Shown here: in pieces, positions 1 to 64,000 of the stretch
Layout: each line of letters opens with the position of its first letter
Numbering within the stretch: the first letter of the stretch is position 1
Source of the DNA: Nannocystis bainbridge
GTDB lineage: Bacteria > Myxococcota_A > Polyangia > Nannocystales > Nannocystaceae
Direction of reading: 5' to 3'
Length of the DNA stretch: 64,000 nt
Assembly (NCBI RefSeq): GCF_028368995.1
Contig: NZ_JAQNDL010000001.1
Span: forward strand, 1,888,001 to 1,952,000
Position numbers and translations under genes: made by a program
The notes under the pieces: generated by a model
Seen by the model: only the letters and a program-made list of their open reading frames with translations
Database searches by the model: none
What the model was told of the DNA's origin: nothing

Positions 1-684
1 GGTGAGCGCCAGCTCGGCCACCAGGTCGCCGAGGCTCGCCTTGACGGTCGTGCTGCCGGCCGCGACGGCGCGCACGATCACGTGGCCGTCGCCGGTGCCG
101 ACCACCTCGACCACCCCGTCGTCGGCCACCTCGAAGGTGAACGCGAGCAGGCCGGCGAGCACGTAGCGGTCGGTGTCGCGGGCGATCGCCACCAGCTCCA
201 GCTCGCTCCCGGCCGCCAGCGTGTACGCGTCGTAGTCGACGCGCTGGTGCTGGATCGCCAGCGTCGCCGGCCTCGTCGCGAACACGTGGATCAGGTCGCC
301 GATGGCGCTGTCCGGCAGCAGCGCCAGGACGGCGGTGTGGCCGGCGGCCACGGCCGTGAAGATCCCCGCCTTCAGGCTCAGGCGCTCGGCGGCGCCGGTG
401 CGGAGTTCGGGCGGCGGCCGCGAGAGATCTTCGTTCCAAGTGTAGTCGAGGGCGAAGCGGGCGCCCACGGCCACGCGGACCGGGAAGTCGCCGACCGACT
501 CGCCGGTCGGACAGGCCGGATCGTCCGCGCCGATGCAGCGGAAATGGAACTCGCCGTTGCCGAGCTCGCCAGGGCCGGGCTGGGGGTCGTAGGGGGCATC
601 GCTGCAGTCGTCGAGGCATCCACCGAGGGCGAGGAGCCCCGCCAGGAGCAGCGGGCGGGAGAAGGCACATGGTCTTGAGGACAT
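1..684 (-). CDS. Hypothetical lipoprotein, 3' end runs off the window
   Basis: Not in the ORF track. Manual translation from ATG at 684 gives MSSRPCAFSRPLLLAGLLALGGCLDDCSDAPYDPQPGPGELGNGEFHFRC..., with a lipobox-like LGGC and an open frame as far as I read it. Confidence 0.7.
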   Translation of the reverse strand, partial: MSSRPCAFSRPLLLAGLLALGGCLDDCSDAPYDPQPGPGELGNGEFHFRCIGADDPACPTGESVGDFPVRVAVGARFALDYTWNEDLSRPPPELRTGAAERLSLKAGIFTAVAAGHTAVLALLPDSAIGDLIHVFATRPATLAIQHQRVDYDAYTLAAGSELELVAIARDTDRYVLAGLLAFTFEVADDGVVEVVGTGDGHVIVRAVAAGSTTVKASLGDLVAELALT

Positions 685-967
685 AAACTTAAGAACAGGT
701 CGTAAGGGCCAGATCGAGACGCAGACCGCGTCCGTCCTCGATCTTGACCGGACGGCGAGGCAGCCGCAAGGGAGACCGGGCGACCCCGACGCAGTCTTCA
801 GGCGCGCATCGAGCGCGGGGCCGCTCGCCTGCCGCGTCACACAGTTGTCACCAAGGTGTCACGTTCTCGCCGGTTTTTGCCGCCGTCCCGTGACTGACAG
901 ACCGCTCGACCCCGCGTAGATTTCGGGCGTAGGCGGCCTCCTGGCGGCCTCGACCGAGGAGAACCTC

Positions 968-2383
968 ATGGAGGCGATGTTCCACGGACTGACGACGACG
1001 ACCGGATTTTTGCTCGTCGTCTCGCTCCTCATCGCGTTCGGGTTCGAATTCGTCAACGGCTTCCACGACACGGCCAACGCGGTGGCGACGGTGATCTACA
1101 CCCGGTCGCTGCGGCCGTGGACGGCGGTCATCCTGTCGGGCATCTGCAACTTCCTCGGCGTGTTCGTCGGCGGGCTCGCGGTCGCGCTCAGCATCATCCA
1201 CCTGCTGCCGATCGAGCTGCTGGTGTCGAGCGGCGTCGGCCTCGGGCTGGCGATGATCCTGTCGCTGCTGCTGGCGGCGACGCTGTGGAACCTCGGCACC
1301 TGGTACCTCGGCCTGCCGTCCTCGAGCTCGCACACGATGATCGGCGCGATCCTCGGGGTCGGCATCGCCAACTCGATGCTGCCGGGCCACGAGTTCGGCG
1401 CCGGCGTCAACTGGGCCAAGGTCTGGGACGTCGGCCTGGCGCTGCTGTTGTCGCCGCTGATCGGCTTCACCCTGGCGGCGCTGCTGCTGCTGCTGTCGAA
1501 GCGGCTGATCCGCGACCCGCAGCTGTACCGCGCGCCGCTCGGCTCGCGCCCGCCGCCGCCGTGGATCCGCGGCGTCCTCATCTTCACCTGCACCGGGGTC
1601 AGCTTCGCCCACGGCTCCAACGACGGCCAGAAAGGCGTCGGCCTGGTGATGCTGATCCTGATGGGCGTGGTCCCGGCCGGGTTCGCCATCAACCTGGCGC
1701 TGAGCGAGGCGCAGATGCGCCAGGCCGAGGCGGCGGTGGTGACGATCCACGACGCGCTCGGGACCGCGGCGACGTCGGCCCCCGACGTGCGCAAGCAGCT
1801 CGACGAGGTCGAGGACGAGCTGCAGTCGCTGAAGGCCACCCTCGGCTCCGCGACCCACCCCGAGCAGGTCCCGGCCGATCAGCGCTTCGCGGTCCGCCGC
1901 GACGTGCTGCTGATCGACTCGACGCTGAAGAAGCTCGACCAGTCGGGCGCGCTGGTGGTGCCGAAGGACGAGTCCAGGCGGATCAAAGAGGCGCGCGCCG
2001 ACCTGCGCGAGCTGACCGACTACGCGCCCAACTGGGTCCTGTTCTGCGTCGCGCTGTCGCTCGGCGTCGGCACCATGGTCGGCTGGAAGCGCATCGTCGT
2101 GACCGTCGGCGAGAAGATCGGCAAAGAGCACCTGACCTACGCCCAGGGCGCCTCGGCCGAGCTGGTGGCGATGAGCACGATCGGGATCTCCGCCGGCCTC
2201 GGTCTGCCGGTCAGCACCACGCACGTGCTGTCCTCGGGGGTCGCAGGCACCATGGTCGCCCAGCGCGCCGGGCTACAGGCCGCCACGGTGGTGAAGATCG
2301 CCTCGGCGTGGGTGCTGACGCTGCCGGCCTCGATGCTGCTGGCCGGCGTGCTGTTCCTGGTGTTCCGCGCGATGCTCTGTTAG
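968..2383 (+). CDS. pitA: Inorganic phosphate transporter, PiT family
   Basis: Signature motifs GFHDTANAVAT, GLPSSSSH, FAHGSNDGQK and GLPVSTTH; many TM segments. Confidence 0.95.
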   Translation: MEAMFHGLTTTTGFLLVVSLLIAFGFEFVNGFHDTANAVATVIYTRSLRPWTAVILSGICNFLGVFVGGLAVALSIIHLLPIELLVSSGVGLGLAMILSLLLAATLWNLGTWYLGLPSSSSHTMIGAILGVGIANSMLPGHEFGAGVNWAKVWDVGLALLLSPLIGFTLAALLLLLSKRLIRDPQLYRAPLGSRPPPPWIRGVLIFTCTGVSFAHGSNDGQKGVGLVMLILMGVVPAGFAINLALSEAQMRQAEAAVVTIHDALGTAATSAPDVRKQLDEVEDELQSLKATLGSATHPEQVPADQRFAVRRDVLLIDSTLKKLDQSGALVVPKDESRRIKEARADLRELTDYAPNWVLFCVALSLGVGTMVGWKRIVVTVGEKIGKEHLTYAQGASAELVAMSTIGISAGLGLPVSTTHVLSSGVAGTMVAQRAGLQAATVVKIASAWVLTLPASMLLAGVLFLVFRAMLC

Positions 2384-2437
2384 CGCGGCGTCGCGCCCGG
2401 GCGAGCGGCTATAGTGCGCGCCGGAGGTCCGCTCTCG

Positions 2438-2722
2438 ATGCCCAGCAGCAGGTCCTGGTTCCTCGTGCCCGTGCTGGCGATCGCGGCGATCGCCTGTGAC
2501 AAGTCGACGAAGTCGCCCGACGCCAACATCGGCGGCACGTACTCCGTCACCCGCGAGACGCCCTTCTTCGACAGCGGCTGCGGCCAGGACCGCCTCGGCG
2601 ACGGCAAGCTGCGCGCCAAGACCCGCTTCACGCTGGTGGCCGCGCGCGCCGACTGCTGGACGATCAAGCTCGGCGACGAGGACGAGACCTACATCGTGCC
2701 GACGCACGTGCGCGCCGAGTGA
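2438..2722 (+). CDS. Small hypothetical lipoprotein
   Basis: GGAGG upstream; signal peptide ending AAIAC; GC3-rich codons. Confidence 0.65.
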   Translation: MPSSRSWFLVPVLAIAAIACDKSTKSPDANIGGTYSVTRETPFFDSGCGQDRLGDGKLRAKTRFTLVAARADCWTIKLGDEDETYIVPTHVRAE

Positions 2723-2831
2723 CGCGGCGTGACGCGCCGAGTGACGCACCGGCGGCGTGACGCTCGGGCGCGCCGCGTGACGCGCCGAGTGGCAAGCGTC
2801 GTGACATGCGGCGCGAAGCGGCGAGTGACGC
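2719..2831. repeat. Cluster of short GTGACGC repeats
   Basis: GTGACGC at 2719, 2729, 2741, 2757, 2777 and 2825; GTGACAT at 2801. Confidence 0.6.
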
Positions 2832-3286
2832 GCTCGCGTCATGCGGGCGCGCCTCGCGGGCGTGCACGCGCGGCGTGATGCTGGCCCGCCCGCGCGGCGC
2901 GTGCCGCGAGCTCGAGCCACATCGAAACGCGACGTGACCCGCTCGCGCTTGCGACGAGCATGCGCCGGGTGACGCGCCGGGCCGTGCGCCCCCCAGAGCC
3001 CCGCGAGGCGGCGTGACGGCAATCGCACGGCGGCGACCGGTGCAGCCTGCCCTTCGAGACCCGTGGCGCAGGGCTCGCAGCACGACCGGCGGCCGAGCAC
3101 GACGCGCCTCGTTCGCCTGGTCGGCGAGCGAGCGGCTGCTCGCCCGCTTCCGCGGCTCGCTCCGCCATGCGGACGCGGCGTGGCCCGCGGCACAGCGGCG
3201 AGGCGCCCGCGGTAGCCGGCCGCGGACTTCGTTTCAGACTGTTCGCCGGGACGTCGCGGCTGCCGCGGCTCCAGGGGGCGAGCGAG

Positions 3287-3757
3287 ATGGTGCGACGCAT
3301 GTGCTTGGCCGCGGCCATGTCCGCTCTCCTGGCCGTCGGGACAGGTTGCGATCTGGTCGCACCGCCGCCTCCGCCGCCCCCGTGCGGCGCGCCGGGCGAT
3401 CTGCCGTGCCCGTTCGGGACGCTGTGCGAGGACGACCCCGACGACGCCTGCGATCCGCTGCGCGGGCCCTGCCCCGGCCGCTGCGAGGCGGTCCCGTGCG
3501 GCGAGGCGCTCGGACTCACCTGCTCCGAAGGACAGGTCTGCATCGACGACCCCGACGACGACTGCGAGGCCTTCGTCGGCGGGCCGAGCTGCGCCGGCGT
3601 GTGCGCCGAGGTGCCGCAGCCGATCCTGTGCGCCGAGCCGGGCCGCACGTTCGTGTCGCACAGCCAGGACCTGTGCCAGCAGATCCTCTTCATCTGCGAG
3701 GTCGGGTGGGTCCCGTTCTACAACAGCTGCGGCTGCGGCTGTCAGTTCCTCGGCTGA
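3287..3757 (+). CDS. Cys-rich lipoprotein
   Basis: Lipobox-like GTGC; two C-x-DDPDDxC...C modules; C-terminal SCGCGC. Confidence 0.75.
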   Translation: MVRRMCLAAAMSALLAVGTGCDLVAPPPPPPPCGAPGDLPCPFGTLCEDDPDDACDPLRGPCPGRCEAVPCGEALGLTCSEGQVCIDDPDDDCEAFVGGPSCAGVCAEVPQPILCAEPGRTFVSHSQDLCQQILFICEVGWVPFYNSCGCGCQFLG

Positions 3758-3884
3758 GCGGAGGGCCAGTGATTCGGGCTCGCCCGCGGTCTCGCCACGC
3801 AGGTCACGCGCCCGCCGGGCGCGTCTCGGGCTAACCCGTCCAGCGAGCGACAGCCGGTGCGACGGGCCCGTGCGAGCCCGAATC

Positions 3885-4260
3885 ACTGGCCCCCCGCTCC
3901 CCGCTCGCGGCCGCCTATCTCGCCGCTCGTCACCCGCGCGACAGTCACTCCCGGCTCGCTCGCCACCACCGGTCCGTCGCTCGGCTCGCGGCTCGCTCGC
4001 CGCGCATCACTCCCAGCCCCCCGCTCCCCCGCTCGCGGCCACCGCGGAGCTGCTGCTCGTCATCCGCGACCCGTCGCTCCGGCTCGCCCGCCGCGCCTCA
4101 CTCCTGGCCCCCCGTTCGCCCGCTCGCGGCCGCGGCTCGTCATCCGCGGCCCGTCGCTCCGGCTCGCTCGCCCGCGCCTCACTCCCGGCCACCGCTCGCG
4201 GCCACCGCTCCGTCGCAAGTGGATCGGCGCTCGCGGCTCGCCCGCGCCTCACTCCCGCGC
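3885..4260. repeat. Degenerate intergenic tandem repeat (about 80 bp units)
   Basis: Recurrent CTCACTCCYGGCC, CCGCTCGCGGCC and CGTCATCCGCGRCCCGTCGCTCCGGCTCGC blocks (e.g. near 4058 and 4138) between convergent genes. Confidence 0.55.
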
Positions 4261-5112
4261 GCGGAACAGGCCGCTCATCGACAGCTCGAGCTGGCTGCGC
4301 ACCAGGCCGAGGATGCTGTCGACCTCGGCGCGTTCGACCTTGAGCTGGCGCTCGAGCAGCGCCTGCGTCCCGCGCAGCAGCGCCTCGCGGCCGCGCGTCA
4401 CCCAGCGGGCCGCGGTCGCGCGGTGGATGCCGTAGACCGCGGCGATCCGGTCGATGCTCAGGCGGTCGAGGAAATACAGGCGCAGCACGTTGCGCTCGTC
4501 GGTCTCGAGGCCGGCGAGCGCGTCGCGCAGCGCCTGCTCGACCTCGCGGCGGTACTGCGACTTGAGGAACGACAGCTCGGGGTCGGGCGACGCGGGGTGG
4601 TGGGCCTCGACCAGCTCGGCCGCGGGCACCAGGCGATCGGTGCGCGCCTGCTCGCGGAAGTTGAGGGCCATGCGCACGGCGGCGACCCGCAGCCAGCCGC
4701 CGAGCGGACCGCGGCCGGCGTAGTCGCCGATCTTGGCCGGTGCGTCCGGGCGACCGACGAGCAGCTTCTCCCACAGCGCCTGGCGCAGGTCGTCGCGGTG
4801 CGCCGGCGGGACGTTGCGGCTCCGCAGCACGGCCTCGAGCTCGCCGCCGTGGCGGGCCTGGATCGCCGCCGACGCGCCCGCGAGGCGCCGGTGGCAGGCG
4901 CACGCGAGGTAAAAATCGGCCGCGTGAAGGGCCGCCAGCTCGCACGCGCCGGCGTGGCGGTCGAGGTGGGCCACGAAGTCCGCGCGCGCGAGGTCGAGGC
5001 CCGGCCAGGCGGCGCGGCCCTCGGCGTACAGGCGGGACCGCAGCGCCTCGGCGGCGGGATCGGGCTCCGTGGCGCGCACGGGCGCGTGCTCAAGGATGGT
5101 CTCGTCGCGCAT
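4249..5112 (-). CDS. Myxobacterial ECF-like sigma-70 factor
   Basis: DFYLACAC N-terminal motif; YAGRGPLGGWLRVAAVR region 2; LSIDRIAAVYGIHRATAARW region-4 HTH. The real start is at MRDETIL within the long shadow ORF. Confidence 0.85.
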   Translation of the reverse strand: MRDETILEHAPVRATEPDPAAEALRSRLYAEGRAAWPGLDLARADFVAHLDRHAGACELAALHAADFYLACACHRRLAGASAAIQARHGGELEAVLRSRNVPPAHRDDLRQALWEKLLVGRPDAPAKIGDYAGRGPLGGWLRVAAVRMALNFREQARTDRLVPAAELVEAHHPASPDPELSFLKSQYRREVEQALRDALAGLETDERNVLRLYFLDRLSIDRIAAVYGIHRATAARWVTRGREALLRGTQALLERQLKVERAEVDSILGLVRSQLELSMSGLFRARE

Positions 5113-5188
5113 CGCCGCGGCGCGACGATACTGCCGGCCCCCGGGACCGTAAAGCCGCGCGCGCACGAGCTCGCTGCTTCTCGTGGCA

Positions 5189-5281
5189 TCGGCGCGCTGC
5201 GAGCCGCGTGCTCGTGCGCGAAGCTCGTCGGAGCGTCGGCGCGCTGCGAGCCGCGTGCACCTGCGCCGCGCTCGTCGGAGC
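5189..5281. repeat. Two-copy direct repeat (about 48 bp)
   Basis: TCGGCGCGCTGCGAGCCGCGTGC...CTCGTCGGAGC occurs twice in the kinase-sigma spacer. Confidence 0.6.
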
Positions 5282-5318
5282 CTCGACGCAATTCGCTCCG
5301 CGGCCTGCGCGACCCGCC

Positions 5319-8081
<2,763 letters not shown>

Positions 8082-8556
8082 GCCGTCGCCCCCGCGCGCA
8101 CCACGACGAGACCCGCCGCTCGCCGGCCCCCCGCGCTCGCCCTGCCCTCGCCGTCCGTCATCGCCGCGCCGCCACGATAACAAGGAAGCGAGCCGACCGC
8201 GGCGCGCGAGCGCGGCCGAAGCTCGCGTGGATCTGCGCCTCGACATGTCTCAAAAGACATATCACTCGGGCCCGACCCGATTCACATCACGGCGATCGCC
8301 CGCTGCCGCGGCCGCTGTCGAACTTCGCATTGCCCGGCCCTCGAGCGCCGCACTCGAGCTCGATCGTCCCGCGTGCGAGCCCCGCGGCCGCGGTGCGGTC
8401 GCGCGCCCACGATTTTCGTCTCATCGCCCTGCGACATCGCGACGGCCGCCCTGTCATCCCCGCGAGGGGCCAGCGGGCTCGGCCGGTGCGCGCGCTTGCG
8501 AATCGTCGCCGCGCCCGCCGCCGTCGCTCGCGTCCTCGCGCACAGGTGCCACTGTC

Positions 8557-11500
8557 ATGATTCGCCCGATCTCCCGCATTGCCATTTCGCGCTGCAGCCC
8601 CGCCGTCCTGTCTGCCCTCGTCCTCGGCGCCGCCGGCACCGCCGCCGCCGCGCCCCTTACCGAAGCCGACTGCCACGCCAAGTGTCCCAACATTCCGGCG
8701 CCGCCCAAGAATTGGACCACCACCGTCGGCCACGTCGAATGCGTCGAGTACGCCAATTACCGCTCCAAGCTCAAGCACTCCGGCAACGCCTGGACCTGGG
8801 CCGAATACCCCAAATGCAGCGGTGAGTCCGGCGTCACCTGCGTGCAGGACAACCCCGAGCCTGGCACCGTCATGGTCAGCCAGCCGTACCAGAACCAGGC
8901 CTACGGGGCCGGCCACGTCGCCGTCGTCGACTGCGTGGTCGGCGATTGGGTCAAGGTCAGCGAGTACAACTGGACCCCGGGCGTGTTCAAGGGCGACCGC
9001 TGCATCAACGTCAAGGAGGCGCGCGACAAGGACACCCCGTTCGCGTTCGTGCGCGCGTTCGGCAGCCTGTTCCCGGCCGAGGGCGAGCGCTGCGAGGACC
9101 CGCTGAAGATCAGCCACGCCTTCGTCAAGCCCGACCCCAACGACAAGCTGGCCAAGCGCGGCACCGTCGAGATCTCGTTCGGCACCTCCGCCTGCAGCCG
9201 GGCCAAGTTCCGCCTCCATCGCAAGATCTGGAAGTTCGAGGGCGGCACCAAGGTGCTTCACGAGCAGTGGACGAAGCCGGTCAAGAACGTCCGCGACATC
9301 TACACCGACACCTTCGAGGACGTCCCGACCTGCTCGCAATTCGAGTACGTGCTCGAGCGCGAGATGGTCGACCCGCCGATCGTCGGCGCCAAGATCAAGC
9401 AGTCGCCGGCGATGACCGGCGTCAACCTCGAGCCGCCGAGCCTGGTCACCGCCGACTTCGTGCCCAAGGTCTACGGCCAGATGTTCCTGCGCTGGAAGTC
9501 CGCCTGCCCCAATTACGCCGGCAGCACCAAGACGCAGTACCAGATCGTCTACAGCCGCGGCATCGGCAACCCGGTCACCGTCGGCCCCGTCGACGGTACC
9601 GTCATCCCCGGCAACGGCCCCCAGGACCGCGAGCACAAGCTCGTCAGCTTGTTCGGGGCCACCAACTACAGCGTCAGCGTCCGCACCTTCAATTACTCCG
9701 ACGTCTCCGCCACCACCGCCGACGGCGTGTTCACCACCCCGGCGCCCAACAACACCACCCCGGCCCCGCTGCCGCAGCGGCCCAAGCTGGCGATGCGGTG
9801 CGGCGACGGCAAGCTCGACGCCTCGTGGGTCGCCGCGGCCGGCGGCGAGAGCTACGAGCTCGAGTTCACCGGTCCGAGCACGCAGGTCCCCAAGCCCAAG
9901 CCGGTGATCGTCCCGGCTGTCGGCCTCACGCACAGCTTCGACGCCGCCGTCGACGCCAACTACACCGTGCGCCTGCGGTCGTACCGCGCCGGCAAGCCGT
10001 CGGCCTGGACCGACCCCGTCGTGTTCGCGCGCGACTGCGTGGCCGAGGCCCCGCTCGTCAGCCCGCTCGTCAACGACGACTGCGCCGGCGTCAAGCTGAC
10101 CTGGAAGCCCGACCCCGCCGCGACCGCGGCCCACCTCAAGAAATACGAGATCATGCGCCGCGAGGAGGGCGGCCAGCTGCAGCCGATCGCCTCCACCCTG
10201 CCGACCGTGCTGACCTACAACGACATCGAGGCCAGCCCCGGCAAGCACTATTTCTACAGCGTGCGCGCCCTGTTCCAGACCCCCGAGGGCAAGCCCCTGG
10301 TCTCGCCGCCCGCCCCGCAATCCCCTGTCGTCATCCCCAAGAGCCCGCCGCGCGCCCCCGAGATCGAGAAGATCACCACCCGGGTCGACCGCGCCACCCT
10401 CGAGTTCACCGACAACGCCACCAACGAGACCGAGTTCATCATCAAGCGCTGGACCGACAACGAGTCGGGCGCGCTGGTGCAGTACCGCATCGACGGCAAG
10501 CAGGGCACCGGCAAGGTCACCTTCGCCGACCCCAACCCGCTGCCGATCGAGGACCGCAGCTATCGTTACCGCGTGTTCGCGGTCAAGGGCGCCTGCAAGG
10601 AGACCAATGTCACCGCCTCGCTGCCGGTCGAGGGCCGGCGCATGCGCCCGCCCGTCAACGTCACCGTCGCCAAGGACAGCTCCGACGGCGCCCTGCTCAA
10701 GTGGCAGGACACCAACCACCGCGTCACCTCCTACGAGATCTACCGCAAACAGCTCAGCGAGCCGGTGTGGTCGGCCTCGCCGATCGCCACCGTCAGCAGC
10801 GACAAGAAGAGCTACGTCGACATGGCCAAGGTCGACGCCCAGTACTCCGTCAAGGCGATCTTCAACGGCGAGCGCACCCTCAGCGACGGCGTCGGCTCGG
10901 CGCCGGTGACCTACCTGCGGCAGACCAGCAAGGCCTGCCCGGCGGGCGGCACCAAGCCGGTGTTGACGCGGGTCACCAACCTCGACGACCCGCGCCGCAG
11001 CAAGGTCGAGTTCACCTACGACGCCCCCGCCAGCTTCGCCACCCGCATCGAGTACGCCCGCGGCACCAACGGCCCGTGGCTCACCGTGCAGGAGACCAAC
11101 GCCAAGGCCGGCCCGGTCGACATCGACGTGAGCCCGTTCATGAACCAGCAGATCTGGCTGCGGGTGATCGGCTTCGATCCCACCAACAACTGCGTGTCGG
11201 CGCCCTCGACCCCGCACGTCGTCTATCCATTGCCCGCCCCGGTGCCGCTGCCCACCGTGCCCGCGCACAAGAACTGCCCGCAGGGCCTGCTCGTCAAATG
11301 GGTCGATACCAGCACCTACGGCAGCAAGTTCCAGGTCGAGTGGCAGCCCGACATCCACGCGCCGTGGCAGCCGATGCCGAAGGAGGACTACTTCCGGGTC
11401 ACCGGCACCAAGGAGGTCTGGCAATGCCACAAGCCGGTCGCCGCCGACGCCGGCTATCAATACCGCGTGCGCAGCACCTACCACGTGCTCAAGAGCGGCA

Positions 11501-12063
11501 AGCCCGACGTGCTGAGCACCTCGCGCTGGTCGAACGACGCTGGCGTGAGCGACGGCGGCGGCGCCGCGATGTCGCTCGCCAACGGCACGATGGAGTCGAT
11601 CCCCGCCTACGGCAAGCCGGGTGACCGGCTCCAGAACTGGGGCCCGGAGGGCGCCTGGACCCTCCACGAGCTTCACGACCGCCCGGGTAGGCAGGGCCTC
11701 GGCCTGCGCTTCGGCTACTACTCCGCCGGCTCCGAGACCGTCGGCCAGATCCTCGACGCGACCTTCGAGGCCGGCACGACCTACACCTTCAAGGGCCACG
11801 TCAACGGCGGTGGTGACAAGACCGGCAAGGTCCCGTTCCAGATCGGCTACCTCACCAACACCAGCGACATCATGACCTTCAAGCCGCTCGCCACCGAGAA
11901 GTTCTCGGCCGGCAACGATTGGACGGCCGTCAAGGGCGTCACCCACACGGTCAAGGCTGGCGACGTCGCCGTCGGCAAGCGCATCGTCGTCCGCCTCGGC
12001 GGCGGCAGCGACGGCGGCAGCACGGACATCTGGTTCGACAACCTCACCCTGATCGCCAAATGA
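8557..12063 (+). CDS. Secreted CHAP-domain protein with multiple fibronectin type III repeats and a C-terminal beta-sandwich (CBM-like) domain
   Basis: Signal peptide; ECVEYA...GNAWTW...GHVAVV...VSEYNW (CHAP Cys/His/Glu); repeated FN3 patterns (LTW/W...Y.Y.VRA, FTDNATNETEF). Confidence 0.8.
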   Translation: MIRPISRIAISRCSPAVLSALVLGAAGTAAAAPLTEADCHAKCPNIPAPPKNWTTTVGHVECVEYANYRSKLKHSGNAWTWAEYPKCSGESGVTCVQDNPEPGTVMVSQPYQNQAYGAGHVAVVDCVVGDWVKVSEYNWTPGVFKGDRCINVKEARDKDTPFAFVRAFGSLFPAEGERCEDPLKISHAFVKPDPNDKLAKRGTVEISFGTSACSRAKFRLHRKIWKFEGGTKVLHEQWTKPVKNVRDIYTDTFEDVPTCSQFEYVLEREMVDPPIVGAKIKQSPAMTGVNLEPPSLVTADFVPKVYGQMFLRWKSACPNYAGSTKTQYQIVYSRGIGNPVTVGPVDGTVIPGNGPQDREHKLVSLFGATNYSVSVRTFNYSDVSATTADGVFTTPAPNNTTPAPLPQRPKLAMRCGDGKLDASWVAAAGGESYELEFTGPSTQVPKPKPVIVPAVGLTHSFDAAVDANYTVRLRSYRAGKPSAWTDPVVFARDCVAEAPLVSPLVNDDCAGVKLTWKPDPAATAAHLKKYEIMRREEGGQLQPIASTLPTVLTYNDIEASPGKHYFYSVRALFQTPEGKPLVSPPAPQSPVVIPKSPPRAPEIEKITTRVDRATLEFTDNATNETEFIIKRWTDNESGALVQYRIDGKQGTGKVTFADPNPLPIEDRSYRYRVFAVKGACKETNVTASLPVEGRRMRPPVNVTVAKDSSDGALLKWQDTNHRVTSYEIYRKQLSEPVWSASPIATVSSDKKSYVDMAKVDAQYSVKAIFNGERTLSDGVGSAPVTYLRQTSKACPAGGTKPVLTRVTNLDDPRRSKVEFTYDAPASFATRIEYARGTNGPWLTVQETNAKAGPVDIDVSPFMNQQIWLRVIGFDPTNNCVSAPSTPHVVYPLPAPVPLPTVPAHKNCPQGLLVKWVDTSTYGSKFQVEWQPDIHAPWQPMPKEDYFRVTGTKEVWQCHKPVAADAGYQYRVRSTYHVLKSGKPDVLSTSRWSNDAGVSDGGGAAMSLANGTMESIPAYGKPGDRLQNWGPEGAWTLHELHDRPGRQGLGLRFGYYSAGSETVGQILDATFEAGTTYTFKGHVNGGGDKTGKVPFQIGYLTNTSDIMTFKPLATEKFSAGNDWTAVKGVTHTVKAGDVAVGKRIVVRLGGGSDGGSTDIWFDNLTLIAK

Positions 12064-12072
12064 TCGGGCCGG

Positions 12073-12097
12073 TGGCGAGACCGCCGTGGTCTCGCCA
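12073..12097. terminator. Hairpin between convergent genes
   Basis: TGGCGAGACC-5 nt-GGTCTCGCCA, a perfect 10-bp stem. Confidence 0.55.
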
Positions 12098-12126
12098 TTC
12101 ACGGGTGACGACATTCGCGCGGCGCC

Positions 12127-13503
12127 TCAGCGCGCCGCCATCACCGTGTTGAGGCACTCGGCCAGCGTCGGGTGGGCGAAGGTCGCGTCGCGCAGCGCCG
12201 GGGCCGTCAGCCCGCCCATCATCGCCACCTCGATCACCGCCATCAGCTCGCCGGCCCCGACCCCGAGGATCGTCGCGCCGAGGATCTGCTGGCTGCGCGC
12301 GTCGATCACGACCTCGAGGAACCCGCGGGCCTCGTCCATCTCGAGCGCGCGCGCCACCTGGTCCATGCCGATGCGCGCGACCCGGATGTCCCGGCCCTCG
12401 CGGCGCGCGTCGGCCCCGGACAGGCCGATGCGCGCCAGCTCCGGATCGGTGAACACCACATACGGCACCATGCGCCCGCGCGTCGTCGCCTGCCCGCCCT
12501 CCAATAGGTTGGTGCGCAAGATCCGGTGATCGTCGTAGGCGATGTGCGTAAATGCCGGCCCGCCCTTGACGTCGCCGACCGCGAACACCCCCGGGGCGCT
12601 GGTCGCCAGCCGCTCGTCGACCTTCACGTGGCCGCCGGCGTCGACCTCGATCCCCGCCGCCTGCAGGTCCAGCGCCTCGGTGTTGGGCGTGCGACCGGTG
12701 GCGACCAGCAGGTGCGAGCCGACGAGCGAGCGCTCGCCGCCCGGCGTGTCGCACACGAGCGCGATCGCCTGGCCCTGATTCGCGACCCGCCGCGCCTGGC
12801 TCGACAGCCAGATCTCGATCCCGTCGGTCGCCAGCACCGCCCCGATCGCCGCCCCCACGTCGGCGTCCTCGCGGGGCAACAGCTGCGCCGCGCGCTGCAC
12901 GATCGTCACCCGGCTGCCGAAGCGGCGGAACATCTGCGCGAACTCGAGGCCGACATAGCCGCCGCCGAGGACCAGCAGATGCTCCGGCACGACGGCCAGC
13001 TCGAGCATGCCCGCGTGATCGAGCCACGGCACCTGTTCGAGGCCCTCGAGCCGGGGCACCTGGGTGCGCGCGCCGGTGTCGATCACGATCACCTCGCCGG
13101 CGATCTGGCGCACCCCGCCGTGGTTCAAGCGCACCTCGAGCTGGCGCGGGCCGACGAAGCGGCCGGCGCCGAGCAGCAGATCGATCGCCGGCTGGGCCAC
13201 CAGGGCGGCGCGGCTCGAGTCGACGAATTGGCGGACGATCCGGCGCGTCCGCTCGCGCACCCGCGTCATGTCGACGCTCACCGCGTGCGCGCGCACCCCG
13301 AAATCGCCGGCCCTGCGCGCCAGGTAGGCCACCCGGGCGCTCGCCACCATCGTCTTGGTCGGCGTGCAGCCGGTGTTGATGCAGGTGCCGCCGAGGTGCT
13401 CGCGCTCGACGAAGGCGACCCGGCGACCGGCCGCGGCGAACGCCAGCGCGAGGGGTCGTGCCGCCTGACCCGAGCCGAGGATCACCACGTCGTAGCCGTC
13501 CAT
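12127..13503 (-). CDS. Pyridine nucleotide-disulfide oxidoreductase, class I (MerA/RclA-like, lacking the MerA C-terminal CC)
   Basis: GSGQA FAD fold; GGTCINTGCTPTK redox CxxxxC; GGGYVGLE; HPTLAE at the C-terminus. Confidence 0.9.
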   Translation of the reverse strand: MDGYDVVILGSGQAARPLALAFAAAGRRVAFVEREHLGGTCINTGCTPTKTMVASARVAYLARRAGDFGVRAHAVSVDMTRVRERTRRIVRQFVDSSRAALVAQPAIDLLLGAGRFVGPRQLEVRLNHGGVRQIAGEVIVIDTGARTQVPRLEGLEQVPWLDHAGMLELAVVPEHLLVLGGGYVGLEFAQMFRRFGSRVTIVQRAAQLLPREDADVGAAIGAVLATDGIEIWLSSQARRVANQGQAIALVCDTPGGERSLVGSHLLVATGRTPNTEALDLQAAGIEVDAGGHVKVDERLATSAPGVFAVGDVKGGPAFTHIAYDDHRILRTNLLEGGQATTRGRMVPYVVFTDPELARIGLSGADARREGRDIRVARIGMDQVARALEMDEARGFLEVVIDARSQQILGATILGVGAGELMAVIEVAMMGGLTAPALRDATFAHPTLAECLNTVMAAR

Positions 13504-13621
13504 CGCCCGGATGGTGACCGCGAAGCCGAGCGCGGCAACCGGCCGGCCACCCGATTGCGAAGTGCCGCATTCGTGGCGCCGCTCGTCCGCCCCCCGCGCC
13601 TGCGATAAGGTCACCGGCAGC

Positions 13622-14671
13622 ATGACCTCGCCACGCTACCCGCTGCCCAACGCCTTCGTCCCGCTCCGCGCCGCGCACCTCGCCGGCAAGCGGGCCACGG
13701 GCCTCAAAGACGTGCTCGTCGCCGGCCCGCTCGTGCTCGCCAGCGGCCGCCTCGTCGCCTGCGACGCCCTCGTGCAGCCCGAGCGCCCGCCGTTTTCCCG
13801 CGTCCTCGCGCCCGGCAGCTACCCCGTGGTCCTCTACGTCGCCAAAGCGGGCGGCGCGATCGGCTTCGCCGAGCTCCGTCTGCGCGACGCCCCCGCCCTG
13901 CGCTTCGAGATGGCCACGATCGCCGGCCAGGACCCCGCCACGCTCGGCCCGCGCGAGACCTTCGGCTATCCGGTCGGCACCGGGCTCGGCTGCTTCGCCG
14001 ACGAGGTCGCCCTGCGCCGGCTGCGGGAGCTCGACGCCGACAACGCCTACGACCGCATCGGCCCCGAGCTGGCCGCCAACGGCGGCGCGTGGGTCAGCCA
14101 CCGCCCCGACCCGCAGGCCGACGACAACGTCGTGCTGTTCCGCTCCGGCGACGGCGACGGCCACTACCCGACCTGGTTCGGCCTCGATGCCGACGACCGG
14201 CCCGTGTGCGTCGTCACCAGCTTCCGCTGCTTCCCCGAGCCCGAGACCGCCGACGACAGGCAGGCCAGGCTCGCCGAGACGTTCGCGCCGCTGGTCGCCG
14301 CCGTCGATCGCGACCTCGGGGCCGGCCTGCGCGCGCGCGGCTTCACCGGCCCCGAGGCGACCTACAAGGGCAAGACCGACGGCGAGCTCAAGCTCGTGTA
14401 CACGCGCGACGGCCTCGCCTTCGAGGTCCTCGGCTCGGCCACCGGCCGCCACCTCTTCACCACCCAGTTCCGCTGGGCCCGCGGCCGCTCGACGCTCGAC
14501 GTCGGCAACGAGCACCGCAAGGCCGGGGTGCCGATCGACTGGAAGGAGGGCGTCGCCGTCGGCGACGCCGCCTTCGTCCACGCAACTCGCATCGGCGCCT
14601 CCTACGCCGCCGGCTGGGACGCGCTCGAGCAAGCGGTCCTGCACTACCTGCCGCTCAAGCGCGCGCGCTGA
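13622..14671 (+). CDS. DUF4241-like domain protein with C-terminal extension
   Basis: SGRLVACD, GYPVGTGLGCFAD and FRSGDGDGHYPTWFGLD motifs. Confidence 0.7.
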   Translation: MTSPRYPLPNAFVPLRAAHLAGKRATGLKDVLVAGPLVLASGRLVACDALVQPERPPFSRVLAPGSYPVVLYVAKAGGAIGFAELRLRDAPALRFEMATIAGQDPATLGPRETFGYPVGTGLGCFADEVALRRLRELDADNAYDRIGPELAANGGAWVSHRPDPQADDNVVLFRSGDGDGHYPTWFGLDADDRPVCVVTSFRCFPEPETADDRQARLAETFAPLVAAVDRDLGAGLRARGFTGPEATYKGKTDGELKLVYTRDGLAFEVLGSATGRHLFTTQFRWARGRSTLDVGNEHRKAGVPIDWKEGVAVGDAAFVHATRIGASYAAGWDALEQAVLHYLPLKRAR

Positions 14672-14679
14672 CGATACTC

Positions 14680-14760
14680 CAAGACATGCCCTCGGAGACA
14701 TGCTCCCAGAGACATGCCCTTGAAGACATTACCCTGAGAGCATGCCCCTCGGGGCATACC
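14680..14760. repeat. 14-bp-period RGRCATGYCY array, 6 units
   Basis: CAT(G/T/A) cores at 14685, 14699, 14713, 14727, 14741 and 14755. Confidence 0.85.
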
Positions 14761-14836
14761 GTCGCGCGCAGCACGGCGGCCGCGTTCTCCGGGCCCGGCA
14801 CCCGCGGCGCCGCCGCGGCTGCAGCGAGCCGGTGCC

Positions 14837-15238
14837 TCATCCGCGGCGGTCGAACCGCTCCCGCGCCGCGGCGATCGTGGGCCAGTGCTCGCCGATCCAG
14901 CGCGCGAGGTGTTCCATCGGCCCCAGAAGGCTGCGGCCGAGCTCGGTGAGCTCGTACTCGACGCGCGGAGGGACCTCGGCGAACACCTCGCGCGCGACGA
15001 AGCCGTCGCGCTCGGCGTCTCGCAGCGTCGTCGTCAGGACCCGCTGCGAGATGCCGGTCAGCATCCGCTGCAGCTCGGAGAAGCGGGCGCGCTGCCCCGG
15101 CGCCTTCGCCAGCATCACGACGAGCAGGACGCTCCACTTGTCCCCGAGCTTGCCCATGAGCTCGCGGACCACCCGGGACTCCTCCGTCTCGCACAGGCGC
15201 ATCGTGGGCGGCGCCGTCTTCGTGCCGGATCTGGCCAA
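14837..15238 (-). CDS. HxlR-family winged-helix regulator
   Basis: LGDKWSVLL, RFSELQR, ISQRVLTTTLR, VPPRVEYELTELG. Confidence 0.9.
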   Translation of the reverse strand: MARSGTKTAPPTMRLCETEESRVVRELMGKLGDKWSVLLVVMLAKAPGQRARFSELQRMLTGISQRVLTTTLRDAERDGFVAREVFAEVPPRVEYELTELGRSLLGPMEHLARWIGEHWPTIAAARERFDRRG

Positions 15239-15391
15239 TCGTTACCTCGAGGTGCGCTGCTGCGTGAAAGGTGCCGTCTTCTCTTCGCTCGCGCCGACCG
15301 TACCATGCAGACGGCGCCGCGATCCGAACGCTCGCGCGCGAGAAAGGCAACGCCGCTCATGGACCAGCCAACCCCGGCAGGCAATACGCTC

Positions 15392-16303
15392 ATGCCCGCC
15401 CTGCATCCCGTCGTCTCCGTCGCTCCGCTCGTGCTCCCGGCCCCGGGCCGCGGCGTCGATCTCCAGCTCCGCGTGTCCGCGCCCGTGCGCGGCGATCGCT
15501 TGCCGGTCGTCGTCTTCTCGCACGGTTTCGCTTCTTCCTGCGACGCCTACGCACCGCTCGCGCAGTACTGGGCGGCTCGCGGCCTCGTCGTCATCCAGCC
15601 GACGTTCCTCGACTCGCGCACGGTGGCCCTGGCCGAGCATGACCCGCGCGCACCCGAGGTCTGGCGCATCCGCGTCGAAGACGTCAAGCGCACGCTCGAC
15701 GGGCTCGAAACGCTCGAGCAGGCCGTGCCCGGGCTCGCCGGGCGCATCGATCGCGGGCGCATCGCCGCCGCGGGTCACTCGTTCGGCGCTCACACGACGA
15801 GCCTGCTGCTCGGAGCGCGGATGGTCGGGCCCGACGGTCGCCCCGGCGAGGACCTGTCCGACCCGCGGATCTGCGCTGGCGTACTCCTCTGCGCCGCAGG
15901 CCGCGGTGGCGCCGACCTCAGCGCCTTCGCCCGCGAGCACACGCCCTACCTCGACCAGAGCTACGCGGAGATGACGACGCGGGTCCTCGTCGTCGCGGGC
16001 GACGCGGACCGCTCGCCGCTGACCGTCCGCGGCCCCGACTGGTTCGCCGATCCCTTCATCTTGAGCCCGGGCGCCGACTGGCTCCTGACCGTCTTCGCCG
16101 GCGAGCACATGCTCGGCGGCATCTCCGGCGACCGCGTCACGGAGACCACCGACGAAAGCCCCGAGCGCGTCGAAGCCGTCCAGCGGCTCACCTACGCGTA
16201 CCTGCGCAGCGCCCTCCAGCCGGACGATCCAGCGTGGGACGAGGCGCGCCGCCAGCTCGCGGCGGACCCGAGCCCGCCGGCACGCCTCGACGGCAAGGCC
16301 TGA
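15392..16303 (+). CDS. Alpha/beta hydrolase (chlorophyllase-like)
   Basis: VFSHGF; GHSFG nucleophile elbow; GDAD; GEHMLGG. Divergent from the HxlR gene. Confidence 0.85.
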   Translation: MPALHPVVSVAPLVLPAPGRGVDLQLRVSAPVRGDRLPVVVFSHGFASSCDAYAPLAQYWAARGLVVIQPTFLDSRTVALAEHDPRAPEVWRIRVEDVKRTLDGLETLEQAVPGLAGRIDRGRIAAAGHSFGAHTTSLLLGARMVGPDGRPGEDLSDPRICAGVLLCAAGRGGADLSAFAREHTPYLDQSYAEMTTRVLVVAGDADRSPLTVRGPDWFADPFILSPGADWLLTVFAGEHMLGGISGDRVTETTDESPERVEAVQRLTYAYLRSALQPDDPAWDEARRQLAADPSPPARLDGKA

Positions 16304-16412
16304 CCGGCAGGTCGACCCGGCGGATAGTGACATCCGAGCGCCGAACATCCTCCGACGACCTGTCCTCGAGGACATCCGATTCGCCCGCACCCCCGCGACC
16401 GCAAAAATCAAC

Positions 16413-16460
16413 GAGCGCCCCGCAGGCGGGGCGCTCGGCGGGGCGCTCGGCGGGGCGCTC
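16413..16460. repeat. Three tandem GGCGGGGCGCTC units with an upstream inverted copy
   Basis: GAGCGCCCCGC followed by (GGCGGGGCGCTC)x3; can form alternative hairpins. Confidence 0.6.
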
Positions 16461-16783
16461 AGCCGTGGTGACTGGTGCCGGCCTTGACCTTGCTCTTCGT
16501 CTTCATGGCCCCTCCTCCCGCGCCAATTCTAGCCGCCGCCTCGCGGCCGACGAGGCCTCACCTTCGCGCATGCTCGCCGACGCGCGCCCTGCCGATCGAC
16601 ATGACCTTTCGGACATGTCGAACCTCCGCGCTCGGGTGCCACGCCGGGTCCCCCCATGAGCCTGCTCACTTCCACCCGCCTCGTTTTCACCAGCAGCACC
16701 GCCCGTGCGCGCGGCCTCGCGGTCACATCGGCGCGGCCTCGCGGGTCTTCCCTCGACGAGACCGCGACCGAGGGACCTGACCG

Positions 16784-17668
16784 ATGCAACAGCGCGACTG
16801 CCTGGCGACCCGCTTCGAGGCGCACCGGACCTATTTGCGGGGCGTCGCCTACCGCATGCTCGGCTCGCTGAGCGAGGCCGACGACGCCGTGCAGGACGCC
16901 TGGCTCCGGCTCGCCCGCACCGACTCCGCCGCCGTCGACGACCTGCGCGCGTGGCTCACCACCGTGGTCGCGCGGATCTGCCTCAACCTGCTGCGCGCGC
17001 GCGGCACCCGGCGCGAGGAGCCGCTGGGCCCGCACGTGCCCGACCCGGTCGTGCGCCGCGAGCCTGGCGTCGACCCCGAGCGCGACGCCCTGCTGGCCGA
17101 GTCGGTCGGCCTCGCGCTGCTCGTCGTCCTCGACGAGCTCGCGCCTGCCGAGCGGCTCGCGTTCGTGCTCCACGACAGCTTCGGCGTATCGTTCGACGCC
17201 ATCGCCGCGCTGTGCGGGCGCACGCCCGAAGCCGCGCGGCAGCTGGCCAGCCGCGCGCGCCGGCGGGTCCGCGCCGCCGCCCCCGTGCCCGACCCCGACC
17301 TCCCCCGTCAGCGCGAGGTCGTGTCCGCCTTCTTCGCCGCCACCCGCGCCGGCGACCTCGGGGCCCTCGTCGCCCTGCTCGACCCCGACGTGATCCTCCG
17401 CGCCGACGGCGGCACCGCGCGCGCCGAGGTCTCGGTCGTCGCCCGCGGCCCGCAGGCCGTCGCCGAGCACTCGCTCGGCTTCGCCGCGATGACCCCGTTC
17501 GTCCGCCCCGCCGTGGTCAACGGCGCCGCCGGGGCCGTCGTCGCCCCCGGCGGCGAGCCGTTCTCGGTCATGAGCTTCGTCGTCAAGGCCGGCAAGATCG
17601 CCGCCATCGACGCCCTCGTCGATCCCGAGCGCCTCGGGAGGCTCGACCTCGGCGACCTCGACGGCTGA
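16784..17668 (+). CDS. ECF41/SigJ-type sigma factor with C-terminal SnoaL-like domain
   Basis: YRMLGSLSEADDAVQDAWLR; LAPAERLAFVLHD; RQLASRARRRV; LLDPDVILRADGG; VNGAAG. Confidence 0.9.
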   Translation: MQQRDCLATRFEAHRTYLRGVAYRMLGSLSEADDAVQDAWLRLARTDSAAVDDLRAWLTTVVARICLNLLRARGTRREEPLGPHVPDPVVRREPGVDPERDALLAESVGLALLVVLDELAPAERLAFVLHDSFGVSFDAIAALCGRTPEAARQLASRARRRVRAAAPVPDPDLPRQREVVSAFFAATRAGDLGALVALLDPDVILRADGGTARAEVSVVARGPQAVAEHSLGFAAMTPFVRPAVVNGAAGAVVAPGGEPFSVMSFVVKAGKIAAIDALVDPERLGRLDLGDLDG

Positions 17669-17757
17669 TATTCCATGTCTCATCGGACATGCTCGAAACG
17701 ACATGTACATCAAGACATATCATCGGCGCTCATGACATGCCCCTTCGGACATGTCAT
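17669..17757. repeat. 14-bp-period RGRCATGYCY arrays (4 + 2 units)
   Basis: Cores at 17674, 17688, 17702, 17716, then 17736 and 17750, between convergent genes. Confidence 0.8.
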
Positions 17758-17773
17758 GAACGCCACCCGCGCC

Positions 17774-18751
17774 TCACGGCTCGAGCCCGCACACGCCCAC
17801 GTCCTCGAACCCCGGCGGGGCCGTCATCGGCGCGTACCACGGGATGCACACCTGGTCGACGCCCGGGCAGAAGTCGGGGTCGTCGAGGACGCAGAACGGC
17901 AGGCAGCAGCCCGCCTCCGTCTGCGAGCACTCGCTGGCCAGCGCCGGATCGGCGCAAAACAGGCCGGGATCGCAGGCGTTGAGGAACTCGCACGGGTCGA
18001 ACGCCTGCCCCTCGGCGCCGCTGGCGTCGAGGACGCACACGAACTCGTCTTCGAGCGGCAAGCACGCGTCGGTGCCCTCGCAGTTCTGCAGGAGCGGATC
18101 GCAGTTGGCGAGGCAGATGTTCAGGATGCCCTCGTTGAGCACCGCGCAGTGGTGCCCCGCGGCGCAGCTCGGCGACTGCGGCGTCCCGCCGCACAGCGCC
18201 ACGCAGGTGCCCTCGCCGGTCACCGGGTCGGCGTCCCAGCAGACCGCGCCGATCTCGCAGTCGTCCTCGCCGCTCGTGGGGCCGCCGACCACGTGACAGC
18301 TGTCGCCGACAGGCTGCGGGTTCGGGTCGAGGTCGACGCAGCGCCACTCGTTCCACGACGGGCCGTCGTTGCCGGCCGGCGTGCACTTCTGCCCCCACGG
18401 GCAGTCCTGATGCCACACGCTGCACTCGTTCCCGCCGCCGGTGGTGCCGGTCGTCTCGCCGGTCGTCTCGCCGCCGCTGTCCGATTCACTCGATCCGCCC
18501 TCGCTCGACCCGCCCTCGCTCGACCCGCCCTCGCTCGACCCCTGGCTGCCGCCCGAGCTCTGCCCCTCGGTGCCGCCGTTGCTCGAGCTCTGCCCCTCGG
18601 TGCCGTCGCCGCCGCCCGTGCTCTGCGGGCCTTCGCTGTCGCCGAACTCGCCGAGCAGGATCTTCGGATCGCAGGCGACCAGCGCCAACCCGCTGAACAG
18701 GAGGCCGGCCGCGCGCGTGATGAAAGGAGATGTGGAATGACGCATGTTCAT
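17774..18751 (-). CDS. Cys-rich lipoprotein with Ser/Gly/Thr linker (Nannocystaceae-type)
   Basis: Lipobox LVAC; SEGGS repeats; CSVWHQDCPWGQKC...CDPLLQNC...NACDPGLFC...CCLPFC...DVGVC pattern. Confidence 0.85.
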   Translation of the reverse strand: MNMRHSTSPFITRAAGLLFSGLALVACDPKILLGEFGDSEGPQSTGGGDGTEGQSSSNGGTEGQSSGGSQGSSEGGSSEGGSSEGGSSESDSGGETTGETTGTTGGGNECSVWHQDCPWGQKCTPAGNDGPSWNEWRCVDLDPNPQPVGDSCHVVGGPTSGEDDCEIGAVCWDADPVTGEGTCVALCGGTPQSPSCAAGHHCAVLNEGILNICLANCDPLLQNCEGTDACLPLEDEFVCVLDASGAEGQAFDPCEFLNACDPGLFCADPALASECSQTEAGCCLPFCVLDDPDFCPGVDQVCIPWYAPMTAPPGFEDVGVCGLEP

Positions 18752-19000
18752 GGTCCTCGGATGGAGATTGGCCGCCGGCTGCTCTCCGCATTAATCATTC
18801 GTCGCCCCGAATGCATCGACGCTCGCGCGCACTCCCACGAGTCGGCGAGCGGCGCGCCCCGCGACAGCGAGCGGCCGTCCCGAAGCGCCGCCCGCCCCGA
18901 CGCGCGCGGCGATCCTCTGCCCTCGTCAGCGTCCCCGCGCCGGCGCCTCGCGCCCACACCCGGATTCCGTCCGCGCCGCCCGACCGTCGCATGCGTCGCC

Positions 19001-19810
19001 TCAGAGGTCCTTCGACCTGTCCTTAGGGGCATGCCCTTCGGGACATGCCGAGGCCACCCGCCCGGCGTACGTCGAGCGCGGGTGGGCGCGCAAGAACGCC
19101 GCCGCCTCCACGGCCCCACGCGCCGCCTCGCCCGCAGCGCACAGCGCCTGCACCCGCAGCGCCTGCCGCTCCTCGAGCATGCAGCAGTCCGCGAACTCCT
19201 CGGCGTGGCGCTCCAGCACCGCCAGCGCCGCGCCCGGCTGCCCGCCGCGCAGGGCCGCTCGGGCCTGCTGCAGCAGCGCCATCTCGGCCAGCATGCGGTC
19301 CCCCTCGGCGACCGCCTCGTCGCCGCCTTCGGCCGCCTCGGCGGCCCCGGTCCCGCTCTCGGCCCTGCTCGCCGCGCGCCCCCTCGCCCCCGCCTGCGCC
19401 CCGCGCCCCTGGCCCGCCGCCCGTTCGCGCGGCGGCGTGACCACCAGCTTTTGCCCTTCGAGCTCGGGCGTGCCCGCCTCGCGCGGCCCGCCCTCGCCGT
19501 CCGCCCGGATCCTCGCGTCCTGCGAATCGGGCCCCGCGGCGTCGTATTCGGCCTGGTGCCGCATGTCCTGAAGGACCTGTCCCGGCACGAACATGCGGGC
19601 CAGGTCGAGCTGCCAGGCCGCCAGCAGCAGCAGCCCGGCCGCCAGCGCCAGCCACGGCGCGCGGCTCGGCCGGTCCTCGCGGCCCCGCGGTCCGTCCCGC
19701 TCGGCCGCCGCGAGCGTCGCCCACAGCTGCGCCTCGGCGGCGGCGGACGGGCGCGCACAGGCCCGGTAAGCGGCGATCAGCGCGCGAGCGGACGGCGATT
19801 CATCGGTCAT
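19001..19810 (-). CDS. Putative anti-sigma membrane protein with C-terminal TPR-like domain
   Basis: Overlaps the sigma stop; one TM segment; LAEMALLQQARAAL...EERQALRVQALC...FLRAHPRS motif. Confidence 0.7.
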   Translation of the reverse strand: MTDESPSARALIAAYRACARPSAAAEAQLWATLAAAERDGPRGREDRPSRAPWLALAAGLLLLAAWQLDLARMFVPGQVLQDMRHQAEYDAAGPDSQDARIRADGEGGPREAGTPELEGQKLVVTPPRERAAGQGRGAQAGARGRAASRAESGTGAAEAAEGGDEAVAEGDRMLAEMALLQQARAALRGGQPGAALAVLERHAEEFADCCMLEERQALRVQALCAAGEAARGAVEAAAFLRAHPRSTYAGRVASACPEGHAPKDRSKDL

Positions 19811-20387
19811 GCGGCCTCCGGACGGAGCGAGCGCGCAGGCGCTGGCTGAATTGCTCGAGCTTGATCCGCGCGGCCCGCAGCCGCGAGAACACCGTGCCCA
19901 GCGGGATCTCGAGCGCCTCGGCGATCTCCGACGCGGTCAGCCCCTCGACGTCGGCCAGCAGGAACACCACGCGCTTGTCCTCGTCGAGCCCGTCGAGGAA
20001 CTCCTGCATGAACGCGGCCGCCTGCTGCAGCTCCAGCGACGCCTCCGGCTCGCGCGGCGGCGCCGGCGGCTCGACCGCGGACAGCCGCCGCTCGCGGCGC
20101 GTGTGGGCCCGCTGGCGCATCAGCACCACGTTGCGGGTGATCCCGAACAGCCACGCCGGCAGCGAGCGCGACGGCTCGAACGTGTGCAGCCGGCGGTGCA
20201 CCACCAGGAACACCTCCTGGGCGACATCGTCAGCCTCATCGGCCGCGACCCCGAGCGCGCGGGCGATCCGCCACACCGTGCCGAGGTGGCGGGTGAACAC
20301 CTCGCGCACGCTCGGCGCGCCGCACTCGATCGCCGGCCCGGCCGCGAAGCCGGCCGACGTCAGCGGCGTGTCGAGCGTCTTGCTCAC
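19800..20387 (-). CDS. ECF sigma-70 factor
   Basis: DDVAQEVFLVVHRRL; AWLFGI; VEGLTASEIAEALEIPLGTVFSRL. Confidence 0.92.
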   Translation of the reverse strand: MSKTLDTPLTSAGFAAGPAIECGAPSVREVFTRHLGTVWRIARALGVAADEADDVAQEVFLVVHRRLHTFEPSRSLPAWLFGITRNVVLMRQRAHTRRERRLSAVEPPAPPREPEASLELQQAAAFMQEFLDGLDEDKRVVFLLADVEGLTASEIAEALEIPLGTVFSRLRAARIKLEQFSQRLRARSVRRPHDR

Positions 20388-20461
20388 CGGACCAGTCTTT
20401 TCCGCCGGCGCCCGATCGCATTAACCCCGACGCACGATTTTTTGGCCCGGCGCACGATCGC

Positions 20462-21589
20462 TCACGGGAACCGCGCCTCGACCAGCAAGAACCCGCGGAA
20501 CGCCGCCGGACCGACCTGGTGGAGCTCGCGGCCGCCGGCGAACTCGAACCGCGGCCGCCGCAGCGAGATCGCAGCCTCTGCCAGCACCACCAGCGCCGCG
20601 AACCCTCGCAGCGCCCGCGGCGCCCACGCCAGCCCGGCCCCCGCCGTCACCGCGCCCCACAGCGTCGTGGCCTCGTAGTTGGTGTCGCCGCCCACGCCCC
20701 GGGCCTGCAGCGCCCCCAGCTCGAGGCCGACCTGCAGCGGCAGCTCGAGCGGCCCCGCGCGCAGCACCGGCCCGCCGCGCAGCTGCCCCGCGTGCACCGC
20801 GAACTGGGCCCCGAACGCCGGCTCGCCCCCGCGCCGCACCTCGGCCTCGAACCACCGCGTGTAGCCGGCCGTCAGCCGCGCCCGCCGCCACATCAGCCCG
20901 ACCGCCGCGGCCAGGCCGGCGCTCACCGGCAGCATGCCCGCCTGCACGCCGGGCCCGAACTGGACCAGGCCGCGGACCGCTCGCCTCTTCGGTTTCCGCG
21001 GCGCCCCGGCGGCGGGGATCGCCGGGTCCTCCGCGATCGGCTCCGGACCGGCCTCCTCGGGCGTCGGCGGCCCCACGGGCGCGACCGCGGGCCTCGGCGC
21101 CGCGGGCCCGGCCTCGTCGGGCCCGGGCGCGCTGGCGGCCGGGGCCGGCGGCGCGGGCACGACGTCCTGCGGCTCGCGCTGCGCCGGATCGACGGCGATG
21201 GCGATCACGAACGCCGCTGCACGGACCGCCGCGTCGCAGCTGGCGACCGCCAGCGTGCGCTCCTGCGTGCGCCCCTCCGCCTCGATGGCCACCACCACGT
21301 GCCAGCGCTCGCCGCTCGGGCGCGCCTGCACGCGGATGCTGCCCGTCGGCGCCGGCGCGCTCGTGGGGTCGAGGTGACGGGAGATCTCGGCCGTGAGCGC
21401 CGCCCCGTCCGGGCAACCCGGGGGCGCGTCCCACACGATCGCCGGCAGCGACGCGGCCCCCGAGCCAGCCGCCGCGGGCACCTCCCCCGCGCCCGGCGGC
21501 GACGCGGCCCCCGAGCCCCCCGCCGCGCCCATGCCCACGCACAGGGCGAGCAGCCCCGGCGCGCGGCGTGAGAGCGATGCCCGACCCAT
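20462..21589 (-). CDS. Hypothetical exported protein, possible C-terminal beta-barrel
   Basis: WDAPPGCP...SCDAAV N-domain, Pro-rich linker, beta-strand-like C-terminus ending VEARFP; lies upstream of the ECF pair. Confidence 0.65.
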   Translation of the reverse strand: MGRASLSRRAPGLLALCVGMGAAGGSGAASPPGAGEVPAAAGSGAASLPAIVWDAPPGCPDGAALTAEISRHLDPTSAPAPTGSIRVQARPSGERWHVVVAIEAEGRTQERTLAVASCDAAVRAAAFVIAIAVDPAQREPQDVVPAPPAPAASAPGPDEAGPAAPRPAVAPVGPPTPEEAGPEPIAEDPAIPAAGAPRKPKRRAVRGLVQFGPGVQAGMLPVSAGLAAAVGLMWRRARLTAGYTRWFEAEVRRGGEPAFGAQFAVHAGQLRGGPVLRAGPLELPLQVGLELGALQARGVGGDTNYEATTLWGAVTAGAGLAWAPRALRGFAALVVLAEAAISLRRPRFEFAGGRELHQVGPAAFRGFLLVEARFP

Positions 21590-21794
21590 GCGGTCGCCGC
21601 AGGATACGTGAGCCGCCGGGTGATGCAAACGCAGACGCGACCGATCGCCAGCGCGCGCACCACGAAACCCGCCGCACCCCGGGCGACGGCTCGCTCCCGA
21701 CCCCGTCCCTGCCCCTTTCGACATGCCCCATCCGACATGTCCGAAAGACCACGTGCTCTGGCGGTCGCCGGCCCGGTCTCTTACCCTCGGAGCC

Positions 21795-22352
21795 ATGCTC
21801 CGCGCCGCCTCGCTCCGGCCCGCGCTGACCGTCGCGCTGGTCGCCGCCTGCACCCATGCCCGCCCTGGCCCGCTCCAGCAGGGCCCCGCGGACACCGACG
21901 CGGCCGCCGTGACCGACGAAGCGCCGCTCTCCGCTCCAACCGTGGACCCGCCGGCGATCGTCGACCACGAGCAGCCGCAGCCCGGTCCGCCGCGCTGGCG
22001 CCCCCTCGAGACCGATCCGCGCCTGGTCCTCCGCGACGGCAGCGACGAGCTCGGCTTCCTCGAGCAGCCGTGCGCCGTCGACGAGCCGTGCGGCTGCCTC
22101 GTCGCGGCCGAGCACCGCTACCATCGCCGCGGCGACGGCTGGACGATCGTGGTCGTGCTGCCGGAGGTCGAGATCCGCCGCGTGGTCAAGCGCGGCACCT
22201 GCCTCGAGGGCTGCGGCCAGCCGCACCCCCCCGAGCCGACGCCCATCCGCTCGCTCGGCGCCGTCGACCCCGCGAAGGTCGAGATCGTCGTGAAGCGCCC
22301 GCGCAAGGTCATCACGAAGACGACCTGCACCGATCCGCACCTCGCCCCGTGA
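21795..22352 (+). CDS. Hypothetical lipoprotein
   Basis: Lipobox VAAC; several Cys residues; GGAG upstream. Confidence 0.65.
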   Translation: MLRAASLRPALTVALVAACTHARPGPLQQGPADTDAAAVTDEAPLSAPTVDPPAIVDHEQPQPGPPRWRPLETDPRLVLRDGSDELGFLEQPCAVDEPCGCLVAAEHRYHRRGDGWTIVVVLPEVEIRRVVKRGTCLEGCGQPHPPEPTPIRSLGAVDPAKVEIVVKRPRKVITKTTCTDPHLAP

Positions 22353-22497
22353 ACCCCCGGGCAGAGCCCCCGCGGCCTGCGGATGGAGCTGTGGCGCGCA
22401 ACCTCGCCGCGCGCTGGATCTCCGATCTTCGCGGTCCGCCGCCCCGCGAGCGCGCGACCCTCCGCGATCACGCTAGACTGCGGCCCGGAGGTGCGCG

Positions 22498-23199
22498 ATG
22501 GACACGCGAGTCGACGAGGTGGCCGAGGGGATCTTCCGCCTGAACACCGAGGTCCCGGGCTTCAACTTCAATCAATACCTGGTCGTCGACGACGAGCCGC
22601 TGCTGTTCCACACCGGGCCGCGCGGGCTGTTCGACAGCGTGCGGGCCGCGATCGCCCGCGTCGTCGCGCTCGATCGACTGCGCTGGATCGGCTTCTCGCA
22701 CGTCGAGGCCGACGAGTGCGGCGCGCTCAACCAACTCCTGGCCGTCGCCCCGCACGCGGCGCCGGTGTGCAGCCAGGTCGCGGCCCTGGTCTCGATGACC
22801 GACCTCGCCGATCGTCCGCCGCGCGCCCTCGCCGACGGTGAATCGCTGACGCTCGGCCGCCACAGCGTCACCTGGCTCGACGCCCCGCACGTGCCGCACG
22901 GCTGGGAGTGCGGCTACCTGTTCGAGCGCGAGACCCGGACCCTGCTGTGCGGCGACCTCTTCACCCAGAGCGGCGGCTGCGACGTCCCGCTCACCGAGGG
23001 CGACATCCTCGGGCCCAGCGAGGCCTTCCGCGCCCAGATGGACTATTTCGCCCACGGCCGCCGCCAGAGCGCGATCCTCGAGCGCCTCGCCAGCACCGGG
23101 CCGACCACCCTCGCCTGCATGCACGGCAGCGCGTGGCAGGGCGACGGCGGCGCGCTGCTCCGCACCCTCGCCACCACGCTCGCCGGCGCCGCGCCTTGA
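22498..23199 (+). CDS. Metallo-beta-lactamase-fold protein (ODP/FprA-like di-iron domain)
   Basis: GGAGG RBS; SHVEADECG; PHVPHGWE; CGDLF; CMHG. Confidence 0.85.
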   Translation: MDTRVDEVAEGIFRLNTEVPGFNFNQYLVVDDEPLLFHTGPRGLFDSVRAAIARVVALDRLRWIGFSHVEADECGALNQLLAVAPHAAPVCSQVAALVSMTDLADRPPRALADGESLTLGRHSVTWLDAPHVPHGWECGYLFERETRTLLCGDLFTQSGGCDVPLTEGDILGPSEAFRAQMDYFAHGRRQSAILERLASTGPTTLACMHGSAWQGDGGALLRTLATTLAGAAP

Positions 23200-23209
23200 A
23201 GATCACAGG

Positions 23210-23237
23210 CCCCGCATGGCGAGCGCGCCATGCGGGG
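23210..23237. terminator. Hairpin between convergent genes
   Basis: CCCCGCATGGCG-AGCG-CGCCATGCGGGG, a 12-bp stem. Confidence 0.6.
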
Positions 23238-23252
23238 ATCCTGCCTCTCGTA

Positions 23253-24467
23253 TCAATCGTCGATCGCCTGATACGCCAGCGCCAGGAAATCACGGCACAC
23301 CGGCGGCGGCTGCGGCGACGACCACATGCATTGCGTCAGCAGCAGCGTGATCACGCCTTCCTGCGGATCGCTGCGCCACTGCGAGCCGAGCCCGCCGTCC
23401 CAGCCGTACTGCCCGATCGGCGCGTGGGCCTCGTCGCGGCGCGTCACCACCGACACCCCGAAGCCGTAGCCGCTCGCGGCGAAGTCCTCCGGCGAGAAGC
23501 CCGACTTGGCCTTTTGCGCCGGCGTCAGGTGATCGGTCGTCATCAGCTCGACCGACGGCCGCGACAGGATCCGCTGCCCTGCGAGCGTCCCGCCGGCCAA
23601 TAGCATGCGCGCGAACGCCAGATAATCGTCGACCGTCGACACCAGCCCGCTCGCCCCCGACGCGAACGCCGGCGCCCGGCTCCACTGCCCGCCGCGGCCC
23701 TCGTCGTACACCCCCAGCGTCCCGTCCGGCCCCGGCCAGTAGCTCGTCGCCAGGCGATCGATCTGCGCCTCCGGCACAAAGAACCCCGTGTCCTTCATCC
23801 CCAGCGGCGCGAAGATCCGCGCCTGCAGGAACTCGGCGAACGGCTGCCCCGACGCGCGCGCGATCAGGATCGACAGCAGCTCCGAGCCCATGTTGTAGAG
23901 CCACCGATCGCCCGGCTGGTACATCAGCGGCAGCCGCGAGAACTTCGCCAGCCACTCGTCCCCGGGCGGCACCTCCGCCGGCGCCGGCGGGCCCGCTCCG
24001 AGCCCCAGCGCCGCGGCTGCGCGCAGGATCGGGTACGCGTCCGGGCGCGCCATCAGCATCCCGAAGCCGAGCCTGAACGTCAGCAGGTCGCGGACCGTGA
24101 TCGGCCGCGCCGCGGCGACCGTGTCCTCGATCGGCCCGTCGATCGCCCGCAGCACCTGGCGCTCGGCCAGCTCGGGCATCCACGCGTCGACGGCGTCGTC
24201 GAGCCGCAGCTTGCACTCCTCCACCAGGATCATCGTCGCCACCGCGGTGATCGGCTTGGTCATCGAGCTGATGCGGAAGATGCTGTCGCGCCGGACCGGC
24301 GGCCCGCCCAGCGCCAGGGCCCCGAGCGCCAGGGTGTGCACCTCGTCGCCGTGGCTCACCACCGCCACCAGCCCCGGCACCTCGCCGCGCTCGACGTAGC
24401 CGGCCATCCCCTCGCGCACACGCTCGAGCCTGGTCTCCGAGAATTTTCTTCGGGTGTCTCGCTCCAT
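23253..24467 (-). CDS. Serine hydrolase, beta-lactamase-related family
   Basis: FRISSMTK (SxxK); QPGDRWLY; PLGMKDT; YGWDG. Confidence 0.9.
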   Translation of the reverse strand: MERDTRRKFSETRLERVREGMAGYVERGEVPGLVAVVSHGDEVHTLALGALALGGPPVRRDSIFRISSMTKPITAVATMILVEECKLRLDDAVDAWMPELAERQVLRAIDGPIEDTVAAARPITVRDLLTFRLGFGMLMARPDAYPILRAAAALGLGAGPPAPAEVPPGDEWLAKFSRLPLMYQPGDRWLYNMGSELLSILIARASGQPFAEFLQARIFAPLGMKDTGFFVPEAQIDRLATSYWPGPDGTLGVYDEGRGGQWSRAPAFASGASGLVSTVDDYLAFARMLLAGGTLAGQRILSRPSVELMTTDHLTPAQKAKSGFSPEDFAASGYGFGVSVVTRRDEAHAPIGQYGWDGGLGSQWRSDPQEGVITLLLTQCMWSSPQPPPVCRDFLALAYQAIDD

Positions 24468-24730
24468 TCGTCTCCTCGCCTTTCTTTGGCCTTGCAGGGG
24501 GTAGACCGCCGCCCGCCCCGAGACTCATCGGTGCGGCTCGCTCGCCAGGCATGACCTATCACACACACCTGCGACCCCGGCGGCGCTCCTGGACGCGACT
24601 GGCAACACGTTTCACGTGACTCGATGCGATTGGGCGACCGCCTCATCGGCGAGACACGGCGAGGAAGACGTCGAGCTTGCGCGCGGCGGATCCAACCGTC
24701 GCGCACTCGCTATGAGTCCACCGACCCTGA

Positions 24731-24770
24731 AACGTCATGACTTTCAGGACATGCTTTTTAAGACATGTCC
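24731..24770. repeat. 14-bp-period RGRCATGYCY array, 3 units
   Basis: CATG at 24736, 24750 and 24764. Confidence 0.75.
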
Positions 24771-24873
24771 TTTTCATCATCCCGGCCCCTCGCACGATCG
24801 CCGCTGCACCTTGCTCGCGCCTTCGCACGAGGAGCGTGGAGATCCGTGCGATCTCCCCGACACGCTTGCGAAT

Positions 24874-25125
24874 GGTGAGACGCGCTGCGCTGCCGGGCAG
24901 CCTCGCCAATCGCCGGGCTCCGCTCGATCCATCCCAGACATCCGAGAACACGACCCCCTGACGACCGATCCGGGAAAACGCCTGCAATCCCTCGATTACG
25001 GTGAGACGCGCTGCGTCGCTGGGCAGCCTCGCCAATCGCCGGACTCCGCTCGCTCGATCCACGCAGTGCTCGTGACACGCTACCCTGACGATCGAGGCGG
25101 TAACGCCTGCAAACCCCTCGACCAC
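24874..25125. repeat. Two-copy tandem repeat, 126-bp unit
   Basis: GGTGAGACGCGCTGCG...GGGCAGCCTCGCCAATCGCCGG...CCCTGACGA...AACGCCTGCAA at 24874 and 25000. Confidence 0.8.
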
Positions 25126-25455
25126 AAAACCCTCCGCGAACCGGATCCACATCGGCTCTCCCGGCAGCCGCGATCGCGGGCACCCGCCTCCCCGCGAATC
25201 AACGCTCCTCCGTACGGCTCGGACCCGCATCGCATCACCCACAGCCATGACTGCATGCATCGACCTTTGTCGGTCCGCGAATCACCCTCGACGGTCCGGC
25301 TCGCTCGGGAACGCGACGGCTCACCCCAATACGCCGTCCGCATGCGTGGATCGCCCGGCACCTGTCGGACCCGACATCGACGCACGCTCTCGCGCGCCGA
25401 TATTCAGCCTGGCTTGATCCGCGCCAGACCATGGTCGCGCGCTACAAACCTGGGC

Positions 25456-25674
25456 ATGCCTCAGTTCATCCTTGAAGATTTCAACCTGGAAAACGCCGAG
25501 CGGCGCCTCTGCCTCGAGGCGCTGGAGCGGGCCGGCAACATCGTCGGCGCCGCCAAACTCCTCGGTATCACCCGTCACGCCATGAAGCGGCGCATCATCA
25601 AGCTGCGCCTCGACTGGACCCGCGGCGCCGTCCCGCCGCGCGGCAGCGCCTCGGGCCCGACCGGAGTTTCGTGA
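25456..25674 (+). CDS. Stand-alone Fis-type (HTH_8) DNA-binding protein, 72 aa
   Basis: LENAERRLCLEALERAGNIVGAAKLLGITRHAMKRRI matches the Fis/NtrC C-terminal HTH. Confidence 0.8.
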   Translation: MPQFILEDFNLENAERRLCLEALERAGNIVGAAKLLGITRHAMKRRIIKLRLDWTRGAVPPRGSASGPTGVS

Positions 25675-26040
25675 GCCGTGGCGCGGTCGAATGCGCGCAC
25701 ACCGGCCGGTGCGCGCGATTCGTCCGCGTCGGGTTCTCGAGCCGTCGGAGCGCGAGGTCGCGCGCTTTTTATCCGCAATGCACGCGCCCCTCGACCTCCT
25801 CACTCGAGCGGCGCTGCCTTGCGAACGAAGCGCGAAGCCGAACCTTCCATACGCTCTCATTCACCGCGACCCCGTTCGCCGGGGACCGAACCACTTCAAT
25901 AGCAAAACTGCCGGCCACATCTCCGTGCCCAGCCGATTGCGACGACCGTGACGATCAGCGTACCCGATCGTCGCCGAAGTCCGAGTCCCCCAATGTCTAC
26001 CGGTCACCTCCATGCCTCGTATCCGGCCAATCCACAGCCT

Positions 26041-26558
26041 CGACTCCGGGCCTGGCTGCAGTTCGCCGAGTGTCGCGCGTACTTGAGAGCATCGTTCAAA
26101 ACATGCTCTTCAGGACATGTCCCGGCGCAGCGGCATCTTTCTCCGATCCCCGCCCTGTCTCGCCGCTCCCGGCGCCCGCGAGCCCCCGCCAAACCCCGCA
26201 CCGCCTGCGGCAGATACCATCGACTCCGGGCCTGACAGCAGCTCGCCGAGTGTCGCGCGTACTTGAGAGCATCGTTCAAAACATGCTCTTCAGGACATGT
26301 CCCGGCGCAGCCGCATCTTTCTCCGATCTCCGCCCTCACCGCTCCTGGCGCCCGCGAGCCCCCGCCAAGCCCCGCACCGCCTGCGGCGGAAATCACCGAC
26401 GCCGGGCCTGACAGCAGCTCGCCGAGTGTCGCGCGTACTTCAAGAGCATCGTTCAAAACATGCTCCTCAGGACATGTCCCGGCGCAGCCGCATCTTTCTC
26501 CGATCTCACCGCTCCCGGCGCCCGCGAGCCCCCGCCAAACCCCGCACCGCCTGCGGCA
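26041..26558. repeat. Three-copy tandem repeat, about 180-bp unit
   Basis: Units start at 26041, 26221 and about 26397; each contains GAGCATCGTTCAAAACATGCTCYTCAGGACATGTCCCGGCGCAG. Confidence 0.92.
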
Positions 26559-26596
26559 GGGTTGACAGACCGGGCGTTCCCCGGCAAAGCACGGGC

Positions 26597-27067
26597 ATGT
26601 CCGACGTTCGCCCGCCGCTGCCCCCGTTCACCGAAGAGACGGCCCGCCAGAAGGTCCGCGCCGCCGAGGACGCCTGGAACACCCGCGACCCCGAGCGCGT
26701 CGCCCGGGCCTACTCTGAAGACACCCGCTGGCGCAACCGCGCCGAGTTCCCGGTCGGCCGCGAGGAAGTGCGCCGGTTCCTCGAGCGCAAGTGGGCGCGC
26801 GAGCTCGACTACCGCCTGATCAAGGAGCTGTGGGCCTTCGCCGGCGACCGGATCGCCGTGCGCTTCGCCTATGAATGGCACGACGACTCCGGCCAGTGGT
26901 TCCGCAGCTACGGCAACGAGAACTGGCAGTTCGACGCCAGCGGCCTGATGACGCGGCGCCACGCCAGCATCAACGACCTGCCGATCGCCGCCGCCGATCG
27001 CAAATACCACTGGCCGCTCGGTCGCCGCCCCGACGACCACCCGGGCCTGTCCGACCTCGGCCTCTGA
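26597..27067 (+). CDS. DUF1348 / SnoaL-like (NTF2 fold) protein
   Basis: RPPLPPFT...[13 protein letters not shown]...WRNRAEF...[14 protein letters not shown]...RSYGNENW. Confidence 0.9.
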
Positions 27068-27663
27068 CCCGGGGCATCGGTCGCGCGGCGGGCCACCTCA
27101 CCGCGCGACGATGCGAGCGGGGGTTCGGGGCGCCGCAGCGTCCGCGTGCCTCCGTCGGACTGCGACCGTCGAGGAGTCGCCTCGCTGCCCATCGACGGGC
27201 CGGACGGATCACCGGCCTGACGCGGCGCCTCGACCAGCGGCCGCCCACCTCGCCGCGGCCGCTCGCGTCCGGAGGCCTGGCCACGTGCTCCCGGAGGTCG
27301 AGCCGGCGCCCGCGCGACATCATCGTGGTGCACGCCGCGCAGAGCGGCCCGACCGCGAGGCTGTCGCCGACGCGTCGCCGCAGCGGCAGAGCGAGCTCCG
27401 CCTGCGCCATCGTCTGTCTCTTCGGTCATCTCATGACAACGCCGGCCCGGCGGGCGCGGCCATCGCACGCGCGCGGAGGCGGCCCCGCTTGAGCCGGTCT
27501 TGATCCGGCGCGCGCGACGGAGCGCCGCGAGCGGACCTGGCGCGGACCGGACCGCGCCGCGGTCCGGGCGGCGGAGTCGGGCGACGAACGGTTGCGGCGC
27601 GCGCTTTACCCTTATTTTAGGGTGCGGGCCCGGTCGGGCGCTCGTTATTGTTGGAGTGGTCTC

Positions 27664-30153
27664 GTGTCCACACTCCTCCCGCCAGAACCGTCCTCCTCCG
27701 TGTTCGCGGAGCTCGAGCGCGTCTCGCCGGTCCTGTTCTCGCTGCTCGAGAGCAGCCCCGATTACGTGACCATGGTCTCGCCCGAGGGCATCATTCGCTT
27801 CACCAACCGGATCTCCCCGCAGCACGCCACGATCGGCCTCATCGGCCGCAGCGTGTTCACCTATCTCGCCTCCGAATCACACGAGGCGGCCCGCGCCTGC
27901 TTTCGCCGGGTCGTCGACACCGCCGAGCCCGGCTTCTTCGAGGCGCTCGCCCCCGTCGGCGGCGAGCTCCGGCGCTACGACACCCGCGTCGGCCCGGTCC
28001 GGAGCGACGGTCGGGTCGTCGCCCTCACCCTCATCGCCAGCGACGTCACCGAGCGCGCGCGGATGGAGCAGCGGCTGCGCGAGCAGCGGGACACCCTCGA
28101 GTTCGCCGCCGCCGCCTCCGGCCTCGGGATGTGGCACCTCGACGTGCACACCCGCGAGCTCGTGTGGGACGCCGAGATGGTGCGGATCCACGGCCGCGGC
28201 GGCCCGCCCGCCGACTACGCCGAGGCGTGCGAATGGATCCACCCCGACGACCGCGCCCGCGTCGACGCCGACGTGCGCCGCAGCCTGATCGTCGGCAGCT
28301 TCCAGGACCTCGAGTACCGCATCGTGCGGGCCAACGGCGCGATCGCGTGGGTGCTCGCCCGCGGCCGGGTGCTGCGCGACGCCCACGGCCGGCCCACGCG
28401 CATGCTCGGCGGCGTCCTCGACATCAGCGAGCGCAAGCGCCAGGAAGAGGCCCTGCGCGCCAGCGAGGAGCGCTACCGGACCTCGATCGCCGCGCTCGAG
28501 GAGGGCATGGTGCTCCAGGGCCGCGACGGCACCATCCACACCTGCAACGCCAGCGCCGAGCGCCTGCTCGGCTTGACGCGCGACCAGATGCTCGGTCGCA
28601 CCTCGCTCGACCCGCGCTGGTATGCGGTCCACGAGGACGGCTCGCCGTTCCCGGGCGAGGCCCACCCCGCGACCGCCACCCTGCAGTCGGGCGAGCCGCT
28701 GTCGGGCGTCATCATGGGCGTGCACAAGCCCGACGGTCAGCTGACCTGGATCTCCATCAACTCGCGGCCGCTGTTCCTCGCCGGCACCCAGCAGCCCAGC
28801 GCCGTCGTCACCTCGTTCTTCGACATCACCGGGCGCAAGCACGCCGAGGCGGAGAACGAGCGGCTCTTGCGGGTCGAGCGGGCCGCCCGCCGCCGCGCCG
28901 TCCTGCTGTCCGAGGCCAGCAAACAGCTCGCGGCCTCGCTCGACGCCATCGACTCGCTCGCGGAGGTCGTCCGCCAATTCGTCCCCGCCGCCGCCGACCT
29001 CGCCGTCGTCGAGCTGCTCGACGAGCGCGGCGAGTTCGGCCCTTCGCACCCCGTCGCCGTCGCCGCCGGGGACCTCGAGCTCGAGGCGAGCTATCACGAG
29101 CTGGTGCGGCGGCGCTGCGACGCCCGCGGCGAGCTGCTCACGCTCGTGAAGCACGGCGAGGTGCGGTTCACGGTCGTGCAGTTCGACGGCCGGACCCCGG
29201 CGCTGCCGGGCATGCCGGGCGGCGAGCCCCTCACCGAGCGCCTGCGCTACCGCTCGACCGTGGTGGTGCCCTTGACGGCCCGTTCGGAGCGGCTCGGCGT
29301 CCTCGTGCTCGGCGCGAGCACGCGGGTCTTCGACGCCGACGACCTCGCGCTGGCCGAGGAGCTGGCGCTGCGGATCGCCCAGGCGCTCGACGTCGCCCGG
29401 CTCTACGGCGAGATGCAGACCGCGCTGCGCAAGCGCGACGAGTTCATCGCCGTCGCCTCGCACGAGCTGCGCACCCCGCTGACGCCGCTGATGCTGCAGC
29501 TCGGCCGGCTCGAGCAGCAGTGCCGCGAGCCCGGCCCGCTGCCCGCCGCGAACATCGCGCCCAAGGTGCACGCTCTCGTGCGCCAGGCCGAGCGGCTGCA
29601 CCGGCTCGTCGAGGGGCTCCTCGACGTCTCGACGATCACCGACGGGCGCTTCGACCTCGTCCCCGAGCGCCTCGACCTCGTCGCGCTCGTGCGCGAGACC
29701 ACCGACGGCTTCGCCGAGCAGCTCGCCCGCGCCGGCTGCCCGATCCACCTCGACATGCCGGCGTGCATCGAAGGTCACTGGGACCGCACCCGCGTCGAGC
29801 AGATCGTCCGCAACCTGCTGTCCAACGCCCTCAAGTACGGCGCCGGCAAGCCGATCGACATCGGCCTGGTGACCGGGCCCCAGCACGTGGTCCTGTCGGT
29901 GCGCGACCGCGGGATCGGCATCTCGCTCGCGGACCAGGCCCGCGTGTTCCAGCGGTTCGAGCGCGCGGTGTCCGGCCGCCACTACGGCGGCTTCGGCGTC
30001 GGCCTATGGGTCACGCGCCACGCCGCCGAGGCCATGGGCGGCTCGGTCAGCGTCGAGAGCGTGCCCGACGTGGGCTCGACCTTCCACGTCCGCCTGCCGC
30101 ACCACGCCCCGCCGGTCACCGCCATCGCCCTGCCCGCCGCACCGTCGCCCTGA
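27664..30153 (+). CDS. Cytoplasmic PAS-PAS-PAS-GAF sensor histidine kinase
   Basis: IHPDDR PAS motifs; GAF region; ASHELRTPL; NLLSNALKYG; DRGIG; GFGVGL. Confidence 0.92.
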   Translation: MSTLLPPEPSSSVFAELERVSPVLFSLLESSPDYVTMVSPEGIIRFTNRISPQHATIGLIGRSVFTYLASESHEAARACFRRVVDTAEPGFFEALAPVGGELRRYDTRVGPVRSDGRVVALTLIASDVTERARMEQRLREQRDTLEFAAAASGLGMWHLDVHTRELVWDAEMVRIHGRGGPPADYAEACEWIHPDDRARVDADVRRSLIVGSFQDLEYRIVRANGAIAWVLARGRVLRDAHGRPTRMLGGVLDISERKRQEEALRASEERYRTSIAALEEGMVLQGRDGTIHTCNASAERLLGLTRDQMLGRTSLDPRWYAVHEDGSPFPGEAHPATATLQSGEPLSGVIMGVHKPDGQLTWISINSRPLFLAGTQQPSAVVTSFFDITGRKHAEAENERLLRVERAARRRAVLLSEASKQLAASLDAIDSLAEVVRQFVPAAADLAVVELLDERGEFGPSHPVAVAAGDLELEASYHELVRRRCDARGELLTLVKHGEVRFTVVQFDGRTPALPGMPGGEPLTERLRYRSTVVVPLTARSERLGVLVLGASTRVFDADDLALAEELALRIAQALDVARLYGEMQTALRKRDEFIAVASHELRTPLTPLMLQLGRLEQQCREPGPLPAANIAPKVHALVRQAERLHRLVEGLLDVSTITDGRFDLVPERLDLVALVRETTDGFAEQLARAGCPIHLDMPACIEGHWDRTRVEQIVRNLLSNALKYGAGKPIDIGLVTGPQHVVLSVRDRGIGISLADQARVFQRFERAVSGRHYGGFGVGLWVTRHAAEAMGGSVSVESVPDVGSTFHVRLPHHAPPVTAIALPAAPSP

Positions 30154-30163
30154 CGCGATGCTC

Positions 30164-30412
30164 GAATCACCACACCCGCCTCGCATGGACGCGCCCGCCA
30201 ATCCCGACACCCCGCCTCCCCTCTGCCAGAGAATCACCCCACTCCCCCTCATCGCTCGGCCACGAATCGCTACACCACATCCTCGCTCTACCCTAGGATC
30301 ACCCCACTCCGCCTCCTCGCCCCGCCCACGAATCACTACACCCCGCCTCATTCTACCCGCGAATCACCACACTCCGCCGCCTCGCCGCGCCCGTGCCGGG
30401 CGGCGAATCACT
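30164..30412. repeat. Degenerate minisatellite (about 33-bp period), C-rich
   Basis: GAATCACYMCACYCC-like heads at 30164, 30199, 30231, 30264, 30296, 30330, 30361 and 30405. Confidence 0.75.
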
Positions 30413-32246
30413 CGACCCGCGACCGCCGCGACCACACCACCAGCGCCGCCGAGACCACCAGCGCCGCGATCGCCCCCACCCGCCCCTCGCCGGGCAGCGG
30501 GAACAGCACCCGCACCGCCCCGTAGAGCGCGAGGTACAGCGCCAGCCCGTCGCGCAGCACGTGCCCGAGCGCGCGCGCCAGCGCCTGCCGCGGAGCGCGT
30601 GGGTCCTCGCCCGCGGCGCTCGCCGTGCAGCCCCAGAAGCCTGGCGGGCGCGCGCGGCGGAAGAACTCGACCCGCGCCCCGACCTCCGTCGGCTTCGTGA
30701 ACAGGGCCACCAGGATCGTGACCGTCGTCGAGCTCACCGCCATCACAGCCAGGCGCCAGTGCGCGTCCTCGGACCACGCCAGCAGCGCGGGCGCCAGCAC
30801 CAGGCTGACCGCGATCGCCGCGAACTCGCACCACAGATTGATGCGCTCCCACAGCCAGCGCAGGATCAGCACGGCGCCGATCCCCGCCCCGAACAGCAGG
30901 CTCACGTGCCACGCCGACTGGATCGATCCCACCTTCGCCGCCAGGATCAACGCCACCACCAGCAGCCCCACGTTGGCCGCCCGGGCCACCCACACCAGCT
31001 CGCGGCCGGACGGCTTGCGCCCGCGCAGCGCCTCGCACCACAAGCGGCCGTAGACGTCGTGGCTCCAATAGCTCGCGCCCCAGTTGAGGTGCGTATCGAT
31101 CGTCGACGCCAGCGCCGCCAGCATCGCCACCAGCATCAGCCCGCGCGCCCCCGGCGACAGCAGCAGGTCGATGCCTTGCACGAACGTCTGCTCGCGCGCG
31201 GCGACATCGACCGGGCCTGGCCCCGGGGGCAGCAGCACCAGCAGCCCGAGCGCCGTGATCACCCAGGGCACGCTGCGGATCACGATCTGCAGCCACGCGA
31301 ACAGCAGCCCCGCGCGGCGGGCCTCGGTCTCGTCGGTGCAGGCCATGCAGCGCTGGGCCAGGTAGCCGGTGCCGTCGGCGCTGGCCTGGAACAGCCACGG
31401 CAGCACCAGCACCACCAGCAGCGCCGGGCCGATCTCCTCACCTGGCCAAAGGGACAGCCACGCCGTCGCCTGCGCCTCGCCGTGGTGGGCCACCAGCGCC
31501 GCGGTGATGCCCGACGGCCCGCCGGCCGCCACCAGCACCGCCCCGGCGTACAGCGCCGTGCCGATCAACATGATCGCCAGCTGGACCACGTCGGTCGCGA
31601 CCACCGCCCGCAGCCCGCCGGTCAGCGAGTACAGCGCCGTGAACCCGAGCAGCACGACGAGGCTCAGCAGCGCGTCGGCGCCGGCGACCTCGGGTGACGC
31701 CCCACCGACAGCCACGAACCCTCCGCCGAACGCCCCCACCAGCGTCACCCATGGCTGGAACCACGCCTCGGGCAGCCACGCGTGCCACGGCATGAACACC
31801 TCGGTGAAGCGGACCGCGCCGACGACCACCATCGCCAGGGCCGCCCCGTTGAGCACCCCGCCGTAGTAGAGCGCCTTGCAGGCGCGCAGCGCCAGCGCCC
31901 CGCGGCCGCCGTAGCGCAGCTCGACCAGCTCCGCGTCGGTCACCACCTGCGCCCGCCGCCACGGCCCGGCGAACACGTACGCCAGCAGCAGGAACGACAG
32001 CCCGTAGATCCACAGCAGCCACAGCTGCGACAGCCCGCCGGCCGCCACCAGCCCGGTGACGAGCAGCGGGGTGTCGGCGGCGAACTGCGTCGCGGCCATG
32101 CTCGCGCCCGCTTGCCAGCCGCGCAGGGTGCGGCCGGCCAGGAAGAACTCGCCGAGATCGCGCGAGGCCAGCCGGCGCGCCCGCAGGCCCGCGCTCACCG
32201 AGTAGGCGACGAAGGCGAGGACGAGGACGAGGTCGAGCACGCGCAC
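30408..32246 (-). CDS. Sodium:solute symporter family protein
   Basis: FFLAGR; SMAATQFAADTP; ELRYGG; GGLRAVVATD; GYLAQR; STIDTHLNWG. Confidence 0.9.
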   Translation of the reverse strand: MRVLDLVLVLAFVAYSVSAGLRARRLASRDLGEFFLAGRTLRGWQAGASMAATQFAADTPLLVTGLVAAGGLSQLWLLWIYGLSFLLLAYVFAGPWRRAQVVTDAELVELRYGGRGALALRACKALYYGGVLNGAALAMVVVGAVRFTEVFMPWHAWLPEAWFQPWVTLVGAFGGGFVAVGGASPEVAGADALLSLVVLLGFTALYSLTGGLRAVVATDVVQLAIMLIGTALYAGAVLVAAGGPSGITAALVAHHGEAQATAWLSLWPGEEIGPALLVVLVLPWLFQASADGTGYLAQRCMACTDETEARRAGLLFAWLQIVIRSVPWVITALGLLVLLPPGPGPVDVAAREQTFVQGIDLLLSPGARGLMLVAMLAALASTIDTHLNWGASYWSHDVYGRLWCEALRGRKPSGRELVWVARAANVGLLVVALILAAKVGSIQSAWHVSLLFGAGIGAVLILRWLWERINLWCEFAAIAVSLVLAPALLAWSEDAHWRLAVMAVSSTTVTILVALFTKPTEVGARVEFFRRARPPGFWGCTASAAGEDPRAPRQALARALGHVLRDGLALYLALYGAVRVLFPLPGEGRVGAIAALVVSAALVVWSRRSRVE

Positions 32247-32342
32247 GAGGGTTTGGTCCGGGCCGCCCGCCCGAGCAACCCGCTGCACACCGGACCAGCG
32301 CGCTGAGCCGCGGGCGCGAGTTGCGATACAGTCGCCGCGCGC

Positions 32343-33203
32343 ATGACCGACCCCGCCGAGACCCCGCCCGCCGAGCTCGCGCGCCTGCGTCGGCGCGTCG
32401 CCGAGCTCGAGGCCGAGGCCGCGGCGCTGCGGGCCAGCGAGGCCGAGCTGCGGGCCATGTTCGCCGGGATGACCGACGCCGTGCTGATCGTCGACCGCGA
32501 CGGCCGCTACCTGCGGCTGCCGGAGACCGCCCCCGGCTCGCGCTACAAGCCCGCGCCGGAGTTCCTCGGCAAGACCATGCACGAGGTCATGCCGCCGGCC
32601 CAGGCCGACATGTTCCTCGCCGACATCCGCCAGGCCCTCGGCGAGGGCCGCGTCATCAACACCGTCTACAGCCGCACGATCGCCGGCGAAGAGCTGTGGT
32701 TCAGCGCCAACGCCTCCCCGCTGACCACCAACTCGGTGCTCGTGGTCGCCCGCGACATCACCGACCAGGTCCGCCACGAGCAGGCCCTGCGCGACAACCT
32801 GCGCCAGCAACAGCTGCTGCGCGAGCACGAGTCCGCGCTGCTGCGGCTGTCGGCCCCGCTGATCCCGATCCGCGACGACATCCTCGTCATGCCGATGATC
32901 GGCCGCCTCGACGCCGCCCGCCTCGACCAGGCGCTGGAGACCCTCTTGCAAGGCCTCGCGTCCGCGCGCGCCCGGGTGGCGATCGTCGACCTCACCGGCG
33001 TCGCCGAGATCGACGAGGCCGCCGCCGCCGGCCTGGCCCGCACCGCCCGCGCCGCCGGCCTGCTCGGCGCCCGCCTGGTGTGGACCGGCCTGCGCCCCGC
33101 CGTCGCCGCCGCGCTGGCGTCCCTGGCCATCGAGCCGACCGGCATCGCAGTCCGCGCGACCCTGCAGGACGCCGTCCGCGAAGCCACCGCCGGCCGCGCC
33201 TGA
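32343..33203 (+). CDS. PAS + STAS domain protein (RsbR-like)
   Basis: PAS region followed by LSAPLIPI...MPMIGRLD...IVDLTGV...LLGA...TGLRP STAS motifs. Confidence 0.88.
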   Translation: MTDPAETPPAELARLRRRVAELEAEAAALRASEAELRAMFAGMTDAVLIVDRDGRYLRLPETAPGSRYKPAPEFLGKTMHEVMPPAQADMFLADIRQALGEGRVINTVYSRTIAGEELWFSANASPLTTNSVLVVARDITDQVRHEQALRDNLRQQQLLREHESALLRLSAPLIPIRDDILVMPMIGRLDAARLDQALETLLQGLASARARVAIVDLTGVAEIDEAAAAGLARTARAAGLLGARLVWTGLRPAVAAALASLAIEPTGIAVRATLQDAVREATAGRA

Positions 33204-33221
33204 GCTTCTCGTTTGGAAAGA

Positions 33222-33305
33222 AAGGCCATGTCCTCTCGGGCATGCCCTTGCAGACATGTACTATCGGGCATGACCTCGCGGACATGCCCTTCAAAACATG
33301 TCCGA
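33222..33305. repeat. 14-bp-period RGRCATGYCY array, 6 units with intact CATG cores
   Basis: CATG at 33227, 33241, 33255, 33269, 33283 and 33297. Confidence 0.92.
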
Positions 33306-33316
33306 TTCGCCTGACT

Positions 33317-33790
33317 TCACCCGTGGGCGAAGAAGTGGCGCAGCTGGATGTCGGCGTCGTCGACCGCGCGGTGCGGCAGGTCGACGCGGAAGATCCGGCC
33401 GCGGGCCTCGAACCACGACGACGCGCACACCGCCTTGAAGCCGAACGGGTTGTCGCCGAGGAAGGTCCACGCGTACCAGACGACCCATGGCCAGTCGAAC
33501 GCCGCCGGGCGGGCGATGAAGCTGGCCCGCCGCTCGCGGTGCGGCAGCGTCCATTCGGCGAACCGGCGCATCGCCTCCGCGGGCGGCAGGCCGTCCTTCT
33601 GGGCCCGCGCGAACGACCCGCGGCTGGCCCGCACCGCCTCCCCGATCGGCGCGATCAGGACCTCGAAGCGATCGATCACCCCGCGCTCCGGCGTGCCGAC
33701 GACCGCGCCCAATTCGGTGAGCGAGTGATGGCCGAGGATCGGCCCCGAGGTCTCGACGTCGACCATGATCCACGGTCGGTCGCGGCTCAT
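33317..33790 (-). CDS. DEDDh 3'-5' exonuclease (RNase AS-like)
   Basis: MVDVETSG (ExoI), AAFDW (ExoII), HRAVDDA (ExoIII). Confidence 0.85.
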   Translation of the reverse strand: MSRDRPWIMVDVETSGPILGHHSLTELGAVVGTPERGVIDRFEVLIAPIGEAVRASRGSFARAQKDGLPPAEAMRRFAEWTLPHRERRASFIARPAAFDWPWVVWYAWTFLGDNPFGFKAVCASSWFEARGRIFRVDLPHRAVDDADIQLRHFFAHG

Positions 33791-34362
33791 CGCGGCCTCC
33801 GGGCCCCGCGCGCCGGGATCGCCGCGCGGCCGAGCGCGTACGGCAGCAGGCGGGCGATGTTCCGCGCGTCGTCGATGCCGCGGTGGTGCGTCCCGGTCGG
33901 CTCGAGCCCGACGCGGCGCAGCGCCCCGTAGGTGCCGCTCTGGGCCTCGCCGGCGGCCCGGGCGAACGCCTCCTTGAGGTTCAGGTGGCCCGGCCCGAGC
34001 GGCGCGCGCACGCCGGCGCGCCGGGCGTCCCGCGCCAGTTGGTTGCGGTCGTAGCCGCCCCACGAGCAGAACAGCGCGCCCTGCCCGAACGCGGCCAGCT
34101 TCGGCGCGACCGCGCGGAACGGCGGCGCGCCGGCCACGTCGGCCTGGGTGATCGTCGTCAGCTCGACGCAGAACGGCGACAGCCGTGGGTGCACCCGCGG
34201 GCGCACGAAGGTCTGGAATTCGGCGATCGGCGCCAGCGTGGCCGCGTCGACCAGGACGGCGCCGATCTCGATGATCTCGCTCTCCTCGCGCGGCACGGCG
34301 CCTTGATCGTCGCAGGTCGCCTCGAGGTCGACGACGAGGTAGCGGTGGATGGTCTCGGACAT
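33787..34362 (-). CDS. DEDDh 3'-5' exonuclease (ERI-1/KapD-like)
   Basis: VVDLEATC; EIIEIGAV; FQTFVRP; CSWGGYD; HHRGIDDARN; 4-bp ATGA overlap with the next gene. Confidence 0.9.
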   Translation of the reverse strand: MSETIHRYLVVDLEATCDDQGAVPREESEIIEIGAVLVDAATLAPIAEFQTFVRPRVHPRLSPFCVELTTITQADVAGAPPFRAVAPKLAAFGQGALFCSWGGYDRNQLARDARRAGVRAPLGPGHLNLKEAFARAAGEAQSGTYGALRRVGLEPTGTHHRGIDDARNIARLLPYALGRAAIPARGARRPR

Positions 34363-34419
34363 GGTGTTACGGGCTGCGCGGTGGCAAAGCTTCCTTTCGC
34401 GGCCAGGTATAGTGTCGGC

Positions 34420-35412
34420 GTGGCCGACGAGGGCGGACAGGATTCCGGACAAGCCGCGGGCTTCACCTGGGGCGACCTGCTGGCGGCGCTGATCGAGGAG
34501 CACGGCACGCTCGCCGCGGTCGCGTGGAAGTTGATCGAGCAGGCGCCCGGCGACGACGTGGCGTCGATCGAGCGCGCGCTGCGGCGGCTGCGGCGGCGCG
34601 GCCAGCTCGACGGCGGGATCTGGGGCCAGCGCCTGCTGCGGGTGTTCGGGGTGCCGACGTCGGTCGAGTCGCGGGTGCGCTGGATGGGCCTCTATCACAG
34701 CCCGTTCGGCGACCTGCCGCTGCCGCTGTGCGTCGATCAGCTGCGGCTGTGGGACCGGCCGCCGGTGTCGACCTCGCGCGCGCGCGTGTGGCTGCATCTC
34801 GGCCACGCCAGCTGTGCGCTGCGGGCCCGCGGGCTCGACGAGGCGAGCGCCCAGCTGACGAAGGCCAGCGCCGCGCTGGCCGGCCTGGCCGGCCACGACG
34901 ACGCCCGCGTCGAGCTGGCGCTGGTCCAGGCCTACGCCACCAGCCAGCGCGGCGAGCCGGTCCACCCGGCCCTCGACGCCGCCCAGAAAATGCTGGCGAC
35001 GGCCACGCTCGCGCCCGCCGACGCGGCCTGCTTCCACGCGCGCCTGCTCGACCAGCGCGCCTATCAATGCAACCGCGCCGGCGAGCACGCGGCCGCGCTG
35101 GCGCTGTTCGAGGCGCTGCCCACCATCGATGTCCATCCATTCGCCAGCTACCGCCGCGACGCCGGGCTGGCGTTCGGCTACCTCCGCGCCGGCCGCCCCG
35201 ACGAGGCGCTGCGCCTGGCCCTGCGAGCCTGCGAGCACGCGGGCGACGGCGGCTACACCCGCCTGCGGGCGATGGGCCTGCTGCTGGTCGCGCGCATCCA
35301 GGGCTCGCCCGCGGGTGACGGCGCCCGGGCCCGCGCCCACGCGATCGCCGGGCGCCTCGGCGACCACGAGCTGCTGGCCCGCGTCGAACGCCAGCAGCGC
35401 CGCGAGGCGTGA
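34420..35412 (+). CDS. Hypothetical protein, possible N-terminal HTH and C-terminal TPR-like helices
   Basis: Coding-like composition; helical Ala/Leu-rich repeats; divergent from the exonuclease pair. Confidence 0.7.
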   Translation: MADEGGQDSGQAAGFTWGDLLAALIEEHGTLAAVAWKLIEQAPGDDVASIERALRRLRRRGQLDGGIWGQRLLRVFGVPTSVESRVRWMGLYHSPFGDLPLPLCVDQLRLWDRPPVSTSRARVWLHLGHASCALRARGLDEASAQLTKASAALAGLAGHDDARVELALVQAYATSQRGEPVHPALDAAQKMLATATLAPADAACFHARLLDQRAYQCNRAGEHAAALALFEALPTIDVHPFASYRRDAGLAFGYLRAGRPDEALRLALRACEHAGDGGYTRLRAMGLLLVARIQGSPAGDGARARAHAIAGRLGDHELLARVERQQRREA

Positions 35413-35463
35413 ATCATGGTGACGCGCGCAAGCGCGTGAATCACCGCAGCAGCGAGGAGCGCA

Positions 35464-35751
35464 TCACAGCACTATGAGCATCACCGCGGCGGCGAAGCGA
35501 CGCGGAGTGATGCATACAGCGCCGCGAGGATCACCGCGCGAGGTCGATCGCCACGACGAGCCGCCTTCTCGCTCGCCGTCCAGGAACTCCTCGCGGTCCG
35601 GCCCCTTCACGATCGCCTTCACCTCGGCCGGCCAGCCCTCGAGCTTCGCCTCCAGCGCCGCGCCCTCGGTATGGGCCTGCCGCAACAGCTCGAGCCGGGC
35701 GTCCAGCTCCTCGCGCGAATCGAGCCGGTCGTACTGATCGATGCCGTCCAT
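35464..35751 (-). CDS. Short hypothetical ORF or gene remnant
   Basis: The N-terminal two-thirds looks coding (DRLDSREELDARLELL); the tail is degenerate. Confidence 0.3.
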   Translation of the reverse strand: MDGIDQYDRLDSREELDARLELLRQAHTEGAALEAKLEGWPAEVKAIVKGPDREEFLDGEREGGSSWRSTSRGDPRGAVCITPRRFAAAVMLIVL

Positions 35752-35919
35752 GAAGGCGTTCAGCCGGGCCTGGTACGAAAGAGTCCGCCCCGGCGACGCG
35801 GCACCCGACGGCTGGCTTTGCCACCCGCCCTGCTCCCGCGCCCGTCCTGCCCACTCCAGCCGCCCCCGTGCGCAGCGCTTCAGGCGGAGGACGCTCGCTC
35901 GCCACGAGCGCTCGCGCGC

Positions 35920-37329
35920 TCACGCCAGCAGCTCGGCGTATTCGCCATGATCGAGCCCCGCCCGCCCGAACTCCGTGACCGGCGCCCCGTCCTCGCCGGT
36001 GCAGCCGACCGCGTTGAGCAGCGTGATCAGCAGGCGGTTGTGCGGGTATCGCAGGTCCCACGGGTCCGCGTCGCCGACCAGGTCGAGGTATTGCCCCTGC
36101 TTGAGGTAGCCGCCCGCGCCGCCCGCGATCACCGTCGGCAGGTCGACGTACGAGTGGATCCGGCCCTCCGACAGCTCGTGCATCCACACGACAGCCGAGC
36201 GGTCCAGCACCGTGCCGTCGCCCTCCTCGTAGGCGGCCAGGCGCGCCAGCAGGTGCCCGAACTGCTGCGCGTGCCAGCGATCGATCTGCGCCAGCATCTC
36301 CTTGTAACCGGCCACCTCCTCGCCGCTGTCGTCGTCCTTGGTGTTGCCGTGCGACAGCTTGTGGTGGTTGTATTCGTGATCGATCCCGTCCCATTGATAG
36401 ATCGGCCCGCCCGAGCCCGACGCCCACTGGATCGTCGCCACCTGCGTCGCCCCGCACGCGATCGCCATCGCCAGCACGTCGAGCTGCATGCGCCCGATCG
36501 CCTTGAACTCGGCGTCGAGCAGCACCGCCTCCGGATCGATCGCCGCGAGCTCGGCCGCCCGCGCGGGGTCGAGGGCGCAGGCGATGATACCGTTGCCGGC
36601 CATCTCGAGCTCGAGGTCGCGGATCGAGTCGGCGTGCATCTCGAGCTTCAGCGCGTCGTCCTTGCCGAGGCCGCGCGCCTTGAGCGACTTGAACTCGTCC
36701 TCGACCAGATCGAGCACGCTCTGCCGCCGCGCGGCGATCTTCAGCTTGGCCCCCTCGTCGAGCCCGCCCAGGCCCATGAGATCCTGGTACGTCAGCCACG
36801 GGTTGCCCTCGGGCGTCACCGGCATGCCGCTGCCCGCATACGAGATGTGGCCGAACACGTCGGAGTGACGCCAGCCGACCGACAGCGTCAGCGACGGCCG
36901 CCCGTCCTTGTTGAGCCGCGCGGCCGCGAATTGATCGACGGAGACGCCGCACGCATAGAGCGTGTCCGGGTCGAGCGGCTGGGCGGTGAGCTTGTGGCCC
37001 ATGCCCATGGCATGATCGTTGCCTGCGGTCCCGGGATCGTGCCCCCACCCCTTGGGCACCATGTGCAGACCGCGCGGAATCAACAGCCTGTCCCGGTACG
37101 CGGCCAGCGGCTCGAGCGCCGTGCCCGTCAGCGATTCCACGGTCACCGGGCCAGGCGCCTGCGGAAAGAAACTCTCCATGTCGACGCCGTTGCAGGTGAA
37201 GAACACGACCAGCCGCTTGCCACCGGGCTCGGCCGCCCGCGCCGTGCCGCGCCGCCAGAGCAGCGATTCGAGGCACGGCAAAGCGACCGCGACCCCGCCC
37301 GCGCCTCGCAAGAACATCCGTCGCCTCAT
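35920..37329 (-). CDS. DUF1552-family protein (Tat-like N-terminus)
   Basis: RRRMFLRGAGGVAVALPCLESL; SVDQ; RRQSVLD; TQVATIQW; HHKLSH; EGDGTVLD; AGGAGG. Confidence 0.88.
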   Translation of the reverse strand: MRRRMFLRGAGGVAVALPCLESLLWRRGTARAAEPGGKRLVVFFTCNGVDMESFFPQAPGPVTVESLTGTALEPLAAYRDRLLIPRGLHMVPKGWGHDPGTAGNDHAMGMGHKLTAQPLDPDTLYACGVSVDQFAAARLNKDGRPSLTLSVGWRHSDVFGHISYAGSGMPVTPEGNPWLTYQDLMGLGGLDEGAKLKIAARRQSVLDLVEDEFKSLKARGLGKDDALKLEMHADSIRDLELEMAGNGIIACALDPARAAELAAIDPEAVLLDAEFKAIGRMQLDVLAMAIACGATQVATIQWASGSGGPIYQWDGIDHEYNHHKLSHGNTKDDDSGEEVAGYKEMLAQIDRWHAQQFGHLLARLAAYEEGDGTVLDRSAVVWMHELSEGRIHSYVDLPTVIAGGAGGYLKQGQYLDLVGDADPWDLRYPHNRLLITLLNAVGCTGEDGAPVTEFGRAGLDHGEYAELLA

Positions 37330-37665
37330 GCTGCAGCTCGCTCCGACCGCGTGGGAGACCCGACTCGCACCACCAGCAATGCCCCGAGGGGCCTCCGCCG
37401 GGCGAGCCGCGAATCCGTCGCGGCGCCAATTGACCCCGGCTTGCCGCGTTCCATCCGGCGCTGCCATGAATTCCCGCGCGGCCCGAGGTCACGCCCCGCC
37501 GGCCGACGGATGCCAGCAGAAGCGGCCAGCGACCTCGACGGACGACCGGCGTTCACTTCGTGGGTGGACGCCATTCACGCGCTGCAGACGTCACACCCGG
37601 CGCCAAATCCGCCGTGACATGTGCCATCCATGTCCTATGATAAGACCGTCTCTCAGGCACCCCTG

Positions 37666-38856
37666 CTATCGGCCCGGCCACCAGCGCGGCAGCAGCAGCG
37701 CCACCGCTCGCATCTCGAGCGATTTGCGGACCACCCGCTCGGCCGCCGCCGTCGCCCGCGCGCACCAGCCGGACGCCTCCTCGCCGCGCACCAGCGCCGA
37801 TGGGTCCGCGCGTGCCTCGGCCAGCAGCTGCTCCATCGCCGCGATCGCCCGCGCCAGCGAGGCCGTCGCCGGCGCGCGCCAGCGATCGTCCTCGATCGGT
37901 TGCAGGCCACGTTTCACCGCCTCGGCATCACCGCGACGGACAGCGGCCACGACCGCGTCGATCTGGCGATAGCGGGCCTCGGCCCGCTCCTCGCCCGGCA
38001 GGATGAACGACCCGTGCGGCGTGCCCAGCGTCTCGAACACGTACGCGCGGTCGGACTCCATCTCCGACGTGAAGTGCCAGCGCTGCGCGTCGTCGTGCAA
38101 GAACGTCCAGATGTCGTTGATCCGCATGTCCTCGCCGCGCGGCAGGATCGCGTCGGTGACGAGGCCATAGCGCAGCTGATGATTCTTGCGGTCGAGCGAG
38201 CGGCGGTCCATCAGCACCAGCGGCCGCGTCACCTGATCGAGCGGGATCCACACATTGAGCAGGGCCAGGCGCGAGCGACCATTGCGGCGCTGCGGTGAAT
38301 CGTGGCGGAACAGCCACGGCGCCGCCCCGCGCAGCAGCTGCCGCAGCGGCGTGCCCTCGACGTCCTGATCGGCGTGCACCGCCACCGATGCGTCGTGCTC
38401 GTTCATCTCCGGGTTGGGTTCGCGCGGCAGCGCCATCCCGTTCGGCCCGGCGCGGCGCATGAAGAACCCCTCGCGGGCGATGAACAGCAGCAGCAGGCGC
38501 TCGCCGCTCGCCAGCGCGAACGTGCGGCCGAGCAGGTGGCGGCGGATCTGGGCCACGTCGCCCGGGCCGAGCCGACCGGCCTCGCGCACCCGCGCGAACG
38601 CGGCCTGCAGCGCGCGCCGCCGCGAGAGGTCGAGGTAGGTGAAGCCGTGCTCGCGCAGCTCGGGCTGCAGCCCGCCCGGGGCCGAGGCATCGAACGCCGG
38701 GCAGGTCCGCCGATCGTACGAGGCCGGGTCGGCGCGCGTGTCCGGGTCGAGCGTCCGCGCGCGTCGCAGGCCGCGCTCGTCGAGCGAGACATCCTCGCTG
38801 CGGGTGAACGCCAGCTCGGCGTCGATGGCATGGATGGGGTCGGCGGCGGACGGCAT
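37666..38856 (-). CDS. Putative Fe(II)-dependent oxygenase, AsaB/CmcJ/NvfI-like
   Basis: VHAD (HxD); LNVWIPL; PLVLMD; QRWHFTSEM; TPHGSF; RKSLEMRA. Confidence 0.6.
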   Translation of the reverse strand: MPSAADPIHAIDAELAFTRSEDVSLDERGLRRARTLDPDTRADPASYDRRTCPAFDASAPGGLQPELREHGFTYLDLSRRRALQAAFARVREAGRLGPGDVAQIRRHLLGRTFALASGERLLLLFIAREGFFMRRAGPNGMALPREPNPEMNEHDASVAVHADQDVEGTPLRQLLRGAAPWLFRHDSPQRRNGRSRLALLNVWIPLDQVTRPLVLMDRRSLDRKNHQLRYGLVTDAILPRGEDMRINDIWTFLHDDAQRWHFTSEMESDRAYVFETLGTPHGSFILPGEERAEARYRQIDAVVAAVRRGDAEAVKRGLQPIEDDRWRAPATASLARAIAAMEQLLAEARADPSALVRGEEASGWCARATAAAERVVRKSLEMRAVALLLPRWWPGR

Positions 38857-38939
38857 GCGGGGCGCTCGAACCCAGCTTAGCACCCGCCGGCGACGACGCG
38901 GCCCTGGTGCCGGCTGCGCGGCTGGGGCATCGTCCGCGC

Positions 38940-39722
38940 ATGCGCCTTGCCTTGCCCCTGCTCGCCACGACCCTCGCGCTCGCCGCTTGCCCCGGCCGCG
39001 GCAGTGACTCCGACACCGACGCGATCACGACGACGACCACCACCGCGACCACCGACACCACCGCGACCACCACCGACACCACCGCGACCACCACGACGAC
39101 CACCACTGCGAGCACCGACCCGACCGCGCCGACCACCGCCCTCACCGGCGGCGACGTCGTCCCGTGCGAAGATCGTCTGCCGCCCGCGGGTAGCCCGTGC
39201 GCCGTCGAAGGCGAGGTCTGCCAGCAAGGAGACGACCTGTGCGTCGAGTTCGTCGGCGCCACCTGTGAAGCCGGCGCGTGGGTCCATTTCACGAATCAGC
39301 CGGGGGCCGAATGTGAAGATGGGGACTGCGATCCGAGCAATCCTCCGCTCGAGGGCGATCCGTGCGCCGTCGAAGGCGCCTCCTGCTCCACCGATTGCTC
39401 TGACCAGTGCTCGTTCTGCAACGCCTGGGTCTGCAGCGAGGGCGCCTGGCAACGCGTCGAGGTGTTCCCGGAGCCGTGCCTCGAGTGCGAGGCCCTGTGC
39501 GACCTCGTGATCGTGCCGATGTGCGCCGGCGGCCCGCCCGACCCCGCCGCCTGCGTCGCCGGCTGCGAGGAGAGCAAGGCCGGCGCGTGCAAGGCCGAGT
39601 TCTCCGACCTGCGCGCGTGCGCCGGCGAGCAACCGACCTTCACCTGCGACGCAGCCGAGCGCCCGCTGGTCGCCGGCTGCGAGGATCCGTTCGCTGCGTT
39701 CTACGCCTGCTCGATGCCCTGA
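38940..39722 (+). CDS. Cys-rich lipoprotein with poly-Thr linker
   Basis: Lipobox LAAC; Thr runs; repeated PCAVEG..C modules. Confidence 0.8.
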   Translation: MRLALPLLATTLALAACPGRGSDSDTDAITTTTTTATTDTTATTTDTTATTTTTTTASTDPTAPTTALTGGDVVPCEDRLPPAGSPCAVEGEVCQQGDDLCVEFVGATCEAGAWVHFTNQPGAECEDGDCDPSNPPLEGDPCAVEGASCSTDCSDQCSFCNAWVCSEGAWQRVEVFPEPCLECEALCDLVIVPMCAGGPPDPAACVAGCEESKAGACKAEFSDLRACAGEQPTFTCDAAERPLVAGCEDPFAAFYACSMP

Positions 39723-39770
39723 GGCGCGCGCCTGGACACCACCGCCCCCCCGGGCCACAATGCGAGGACC

Positions 39771-40319
39771 ATGGCCGTGGACCCGACGCGTACGCTCGAG
39801 ATCTTCGTCTCCCCGCTGCGGACCCTGGGATACGCCGCGCTCGGCCTGGGGATGACCGCGGCCTGCCTCTCGCTGTTCTTCATCGCCCCGGCGGACGAGG
39901 AAGTCGTGGCCGCGGCGATCGGCGGCCTCGGCGTGCTGTTCTTCGGCCTCTGCACCTTCATGTGGCTGTGGCAGTGCTTCACCATGGGGGCGGTCGTCAC
40001 CCTCTCGCCCGAGGGCTTGCGCGACCTGCGAGTCGCCCGCGAGTTCATCCCCTGGGCCGCGATCGAGCGCATCTCCACCTGTACGGTGCAGAGCCAGCGC
40101 TTCCTGATCGTCGCGCTGCCGCCGGAGATCGAGCAGCGCCTGACGCTGACGCGGGTGGCCCGCTGGACGCGCGCGGCCAATCGCCGCCTCGTCGCCGACG
40201 GCCTGTTCGTGTCCGCGCACGGCCTCAAGGTCGATTTCGCCGCCCTGCGGGCCCTCGTCCACGCCTACGCCGTCGCCCACGGCGCCTCCGCGGCCGTCGA
40301 CGGCGTCGAGGCCGCCTGA
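39771..40319 (+). CDS. Membrane protein, STM3941-like (2 TM plus PH-like domain)
   Basis: GAGG RBS; two TM segments; GLGVLFFGLC; IPWAAI motif. Confidence 0.7.
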   Translation: MAVDPTRTLEIFVSPLRTLGYAALGLGMTAACLSLFFIAPADEEVVAAAIGGLGVLFFGLCTFMWLWQCFTMGAVVTLSPEGLRDLRVAREFIPWAAIERISTCTVQSQRFLIVALPPEIEQRLTLTRVARWTRAANRRLVADGLFVSAHGLKVDFAALRALVHAYAVAHGASAAVDGVEAA

Positions 40320-40572
40320 GCTCGCTCGCAGCATTGCGCTAACGCGCGTGAGCACCGGTGCCGGGGTCCGTCGCGCGGCGAATGAACTCGGATTCGTGGC
40401 ACGAGACCGCGCCTCAATCAAAGCAGTCGTAGCAACGACCGCGGGCGGGCGCGGGCGGGCGCCCGCCCGCGGGGCTTCCATGCATTGCGCCCACGGAGAC
40501 CTTTTGACCGCACCGGCCTCGCGTGATACCGTGCCGAACCATCATAGTTGCACCGTAGATTCGGAGGCACCC

Positions 40573-41583
40573 GTGCGCAATGACCCCTGGACCCCGGACG
40601 CCCTGCTCGATCACCTGCAGAAGGCCGTCTATCTCGAGCTCTGGACCATCCCGCTCTACCTGACTGCCGCCTATTCGCTGCAGGTCCCGGGCACCGACGC
40701 CCAGCACCCGCCGACGCTGACGCCGGTGCGCAGCCGCGACAACCCCAATCGCAGCCGCGAGCAGCTGGCGTTCAACAACATCTATTCGATCGTGGTGCAG
40801 GAGATGCTGCACCTCGAGCTGGCGGCCAATCTCTACAACGCGTTGTTCGCCGCGCGGGGCCACGCGCCGAGCTTCACGGGCGCGTGGGCGCCGCGCTACG
40901 ACGGGTTCCCGCCGTGGATCGGCTCGACCTTGCCGGTCCAGCTCGGGGCCGCCGACGCGACCCAGATGAAGCTGCTGGCCGCGGTCGAGACCCCGGAGCC
41001 TGCGGCCGATCCGCCGCCGGACGGGCCGCAGGCGGTCTACGACTCGATCGGGCAGTTCTACAAGGCCATCGAGCAGGGCCTCGACGCGCTGTGGGACACG
41101 CTCTACGACCCCGCGGCGGAGCACCGGCAGAAGAGCGAATTCGCCGACCCGGGCTACCCTGACGACGACTACACCGGCTTCAGCGCCGTGATCGCGGGCG
41201 ACAGCGCCACCGCGCGCCGGCAGGCCGACCAGATCGTCGGGGCCATCGTCGGCCAGGGCGAGGGCAGCCGCGGGCCGTTCATCGACGCCGACCTGCGCCC
41301 CGAGGACCTCGACGACCTCGAGGACCGCGTCAGCCACTTCGCCCGCTTCCGCATGGTCCAGGCGATGCTGAAGTTCGAGGGGCCGCTGCGCACCTACCCC
41401 ACGACCGGCAGCAGCGGGCTCGCGGCCGCCCAGCAGCAGCTCGACCTCGGCTTCTCGCGGCTGCTCGCGGCGCTCGAGAAGGGCTTCGCCGGCGCCGACC
41501 CGCTGGATCTGGGGGCGATGTGGGCGCTCCCGGGCCAGATCGTGGCGGTGTGGGCCGCCGGCGGGGTCCCGACATTCCGCTAA
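40573..41583 (+). CDS. Ferritin-like domain protein (VioB C-terminal/IPP dimer synthase-like)
   Basis: GGAGG RBS; LQKAVYLELWTIPLYLTAAYS; QEMLH; ETP; SIGQFY; QGEG; SHFARF. Confidence 0.85.
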   Translation: MRNDPWTPDALLDHLQKAVYLELWTIPLYLTAAYSLQVPGTDAQHPPTLTPVRSRDNPNRSREQLAFNNIYSIVVQEMLHLELAANLYNALFAARGHAPSFTGAWAPRYDGFPPWIGSTLPVQLGAADATQMKLLAAVETPEPAADPPPDGPQAVYDSIGQFYKAIEQGLDALWDTLYDPAAEHRQKSEFADPGYPDDDYTGFSAVIAGDSATARRQADQIVGAIVGQGEGSRGPFIDADLRPEDLDDLEDRVSHFARFRMVQAMLKFEGPLRTYPTTGSSGLAAAQQQLDLGFSRLLAALEKGFAGADPLDLGAMWALPGQIVAVWAAGGVPTFR

Positions 41584-41717
41584 GTCGGCGGCGGCGCGGG
41601 CTGATCGCCGGGCGCCGCCGCGATCGCGCGGTGCGGTCCTTCGCGCTGCTACGATTCGACAGGGCCGATCGCCGCGCGGGGGACACTGTCTCCCGCGCGG
41701 TGCTGGCATTCGCGCTG

Positions 41718-42515
41718 CTATGATTCTTCAAGGCCGATCGCCGCGTGGGGGAACATCGCCGCCAGCTCGGCCTCGGTCGCAAGAAAGCACGACGCGCTGG
41801 CACGAATGCGCCGCACCCCGGGCATCACCGCGCCGTGCGGGATCGGCATGCGGGACGCGACCGCGGTCAAGCTCAGCTCCGTGAGCGCCTGCAGGCCGGC
41901 GAATTCGGCCGGCAGCTGCGTGAAGACCTTTTCGGGCCAGCCGCAGCTGCCCGGCTCGCCGAGCGTCAGCGACGTCAGGCACGACAACTGCGACAACAGC
42001 CCGAACAGCGCCTCGCGCGACTGCTCGAAGCGCGGCGGGAAGTGGGCCGGGCGCTCCCAGTCGTGCACGTACACGTGCCGCAGCAGCAGCGTCAAGGCGC
42101 GCAGCTCCGTCAGCGCGCCCAGGCTGTCGGGCAGGCGCGCGAGGTGGTGCGAATCGACGTACAGCTCGCGCAGGCGGGTCAGCGCGCCCAGGCTGCGCGG
42201 CAGCGAGGCGAGGTGGAGCAGCTCGAGCCGGAGGCTGCGCAGGCGCGTCAGCTCGCAGATCGCCGTCGGCAGGCCGGGCAGCTCGGGGTCGACGAGCTCG
42301 AGCTGCTGCAGCCCGCGCAGCTCCGTCAGCGCCGGCGGCAATGCGCGCACGCGCGAGCGCAGGCGCAGCGCCTTGAGGCCCCGGACCTCGCGCAGCTGCG
42401 CGAGCGCGGCCGCCAGCGCCCCGGGCTCGACGCTCTCGGCCCGCAGCTCGAGCGCCGGGACGTCGCCCAGCGCCGCGACCTCGAGCGCCTCACGGGACAG
42501 GTCGACGACGTGCAT
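41718..42515 (-). CDS. Leucine-rich repeat protein
   Basis: LPxxLxxLxxLxxLxL repeats (LPRSLGALTRLRELYV, LPDSLGALTELRALTL). Confidence 0.85.
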   Translation of the reverse strand: MHVVDLSREALEVAALGDVPALELRAESVEPGALAAALAQLREVRGLKALRLRSRVRALPPALTELRGLQQLELVDPELPGLPTAICELTRLRSLRLELLHLASLPRSLGALTRLRELYVDSHHLARLPDSLGALTELRALTLLLRHVYVHDWERPAHFPPRFEQSREALFGLLSQLSCLTSLTLGEPGSCGWPEKVFTQLPAEFAGLQALTELSLTAVASRMPIPHGAVMPGVRRIRASASCFLATEAELAAMFPHAAIGLEES

Positions 42516-42579
42516 CGCGGCGATGGTACCGCGCCGGAGCCGGGTCGCGCTCGCGCTACGCTCCGCTCGCCGCGCGGCG

Positions 42580-45249
42580 TCAGTGCGCCTCGCCCCAGCT
42601 CTGGCCGACGCCGATGCCGACCTCGAGCGGGACGTCGAGCGGGTACGGCCGCTCCATCACTCGCCGCGCCAGGTCGGTGACGGCGTCGACCTCGGCCTCG
42701 GCCACCTCGAACACCAGCTCGTCGTGGACCTGCAGCAGCATGCGCGCGCTCGGGGCCACGGCCGGCAATTCGCGGTCGATCTGCAGCATCGCCAATTTGC
42801 AGAGATCGGCCGCCGAGCCCTGGATCGGCGTGTTGGCGGCGATGCGCTCGCCGGCGGCGCGGTCGGTGTCGCTGCGGCTGGCCAGCTCGGAGATGAAGCG
42901 GCGCCGGCCCAGCAGCGTGGTCACGTAGCCGCTGGCGTGGGCCTCGGCGATCGTGCGATCGAGCCAGGCGCGGACTCCGGCGTAGTACGTGAAATACTGC
43001 TCGATGTAGCTCTGGGCCTCCTTGCGGGCGATGCCGAGGATCTGCCCGAGCGCGGTGGCCCCCTGGCCGTAGATCGTGGCGAAGTTGACGGTCTTGCCGA
43101 CGTTGCGCTGCTCCTTGGTGACCGCCTCGGGAGCCACGTTGAAAAGCAGCGCGGCGGTGCGGCGGTGGAGGTCGAGCTTGTCGCGGAACGCCTCGACGAG
43201 CCGCGGGTCCTGGCTGAAGTGGGCCAGCACGCGCAGCTCGATCTGGCTCCAATCGGCGGAGATGATGCGCCGCCCCTCGGGCGCGACGAAGGCCCGACGA
43301 ATGCGCTGACCCTCGGGCGTGCGGATCGGCGTGCGCTGCAGGTCGGGGTCGGTGGAGATCAGGCGACCGGAGACACCGACGGTCTGCTGAAAGGTCGCGT
43401 GGATCCGCCCGGTCTCGGGGGCGATCGCGTCGCGCAGCACGTCGGTATAGGTGTTGATCAGCTTGGCGAGCTCGCGCTGGGCCAGGATCTCGCGCGCGAT
43501 CTCGTGTTTGGCCGCGAGCCGCTCGAGCACCTCGGCGTCGGTCGAATAGCCGGTCTTGTTCTTCTTGATGACCGGCAGCTTGAGCTCCTCGAACAGCACG
43601 TCGGCCAATTGCTTGGTCGAGCCGATGTTGAACTCGCGCCCGGCGAGCGCGTAGATCCGGGCCTCGATCTCCGCCTTACGCCGCTGGAACTCCTCGCCCA
43701 TGCGCGTGAGGTCGTCGCGGTCGACGCGGATGCCGGCCAGCTCCATGCGCGCGAGCACACCGACGAGCGGGCGCTCGACCGCCTCGTAGTGGGCCGTCTG
43801 CCCGGCCTCGCCCAGACGGCCCCGCAGCACCGGCGCCAGCGCGAGCACGACGTCGGCCAGCTGGGCGGCGTAGGTGGCCGCGGCGCCGACCTCGACGGCG
43901 CTCGGCAGGCGCGCCGACTTGCCGCTCTTGAGCAAGGTGGTGACGGCGGGGATCGATCGCTGCACGTACTCGCGGGCGACCTGGTCGAGGCCGTGCGGGA
44001 TGCACTTGACGGGGTCGACGAGGAACGACGCGAGCATGGTGTCGAGGAAATCGCCGCCGAGCGTGAGGCCGTGGCGCCCGGCGAGGATCCCCAGCTGCTT
44101 GAGGTCGTGCACGACCTTGGGCCGGCTCGTATCGCCGAGCAGCCCGCGCAGGAGCTCGATCGCGGGCTCGCCGAGGGCCGCCCCGACGCCGCGGAAGGCC
44201 AGGTAGAGCGGCTTGCGCCCGTCCGTGGCCAGAGCCACGCCGACCAATTGCGCGTGGTGGACCCGCGTCGGCGGCTCGAACAGCGGCACGATCGCTACCG
44301 CCTGGCCGGCCGGCAAGGCGCCGATCGCCGCGCGGGCCGCGTCGACGCTGGCCGGGACCTCGACCTCGATGTCGGGCGCGTCGCCGACCTTGGCGTCGCC
44401 GCCGCCGGTGAGCAGCGAGAAGAACTCGAGCTCGCGGTAGAGCGCGTCGAGCTCCTTCGGGTCGGGCGGCGTGAGCCGCAGCGCGTCGATCGTGACCCCG
44501 ATCGCGGCGTCGGCGTCGACGGTCGCTAGCTGGCGGTAGAGCTTGACCGCCTCGCGGTGCTCCTCGAGCGCGGCCTTCTGCTTGCCCTTGAGCTCCCCCA
44601 GGTGCTCGTACACGCCGTCGAGCGAGCCGTACTTCTCGAGCAGGCCGGCGGCGCCCTTCTGGCCGATGCCGGGCACGCCGGGGATGTTGTCGACGGTGTC
44701 GCCCATCAGCGCCAGGAGGTCGGGGATCTGCGCCGGCGGGACGCCCCATTTCTTGCGCACGAGCTCGGCGTCGTAGGTGACGTCGCGCATCGTGTCCTGC
44801 ATGCGCACGCCGTCGCCGACCATCTGCGCCAGGTCCTTGTCGCCGGCGACGATCACGACCTCGAGCCCGGCCGCCACGCCGCGCCGCGCCAGCGTGGCGA
44901 TGATGTCGTCGGCCTCGTAGCCGGGCTGACGCACCAGCGGGAACCGGTTGGCGGTGACGAGGCGATCGATGACCGGCAGCTGCTGCGCGAGCTCGCCCGG
45001 CATCGACGGCCGCTGGGCCTTGTACTGCGGGTACTTGAGCTCGCGGTGGGTCGGCGCCGGGGTGTCGAACACGACCGCGCCGCGCTCGGGCATGCGCCCG
45101 GAGAACAGCTTGCGGAACATGGTCGCAAAGCCGAAGATCGCGTTGGTCGGCAGCCCGGTCTTGGTCTGCAGGTTGGCCGGGATCGCAAAGAATGCCCGGT
45201 AGATGAGCCACGAGCCGTCGACCAATACGAGCCGCTCTGCCTTCGCCAT
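42580..45249 (-). CDS. polA: DNA polymerase I
   Basis: 5'-3' exonuclease motifs (LVDG, YEADD, GDKD, PGVPGIG); motif A ADWSQIELR; motif B KTVNFATIYG; motif C QVHDEL. Confidence 0.97.
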   Translation of the reverse strand: MAKAERLVLVDGSWLIYRAFFAIPANLQTKTGLPTNAIFGFATMFRKLFSGRMPERGAVVFDTPAPTHRELKYPQYKAQRPSMPGELAQQLPVIDRLVTANRFPLVRQPGYEADDIIATLARRGVAAGLEVVIVAGDKDLAQMVGDGVRMQDTMRDVTYDAELVRKKWGVPPAQIPDLLALMGDTVDNIPGVPGIGQKGAAGLLEKYGSLDGVYEHLGELKGKQKAALEEHREAVKLYRQLATVDADAAIGVTIDALRLTPPDPKELDALYRELEFFSLLTGGGDAKVGDAPDIEVEVPASVDAARAAIGALPAGQAVAIVPLFEPPTRVHHAQLVGVALATDGRKPLYLAFRGVGAALGEPAIELLRGLLGDTSRPKVVHDLKQLGILAGRHGLTLGGDFLDTMLASFLVDPVKCIPHGLDQVAREYVQRSIPAVTTLLKSGKSARLPSAVEVGAAATYAAQLADVVLALAPVLRGRLGEAGQTAHYEAVERPLVGVLARMELAGIRVDRDDLTRMGEEFQRRKAEIEARIYALAGREFNIGSTKQLADVLFEELKLPVIKKNKTGYSTDAEVLERLAAKHEIAREILAQRELAKLINTYTDVLRDAIAPETGRIHATFQQTVGVSGRLISTDPDLQRTPIRTPEGQRIRRAFVAPEGRRIISADWSQIELRVLAHFSQDPRLVEAFRDKLDLHRRTAALLFNVAPEAVTKEQRNVGKTVNFATIYGQGATALGQILGIARKEAQSYIEQYFTYYAGVRAWLDRTIAEAHASGYVTTLLGRRRFISELASRSDTDRAAGERIAANTPIQGSAADLCKLAMLQIDRELPAVAPSARMLLQVHDELVFEVAEAEVDAVTDLARRVMERPYPLDVPLEVGIGVGQSWGEAH

Positions 45250-45514
45250 GCGCGGCATCATACGCCGGGGCGTGTTCGCGCGCGAGCCCCCGCCGGGCTC
45301 GACCTTGAAGCCGCGACGAGCCGCGCTGCCGCACCTTCGTGGCGGCACCGCGTGCGGACGGCGCCGCAGGCGAGGCAGCGGGCTCGAGCGTCGCTGCCGT
45401 CGAAGACAGCCTGTCCCGAGGGTCATGTCGGCAAGCGCCGCGCGGCGGTCTGCTGTGCTTCGCGTCGCATGAAATCTCGGGTCCGCCGGGCACATTCATC
45501 GCCACGGAGGAGCG

Positions 45515-47737
45515 ATGCGGCCGGGTCGGGGAGTGACGAGCGTCGCGGCGCTGGGCGTGGGCCTGCTGATCGGTGGTTCGGCCGGCGCGGCGCCGCTGCT
45601 GCGGGCCCAGATCGTCCAGCGCGGCGATTTCGTGCTGGTCGGCAACACGCTGGCCCACGACTGCTCGCCGGCGACCCCGGCCCCGCTGGTCGGCAAGGTG
45701 GGCAATTGCGGGGCGGAGCTCGGCGACGGGGCCGCGGACGTGCTGTGGCGCGCCGACTCGCCGGTGGCCGGGGCCGCGGCCGCGAGCGTGGCGATCGAGG
45801 CCGACGACGCGCGCAGCTCGGCGGTGCTGCTGCTGCCGCCCGGAGCCCGGCCGACGCACGCGTTCCTCTACTGGGCCGCGCAGCTGGCGATCGCCGGCGC
45901 CGACTCGACCGTGGTGCTCGAGCGGCCCGGCTTCCTCGACGTCGAGCTGTCGGCCGACGCCTGCTACGTCAGCGCCGACGGCAGCTACGTGTGCTCGGTC
46001 GACGTCGGCGAGCTGGTGATCGAGCACGGGCCGGGGCTGTTCCGCGTCGGCGGCGTCGAGGTGCGGCCCTTCCAGCACCTGCTCGACGAGGAGATCTTCG
46101 CGGCGTGGTGGCTGGTGGTCGTGTACGAGCGGCCGTTCGACCCACTGCGCAGCATCGGCGTCTACGAGGGCCTCGACGCGGTGCTGCCGCTGCAGCCGTG
46201 CGAGACCGCGTTCGCCGGCTTCGTCGTGCCCAAGGTCGGCGTCGGCGGCACGCTGGCGGTGGCCGGCCTCGCCGGCGATCACGGGGACGTCGGCGACCAG
46301 CTGCTGCTCGCCGACGTGCCGCTGGGCGACGCGCTCAACCCGATCGACGATTTCTTCAACGGCACGCGCGGGGCGTTCGGCTTCGCCCTGTCGGTCGTCG
46401 GCGACCTGCCGCGGCTGTCCGGGCTGCCCGCCAGCGGCTCGGGCCTCGACCTCGACATCGTCGACATCACCGCGCGCCTCGACCCGCTGCAGACTTCGCT
46501 GCCGATGACGGTGACGACCGCGGGCGACGCGATCCTGCTGGCGACCACCGTCGTCTCGATCACCACCGCCGCGCCCAACCTCGAGATCGTCGAGACGGTC
46601 GAGGACCTGAGCGGCGGCGCGTTCGTCCCCGGCGACGTCGCCCAGTACACGATCGAGGTGACCAATGTCGGCAACGACGACGCCGTCGAGGTCGTGCTCA
46701 CCGACACTCTGCCGGCCGCCGTCACCTTCGTGCCGGGCACGCTCGAGGTCGTCGGCGGCCCCGGGTTTCTGTCGGACGTCGCGCTCGACGACGAGGGCGA
46801 GGCGATCGAGGACGAGCTGGTGGTCCGCCTCGGCGTCGGCGCCGACGAGGAGGTCGGCGGCAGCCTGGCGATCGACGCTTCGACGCTGGTCCGGTTTCAG
46901 GTCGTGATCGACGACGAGGCCGAGGGCATCGTCAGCCACCAGGCGACGGTCACGGCGGCGGGCCTGCTGGGCGCGTCGGCCGACGAATTCCTGTCCGAGG
47001 CGCCGCTCGAGTTCCTGGTCGAGGAGTGCGACGAGGTCGCGCCCTGCCCGTTCGACACCCCGCTGTGCGACCTCGGGCCGGTGCCGAACGTGTGTGTCGA
47101 GTGCCTGGACGACCTCGACTGCGGCCCGCTCGAGGTGTGTGACCCGCTGACGAGCGCCTGCGCGTGCGAGGCCGCCGGCCCCGAGCTGTGCGACGGCCTC
47201 GACAACGACTGCAACGAGCTCGTCGACGACGGCTTCGACCTCGGCGCCTCGTGCTCCACCGGCCTCGGCGAGTGCCTCGTCGAGGGCGCGCTGGTGTGCG
47301 ACGGCCTCGGCGGGGTCGCCTGCGACGCGGTCGCCGGCCCGCCCGCCGACGAGCTGTGCGACGGCCTCGACAACGACTGCGACGGAGAGATCGACGGCGC
47401 TTGCACGAAGTGCCTGGCCGACGCCGAGTGCGGCGGGCTGCTGTCGGGCCGCGTGTGCTACCTCGGTGTGTGCGTCGACGGCTGCCGCGCGGTCGGCAAC
47501 TTCTGTCCGCTGGGCCTCGAGTGCTCGTCGGACGACGCCTCGCCCGGCGAGTGCCTGGACCCCGAGGCGGGCGAGGACGAGGCCCCTCCGGTCGACGAAC
47601 TCGAGGACCTCGCCGACGACGAGAAGGTCAGCGACCTGCTCGGCTGCGACTGCGACGGCCGCCCGGGCGACCGCGACGGCCCGCTGCTGCTGGCCCTGGC
47701 CGCGCTGGCCGGCTCGCGCCGCCGGCGCAGGCGGTGA
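45515..47737 (+). CDS. Secreted DUF11-like / Cys-rich repeat protein with MYXO-CTERM sorting signal
   Basis: Signal peptide; PGDVAQYTIEVTNVG...LTDTLP; two ELCDGLDNDC repeats; C-terminal GCDC...LLLALAALAGSRRRRR. Confidence 0.85.
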   Translation: MRPGRGVTSVAALGVGLLIGGSAGAAPLLRAQIVQRGDFVLVGNTLAHDCSPATPAPLVGKVGNCGAELGDGAADVLWRADSPVAGAAAASVAIEADDARSSAVLLLPPGARPTHAFLYWAAQLAIAGADSTVVLERPGFLDVELSADACYVSADGSYVCSVDVGELVIEHGPGLFRVGGVEVRPFQHLLDEEIFAAWWLVVVYERPFDPLRSIGVYEGLDAVLPLQPCETAFAGFVVPKVGVGGTLAVAGLAGDHGDVGDQLLLADVPLGDALNPIDDFFNGTRGAFGFALSVVGDLPRLSGLPASGSGLDLDIVDITARLDPLQTSLPMTVTTAGDAILLATTVVSITTAAPNLEIVETVEDLSGGAFVPGDVAQYTIEVTNVGNDDAVEVVLTDTLPAAVTFVPGTLEVVGGPGFLSDVALDDEGEAIEDELVVRLGVGADEEVGGSLAIDASTLVRFQVVIDDEAEGIVSHQATVTAAGLLGASADEFLSEAPLEFLVEECDEVAPCPFDTPLCDLGPVPNVCVECLDDLDCGPLEVCDPLTSACACEAAGPELCDGLDNDCNELVDDGFDLGASCSTGLGECLVEGALVCDGLGGVACDAVAGPPADELCDGLDNDCDGEIDGACTKCLADAECGGLLSGRVCYLGVCVDGCRAVGNFCPLGLECSSDDASPGECLDPEAGEDEAPPVDELEDLADDEKVSDLLGCDCDGRPGDRDGPLLLALAALAGSRRRRRR

Positions 47738-47739
47738 AA

Positions 47740-47822
47740 TTCACCTGGTCTTCGGGGCATGTTCGAAGCGACATGCCCCGCGGGACCCTGCCTGTGGGAC
47801 ATGCTCCTTCGAGCATGTCCCG
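47740..47822. repeat. 14-bp-period RGRCATGYCY array, 6 units (2 degenerate)
   Basis: Cores at 47744 (CCTG), 47758, 47772, 47786 (CCCT), 47800 and 47814. Confidence 0.8.
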
Positions 47823-47831
47823 CCGGCCACC

Positions 47832-48950
47832 TCACATGCGGATGACCTCGCCGCGGTGGTAGCTGAGCTTGCGGCCGCTGGGGTCGAACACCATCACGCA
47901 GTCGTCGGCGCCGACGCTGGCGGCGCGGTGGGGCCCGAGCTCGAACAGCAGGAACGAGCGCTGGTTGAGGCCGACGCACGCGTGGTGGCGGAAGCGACGC
48001 GCGAGGTAGGCCAGGTTGTCCGGGTCGTCGGTCTGGATCCGCTCGGTGCAGTGGGGGAACAGCTGGATGTCGCGGACCAGCGCCAGGCCGCGGTCGTACA
48101 GCTGGAAATCGCGCCGCTTGGTCGCAAAGTCGTCGTAGATGATGACCCGCTCGCACAGCACCATCGCCCCGGCCGACATCGCCACCAGCTGGGTCCCGCG
48201 GCGCAGCGCCTCGGCCAGCACGTTGCGCAGGCGGAAGAACCGCAGCGCGTCGAGCAGCAGGTCGAGGTGGCCGCCGAACAGGATGATGCTGTTGGCCGAG
48301 AGGATCCGCCGCTCGAGCCGCTCCTGCGCGGCGCGCCAGGCCGGGTCGTACTGCAGGCCCACGGCGTCGAACGTGCGCTGCTCGATCTGGTCGAGCAGGT
48401 TCACCAGGTGGTCGTCGTTGGCCTCGAGCGTGTCGAGCGCGTGCCGCAGCTCGCGCGACAGGGTGTAGCGCAGCAGCCGGCCGCCGGTGCCGTAGTGGCC
48501 CTGGTCGCCGGCCAGGCGGGCGACGGTGATCGTCGGGTCCTCGCGCTTGGCGACCGCGAGGGTGCGGCGGAACAGCTGGATCAGGTGGGCGTTGTGCTCG
48601 AGGTAAAAGGCGCGGGCCATCTCGGCGATCCGGCGCTCCTCGTGCCACGCGGCCAGCAGCCGCGGGGACGTGCGCGCCAGGCCGCGGACCTCGTGCAGCA
48701 GCGACAGGTTGACCAGACTGGTGTCGTAGCCGTGCTCGAACCGCGACGGCAGGCCGATCGCGTTGAGCGACCGCTTGACGTGGCCCTCGTCGTGCTCGCC
48801 GTCGCCCCAGGCGGCCGTGACGAGCACGACCCGCCGCGAGCGGGCGACCTCCGGATCCTCGTGCCGCGACGACAGCAGCAGCGGCGCCGCCGTCTGCACC
48901 AGGGCGTCGACGGTCTCGGCGTTGCCGTTGAAAAGAACCGCACCTCGCAT
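47832..48950 (-). CDS. Peptidase S51 / class I glutamine amidotransferase-like protein
   Basis: LVTAAW; ILFGGH; AMSAGAMV nucleophile elbow; LFPH. Confidence 0.75.
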   Translation of the reverse strand: MRGAVLFNGNAETVDALVQTAAPLLLSSRHEDPEVARSRRVVLVTAAWGDGEHDEGHVKRSLNAIGLPSRFEHGYDTSLVNLSLLHEVRGLARTSPRLLAAWHEERRIAEMARAFYLEHNAHLIQLFRRTLAVAKREDPTITVARLAGDQGHYGTGGRLLRYTLSRELRHALDTLEANDDHLVNLLDQIEQRTFDAVGLQYDPAWRAAQERLERRILSANSIILFGGHLDLLLDALRFFRLRNVLAEALRRGTQLVAMSAGAMVLCERVIIYDDFATKRRDFQLYDRGLALVRDIQLFPHCTERIQTDDPDNLAYLARRFRHHACVGLNQRSFLLFELGPHRAASVGADDCVMVFDPSGRKLSYHRGEVIRM

Positions 48951-49039
48951 GGACCGCGATGGTAACGCAATCACGCCGCCCCGCGGGGCGGGTCCGCCCT
49001 GGGCGCCTCCCGGACCCGAGTTCGGGGACCGCGCCGCGC

Positions 49040-49642
49040 TCACGGCAGCGCGCCGTCGGCGATCCACTGCTGGATCGCCGCGACGTCGCCCGGCTGCAGC
49101 TCGTCGTTCGGCGGCATGCGCTTGCCCTCGCCGCCGACCTCGTCCTGGCTGCCGGCGATCTTGTGCCACAGGTAGCTGTCCGCGGTTGCGCCTGGCGCGA
49201 CCAGGTCCATCCCCTTCACGTCGTCCGACGGCCGGCCGACGATGCTGGCCCAGGCCCGCCCGATCCCCAGATCCGGGTCGGGCTTGCCGTCGCCGTGACA
49301 CGTGCAGTAGTCGGCGAAGATCGGCTGGATGTCGGCCTCGAAGCTCAGCGGCGCCGGCTCCTCCGGCTCGGTGGTCGCGCCGGTCGTCGTCGTCGTGCTG
49401 GCGTCGCTGGTGCCGGTGGTGGTCTCGGGCTCGGCGGGTCCGCTGGCGCTGCTCGTCGGCGGCTCCGCGGGCTCGCCGGTGGTCGTCGTCGAGCCGCCGC
49501 CCGTCGTCGGCTCGCCGGTGCTCGTGCTCGCCGGGCTCGTCGTCGTGCTCGTGGTGCCCGCACCCACGCCCACGCCCGCGCTGTCGAACACGCAGCCGCC
49601 GAGCAGCAGCGCCGCGGAGCAGGTGAAGCGCAGGCGAAGCAT
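49040..49642 (-). CDS. Cytochrome c-like lipoprotein with CxCH motif
   Basis: Lipobox LGGC; Thr-rich linker; IQPIFADYCTCHG...SYLWHKI...RMPP...IQQWIADGA. Confidence 0.7.
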   Translation of the reverse strand: MLRLRFTCSAALLLGGCVFDSAGVGVGAGTTSTTTSPASTSTGEPTTGGGSTTTTGEPAEPPTSSASGPAEPETTTGTSDASTTTTTGATTEPEEPAPLSFEADIQPIFADYCTCHGDGKPDPDLGIGRAWASIVGRPSDDVKGMDLVAPGATADSYLWHKIAGSQDEVGGEGKRMPPNDELQPGDVAAIQQWIADGALP

Positions 49643-49787
49643 CACCGCCAACGTATCGCCGCTCGCCGCCCGCGCCAGCGCGCGCCTTCACGGGTGTGAT
49701 GGTTCGCCGTTCACCCGGGCGCGGCCGCGCCGACGGTCCCGCGCGCGCCGGGTCGCGTCACCGGACCGCGGGCCGCCCCGCGATTGC

Positions 49788-49870
49788 GAAGACATGTCCT
49801 TCGGGACATTTTATCCATTCACGGCGGTGATTCACGACATGCCCCGAAGGACATGTCTTCAGAGACATCA
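49788..49870. repeat. 14-bp-period arrays (2 + 3 units) forming a 22-bp inverted repeat
   Basis: Cores at 49793, 49807 and 49838, 49852, 49866; 49788-49809 is the reverse complement of 49839-49860 with one mismatch. Confidence 0.8.
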
Positions 49871-50650
49871 GCGCAGCACGCCCGGCTCGAACTGCACCCG
49901 CCACGGCACCACGGCGATCTCGCCCGAGATGGTCGGCGGGTACAGGGTCGCCGCGGCGATGTCGGCCACGCAGGCGCCGACCTCGGGCGCCTCGCGGATG
50001 TTCTCGAGGATCGCCACCGCGCGGGCCCGGCCGTCGCCGGAGATCGCTATCTCGAGCGCCACGCGCCCTTGCAGCGTCAGCTGGCGGGCCAGCGCGCGGC
50101 GGTAGCAGTCGCCGAGCTCGAGGCGGCGCTCGGCCATCGTCAGGACCACGTTGGCCTGGTCGAGCGGGTCGACCCCGATGAACAGCGGCTCGCGCTTGGT
50201 CGGGCACAGCACCGGCTCGGCGCCGCAGCCCCGGCGCATGAATTCGCCGGCGTCCGGCTCGCCCAGGCCCGCCGCCGCCGAGATGCACGAAGGGGCATGT
50301 CCCCCGAGACAGGCCGAGACGTACAGCGAGGTCGCGGCCGTCGGGTCGCGCTGAAGCCCCTCGCCGCGCTCGAACGCCCGCGCCAGCGCGGCGCAGCCGA
50401 ACGGGTTGGCCAGGTCGCAGGCCCGGCGGGCGTAGGCGGCCGCCAGCGGCAGCTCGCCGAGCTCGCGGTACTGCACCGCCATCTCGACGCACGCCGGCCC
50501 GTCGCCGCGGTCGCAGCGGTCGGCCAGCACGTCGTAGGCGCTGGCGGGCAGCGGCGGCGGCGAAGTCTCGGGCTCCAGCGGCACGTGGCAGCCCGGCAGC
50601 GACAGGACCGTCGCCACCAGCGCCCCGAGCCGAAGGCACCGGCCCTTCAT
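49868..50650 (-). CDS. Lipoprotein with Sel1-like repeats and AgmX/PglI (TonB C-terminal-like) domain
   Basis: LPGC lipobox; ACD...GC...AC..G Sel1 pattern; LGDCYRRAL...GRV...VGACV...VPW. Confidence 0.75.
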   Translation of the reverse strand: MKGRCLRLGALVATVLSLPGCHVPLEPETSPPPLPASAYDVLADRCDRGDGPACVEMAVQYRELGELPLAAAYARRACDLANPFGCAALARAFERGEGLQRDPTAATSLYVSACLGGHAPSCISAAAGLGEPDAGEFMRRGCGAEPVLCPTKREPLFIGVDPLDQANVVLTMAERRLELGDCYRRALARQLTLQGRVALEIAISGDGRARAVAILENIREAPEVGACVADIAAATLYPPTISGEIAVVPWRVQFEPGVLR

Positions 50651-51147
50651 GCGCCCAGCATGCCACGCCTCGCGCGCCTCGGCGATGCCGGCCAGCGACA
50701 TCCCGCCCGCGCGACCCGCGGGGTTCGTCGCCGATGGCCGGCCCGCGCCCCGGCGGACGCGCAGACTCGCCCCCGACCCGGCGAACGGCGTCTCCGAGGC
50801 CCCTACGCCGGCCGGCCACGGCACGCCCCCGCCGCAGCTCGCGCGGTCCGTCGCCCCGGCCCACCCCGGCCCGCCCGCAGACTGCTGTCCGCAGCGCCGC
50901 CACGGCGCCAGATCTTGCTCGCCCCGGCTCTGCTCCCGGCGAGCCGCCGCCGCCCCGGGAGCGTGCTCGCCCCGGGCTCTGCCCCCCACAGTCGGCCACG
51001 AGCGCGCGCCCGTGAGACCCGGCCTCGCGCCAGCAGGCTCCGCTTCCTCTTTTGGAGCGACCCGCAATTTTTCCCCCCGCGGCGGCGACTCCGGGCATGC
51101 GCGGCCCGATCGAGCGGGCCGCGTATTCTCGCCCGGGAGGACTCCTC

Positions 51148-51444
51148 ATGAGACGTTGGTACGAGCGCAACAGCTGGATCGCCGCCGCACTCTGTGTCGC
51201 GGCGGGACTCTCGTTCGGAGCGGCCCTCCGCACCCGCGACGCGCGGGCCTACTCCCTCGATTGCGAAGACAACGAGTATGGCGAGTTGCACGAGGTCCGT
51301 CGCGTCGCCGGCGACGGCGATCCCTCGGCGCAGGTGTGGTCAGGCCACGCGGTCCTCCGGCTCGCGGAGCGCACGTTCACCACGGTCGACGACGCCGGCA
51401 ACGAGGTGCTCTTCCTCCATATCAGCCGGGACAGCGAACCATGA
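51148..51444 (+). CDS. Small exported hypothetical protein
   Basis: GGAGG RBS; signal peptide ending ARA. Confidence 0.6.
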   Translation: MRRWYERNSWIAAALCVAAGLSFGAALRTRDARAYSLDCEDNEYGELHEVRRVAGDGDPSAQVWSGHAVLRLAERTFTTVDDAGNEVLFLHISRDSEP

Positions 51445-51701
51445 CGCTGCAACGATTTCGCAACACTGTGCTGTTCGTCGCCGCCACGGCCCTCGGCGCC
51501 GCCTCGCCCGGTCTCGGCTGCAACGAGCCCTGCCCCGAGGAGCTCCCCGAGGGCATGTATCGCGTCGAGGGCGACGTCGCCGGCTGGCGCGCGGGCAGCG
51601 GGCAGATCGAAGTGACCGAGACGCGAATGCACGTCGCCTATGTCACGACCGACGGCTCCGCGTGGGAGGTCGAGTACATCCGCGTCCCCGACCCTTACTG
51701 A
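51441..51701 (+). CDS. Small hypothetical lipoprotein
   Basis: ATGA overlap with the previous gene; LGC lipobox-like motif. Confidence 0.6.
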   Translation: MTLQRFRNTVLFVAATALGAASPGLGCNEPCPEELPEGMYRVEGDVAGWRAGSGQIEVTETRMHVAYVTTDGSAWEVEYIRVPDPY

Positions 51702-51723
51702 TCTCAGCCCCGCGGTCGCGCCC

Positions 51724-51756
51724 GCTGGCATCCTCGGTCCCTCGCGGGATGCCAGC
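51724..51756. terminator. Hairpin between convergent genes
   Basis: GCTGGCATCC...GGATGCCAGC, a 10-bp stem. Confidence 0.5.
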
Positions 51757-51770
51757 CGGGCTCGTCCGTG

Positions 51771-52571
51771 TCACTTCGGCGCCAGCTTCGCCTTCGGATA
51801 CAGCACGATCTCGATGCGGCGGTTCTTCGCCTTCGACTTGCTGCTCGGGCGGTACTGACCGAACGCGACCGCGGCCAGCCGCGACGGATCGATCTTCGTC
51901 TCGTCCTGAAGATAGTGGACGACGGTCAGCGCGCGCGCGGCCGACAGCTCCCAGTTGGTGACGAACGGCAGCACCGCGTCGTTGGGGGCCGGCGGCTCCT
52001 CGCCCTTCGCGGCCTTCGGGTCGGCCTTGGCGGTCTTGTCGGCCTTGTCGCCCTTCTTGGCCTTGGCCTCTTCGCCCTTCTTCGGCTTGCGAATCACGAT
52101 CGGCGAGTCGTCGGTGTGCCCCTGAACCCACACTTGCTTGTCCTCGATGTCCTTCAGGGCCGCGCCGACCTGCGCCAGCACCTCGCGGCCGTTGTCGGTG
52201 AGGTCGGCCTCGCCGACCGGGAACAGGATCTTGTCGATCAGCTCGACGCGGACCATCCCGTCCTCGGTGGTGACGTCGCCGAACTTGCCGACCACCTCGG
52301 TCAGCTTCTTCTGCAGCGCCTCGGCCTCGTCGGCCTTGACCTTGAGCTCGGTCTCCGACTTGCGCAGGACCTCGCCTTCGGCCTTCTGCGCGTCGAGCTC
52401 GCGCTTGGCCGCGGCCAGCTCTTCCTCGAGCTGCTGCACCCGCGGGTTCGCGCCGGGCTCGGCCTCGCGTGAAGCTGCGGAGCCGGACCCGCCCGGTTGC
52501 TGCGCGCCGCAGGCAGAGCCTGCGATGAATGCCGCGACGGCGACGACTGCACGGAGATGCTTGTTCGGCAT
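51771..52571 (-). CDS. OmpA/MotB-family peptidoglycan-binding lipoprotein
   Basis: GSAC lipobox; coiled coil; VQGHTD; NWELSAARA; FGQYRP; KNRRIEI. Confidence 0.88.
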   Translation of the reverse strand: MPNKHLRAVVAVAAFIAGSACGAQQPGGSGSAASREAEPGANPRVQQLEEELAAAKRELDAQKAEGEVLRKSETELKVKADEAEALQKKLTEVVGKFGDVTTEDGMVRVELIDKILFPVGEADLTDNGREVLAQVGAALKDIEDKQVWVQGHTDDSPIVIRKPKKGEEAKAKKGDKADKTAKADPKAAKGEEPPAPNDAVLPFVTNWELSAARALTVVHYLQDETKIDPSRLAAVAFGQYRPSSKSKAKNRRIEIVLYPKAKLAPK

Positions 52572-53214
52572 GGCGAAAGCGTAGCGGACTCGCGGCCGGC
52601 GCGGGAGCCCGCGATCGTCGATCGGCTCCGCGGGCCACGGTCGGGGTCGCTGGCCCGCACGCGAGCTCGCGGGGCCTGCGCCGAATGTGACACTATGGTC
52701 ATTGTAGCGGACGGGCCGCGCCCGCGTTTGCCGCCCTCGGGTCGCGATGTCCGCCGACCGGTCGGCTCGGACACGGCGTTGCGCGGCCGCTCCGGTGACG
52801 TCGATCACGGCTATCATTCAGCGATCGGGCGATCACCGGCGATCGGGAATTACCCGCAGCGTTCGTCGCGCAATGTGCGGACTCCCCGCGAAGGGGCGGA
52901 GATACACACAGCATAATCCCGAGGATCAGCGCGGAGTTCTCCCGCGTGGGGGCCTAGGGCCGCACGAAGAACATCGTTGGGGGCGCCGTTGCACCGTCCT
53001 CACGGACGGATCACGACTATCGGGCGTGATCGGCGTGACTACGAGCGGACGTGACGACGAAAAAATAACTGGGCCTGAACGGGGCCGATCGTGCATTCTC
53101 AGTACCACTTCGGGGCGCGAATGGCGCCTCCGAGTGAGCGCATTCGTACGCGCGGACGAATGCGCGTCCGTCCACCATTCCATTGGTCATTACCCGCAAT
53201 ACAGAGAGAACGTC

Positions 53215-53439
53215 ATGAAGAACGACAAGAAGAGCAAGAAGCAGCTGAAGGACCTGTTCATCGAGGACCTCGGCCAGGTCACCGGCGGCAAGGGCCCGAT
53301 CTACACCACGCTCGCCCTCGGCGAGGAGGGCCCGGAGCCCACCACGCTCGCCATCGGCGAGGAGGACCCGCCGATGACCACCCTCGCCATCGGCGAGGAG
53401 GGCGGCGGCCCGACCACCAAGGCGCTGGGCGAGGAATAG
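53215..53439 (+). CDS. Graspetide precursor peptide, plesiocin (PsnA2)-type, four TTxxxGEE cores
   Basis: MKNDKKSKKQLKDLFIEDLGQVTGG leader (LFIEDL plus double-Gly), then TTLALGEE, TTLAIGEE, TTLAIGEE and TTKALGEE. Confidence 0.93.
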   Translation: MKNDKKSKKQLKDLFIEDLGQVTGGKGPIYTTLALGEEGPEPTTLAIGEEDPPMTTLAIGEEGGGPTTKALGEE

Positions 53440-53446
53440 CCCGTCT

Positions 53447-53485
53447 GCGAGCGCCGGGGGCGGCTCGTCTGCCCCCGGCGCTCGC
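53447..53485 (+). terminator. 15-bp GC stem-loop just after the precursor gene
   Basis: GCGAGCGCCGGGGGC-9 nt-GCCCCCGGCGCTCGC, with no U-tract. Confidence 0.7.
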
Positions 53486-53539
53486 CGCTTCGTCCGCGTC
53501 GCTCGCCCCTGCAACCTCGTACTCTCCAGGCGTTTTTCC

Positions 53540-54487
53540 ATGTCCGATTCTCCGATCGTCATCGTCGGCTCGCTCCAAGATCCGCACGCGGCCGCCGTCT
53601 TCGAGGGAGTGCGCGCCCGCGGCTGCGAGCCGGTGGTGCTCGACGCCCAGCAGTTCCCGGAGGACCTGCCGATCGCGCTCGGCGAGGCGCCCGAGGACAT
53701 CGTGATCGCGGGCCGCCGCGTCGGTCGCCCCGCGGCCGTGTACGTGCGCAGCCTCTACCAGAGCCCCGCGGCCTACGGCGTCGACGCCGACGAGGCCATG
53801 AAGGAGGACTGGCGGCGCACGACCCTGGCGTTCCGCGAGCGCTCGACCCTGCTGTCGGCGATCCTGCTGCGCTGGGAGGCGCTGGGCGCCGCGTTCTACA
53901 ACCCGACGGGCACCGCCCACAACATCACCAAGCCGTACCAGATCGCGCTGCTGCAGGCCGCCGGCCTGCCGGTGCCGGCCACGCTGTGGACCAACGATCC
54001 CGCGGCGGTGCGGCGGTTCTGCGACCTCCACGGCGACGTCGTCTACAAGCCGGTCGCCGGCGGCGCCGCGACCCGCAAGGTCGAGGCCAAGGACCTCGTC
54101 GACGAGCGCCTGGACAAGCTCCAGGCCGCGCCGGTGTGCTTCCAGGAGCTGCTGCCGGGCGACGACGTGCGCGTCTACGTGATCGACGGCGCCGTCGTGT
54201 GCGCCCTGCGGATCGTCACCGACGCGATCGATTTCCGCCAGAACGAGCAGCGCATCGAGCCGATCGCGCTCGACGACGCCGTCGCCCGCGAGTGCGTGCG
54301 CGCGGCCGAGATCATCGGCCTGCGCTACACCGGCATGGACATCAAGGCCGACCGCCACGGCCGCTCCAGGATCCTCGAGCTGAACCCCTCGGCGATGTTC
54401 CTCGGCTTCGAGGCCCGCGCCGGCGTCGACATCCGCGGCCCGCTGTGCGACGCTCTGCTCGCGCATCGGGGCCGACGCGGCGCCTGA
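53540..54487 (+). CDS. ATP-grasp ligase (RimK-like), graspetide macrocyclase (PsnB-like)
   Basis: KPYQ; GLPVPATLWTND; VYKPVAGG; FQELLPG; DFR; ILELNPS. Confidence 0.92.
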   Translation: MSDSPIVIVGSLQDPHAAAVFEGVRARGCEPVVLDAQQFPEDLPIALGEAPEDIVIAGRRVGRPAAVYVRSLYQSPAAYGVDADEAMKEDWRRTTLAFRERSTLLSAILLRWEALGAAFYNPTGTAHNITKPYQIALLQAAGLPVPATLWTNDPAAVRRFCDLHGDVVYKPVAGGAATRKVEAKDLVDERLDKLQAAPVCFQELLPGDDVRVYVIDGAVVCALRIVTDAIDFRQNEQRIEPIALDDAVARECVRAAEIIGLRYTGMDIKADRHGRSRILELNPSAMFLGFEARAGVDIRGPLCDALLAHRGRRGA

Positions 54488-54495
54488 GGGACACC

Positions 54496-55455
54496 GTGAG
54501 CGAGCCCAGAAACCACGAGGCGGACCAGGCCGCGCGGCGCGTCGTGTTTCGCGACGCCGCCCTCGCGGCCCACCGCGGCGCCTCGCGGCCCGGGCACCCG
54601 CTGCACATCGTCCCCACCTGGACGCGCTGGGCCGTCACCGTGACCCTCTTGCTGGTCGGCGCCGGCCTGGTGTTCGCCGCCACCGTGCGCGTCGGCGAGT
54701 ACGCCGAGGGCCGCGCGGTGGTCCGCCGCGAGGGTCGGCTCGTCGTCACCACCTCCGCCTCCGGCACCGTGCAGAGCATCCCCGTGCGCCTCGGCCAGCG
54801 CGTCGAGGCCGGCGAGGTGCTGGTGCGCCTCGACGACGCCTCGCAGCGGGCCGAGCTCGCGCGCGTCGAGCGAGAGTACGAGCAGCGCCTGGTCGAGCTG
54901 CTGCGGGCCCCCGCCGACGACACCCGGCGCGAGCGCCTGGCCGCGCTCGACGGCCAATTGCAGCTCGCGCGCGCGCGGGCGGCCGAGCGCTCGGTGGTCG
55001 CGCCGGAGCCCGGCGTGGTGTCCGACGTGCGCGTGCGCCCGGGCCAGGCGCTGGCGCCCGGCGACGCCGTCGTCGCGGTCGAGCAGGACGCCGCCCAGAC
55101 CGTCGTCGTCGGCCTGTTCCCCGGCCACTACCGGCCGCTGCTCGGCGCCGCCGACACCCGCCTGTCGCTCGCGCTCGAGGGCTTCCCCGACAGCCGCCAG
55201 GACGTCGTCGTGCGCACGGTCGCCGACGAGGTCGTCGGTCCGGCCGAGGCCATGCGCTACCTCGGCCGCGACCGCGAGGGCGCGCTCGACCTCAGCGGCC
55301 CGGTGGTGGTCGTCGTCACCGTCTTGCCGGCCGACACCTTCGTCGCCGACGGCACCGAGTACCGCGTCTACGACGGCATGCAGGGCACGCTCGAGGCCAA
55401 GGTGCGCTCGGCGACGCTGCTGGAGACCCTGGTCCCGGCGCTGCAACAACTCTGA
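54496..55455 (+). CDS. HlyD-family membrane fusion protein
   Basis: VFRDAAL N-terminus, one TM segment, SGTV...VRLGQRVEAGEVLV lipoyl-like half motifs. Confidence 0.85.
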   Translation: MSEPRNHEADQAARRVVFRDAALAAHRGASRPGHPLHIVPTWTRWAVTVTLLLVGAGLVFAATVRVGEYAEGRAVVRREGRLVVTTSASGTVQSIPVRLGQRVEAGEVLVRLDDASQRAELARVEREYEQRLVELLRAPADDTRRERLAALDGQLQLARARAAERSVVAPEPGVVSDVRVRPGQALAPGDAVVAVEQDAAQTVVVGLFPGHYRPLLGAADTRLSLALEGFPDSRQDVVVRTVADEVVGPAEAMRYLGRDREGALDLSGPVVVVVTVLPADTFVADGTEYRVYDGMQGTLEAKVRSATLLETLVPALQQL

Positions 55456-55470
55456 GATCGGCCGCCCGTC

Positions 55471-57678
<2,208 letters not shown>

Positions 57679-57691
57679 CGCTCCCGTACAA

Positions 57692-57890
57692 AATGGATGC
57701 TCGTTCGGACATGTCCCTCTCGACATGCCCCGAGAGACATCTCGACACCTCGACCGGCGCGGGCTTGCGAACCCGGCAGCGTCATGCCGCGCTGCCCGAC
57801 CGGCCACAGCCGCCGCGCTCGCCCGCCCGCCGGCGATTCGTCGCCACGGCACGACATGTCCTCGCGGACATGTCCTTCGTGCCATGCCTG
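57692..57890. repeat. 14-bp-period arrays (4 + 3 units) inside the RiPP cluster
   Basis: Cores at 57696, 57710, 57724, 57738 and at 57855, 57869, 57883. Confidence 0.8.
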
Positions 57891-58727
57891 CTCGCCGCCC
57901 TGCTCGCCGCCTGCAGCGAGCCCGCGCCCGCACGGGTCGACGCCGCCCCGGCCGAGCACCGCCCCGCGTCCACCACCGCGCCCGCCCTCGCCCCCGCGCC
58001 GATGGTCGGCGTGCTGGTGCCCGAGGCCGAGGTCGTGCTGGTCTCGTCCGGCTTCTCGCGGCTGGAGCGGCTCGACCTCGAGGTCGGCGACCACGTCGAC
58101 CAGGGGGAGGTCGTCGCCGAGATGGACGTGCGCGGCGATCGCAGCGAGCTCGCGGCCGCGACCGCCGCGTGGAAGGCCTCGAGCGCCGAGCTCGAGCGGC
58201 TCGAGCTCGAGCTCGATCGGGCCCGGGTCACCCGCGCCGACGTCGAGCAGCTCGAGGACTACGTCTCGCGCGCCGAGCTCCGCGAGCAGCGCTACGCCGA
58301 GAAGCTCGCGGCCGCCCGCAAGCGCGGGGCCGGGGCCTCGATGTCGCAGCAGCGCAGCAAGATGGAGGAGGCCACCGCGCGGATCGCCGAGGCCGAGCTG
58401 CGGGCCCCGTTCGCCGGCGTCATCGCCAGCCGCCACGTCGACGCCGGCGCCACCTTGACCGCTGGCGAGCCGGTCGTGCGCCTGATCTCCGACGCCCGCG
58501 TGCTCCGCTTCGCCGTCCCCGAGGCCCGCAGCCAGGCCCTGCGCCTCGGCGCCCCCGTCAGCGTGCGCTTCGCCGGCGGCCCCGAGGTCGCCGCCGAGGT
58601 GATCACGATCGCCCCCGAGATCGAGGTCGGCACCCGGCTGATCTTCGCCGAGGCGCGCCTCGCCGGCGACCAGGCCGCGGCCCTGCGCGTCGGCACCGTC
58701 GCCGAGGTCCGCTTCGCCGGCGACTGA
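57870..58727 (+). CDS. RND/HlyD-type periplasmic adaptor lipoprotein
   Basis: MSFVPCLLAALLAAC lipobox; VGDHVDQGEVV; LRAPFAGVI; FAVPE. Confidence 0.82.
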   Translation: MSFVPCLLAALLAACSEPAPARVDAAPAEHRPASTTAPALAPAPMVGVLVPEAEVVLVSSGFSRLERLDLEVGDHVDQGEVVAEMDVRGDRSELAAATAAWKASSAELERLELELDRARVTRADVEQLEDYVSRAELREQRYAEKLAAARKRGAGASMSQQRSKMEEATARIAEAELRAPFAGVIASRHVDAGATLTAGEPVVRLISDARVLRFAVPEARSQALRLGAPVSVRFAGGPEVAAEVITIAPEIEVGTRLIFAEARLAGDQAAALRVGTVAEVRFAGD

Positions 58728-58778
58728 ACGCATGCCTCTCGGGACATGCCCCAAAGAACATGTCTTCAAATTTATGTT
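58727..58778. repeat. 14-bp-period array, 4 units
   Basis: Cores at 58731, 58745, 58759 and 58773 (TATG). Confidence 0.8.
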
Positions 58779-58860
58779 CACTCAAACGCGAACGATCCGC
58801 CGGTCGCCCGTTCGCCGCTGAGCCCTCGTGCCGCCGCGCCATCCGCGATAAGGTCGTGGC

Positions 58861-59140
58861 GTGGGCCTCTTCGACCTCTTCAAGCGCAAGGCCGCGGCCG
58901 ACCAACCGCCGCGCCGACCAGCCCTGCCCGCCCGCCCTCGCGCGACCAGGCCGACTGGCAACGCCGGCTGCTGGAACACGCCCATCAGTGCCACGCCGCC
59001 CGACCGATCCCCGCGCGCGAGGTCATGGACCCGGCACTCTGTGGGGCCCGCGCCACGGGCTGCAGGTCGAGAACCTGTGGAGCTGGGACGGATCGCAGCT
59101 CGACCTCGTCGAGGAGGCGATCGCCCACCAGCGCTACTGA
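58861..59140 (+). pseudogene. Probable degraded small gene
   Basis: A plausible N-terminus (MGLFDLFKRK) and a plausible C-terminus (LQVENLWSWDGSQLDLVEEAIAHQRY*) lie in different frames. Confidence 0.4.
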
Positions 59141-59220
59141 CCGACCTCGTCCAATGATTTTCTCGCGTTCGTCGCGCGCCGAGAAACCTCCCGCCCGCCG
59201 CGCGCATCCGAGACACATCC

Positions 59221-59829
59221 ATGCTTCGCCCCCTCCTGTGTTCGCGCCGACGTCTGGGCGCCGCGCTCGGCCTGGCGGGCCTGCTCGCCCTGCCGACGAG
59301 CGCCTGCAAGCCCGCCACGCCCTCCACCGCCCCCGCGTCGGCCCCCGAGCCCGAGGCCGCCGTGGCCCTCACCACCGTCCTCTTCACGCGCCACGGCGAG
59401 AAGGCCACCGACGATCCGCGCGATCCGGGCCTGAGCCCCGCCGGTGAGGCGCGCGCGCAGGCGCTGGCCGCCCTGCTCGTGCGCGCCGGCGTCACCCACC
59501 TGTTCGCCAGCGAATACCGGCGCACCCAGGCGACCCTGCGCCCGCTCGCCGACGCCACCGGCGTGCAGATCGCCGTCCTGCCCGCCGGCGCCCCGCAGGA
59601 GCTCGTCGCGGCCCTGCGCGCGCTCCCGGCCGGGGCGGTGGCGGTCGTCGCCGGCCACTCCAACACCGTGCCCGGCCTCGTCGAGGCGCTCGGCGGCCAG
59701 GTGCGCGACACCGTCGAATCTGGCGGCCAGCCGAACCTCCCCGACGACGCCTACGATCGCCTGTTCGTCGTCACCCTGCCGGGCGCGCGCGGCCAGGTCC
59801 ACACGCTCGAGCTGCGCTACCGCCCGTGA
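59221..59829 (+). CDS. Histidine phosphatase (phosphoglycerate mutase-like) lipoprotein
   Basis: TSAC lipobox; TRHGE; SEYRRTQAT; VAGHSNT. Confidence 0.88.
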   Translation: MLRPLLCSRRRLGAALGLAGLLALPTSACKPATPSTAPASAPEPEAAVALTTVLFTRHGEKATDDPRDPGLSPAGEARAQALAALLVRAGVTHLFASEYRRTQATLRPLADATGVQIAVLPAGAPQELVAALRALPAGAVAVVAGHSNTVPGLVEALGGQVRDTVESGGQPNLPDDAYDRLFVVTLPGARGQVHTLELRYRP

Positions 59830-59844
59830 GCCGCGCCGGCGCGG

Positions 59845-61040
59845 TCACGCCTCGAACAGGTCCGCGTCCGGATCTCGCTCGCCCCGGATCGCCGCCGCCA
59901 CGATCTCGCTGGCGATCGCCGAGTACGTGATGCCATTGCCGCCGAACCCCATCACCGCCCACGCGTGCGGCAGCCCGGGCACCGCCGCGATGCGCGGCAG
60001 CCCGGTGGCGCTGGTCCCGAACGCGCCGGCCCAGCGGTGTTCGACCTTCAGCGTCAATGCCGGCAGCAGCTCGCCCAGCGCCGCCACCACCTGCGCGCAT
60101 TTGCGGCGCAGCCGCTCCGGGTCGGCGTGGGCCGTCGGCCCGTCCTCGTCTTCGCCGCCGGCCACCACCCGGCCGTCGGGCGTGGTCCTCACATACAGGT
60201 ACGGCGACGACGCCTCCCACACCAGCGTGCGCTTCAGCCACTCCGGGCAGCGCGTGCGCGGCCGCGACGCCAGCGCCCAGGTCGACACCACCTTCGCCCC
60301 GTCGGTCGGCACGCACTTCGGGAATTCATAGCCGCAGCAGAACACCACCGCCCGGGCGCGCACCGCCGGCCCCGCCGTCGTCGTCAGCGTCACCCCCTCC
60401 GGATCGCCGAAAGCCTCCGCCACCTCGACCGGCGATCGATCGCCCGGCGCAGCAGCCCTGCCGTCAATCGCCCCGGGTCGGCGCAAGCTGACCCTTCGGA
60501 CAGGATCGCCCCCGTGCGCGGCACCGCGAACCGCTCGCGCAGCTCCTCCGCCGCCACGAACCGGCTGGGCAGCCCCAGCTCGGCCCGCGCCGCCGCCTCC
60601 TCCTCCAGCGCCCGCGCTCCGTACAGGTCACCGGCCACGTACAGCGTCGCCCGCGGCTGCAGCCCGCAGCGGATCCGATCCTCGGCCACGATCTCGCGCA
60701 GCGCCGCCACCCCCGCGTACGAGCGCGCATAGGCCCGCCGCGCCCGCGCCGGACCGACGCGCCGTCCCAGGTCGACCAGCGAGCGATCGATCTCCCACTG
60801 GATCAGCGCCGTCGAAGCGATCGTCGAGCCCATCAGCGGCGCCCGGCGGTCGAGCACCGCCACCGTGTGATCGCGGGCCAGCTCGCGGGCCATCAGCGCC
60901 CCGCTGACGCCCGCGCCGACCACCGCCACATCGACCGCGATCGCCTCCGTCAGCGGCCGCACCGGCACCCCGAGGCCCGGGCTGAGGGTCCACAACGAGC
61001 GGCCGGTACGGAGATTTCGCTCGCGGGTGAGACGGGCCAT
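59845..61040 (-). pseudogene. FAD-dependent oxidoreductase (DAO family), frameshifted near 60435
   Basis: The N-half (DVAVVGAGVSG, GSTIASTA) and the C-half (CCGYE, WAGAFG, GFGGNGITYS) are in different frames. Confidence 0.8.
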
Positions 61041-61595
61041 GCGCGCGGACGGGCAAGCTAACACAGTTCTGTCCGGCCCACCGGGCCCGCGCCGCGGCCG
61101 AGTCCGGTGCATCGATTCAGGACACGCGTCGCGCCTCGGTCTCGGCCCGCGATCGCGACCGCCGCGACAGCACTGCTCGCTCCGCCGAGATCTCTCCTGC
61201 GTCCCCACGACGGGCCCCGTGGCAGGCAGCGAGCACGCGTCCAATCACGTCAGGGCGCGCGTGCGCACGAGCGAGCCAAACCGGCGACCAGCCTCTGGCG
61301 GAGCGGCGTCATCCACCTGCCATTGCCCGCGCGCCCGCCCCCGCAAACTCGTGCCATTGCCCCGCAGATTGCCACGACTCGCCGGTCGTACGAAATCGCG
61401 CCACCACTCATTATGCCTTCTTCACAGGCAGACTGGCGCACCGGCCATTCACGCTAGGACAAGTGCGTGTATCTCCGCCAGACTCTGCAGTTTGCCCACC
61501 CTGGCATCAACCCTACAGCTACCTCTACAAAGCTTCTCCCTGCAAATTTGCATCATCTTTGACGCCCTGTCGTCCGTGGCGCCCCGACCCGGCGT

Positions 61596-63029
61596 ATGCC
61601 AACCTCCCGCTATCCGGTCATGCCTGAGGTGTTATCCACCGGTTCATTGTTGTTGCGGGGACTGTTCACCGTCCGCAGCGAGGATCACGACGTGGTCCGG
61701 CGGGCGCGGTCGTTCATAACCCTCTGTATCACCTTCGCCGCGATCACCGTATTGCTGGCGATCCCGATCGGCCTCGCCGATCCGGCCGGCGACCTGCCGA
61801 TGAGCTTCGTCGTGCTCGCCTCGGTGATATGCAACTATAGCCTCGGTATCATGTTCGCGCGGCGCGGCTGGGTCGACCTCGCCGGCATATTCGTCAGCGC
61901 CAACCTCAGCCTCAGCGTCGCCGCCGCGATCCTGTTCCGCTTCCACGGGCTCAACGACGGCATCTGGTTTATGGCGCTCGGCGTGATCATCTCGGGCCTC
62001 GCCCTGCGCCCGCGGTTCATCTGGTGGATGCTCGCGCTCAACCTGGCGCTCACCACCCTCATGCTGGTGTACCTCCCGCCCAGCAGCCACGGCCCCTATT
62101 ACAACTTCGGCAAGCTGATGATCCTCGACGCCTTGCTGGTGACGACGGCGACCGCCGCCTTCATCGACGCCACCCGCAGCCGCGACCTGTTCCGCCGGCA
62201 GAACCGCGCCGTCGAGGACCTCAAGGTCGCCCGCGAGCGCGCCGACCTGGCCAACAACACCAAGAGCATCTTCCTCGCCAACATGTCGCACGAGCTGCGC
62301 ACCCCGCTCAACGCGATCATCGGCTTCTCCGAGATGCTCGAGGAGGACACCGACGATCCGGGCGTGCGCGCCGACCTGACCAAGATCCACGGCGCCGGCA
62401 GTCACCTGCTCGCCATCATCAGCGACATCCTCGACCTCTCCAAGGTCGAGGTCGGCAAGTTCGAGGTCCGGGCCGACTGGTTCGACCTCAGCGAGTTCGT
62501 GGCGCGCCTGCAGAGCCTCGCCGCGCCGCTCGCGGGCGTACACCGCAACCGGCTCGTCGTCTCGGGCGACGCCTCCGGGGCCGTGTTCACCGACGAGGTC
62601 CGCCTGCGCCAGGCCCTGCTCAACCTGCTCAGCAACGCCTGCAAGTTCACCGAGGGCGGCACCATCGAGCTGTCGATCCACAAGGTCTACGGCCGCGGCG
62701 AGACGAGCATCGAGTTCAAGGTCGTCGACACCGGCATCGGCATCGCCGCCGACGACCTCGAGCGGATCTACATGCCGTTCGTGCAGGTCGACGACAAGTC
62801 CACGCGGCGCCAGGGCGGCACCGGCCTCGGGCTCGCGCTCACGCGCGAGATCGTCCAGCTGCTCGGCGGCTGCATCAACGTCACCAGCCGCCTCGGCGTC
62901 GGCACCACCTTCACGATCGCCGTCCCGCGCCGCTGGACCGCCGAGCCCGCGCCGGCCCGCGTCCCCACGCTGCCGCCCCGCCGCGCCGTGGCCGCCCCGC
63001 TGACCGCCCTGCGCTCCCTCTCGCATTGA
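61596..63029 (+). CDS. Membrane sensor histidine kinase
   Basis: About 6 TM segments; FLANMSHELRTPLNAIIG; NLLSNACKFT; DTGIG; GTGLGL. Confidence 0.93.
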   Translation: MPTSRYPVMPEVLSTGSLLLRGLFTVRSEDHDVVRRARSFITLCITFAAITVLLAIPIGLADPAGDLPMSFVVLASVICNYSLGIMFARRGWVDLAGIFVSANLSLSVAAAILFRFHGLNDGIWFMALGVIISGLALRPRFIWWMLALNLALTTLMLVYLPPSSHGPYYNFGKLMILDALLVTTATAAFIDATRSRDLFRRQNRAVEDLKVARERADLANNTKSIFLANMSHELRTPLNAIIGFSEMLEEDTDDPGVRADLTKIHGAGSHLLAIISDILDLSKVEVGKFEVRADWFDLSEFVARLQSLAAPLAGVHRNRLVVSGDASGAVFTDEVRLRQALLNLLSNACKFTEGGTIELSIHKVYGRGETSIEFKVVDTGIGIAADDLERIYMPFVQVDDKSTRRQGGTGLGLALTREIVQLLGGCINVTSRLGVGTTFTIAVPRRWTAEPAPARVPTLPPRRAVAAPLTALRSLSH

Positions 63030-63060
63030 ACCGCGCGCGCCGGCCCGCGCGCGGTTTCTC
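63029..63060 (+). terminator. Putative terminator hairpin
   Basis: AACCGCGCGCG-6 nt-CGCGCGCGGTT followed by TCTC. Confidence 0.5.
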
Positions 63061-63146
63061 GCGCCGTTCGTAGCCGCGGTCACCCGCTCGCGCGCACGCC
63101 CATGCTTCGCCGCCGATCCGCGCAACGCTTGGTGGCCGGAGGAGAC

Positions 63147-63575
63147 ATGGGACATCACCATCACAAGCGCGGCGAGAATTGCCATCACGGCTGGTGGGCG
63201 ACCTCGGACGCGGCCGGCCATCATCACCACAAGCGCGGCCACGACTGCGGCCACGGCGTGTGGGCCACCGACTCGGTGAACGGCCACCACCATCACAAGC
63301 GCGGCGGTGATTGCGTCGAGCACCACCGCTGGGCCACCGGCGAAGACGTCGCCGACGGCCGCTTGCTGACCGACGAAGAGTTCTCCGACGACCCGGGCGT
63401 CGCCTGCGATCTCTCGACCACCGACCGCCGCCCGTACGCCGAGATCGAGGCCGAGCTGGCGACCGAGCCCGCCGCCGAGCTCGAGCCCGAGCTCGAGGCC
63501 GAGCTGGTCGCCGAGCTCACCGCCGAGTTCGCGCCCGAGCTCGCTGTCCCCGCCCCGCCGCCTGGCCCGCGCTGA
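63147..63575 (+). CDS. Small protein with three GHHHHKRGxxCxxxxWAT repeats and an acidic tail
   Basis: Strong GGAGGAG RBS; 22-aa repeat conserved at protein level with synonymous codon variation. Confidence 0.8.
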   Translation: MGHHHHKRGENCHHGWWATSDAAGHHHHKRGHDCGHGVWATDSVNGHHHHKRGGDCVEHHRWATGEDVADGRLLTDEEFSDDPGVACDLSTTDRRPYAEIEAELATEPAAELEPELEAELVAELTAEFAPELAVPAPPPGPR

Positions 63576-63601
63576 CGCGCCGGACTCCGCTCCGGCCCCG
63601 C

Positions 63602-64000
63602 CTAGAAACCGTCGCGGTCGGTCGCCTTCAGCAGCATCTGCAGCCCGCGCTGCGGCGCCCCGTTCAGCCCCTGCGGCATCTGCCGCAAGATCTCGACCGC
63701 CGCCGCGTACTGCCCGCGCGCCTCGTAGGCGTCGAGCAGCGCCCCGTTGCGATACGAGCGCATGCCCTTGCTGATCGCCATGAAGGCGCGGTGGGCCCCC
63801 GCCTGGTCGCCGAACTCGCTCATCACCTTGCTCACCTCCTCGAGCACCACGTCCGGGTAGCTCTCGGCGCGGGCCTGCTCGATCGCCTGGTCGAGCAGCG
63901 TCTTCGCCACGTCCGTCAGCCCGCCGCGGAACGCCAGCCCCGCCAGCTGCTGCACCGTGTGGCGCCGCTTCGGCAGCTCCTCGCGGGCCCGCGTGAACCA
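63602..64000 (-). CDS. Hypothetical helical-repeat (TPR-like) protein, 5' end outside the window
   Basis: Open frame to the window edge; helical pattern (LLDAYEARGQYAAAVEIL). Confidence 0.6.
   Translation of the reverse strand, partial: WFTRAREELPKRRHTVQQLAGLAFRGGLTDVAKTLLDQAIEQARAESYPDVVLEEVSKVMSEFGDQAGAHRAFMAISKGMRSYRNGALLDAYEARGQYAAAVEILRQMPQGLNGAPQRGLQMLLKATDRDGF

Follow-up and report, generated by a model that had tools for sequence, protein, structure and literature searches.

This genome, of a soil myxobacterium of the genus Nannocystis, carries thousands of short arrays in which one palindromic word recurs every 14 bases, placed directly 3' of gene ends and most often between convergent genes. 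The observation of phased CATG palindrome arrays is confirmed, and it reaches far beyond the window, by which we mean the whole 64-kb stretch of DNA analysed. The preliminary description had not recognised the arrays as a described repeat family; our literature search likewise found no account of them in print, and they appear to be undescribed. We favor the hypothesis, to which we give a probability of roughly 0.45, that the arrays are cooperative, helically phased double-stranded DNA sites for a putative abundant dimeric protein by which transcription-unit ends would be marked or insulated.

Arrays in the window and across the genome

Among the 58 core positions given in the preliminary description, 42 are exact CATG and the remaining 16 deviate from it by 1-2 letters, as had been forewarned for degenerate cores; the CATG pairs reported for the 180-bp units are also present (26102/26116, 26282/26296 and 26459/26473). 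The window holds 216 CATG sites, with 27 pairs lying 14 bp apart and none at 13 or 15 bp, whereas random placement of 216 sites gave a mean of 0.70 pairs at 14 bp and a maximum of 4 in 1000 trials. RGRCATGYCY occurs 17 times in the window against 0.90 expected, and none of 100 shuffles reached at least 17.

The CATG autocorrelation that had been suggested as a check, run on the 11.05-Mb genome, peaks at 14, 28 and 42 bp as predicted. CATG-CATG distances of 14, 28, 42, 56 and 70 bp number 3736, 2073, 1584, 742 and 350, over a background of ~70-130, or ~250-420 at multiples of 3, with 72 at 13 bp and 262 at 15 bp. For sites found with a position-weight matrix (PWM) the phase is sharper still, with 3706 distances of 14 bp versus 31 at 13 and 28 at 15. 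A PWM scan of the whole genome counts 4029 arrays with 12,140 units, about one unit per 0.9 kb, and the claim of a genome-wide family therefore holds. Multi-unit arrays are intergenic, and 82% of single PWM hits fall in genes, close to the 84% of the genome that is coding. The arrays of the window, to which no strand is assigned, are as follows.

665..701: weak 3-unit array (cores CATG/CATA/CAGG) at a called-gene edge, near-identical in relatives G005 and G007; a doubtful member
8241..8264: 2-unit array lying between divergent genes, with a counterpart in G010, G005 and G007
14682..14761: 6-unit array 3' of ORF 13511-14671 (DUF4241), past its stop, with the HxlR-family gene 14837-15202 (-) on the facing side; arrays at the equivalent place in G001, G005 and G007
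16597..16620: 2-unit array (PWM scan and core check)
17671..17722: 4-unit array beginning 3 nt past the stop of gene 16784-17668; the orthologous gap is arrayed in 4/4 relatives
17733..17756: 2-unit array, phase shifted 6 bp from the array at 17671..17722
19013..19050: 3-unit array, first core CCTG; array there in 4/4 relatives
21705..21742: 2-3-unit array in the gap from which genes 20462-21538 (-) and 21795-22352 (+) diverge; 3-unit arrays at the matching place in 4 relatives
24733..24770: 3-unit array (PWM scan and core check)
26099..26479: three 2-unit arrays (26099-26122, 26279-26302, 26456-26479), one per copy of a 177-180-bp tandem repeat (three copies); relatives carry 4-6-unit arrays nearby
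33224..33303: 6-unit array that fills the gap where the PAS/STAS gene 32343-33203 (+) and gene 33317-33790 (-) converge
45407..45430: weak 2-unit array (PWM scan and core check)
47741..47820: 5-6-unit array that fills the gap where gene 45533-47737 (+) and the peptidase S51 gene 47832-48950 (-) converge; G007 has 6 units there and G005 has 4, and the unit sequences differ
49790..49813: 2-unit array (PWM scan)
49835..49872: 3-unit array, phase shifted 3 bp from the array at 49790..49813; arrays in 3/3 syntenic relatives
57693..57744: 3-4-unit array just 3' of the stop of the ABC-transporter gene 55471-57678; 6 units in G007, 4 in G010
57852..57889: 3-unit array that overlaps, or lies just ahead of, the start called for the HlyD-family gene 57870-58727
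58728..58779: 4-unit array beginning at the stop of the HlyD-family gene

The window also contains a few PWM hits that do not represent arrays; that at 50279, for example, lies within the called gene 49868-50701, and its sequence is near-identical across all four relatives.

Anatomy and phasing of the unit

The element that repeats is 7 bp long, a half-site of GGACA or TGTCC with 2 linker bases, and its orientation alternates strictly. From this alternation come the 14-bp period and a pair of interleaved palindromes: GGACATGTCC, and TGTCC-N4-GGACA, the latter with an AT-rich centre. The 10-bp CATG palindrome that was first proposed as the unit is present, but alternating 7-bp half-sites describe the unit better, and the TGTCC-N4-GGACA pair behaves as coupled across its AT-rich linker at least as strongly as the CATG-centred 10-mer. 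One consensus serves all of the ~12,140 units, and the same word is found in related species; such uniformity requires a shared reader or a shared generator, and local structure would not account for it. The linkers are AT-rich within a genome of 71.5% GC, and they are exactly 4 nt long in >99% of cases.

Rows contain 2-7 units, and their size distribution is non-geometric: it has another mode at 5-6 units (70-84 bp) and is cut off sharply near 7 units (~95 bp). Convergent gaps hold 137, 138, 159, 142, 50 and 8 arrays of 3, 4, 5, 6, 7 and 8 units, respectively; counted in the linker register, there are 234, 342, 265 and 81 arrays of 4, 5, 6 and 7 units. In terminal units, the outer half-site has at least 4/5 matches in 53% of cases versus 78% for the inner one (57% versus 77% in the second such comparison), set against 70/71% in inner units (n = 1072 arrays). 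Such weakening of the outer half-sites is the expected product of coupling between neighbours. Within one array, two linkers are identical in 4.1%, 3.8% and 4.7% of cases at lags 1, 2 and 3 (1.2% at random), lag 1 showing no excess, and units of one array agree at 6.67 of 10 positions versus 6.52 for random units. With linker identity of only ~4% and no RAYT gene, the earlier judgement that the arrays reflect neither slippage nor REP copying is upheld.

We propose that the arrays form a lineage-specific family of cis-elements acting on double-stranded DNA, and that each row would bind one abundant, two-fold symmetric (dimeric) protein. A step of 14 bp would turn each dimer by ~120 degrees, three units equalling four helical turns, and the spacing would have to be exact because neighbouring dimers would touch. 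Cooperative binding by a symmetric protein best fits three observations: near-absent 13- and 15-bp spacings, no covariation, and equal conservation of the two half-sites. Compensatory covariation was found in neither register (pairable fractions observed and expected of 0.620/0.628, 0.612/0.612 and 0.683/0.681, matching at every stem position) nor in the outer flanks of the arrays. In 606 arrays flanked by genes of the same strand, and read along the sense strand, the GGACA half is conserved at G.68, G.71, A.59, C.92 and A.89 and the TGTCC half at T.92, G.95, T.67, C.73 and C.72; the two are equally conserved, whereas a reader of a single strand would require just one. The cooperative dimer binding put forward in the preliminary description thus fits the data best, with the protein itself a putative one, no candidate binding protein having been found.

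Position relative to genes

All gene contexts here rest on a crude, home-made gene caller based on codon usage. The median distance from stop codon to array is 19 nt, and that from array to the next start is 161 nt. At 867 of the 1838 gene ends with a nearby array, the array starts within -5 to +19 nt of the stop; start positions spike at -3, -2, -8 and +6 nt. Of convergent gaps measuring 60-500 bp, 59-69% are occupied by an array; the share is 17-38% for tandem gaps and only 1-6% for divergent ones of 60-250 bp. The longest arrays do lie between convergent genes, as had been noticed in the window: among 366 arrays of at least 6 units, convergent gaps account for 56.8%, tandem gaps for 33.3% and divergent gaps for 2.2%, with another 7.7% falling within a called gene, where intergenic base pairs divide 17/54/29% between convergent, tandem and divergent gaps. 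Arrays are also found between genes that are probably co-transcribed, as at 57693-57889 between the ABC transporter and HlyD genes, and only 6 of 102 tRNA genes have one within 120 bp downstream. Such rarity would be unexpected of a terminator or supercoil site that acted generally at the DNA level; a role linked to mRNA fits it better.

A role in segregation or in ori/ter organisation is not favored. Because array density shows no ori/ter trend, the ties to stop codons and convergent junctions point to transcription-unit ends instead. Bound rows directly after stop codons would mark or insulate such ends, most plausibly as a protein roadblock or topological barrier against read-through and head-on collisions of convergent genes. 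The setting would be a genome nearly without U-tract terminators. Canonical U-tract terminators are scarce here: a run of five T is found in 4.2% of 1671 array-free tandem 3' regions versus five A in 2.4%, and 20 kb contain 5 terminator-like sites versus 3.2 +/- 1.8 in shuffles.

The same positions could be explained if the arrays were transcribed as 3' untranslated ends that fold into rows of imperfect hairpins, neighbouring half-sites or units pairing across the 4-nt linker. These structures would make RNA polymerase pause or terminate with no need of a U-tract, or shield mRNA 3' ends from exonucleases as REP elements do, and palindromy would let one RNA element serve both convergent transcripts. 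The array at 33224..33303 folds strongly on both strands (-39.9 and -44.3 kcal/mol; z -3.5 and -3.4; 0/200 shuffles as good), and the proximity to stop codons, the frequency in convergent gaps, the rarity after tRNA genes, the presence between probably co-transcribed genes and the scarcity of U-tract terminators are all in keeping with it. The sense strand of tandem arrays has a slight excess of wobble-compatible (1696) over incompatible (1493) transitions (ratio 1.14; 0.91 in a convergent control of arbitrary orientation). Nevertheless, we consider an RNA element unlikely. No pairing scheme reveals compensatory covariation and 32-43% of flank "pairs" are unable to pair, neither a U-tract nor an A-tract flanks the arrays, and both half-sites are equally conserved where one strand alone is transcribed. 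Hairpin energetics do not demand the exact 4-nt loop, nor do hairpins alone explain one genome-wide sequence. Stable tetraloops in sense-oriented linkers differ little from their complements (TTCG 62 versus CGAA 48, GAAA 48 versus TTTC 39), and Rfam has no family match within the window.

Taxonomic spread and evolution

Arrays are abundant only in some genomes of one genus, Nannocystis, within which triple hits differ ~20-fold (84-151 versus 0.4-7 per Mb). The word thus recurs in relatives, as the preliminary description proposed to examine, but it is confined to part of a genus and is not general. In four relatives, 23 of 27 orthologous intervals contain an array, versus ~0.30 expected per interval, and arrays persist at orthologous sites across species that are ~80-90% identical in genes, with unit numbers and sequences differing between species. 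Over 480 kb compared, for the 35 of 40 arrays of at least 3 units that lie outside called genes, between-species mismatch affects 6.9% of CATG-core positions, 22.7% of flank positions and 30.9% of linker positions, versus 7.6% at third codon positions and 11.8% in other aligned intergenic DNA, a baseline biased low by counting alignable DNA alone. The contrast first seen in the window, of conserved core and 14-bp spacing with variable 4-bp linkers, is therefore upheld both genome-wide and between species. Arrays accumulate substitutions faster than other aligned intergenic DNA, and the quick change of linkers and flanks could stem from hypermutable hairpins instead of neutrality. Between two species ~92% identical, gap events per substitution are 0.056 in arrays versus 0.160 in other aligned intergenic DNA (Fisher p = 3e-5); indels within arrays (13 events in 1213 bases) are ~3-fold depleted relative to substitutions, but still occur.

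Such turnover would also be expected of a selfish repeat, in which some process (for instance biased repair, a cryptic mobilising enzyme, or template switching at quasi-palindromes) makes and homogenises half-sites without benefit to the cell. Arrays would then pile up where they are harmless, in 3' intergenic DNA, until long palindromes become unstable. Their distribution does resemble the safe havens of REPs and MITEs, being rare in promoter-only gaps and filling convergent gaps up to or over the stop codon. The arrays evolve fast. Their uneven abundance within the genus would follow from an expansion, the cut-off near 7 units from intolerance of long inverted repeats, and the AT-rich linkers from mutation pressure. 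The probability of this origin seems low to us all the same. The genome contains no Y1/RAYT transposase at E <= 0.001 in a search that was positive in 6/14 reference genomes used as controls, there is no signature of target duplication or slippage (linkers being seldom identical and unit likeness barely above random), and we know of no mechanism that generates alternating 7-bp half-sites. Arrays are furthermore kept at orthologous sites with core and phase retained, convergent-gap occupancy is very high, and the length distribution has its second mode.

Relation to known systems

REP clusters (the BIMEs and REPINs of enterobacteria and pseudomonads) share much with the arrays, being high-copy extragenic palindromes at 3' ends and between convergent genes, in alternating orientation and tandem clusters of variable number, with abundance varying between relatives. 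For REP-type elements, roles in termination, mRNA stability and supercoiling have been proposed (PMC3733652), and these are candidates for the arrays too. However, REP units are imperfect palindromes of 20-40 bp with a GTAG or CGTC head, whereas array units are 14 bp (two 7-bp half-sites), their spacing is strict to the base, no RAYT/Y1 gene accompanies them, their stems do not covary, and linkers are not copied between units or loci. Bidirectional intrinsic terminators likewise sit just past stop codons in convergent gaps with hairpin potential that is symmetric between the strands, but the arrays differ from these in having no flanking A- or U-tracts, no covariation, one genome-wide sequence and a periodic multi-unit build.

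The consensus 10-mer equals the optimal p53 half-site (RRRCWWGYYY), with unrelated spacing and context. The word stands in 47 papers; among the matches listed, the binding-site treatments all concern p53 and none a bacterial site. No P53 DNA-binding domain was detected in the genome, in a search that was equally silent on control genomes and hence weakly informative. As far as this is testable, the likeness is a coincidence, as the preliminary description held.

It is very improbable that the arrays mark the DNA for another transaction, as CATG methylation clusters sensed after replication, uptake or self-recognition signals, or type II topoisomerase sites between convergent genes. The site is two-fold symmetric with a 4-bp core, and the genome has one D12-class adenine methyltransferase gene; this family, however, is found in 25/31 relatives, array-free genomes included, and does not track the arrays. 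A restriction-type reading is unsupported because CATG is not avoided outside arrays (observed/expected 1.17), nor is it specially enriched there (1.09-1.36 for other 4-bp palindromes). The DUS and USS of Neisseria and Haemophilus are ~10-bp lineage-specific words at ~1 per kb, DUS often forming inverted pairs at gene ends, and the arrays match them in word length, lineage specificity and density. Uptake signals are nevertheless non-palindromic, frequent in genes and not in phased tandem, a phase for which they have no need, whereas multi-unit arrays are intergenic. Under the twin-domain model, positive supercoils build up between convergent genes, at the junctions that arrays occupy, and the BIME-2 arrays of REPs in E. 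coli bind gyrase. Gyrase wrapping would, however, be expected to give a periodicity of ~10.5 bp rather than 14 bp, and array density has no ori/ter trend.

For rows of bound dimers, the MetJ metboxes and the heptad arrays of the omega repressor offer a likeness. Both are operators of ribbon-helix-helix proteins, with short abutting units, palindromic or alternating, at a fixed period; one dimer binds per unit, neighbours make contact, and a row has 2 to ~10 units. The omega repressor units are 7 bp long, as are the half-sites here. These operators repress initiation at a handful of promoters, whereas the ~4000 arrays described here stand at gene ends and are nearly absent from short divergent gaps.

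A phased repeat built from alternating half-sites

The genome of Nannocystis bainbridge (11.05 Mb, 71.5% GC, five contigs) carries a very strong and real repeat system, in which palindromic units with a CATG core follow one another at a 14-bp period in arrays of at least two units. Among 58 core positions listed for the window in the preliminary description, 42 are exact CATG and the other 16 are off by one or two letters. The 14-bp period claimed there is equally clear, with 27 CATG pairs at 14 bp and none at 13 or 15 bp (0.70 expected under random placement), and it extends to the whole genome, where CATG-CATG distances peak at 14 (3736), 28 (2073), 42 (1584), 56 (742), and 70 bp (350). A position-weight matrix (PWM) derived from phased CATG sites has the consensus GGACATGTCC, followed by four variable AT-rich bases, and its sites recur genome-wide 3706 times at 14 bp versus 31 times at 13 bp and 28 times at 15 bp. 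Chaining these sites yields 4029 arrays and 12,140 units in total. Array sizes run from two units (2255 arrays, part of which are chance PWM matches) through three (702), four (400), five (306), six (239), seven (90), and eight (21) to a maximum of 13. Within convergent gaps the distribution is flat from three to six units and then drops (137, 138, 159, 142, 50, and 8 arrays of three to eight units), and sizes counted in the linker register have a second mode at five to six units.

The unit can be read in two registers, either as a CATG-centred 10-mer or as the linker-centred pair TGTCC-N4-GGACA, whose two halves we call half-sites. Three lines of evidence favour the linker-centred pair as the putative dimer site. 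First, exact TGTCC-N4-GGACA occurs 1987 times genome-wide and exact GGACATGTCC 956 times; control arrangements occur 16 (N3), 5 (N5), and 13 (reversed) times, with about 13 expected by chance. Second, a further half-site lies immediately beyond called arrays at 12–15% of ends on the array-proximal side versus 2% in the background and 0.5% on the distal side. Third, among 1072 arrays of at least four units, the outer half of the first and last unit is weaker than the inner half (53 vs. 78% and 57 vs. 77%), and inner units are symmetric (70/71%). The ends of register-neutral chains are near equal (897 vs. 728 even-length chains of at least four half-sites). Thus, the repeating entity is best described as a 7-bp half-site whose orientation alternates strictly. 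A 28-bp super-period, hinted at by TRF, was not supported, because lag-2 similarity is not above lag-1.

The linkers are AT-rich, the commonest being CTTC, TTCG, GAAG, GATC, and CGAA. At array ends genome-wide, the first core is often CCTG and the last CATC, CAGG, or CATA. Isolated TGTCC-N4-GGACA sites favour C before (62%) and G after (55%), and because of this preference the half-site may be 6 bp, CTGTCC/GGACAG, where it has no neighbour.

Arrays follow stop codons and fill convergent junctions

With gene contexts taken from a home-made codon-usage caller (8276 genes, 84% coding; crude, above all for start codons), arrays of at least six units (n = 366) lie in convergent gaps in 57% of cases, in tandem gaps in 33%, and in divergent gaps in 2%, compared with 17, 54, and 29% of intergenic base pairs, which agrees with the earlier claim that the longest arrays lie between convergent genes. 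An array is carried by 59–69% of convergent gaps of 60–500 bp, mostly one of at least four units, by 17–38% of tandem gaps, and by 1–6% of divergent gaps of 60–250 bp (0–6% when all those below 250 bp are counted). In gaps between genes on one strand, a median of 19 nt separates the upstream stop from the start of the array, and a median of 161 nt separates the array's end from the next start. At 867 of the 1838 gene ends with an array nearby, the array starts between −5 and +19 nt of the stop, and spikes in this distribution are cases in which the stop codon forms part of a unit. The 79 "divergent" arrays of at least three units lie mostly in long gaps, which probably hide uncalled genes; in short divergent gaps, an operator-type search for an autoregulated gene of a putative array-binding protein found 44 exact TGTCC-N4-GGACA sites adjoining 42 small genes. 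Array cores contain ATG and so create spurious ORF starts.

The genes next to arrays in the window have unrelated functions (DUF4241, HxlR, PAS/STAS, DUF11, peptidase S51, ABC exporter, and HlyD). Within 120 bp downstream of tRNA genes, an array is present in only 6 of 102 cases, and the 35-kb ribosomal-protein cluster contains no array of at least three units. Arrays of this size number 13–68 per 250 kb and are overdispersed, with no ori/ter or macrodomain bias seen. In the same genome GC skew is strong, and genes show no co-orientation with replication (plus-strand fraction about 0.5 in nearly every 250-kb bin), which accounts for its approximately 1500 convergent junctions.

Arrays keep their place while their sequence turns over

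In syntenic regions of four relatives, whose genes are ~75–92% identical, arrays occupy the same intergenic places and differ in unit number, flanks, and linkers. An array is present in 23 of 27 orthologous intervals versus an expected fraction of ~0.30, the intervals being long (mean 853 bp). Two relatives of ~92% identity were compared over 242 kb of alignment, using the 35 of 40 arrays of at least three units that lie outside called genes. The CATG core shows 6.9% mismatch, the flanks 22.7%, and the linkers 30.9%, compared with 7.6% at third codon positions and 11.8% in other aligned intergenic DNA, a baseline that is an underestimate, as DNA that fails to align is not counted. Within alignments, substitutions are in phase and indels fall in flanks rather than inside arrays, with 0.056 gap events per substitution within arrays versus 0.160 outside (P = 3e-5).

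Each unit of an array is close to an independent draw from the consensus. Linker identity within an array is 4% versus 1.2% for random linkers, with no lag-1 or lag-2 excess, so that neither recent duplication nor slippage nor target-site duplication is the source.

Triple hits, that is, three CATG cores at 14-bp spacing, number 1670 in N. bainbridge, 1005–1162 in five large congeneric genomes, 2–62 in five other genomes assigned to the genus, and 0–4 in 20 genomes from outside it; with the reversed control, the count is 0–2 per genome. Per Mb, this amounts to 84–151 in the large, array-rich genomes (the window's own, G000, and G001, G003, G005, G007, and G010) and to 0.4–7 in the array-poor ones (G002, G004, G006, G008, and G009), one of which, G009, is a 9.1-Mb assembly in 40 contigs with 62 triple hits. 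A scan for the exact 10-mer doublet in one genome from each of 185,579 species returned 78 stretches, which by our count comprise 64 from Nannocystis, 9 from Nannocystaceae MAGs, 2 from Myxococcales MAGs, and 3 unrelated single matches. Four soil-metagenome contig sets gave short pieces only, uninformative on how array length varies. Together, the triple-hit counts and the species-wide scan show that the array family is an expansion within Nannocystis. Arrays could serve as lineage markers, and the contrast between rich and poor genomes of one genus is natural material for finding the gene of a putative array-binding protein, or reader.

A predicted protein row at transcription-unit ends

We favor, with a probability of about 0.45, the hypothesis that arrays are phased rows of predicted protein-binding sites on DNA that mark or insulate the ends of transcription units. 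An alternative, which we regard as unlikely, is that they act as arrays of RNA hairpins. As RNA, either strand of the arrays does fold strongly (−39.9 and −44.3 kcal/mol, z near −3.5), but 32–43% of flank pairs are unable to pair, and compensatory covariation is absent within units and between adjacent units across the linker; in the outer flanks there is a weak signal in two-unit arrays (0.326 vs. 0.269 at k = 1) and otherwise none. Neither a U- nor an A-tract adjoins the arrays, T being 0.09–0.28 at each position from +1 to +40 downstream of 606 oriented arrays. A wobble test gives a ratio of 1.14 versus 0.91 in the control. On the sense strand of tandem genes, conservation is the same for the two half-sites, and the loop is exactly 4 nt in >99% of cases, an exactness that a hairpin does not need. 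Taken together, the missing covariation and tracts, the equal half-sites, and the fixed 4-nt spacing point to a symmetric, sequence-specific putative reader on duplex DNA, with neighbours in helical register.

The arrays also lack the U-tract that, in intrinsic terminators, directly follows a stable GC-rich hairpin (with an A-tract before it in the bidirectional type). Such terminators appear rare in this genome: a five-T run is found in 4.2% and a five-A run in 2.4% of 1671 tandem 3′ regions lacking arrays, and terminator-like sites are not above shuffles. This scarcity leaves room for another way to end transcription. We tentatively suggest, as a rather doubtful but more specific proposal, that Nannocystis has evolved a boundary system dedicated to transcription units and encoded in DNA sequence. 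In it, a putative dimeric protein present in abundance would polymerise in helical register on alternating 7-bp half-sites right after stop codons, and its rows would either terminate or insulate transcription in both directions, in a factor-dependent way, or recruit topoisomerase. Such rows would be at work at some 40% of all 3′ ends of mRNAs and roughly two thirds of convergent junctions, and would replace U-tract terminators, which are largely missing from this genome of 71.5% GC.

There is also a low probability that the arrays are a selfish or drive-generated repeat. In distribution, REP/BIME clusters are the closest known elements, since the arrays are likewise high-copy, extragenic, and located at 3′ ends and in convergent gaps. 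A REPIN-RAYT system includes a cognate RAYT gene (an IS200/IS605-type Y1 transposase) in the genome; as a mobiliser it was rejected, as PF01797 has no match at E ≤ 0.001 in the N. bainbridge genome (90.5% complete) and was detected in 6 of 14 reference genomes as a control. Together with the missing lag-1 excess in linkers, this upholds the preliminary description in its argument against slippage or copying. If the arrays nevertheless proved selfish, no phased repeat family known would be smaller, and they would point to a generating mechanism not yet described. Another kind of DNA mark is very improbable. The D12 adenine methyltransferase was rejected as a genus-specific reader or writer, as it occurs in 25 of 31 relatives, some of them array-free.

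Comparison with known systems

The repeat system is apparently undescribed. REP elements are imperfect palindromes of ~20–40 nt with a GTAG or CGTC head that form a stem-loop (cf. PMC3733652). Elements of the REP/BIME/REPIN type thus differ from the arrays, whose unit is a 10-bp perfect-type palindrome with a 4-bp linker (or 5+4+5) and no tetranucleotide head. Operator arrays of ribbon-helix-helix repressors (MetJ- or omega-like) consist of abutting short units at a fixed period over promoters of regulated genes, and have a cognate dimeric DNA-binding protein. They are closest in architecture, as Nannocystis arrays share abutting fixed-period units, alternating every 7 bp, but these avoid promoters. 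CRISPR arrays have identical repeats of 23–50 bp and unique spacers of similar length, whereas the Nannocystis arrays combine a 14-bp period with 4-bp spacers and degenerate units. MITEs have terminal inverted repeats, a target-site duplication, and copies alike throughout, whereas here linkers and flanks are unrelated between loci. No Rfam family matched the window, and no p53-type domain (PF00870) was found in the genome at E ≤ 0.1, the 14 control genomes being equally silent. In the main texts of the literature searched, we found neither the word nor such arrays described for a bacterium; the passages on repeats in the N. exedens genome announcement (PMC5658511) mention only large repetitive regions. 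Two REP-defining features, the headed palindrome and the RAYT gene, fail here. The initial impression that this is not a described repeat family agrees with the literature searches.

To our knowledge, the ending of transcription and the avoidance of convergent collisions are poorly understood in GC-rich bacteria with few U-tract terminators. Here, an 11-Mb genome has ~12,000 copies of one short word, in strict helical phase, at most of its convergent junctions; across species these keep their location, whereas their sequence is replaced. If the protein row is true, it would constitute a new boundary element and a new bacterial cis/trans system for ending transcription. It would also give the engineering of myxobacteria, a major source of natural products, a compact insulator part that works in either orientation.

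Individual loci in the window

Four loci were noted:

19559–19582: two-unit array inside a weakly scored called gene (19001–19810, minus strand)
26040–26610: tandem repeat of a 177–180-bp unit in three copies, each with one two-unit array
33204–33316: gene junction of the cleanest array, with flanking genes 113 bp apart
57693–57889: two arrays between an ABC exporter gene (C39 peptidase domain) and an HlyD-family gene

The array at 19559–19582 is kept in four of four relatives with typical linker and flank turnover, and for this reason the gene call is probably in error, or the site is a junction of two genes. At 26040–26610, the later copies are 96 and 62% identical to the first, and relatives carry single arrays of four to six units nearby instead. 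The genes flanking 33204–33316 are ~700–1660 bp apart in four relatives and on separate contigs in a fifth, which indicates DNA loss in N. bainbridge or gain in the relatives. Both arrays at 57693–57889 are retained in G007 and G010, two of the array-rich relatives. An ABC exporter and HlyD-family gene pair would normally be co-transcribed, and this locus is a good test case for intra-operon attenuation.

Separately, CTAG is strongly under-represented in N. bainbridge (1509 vs. 7649 expected, ratio 0.20), with other 4-bp palindromes at 0.8–1.35. CTAG scarcity in other bacteria is attributed to very-short-patch repair, and the pattern here resembles it.
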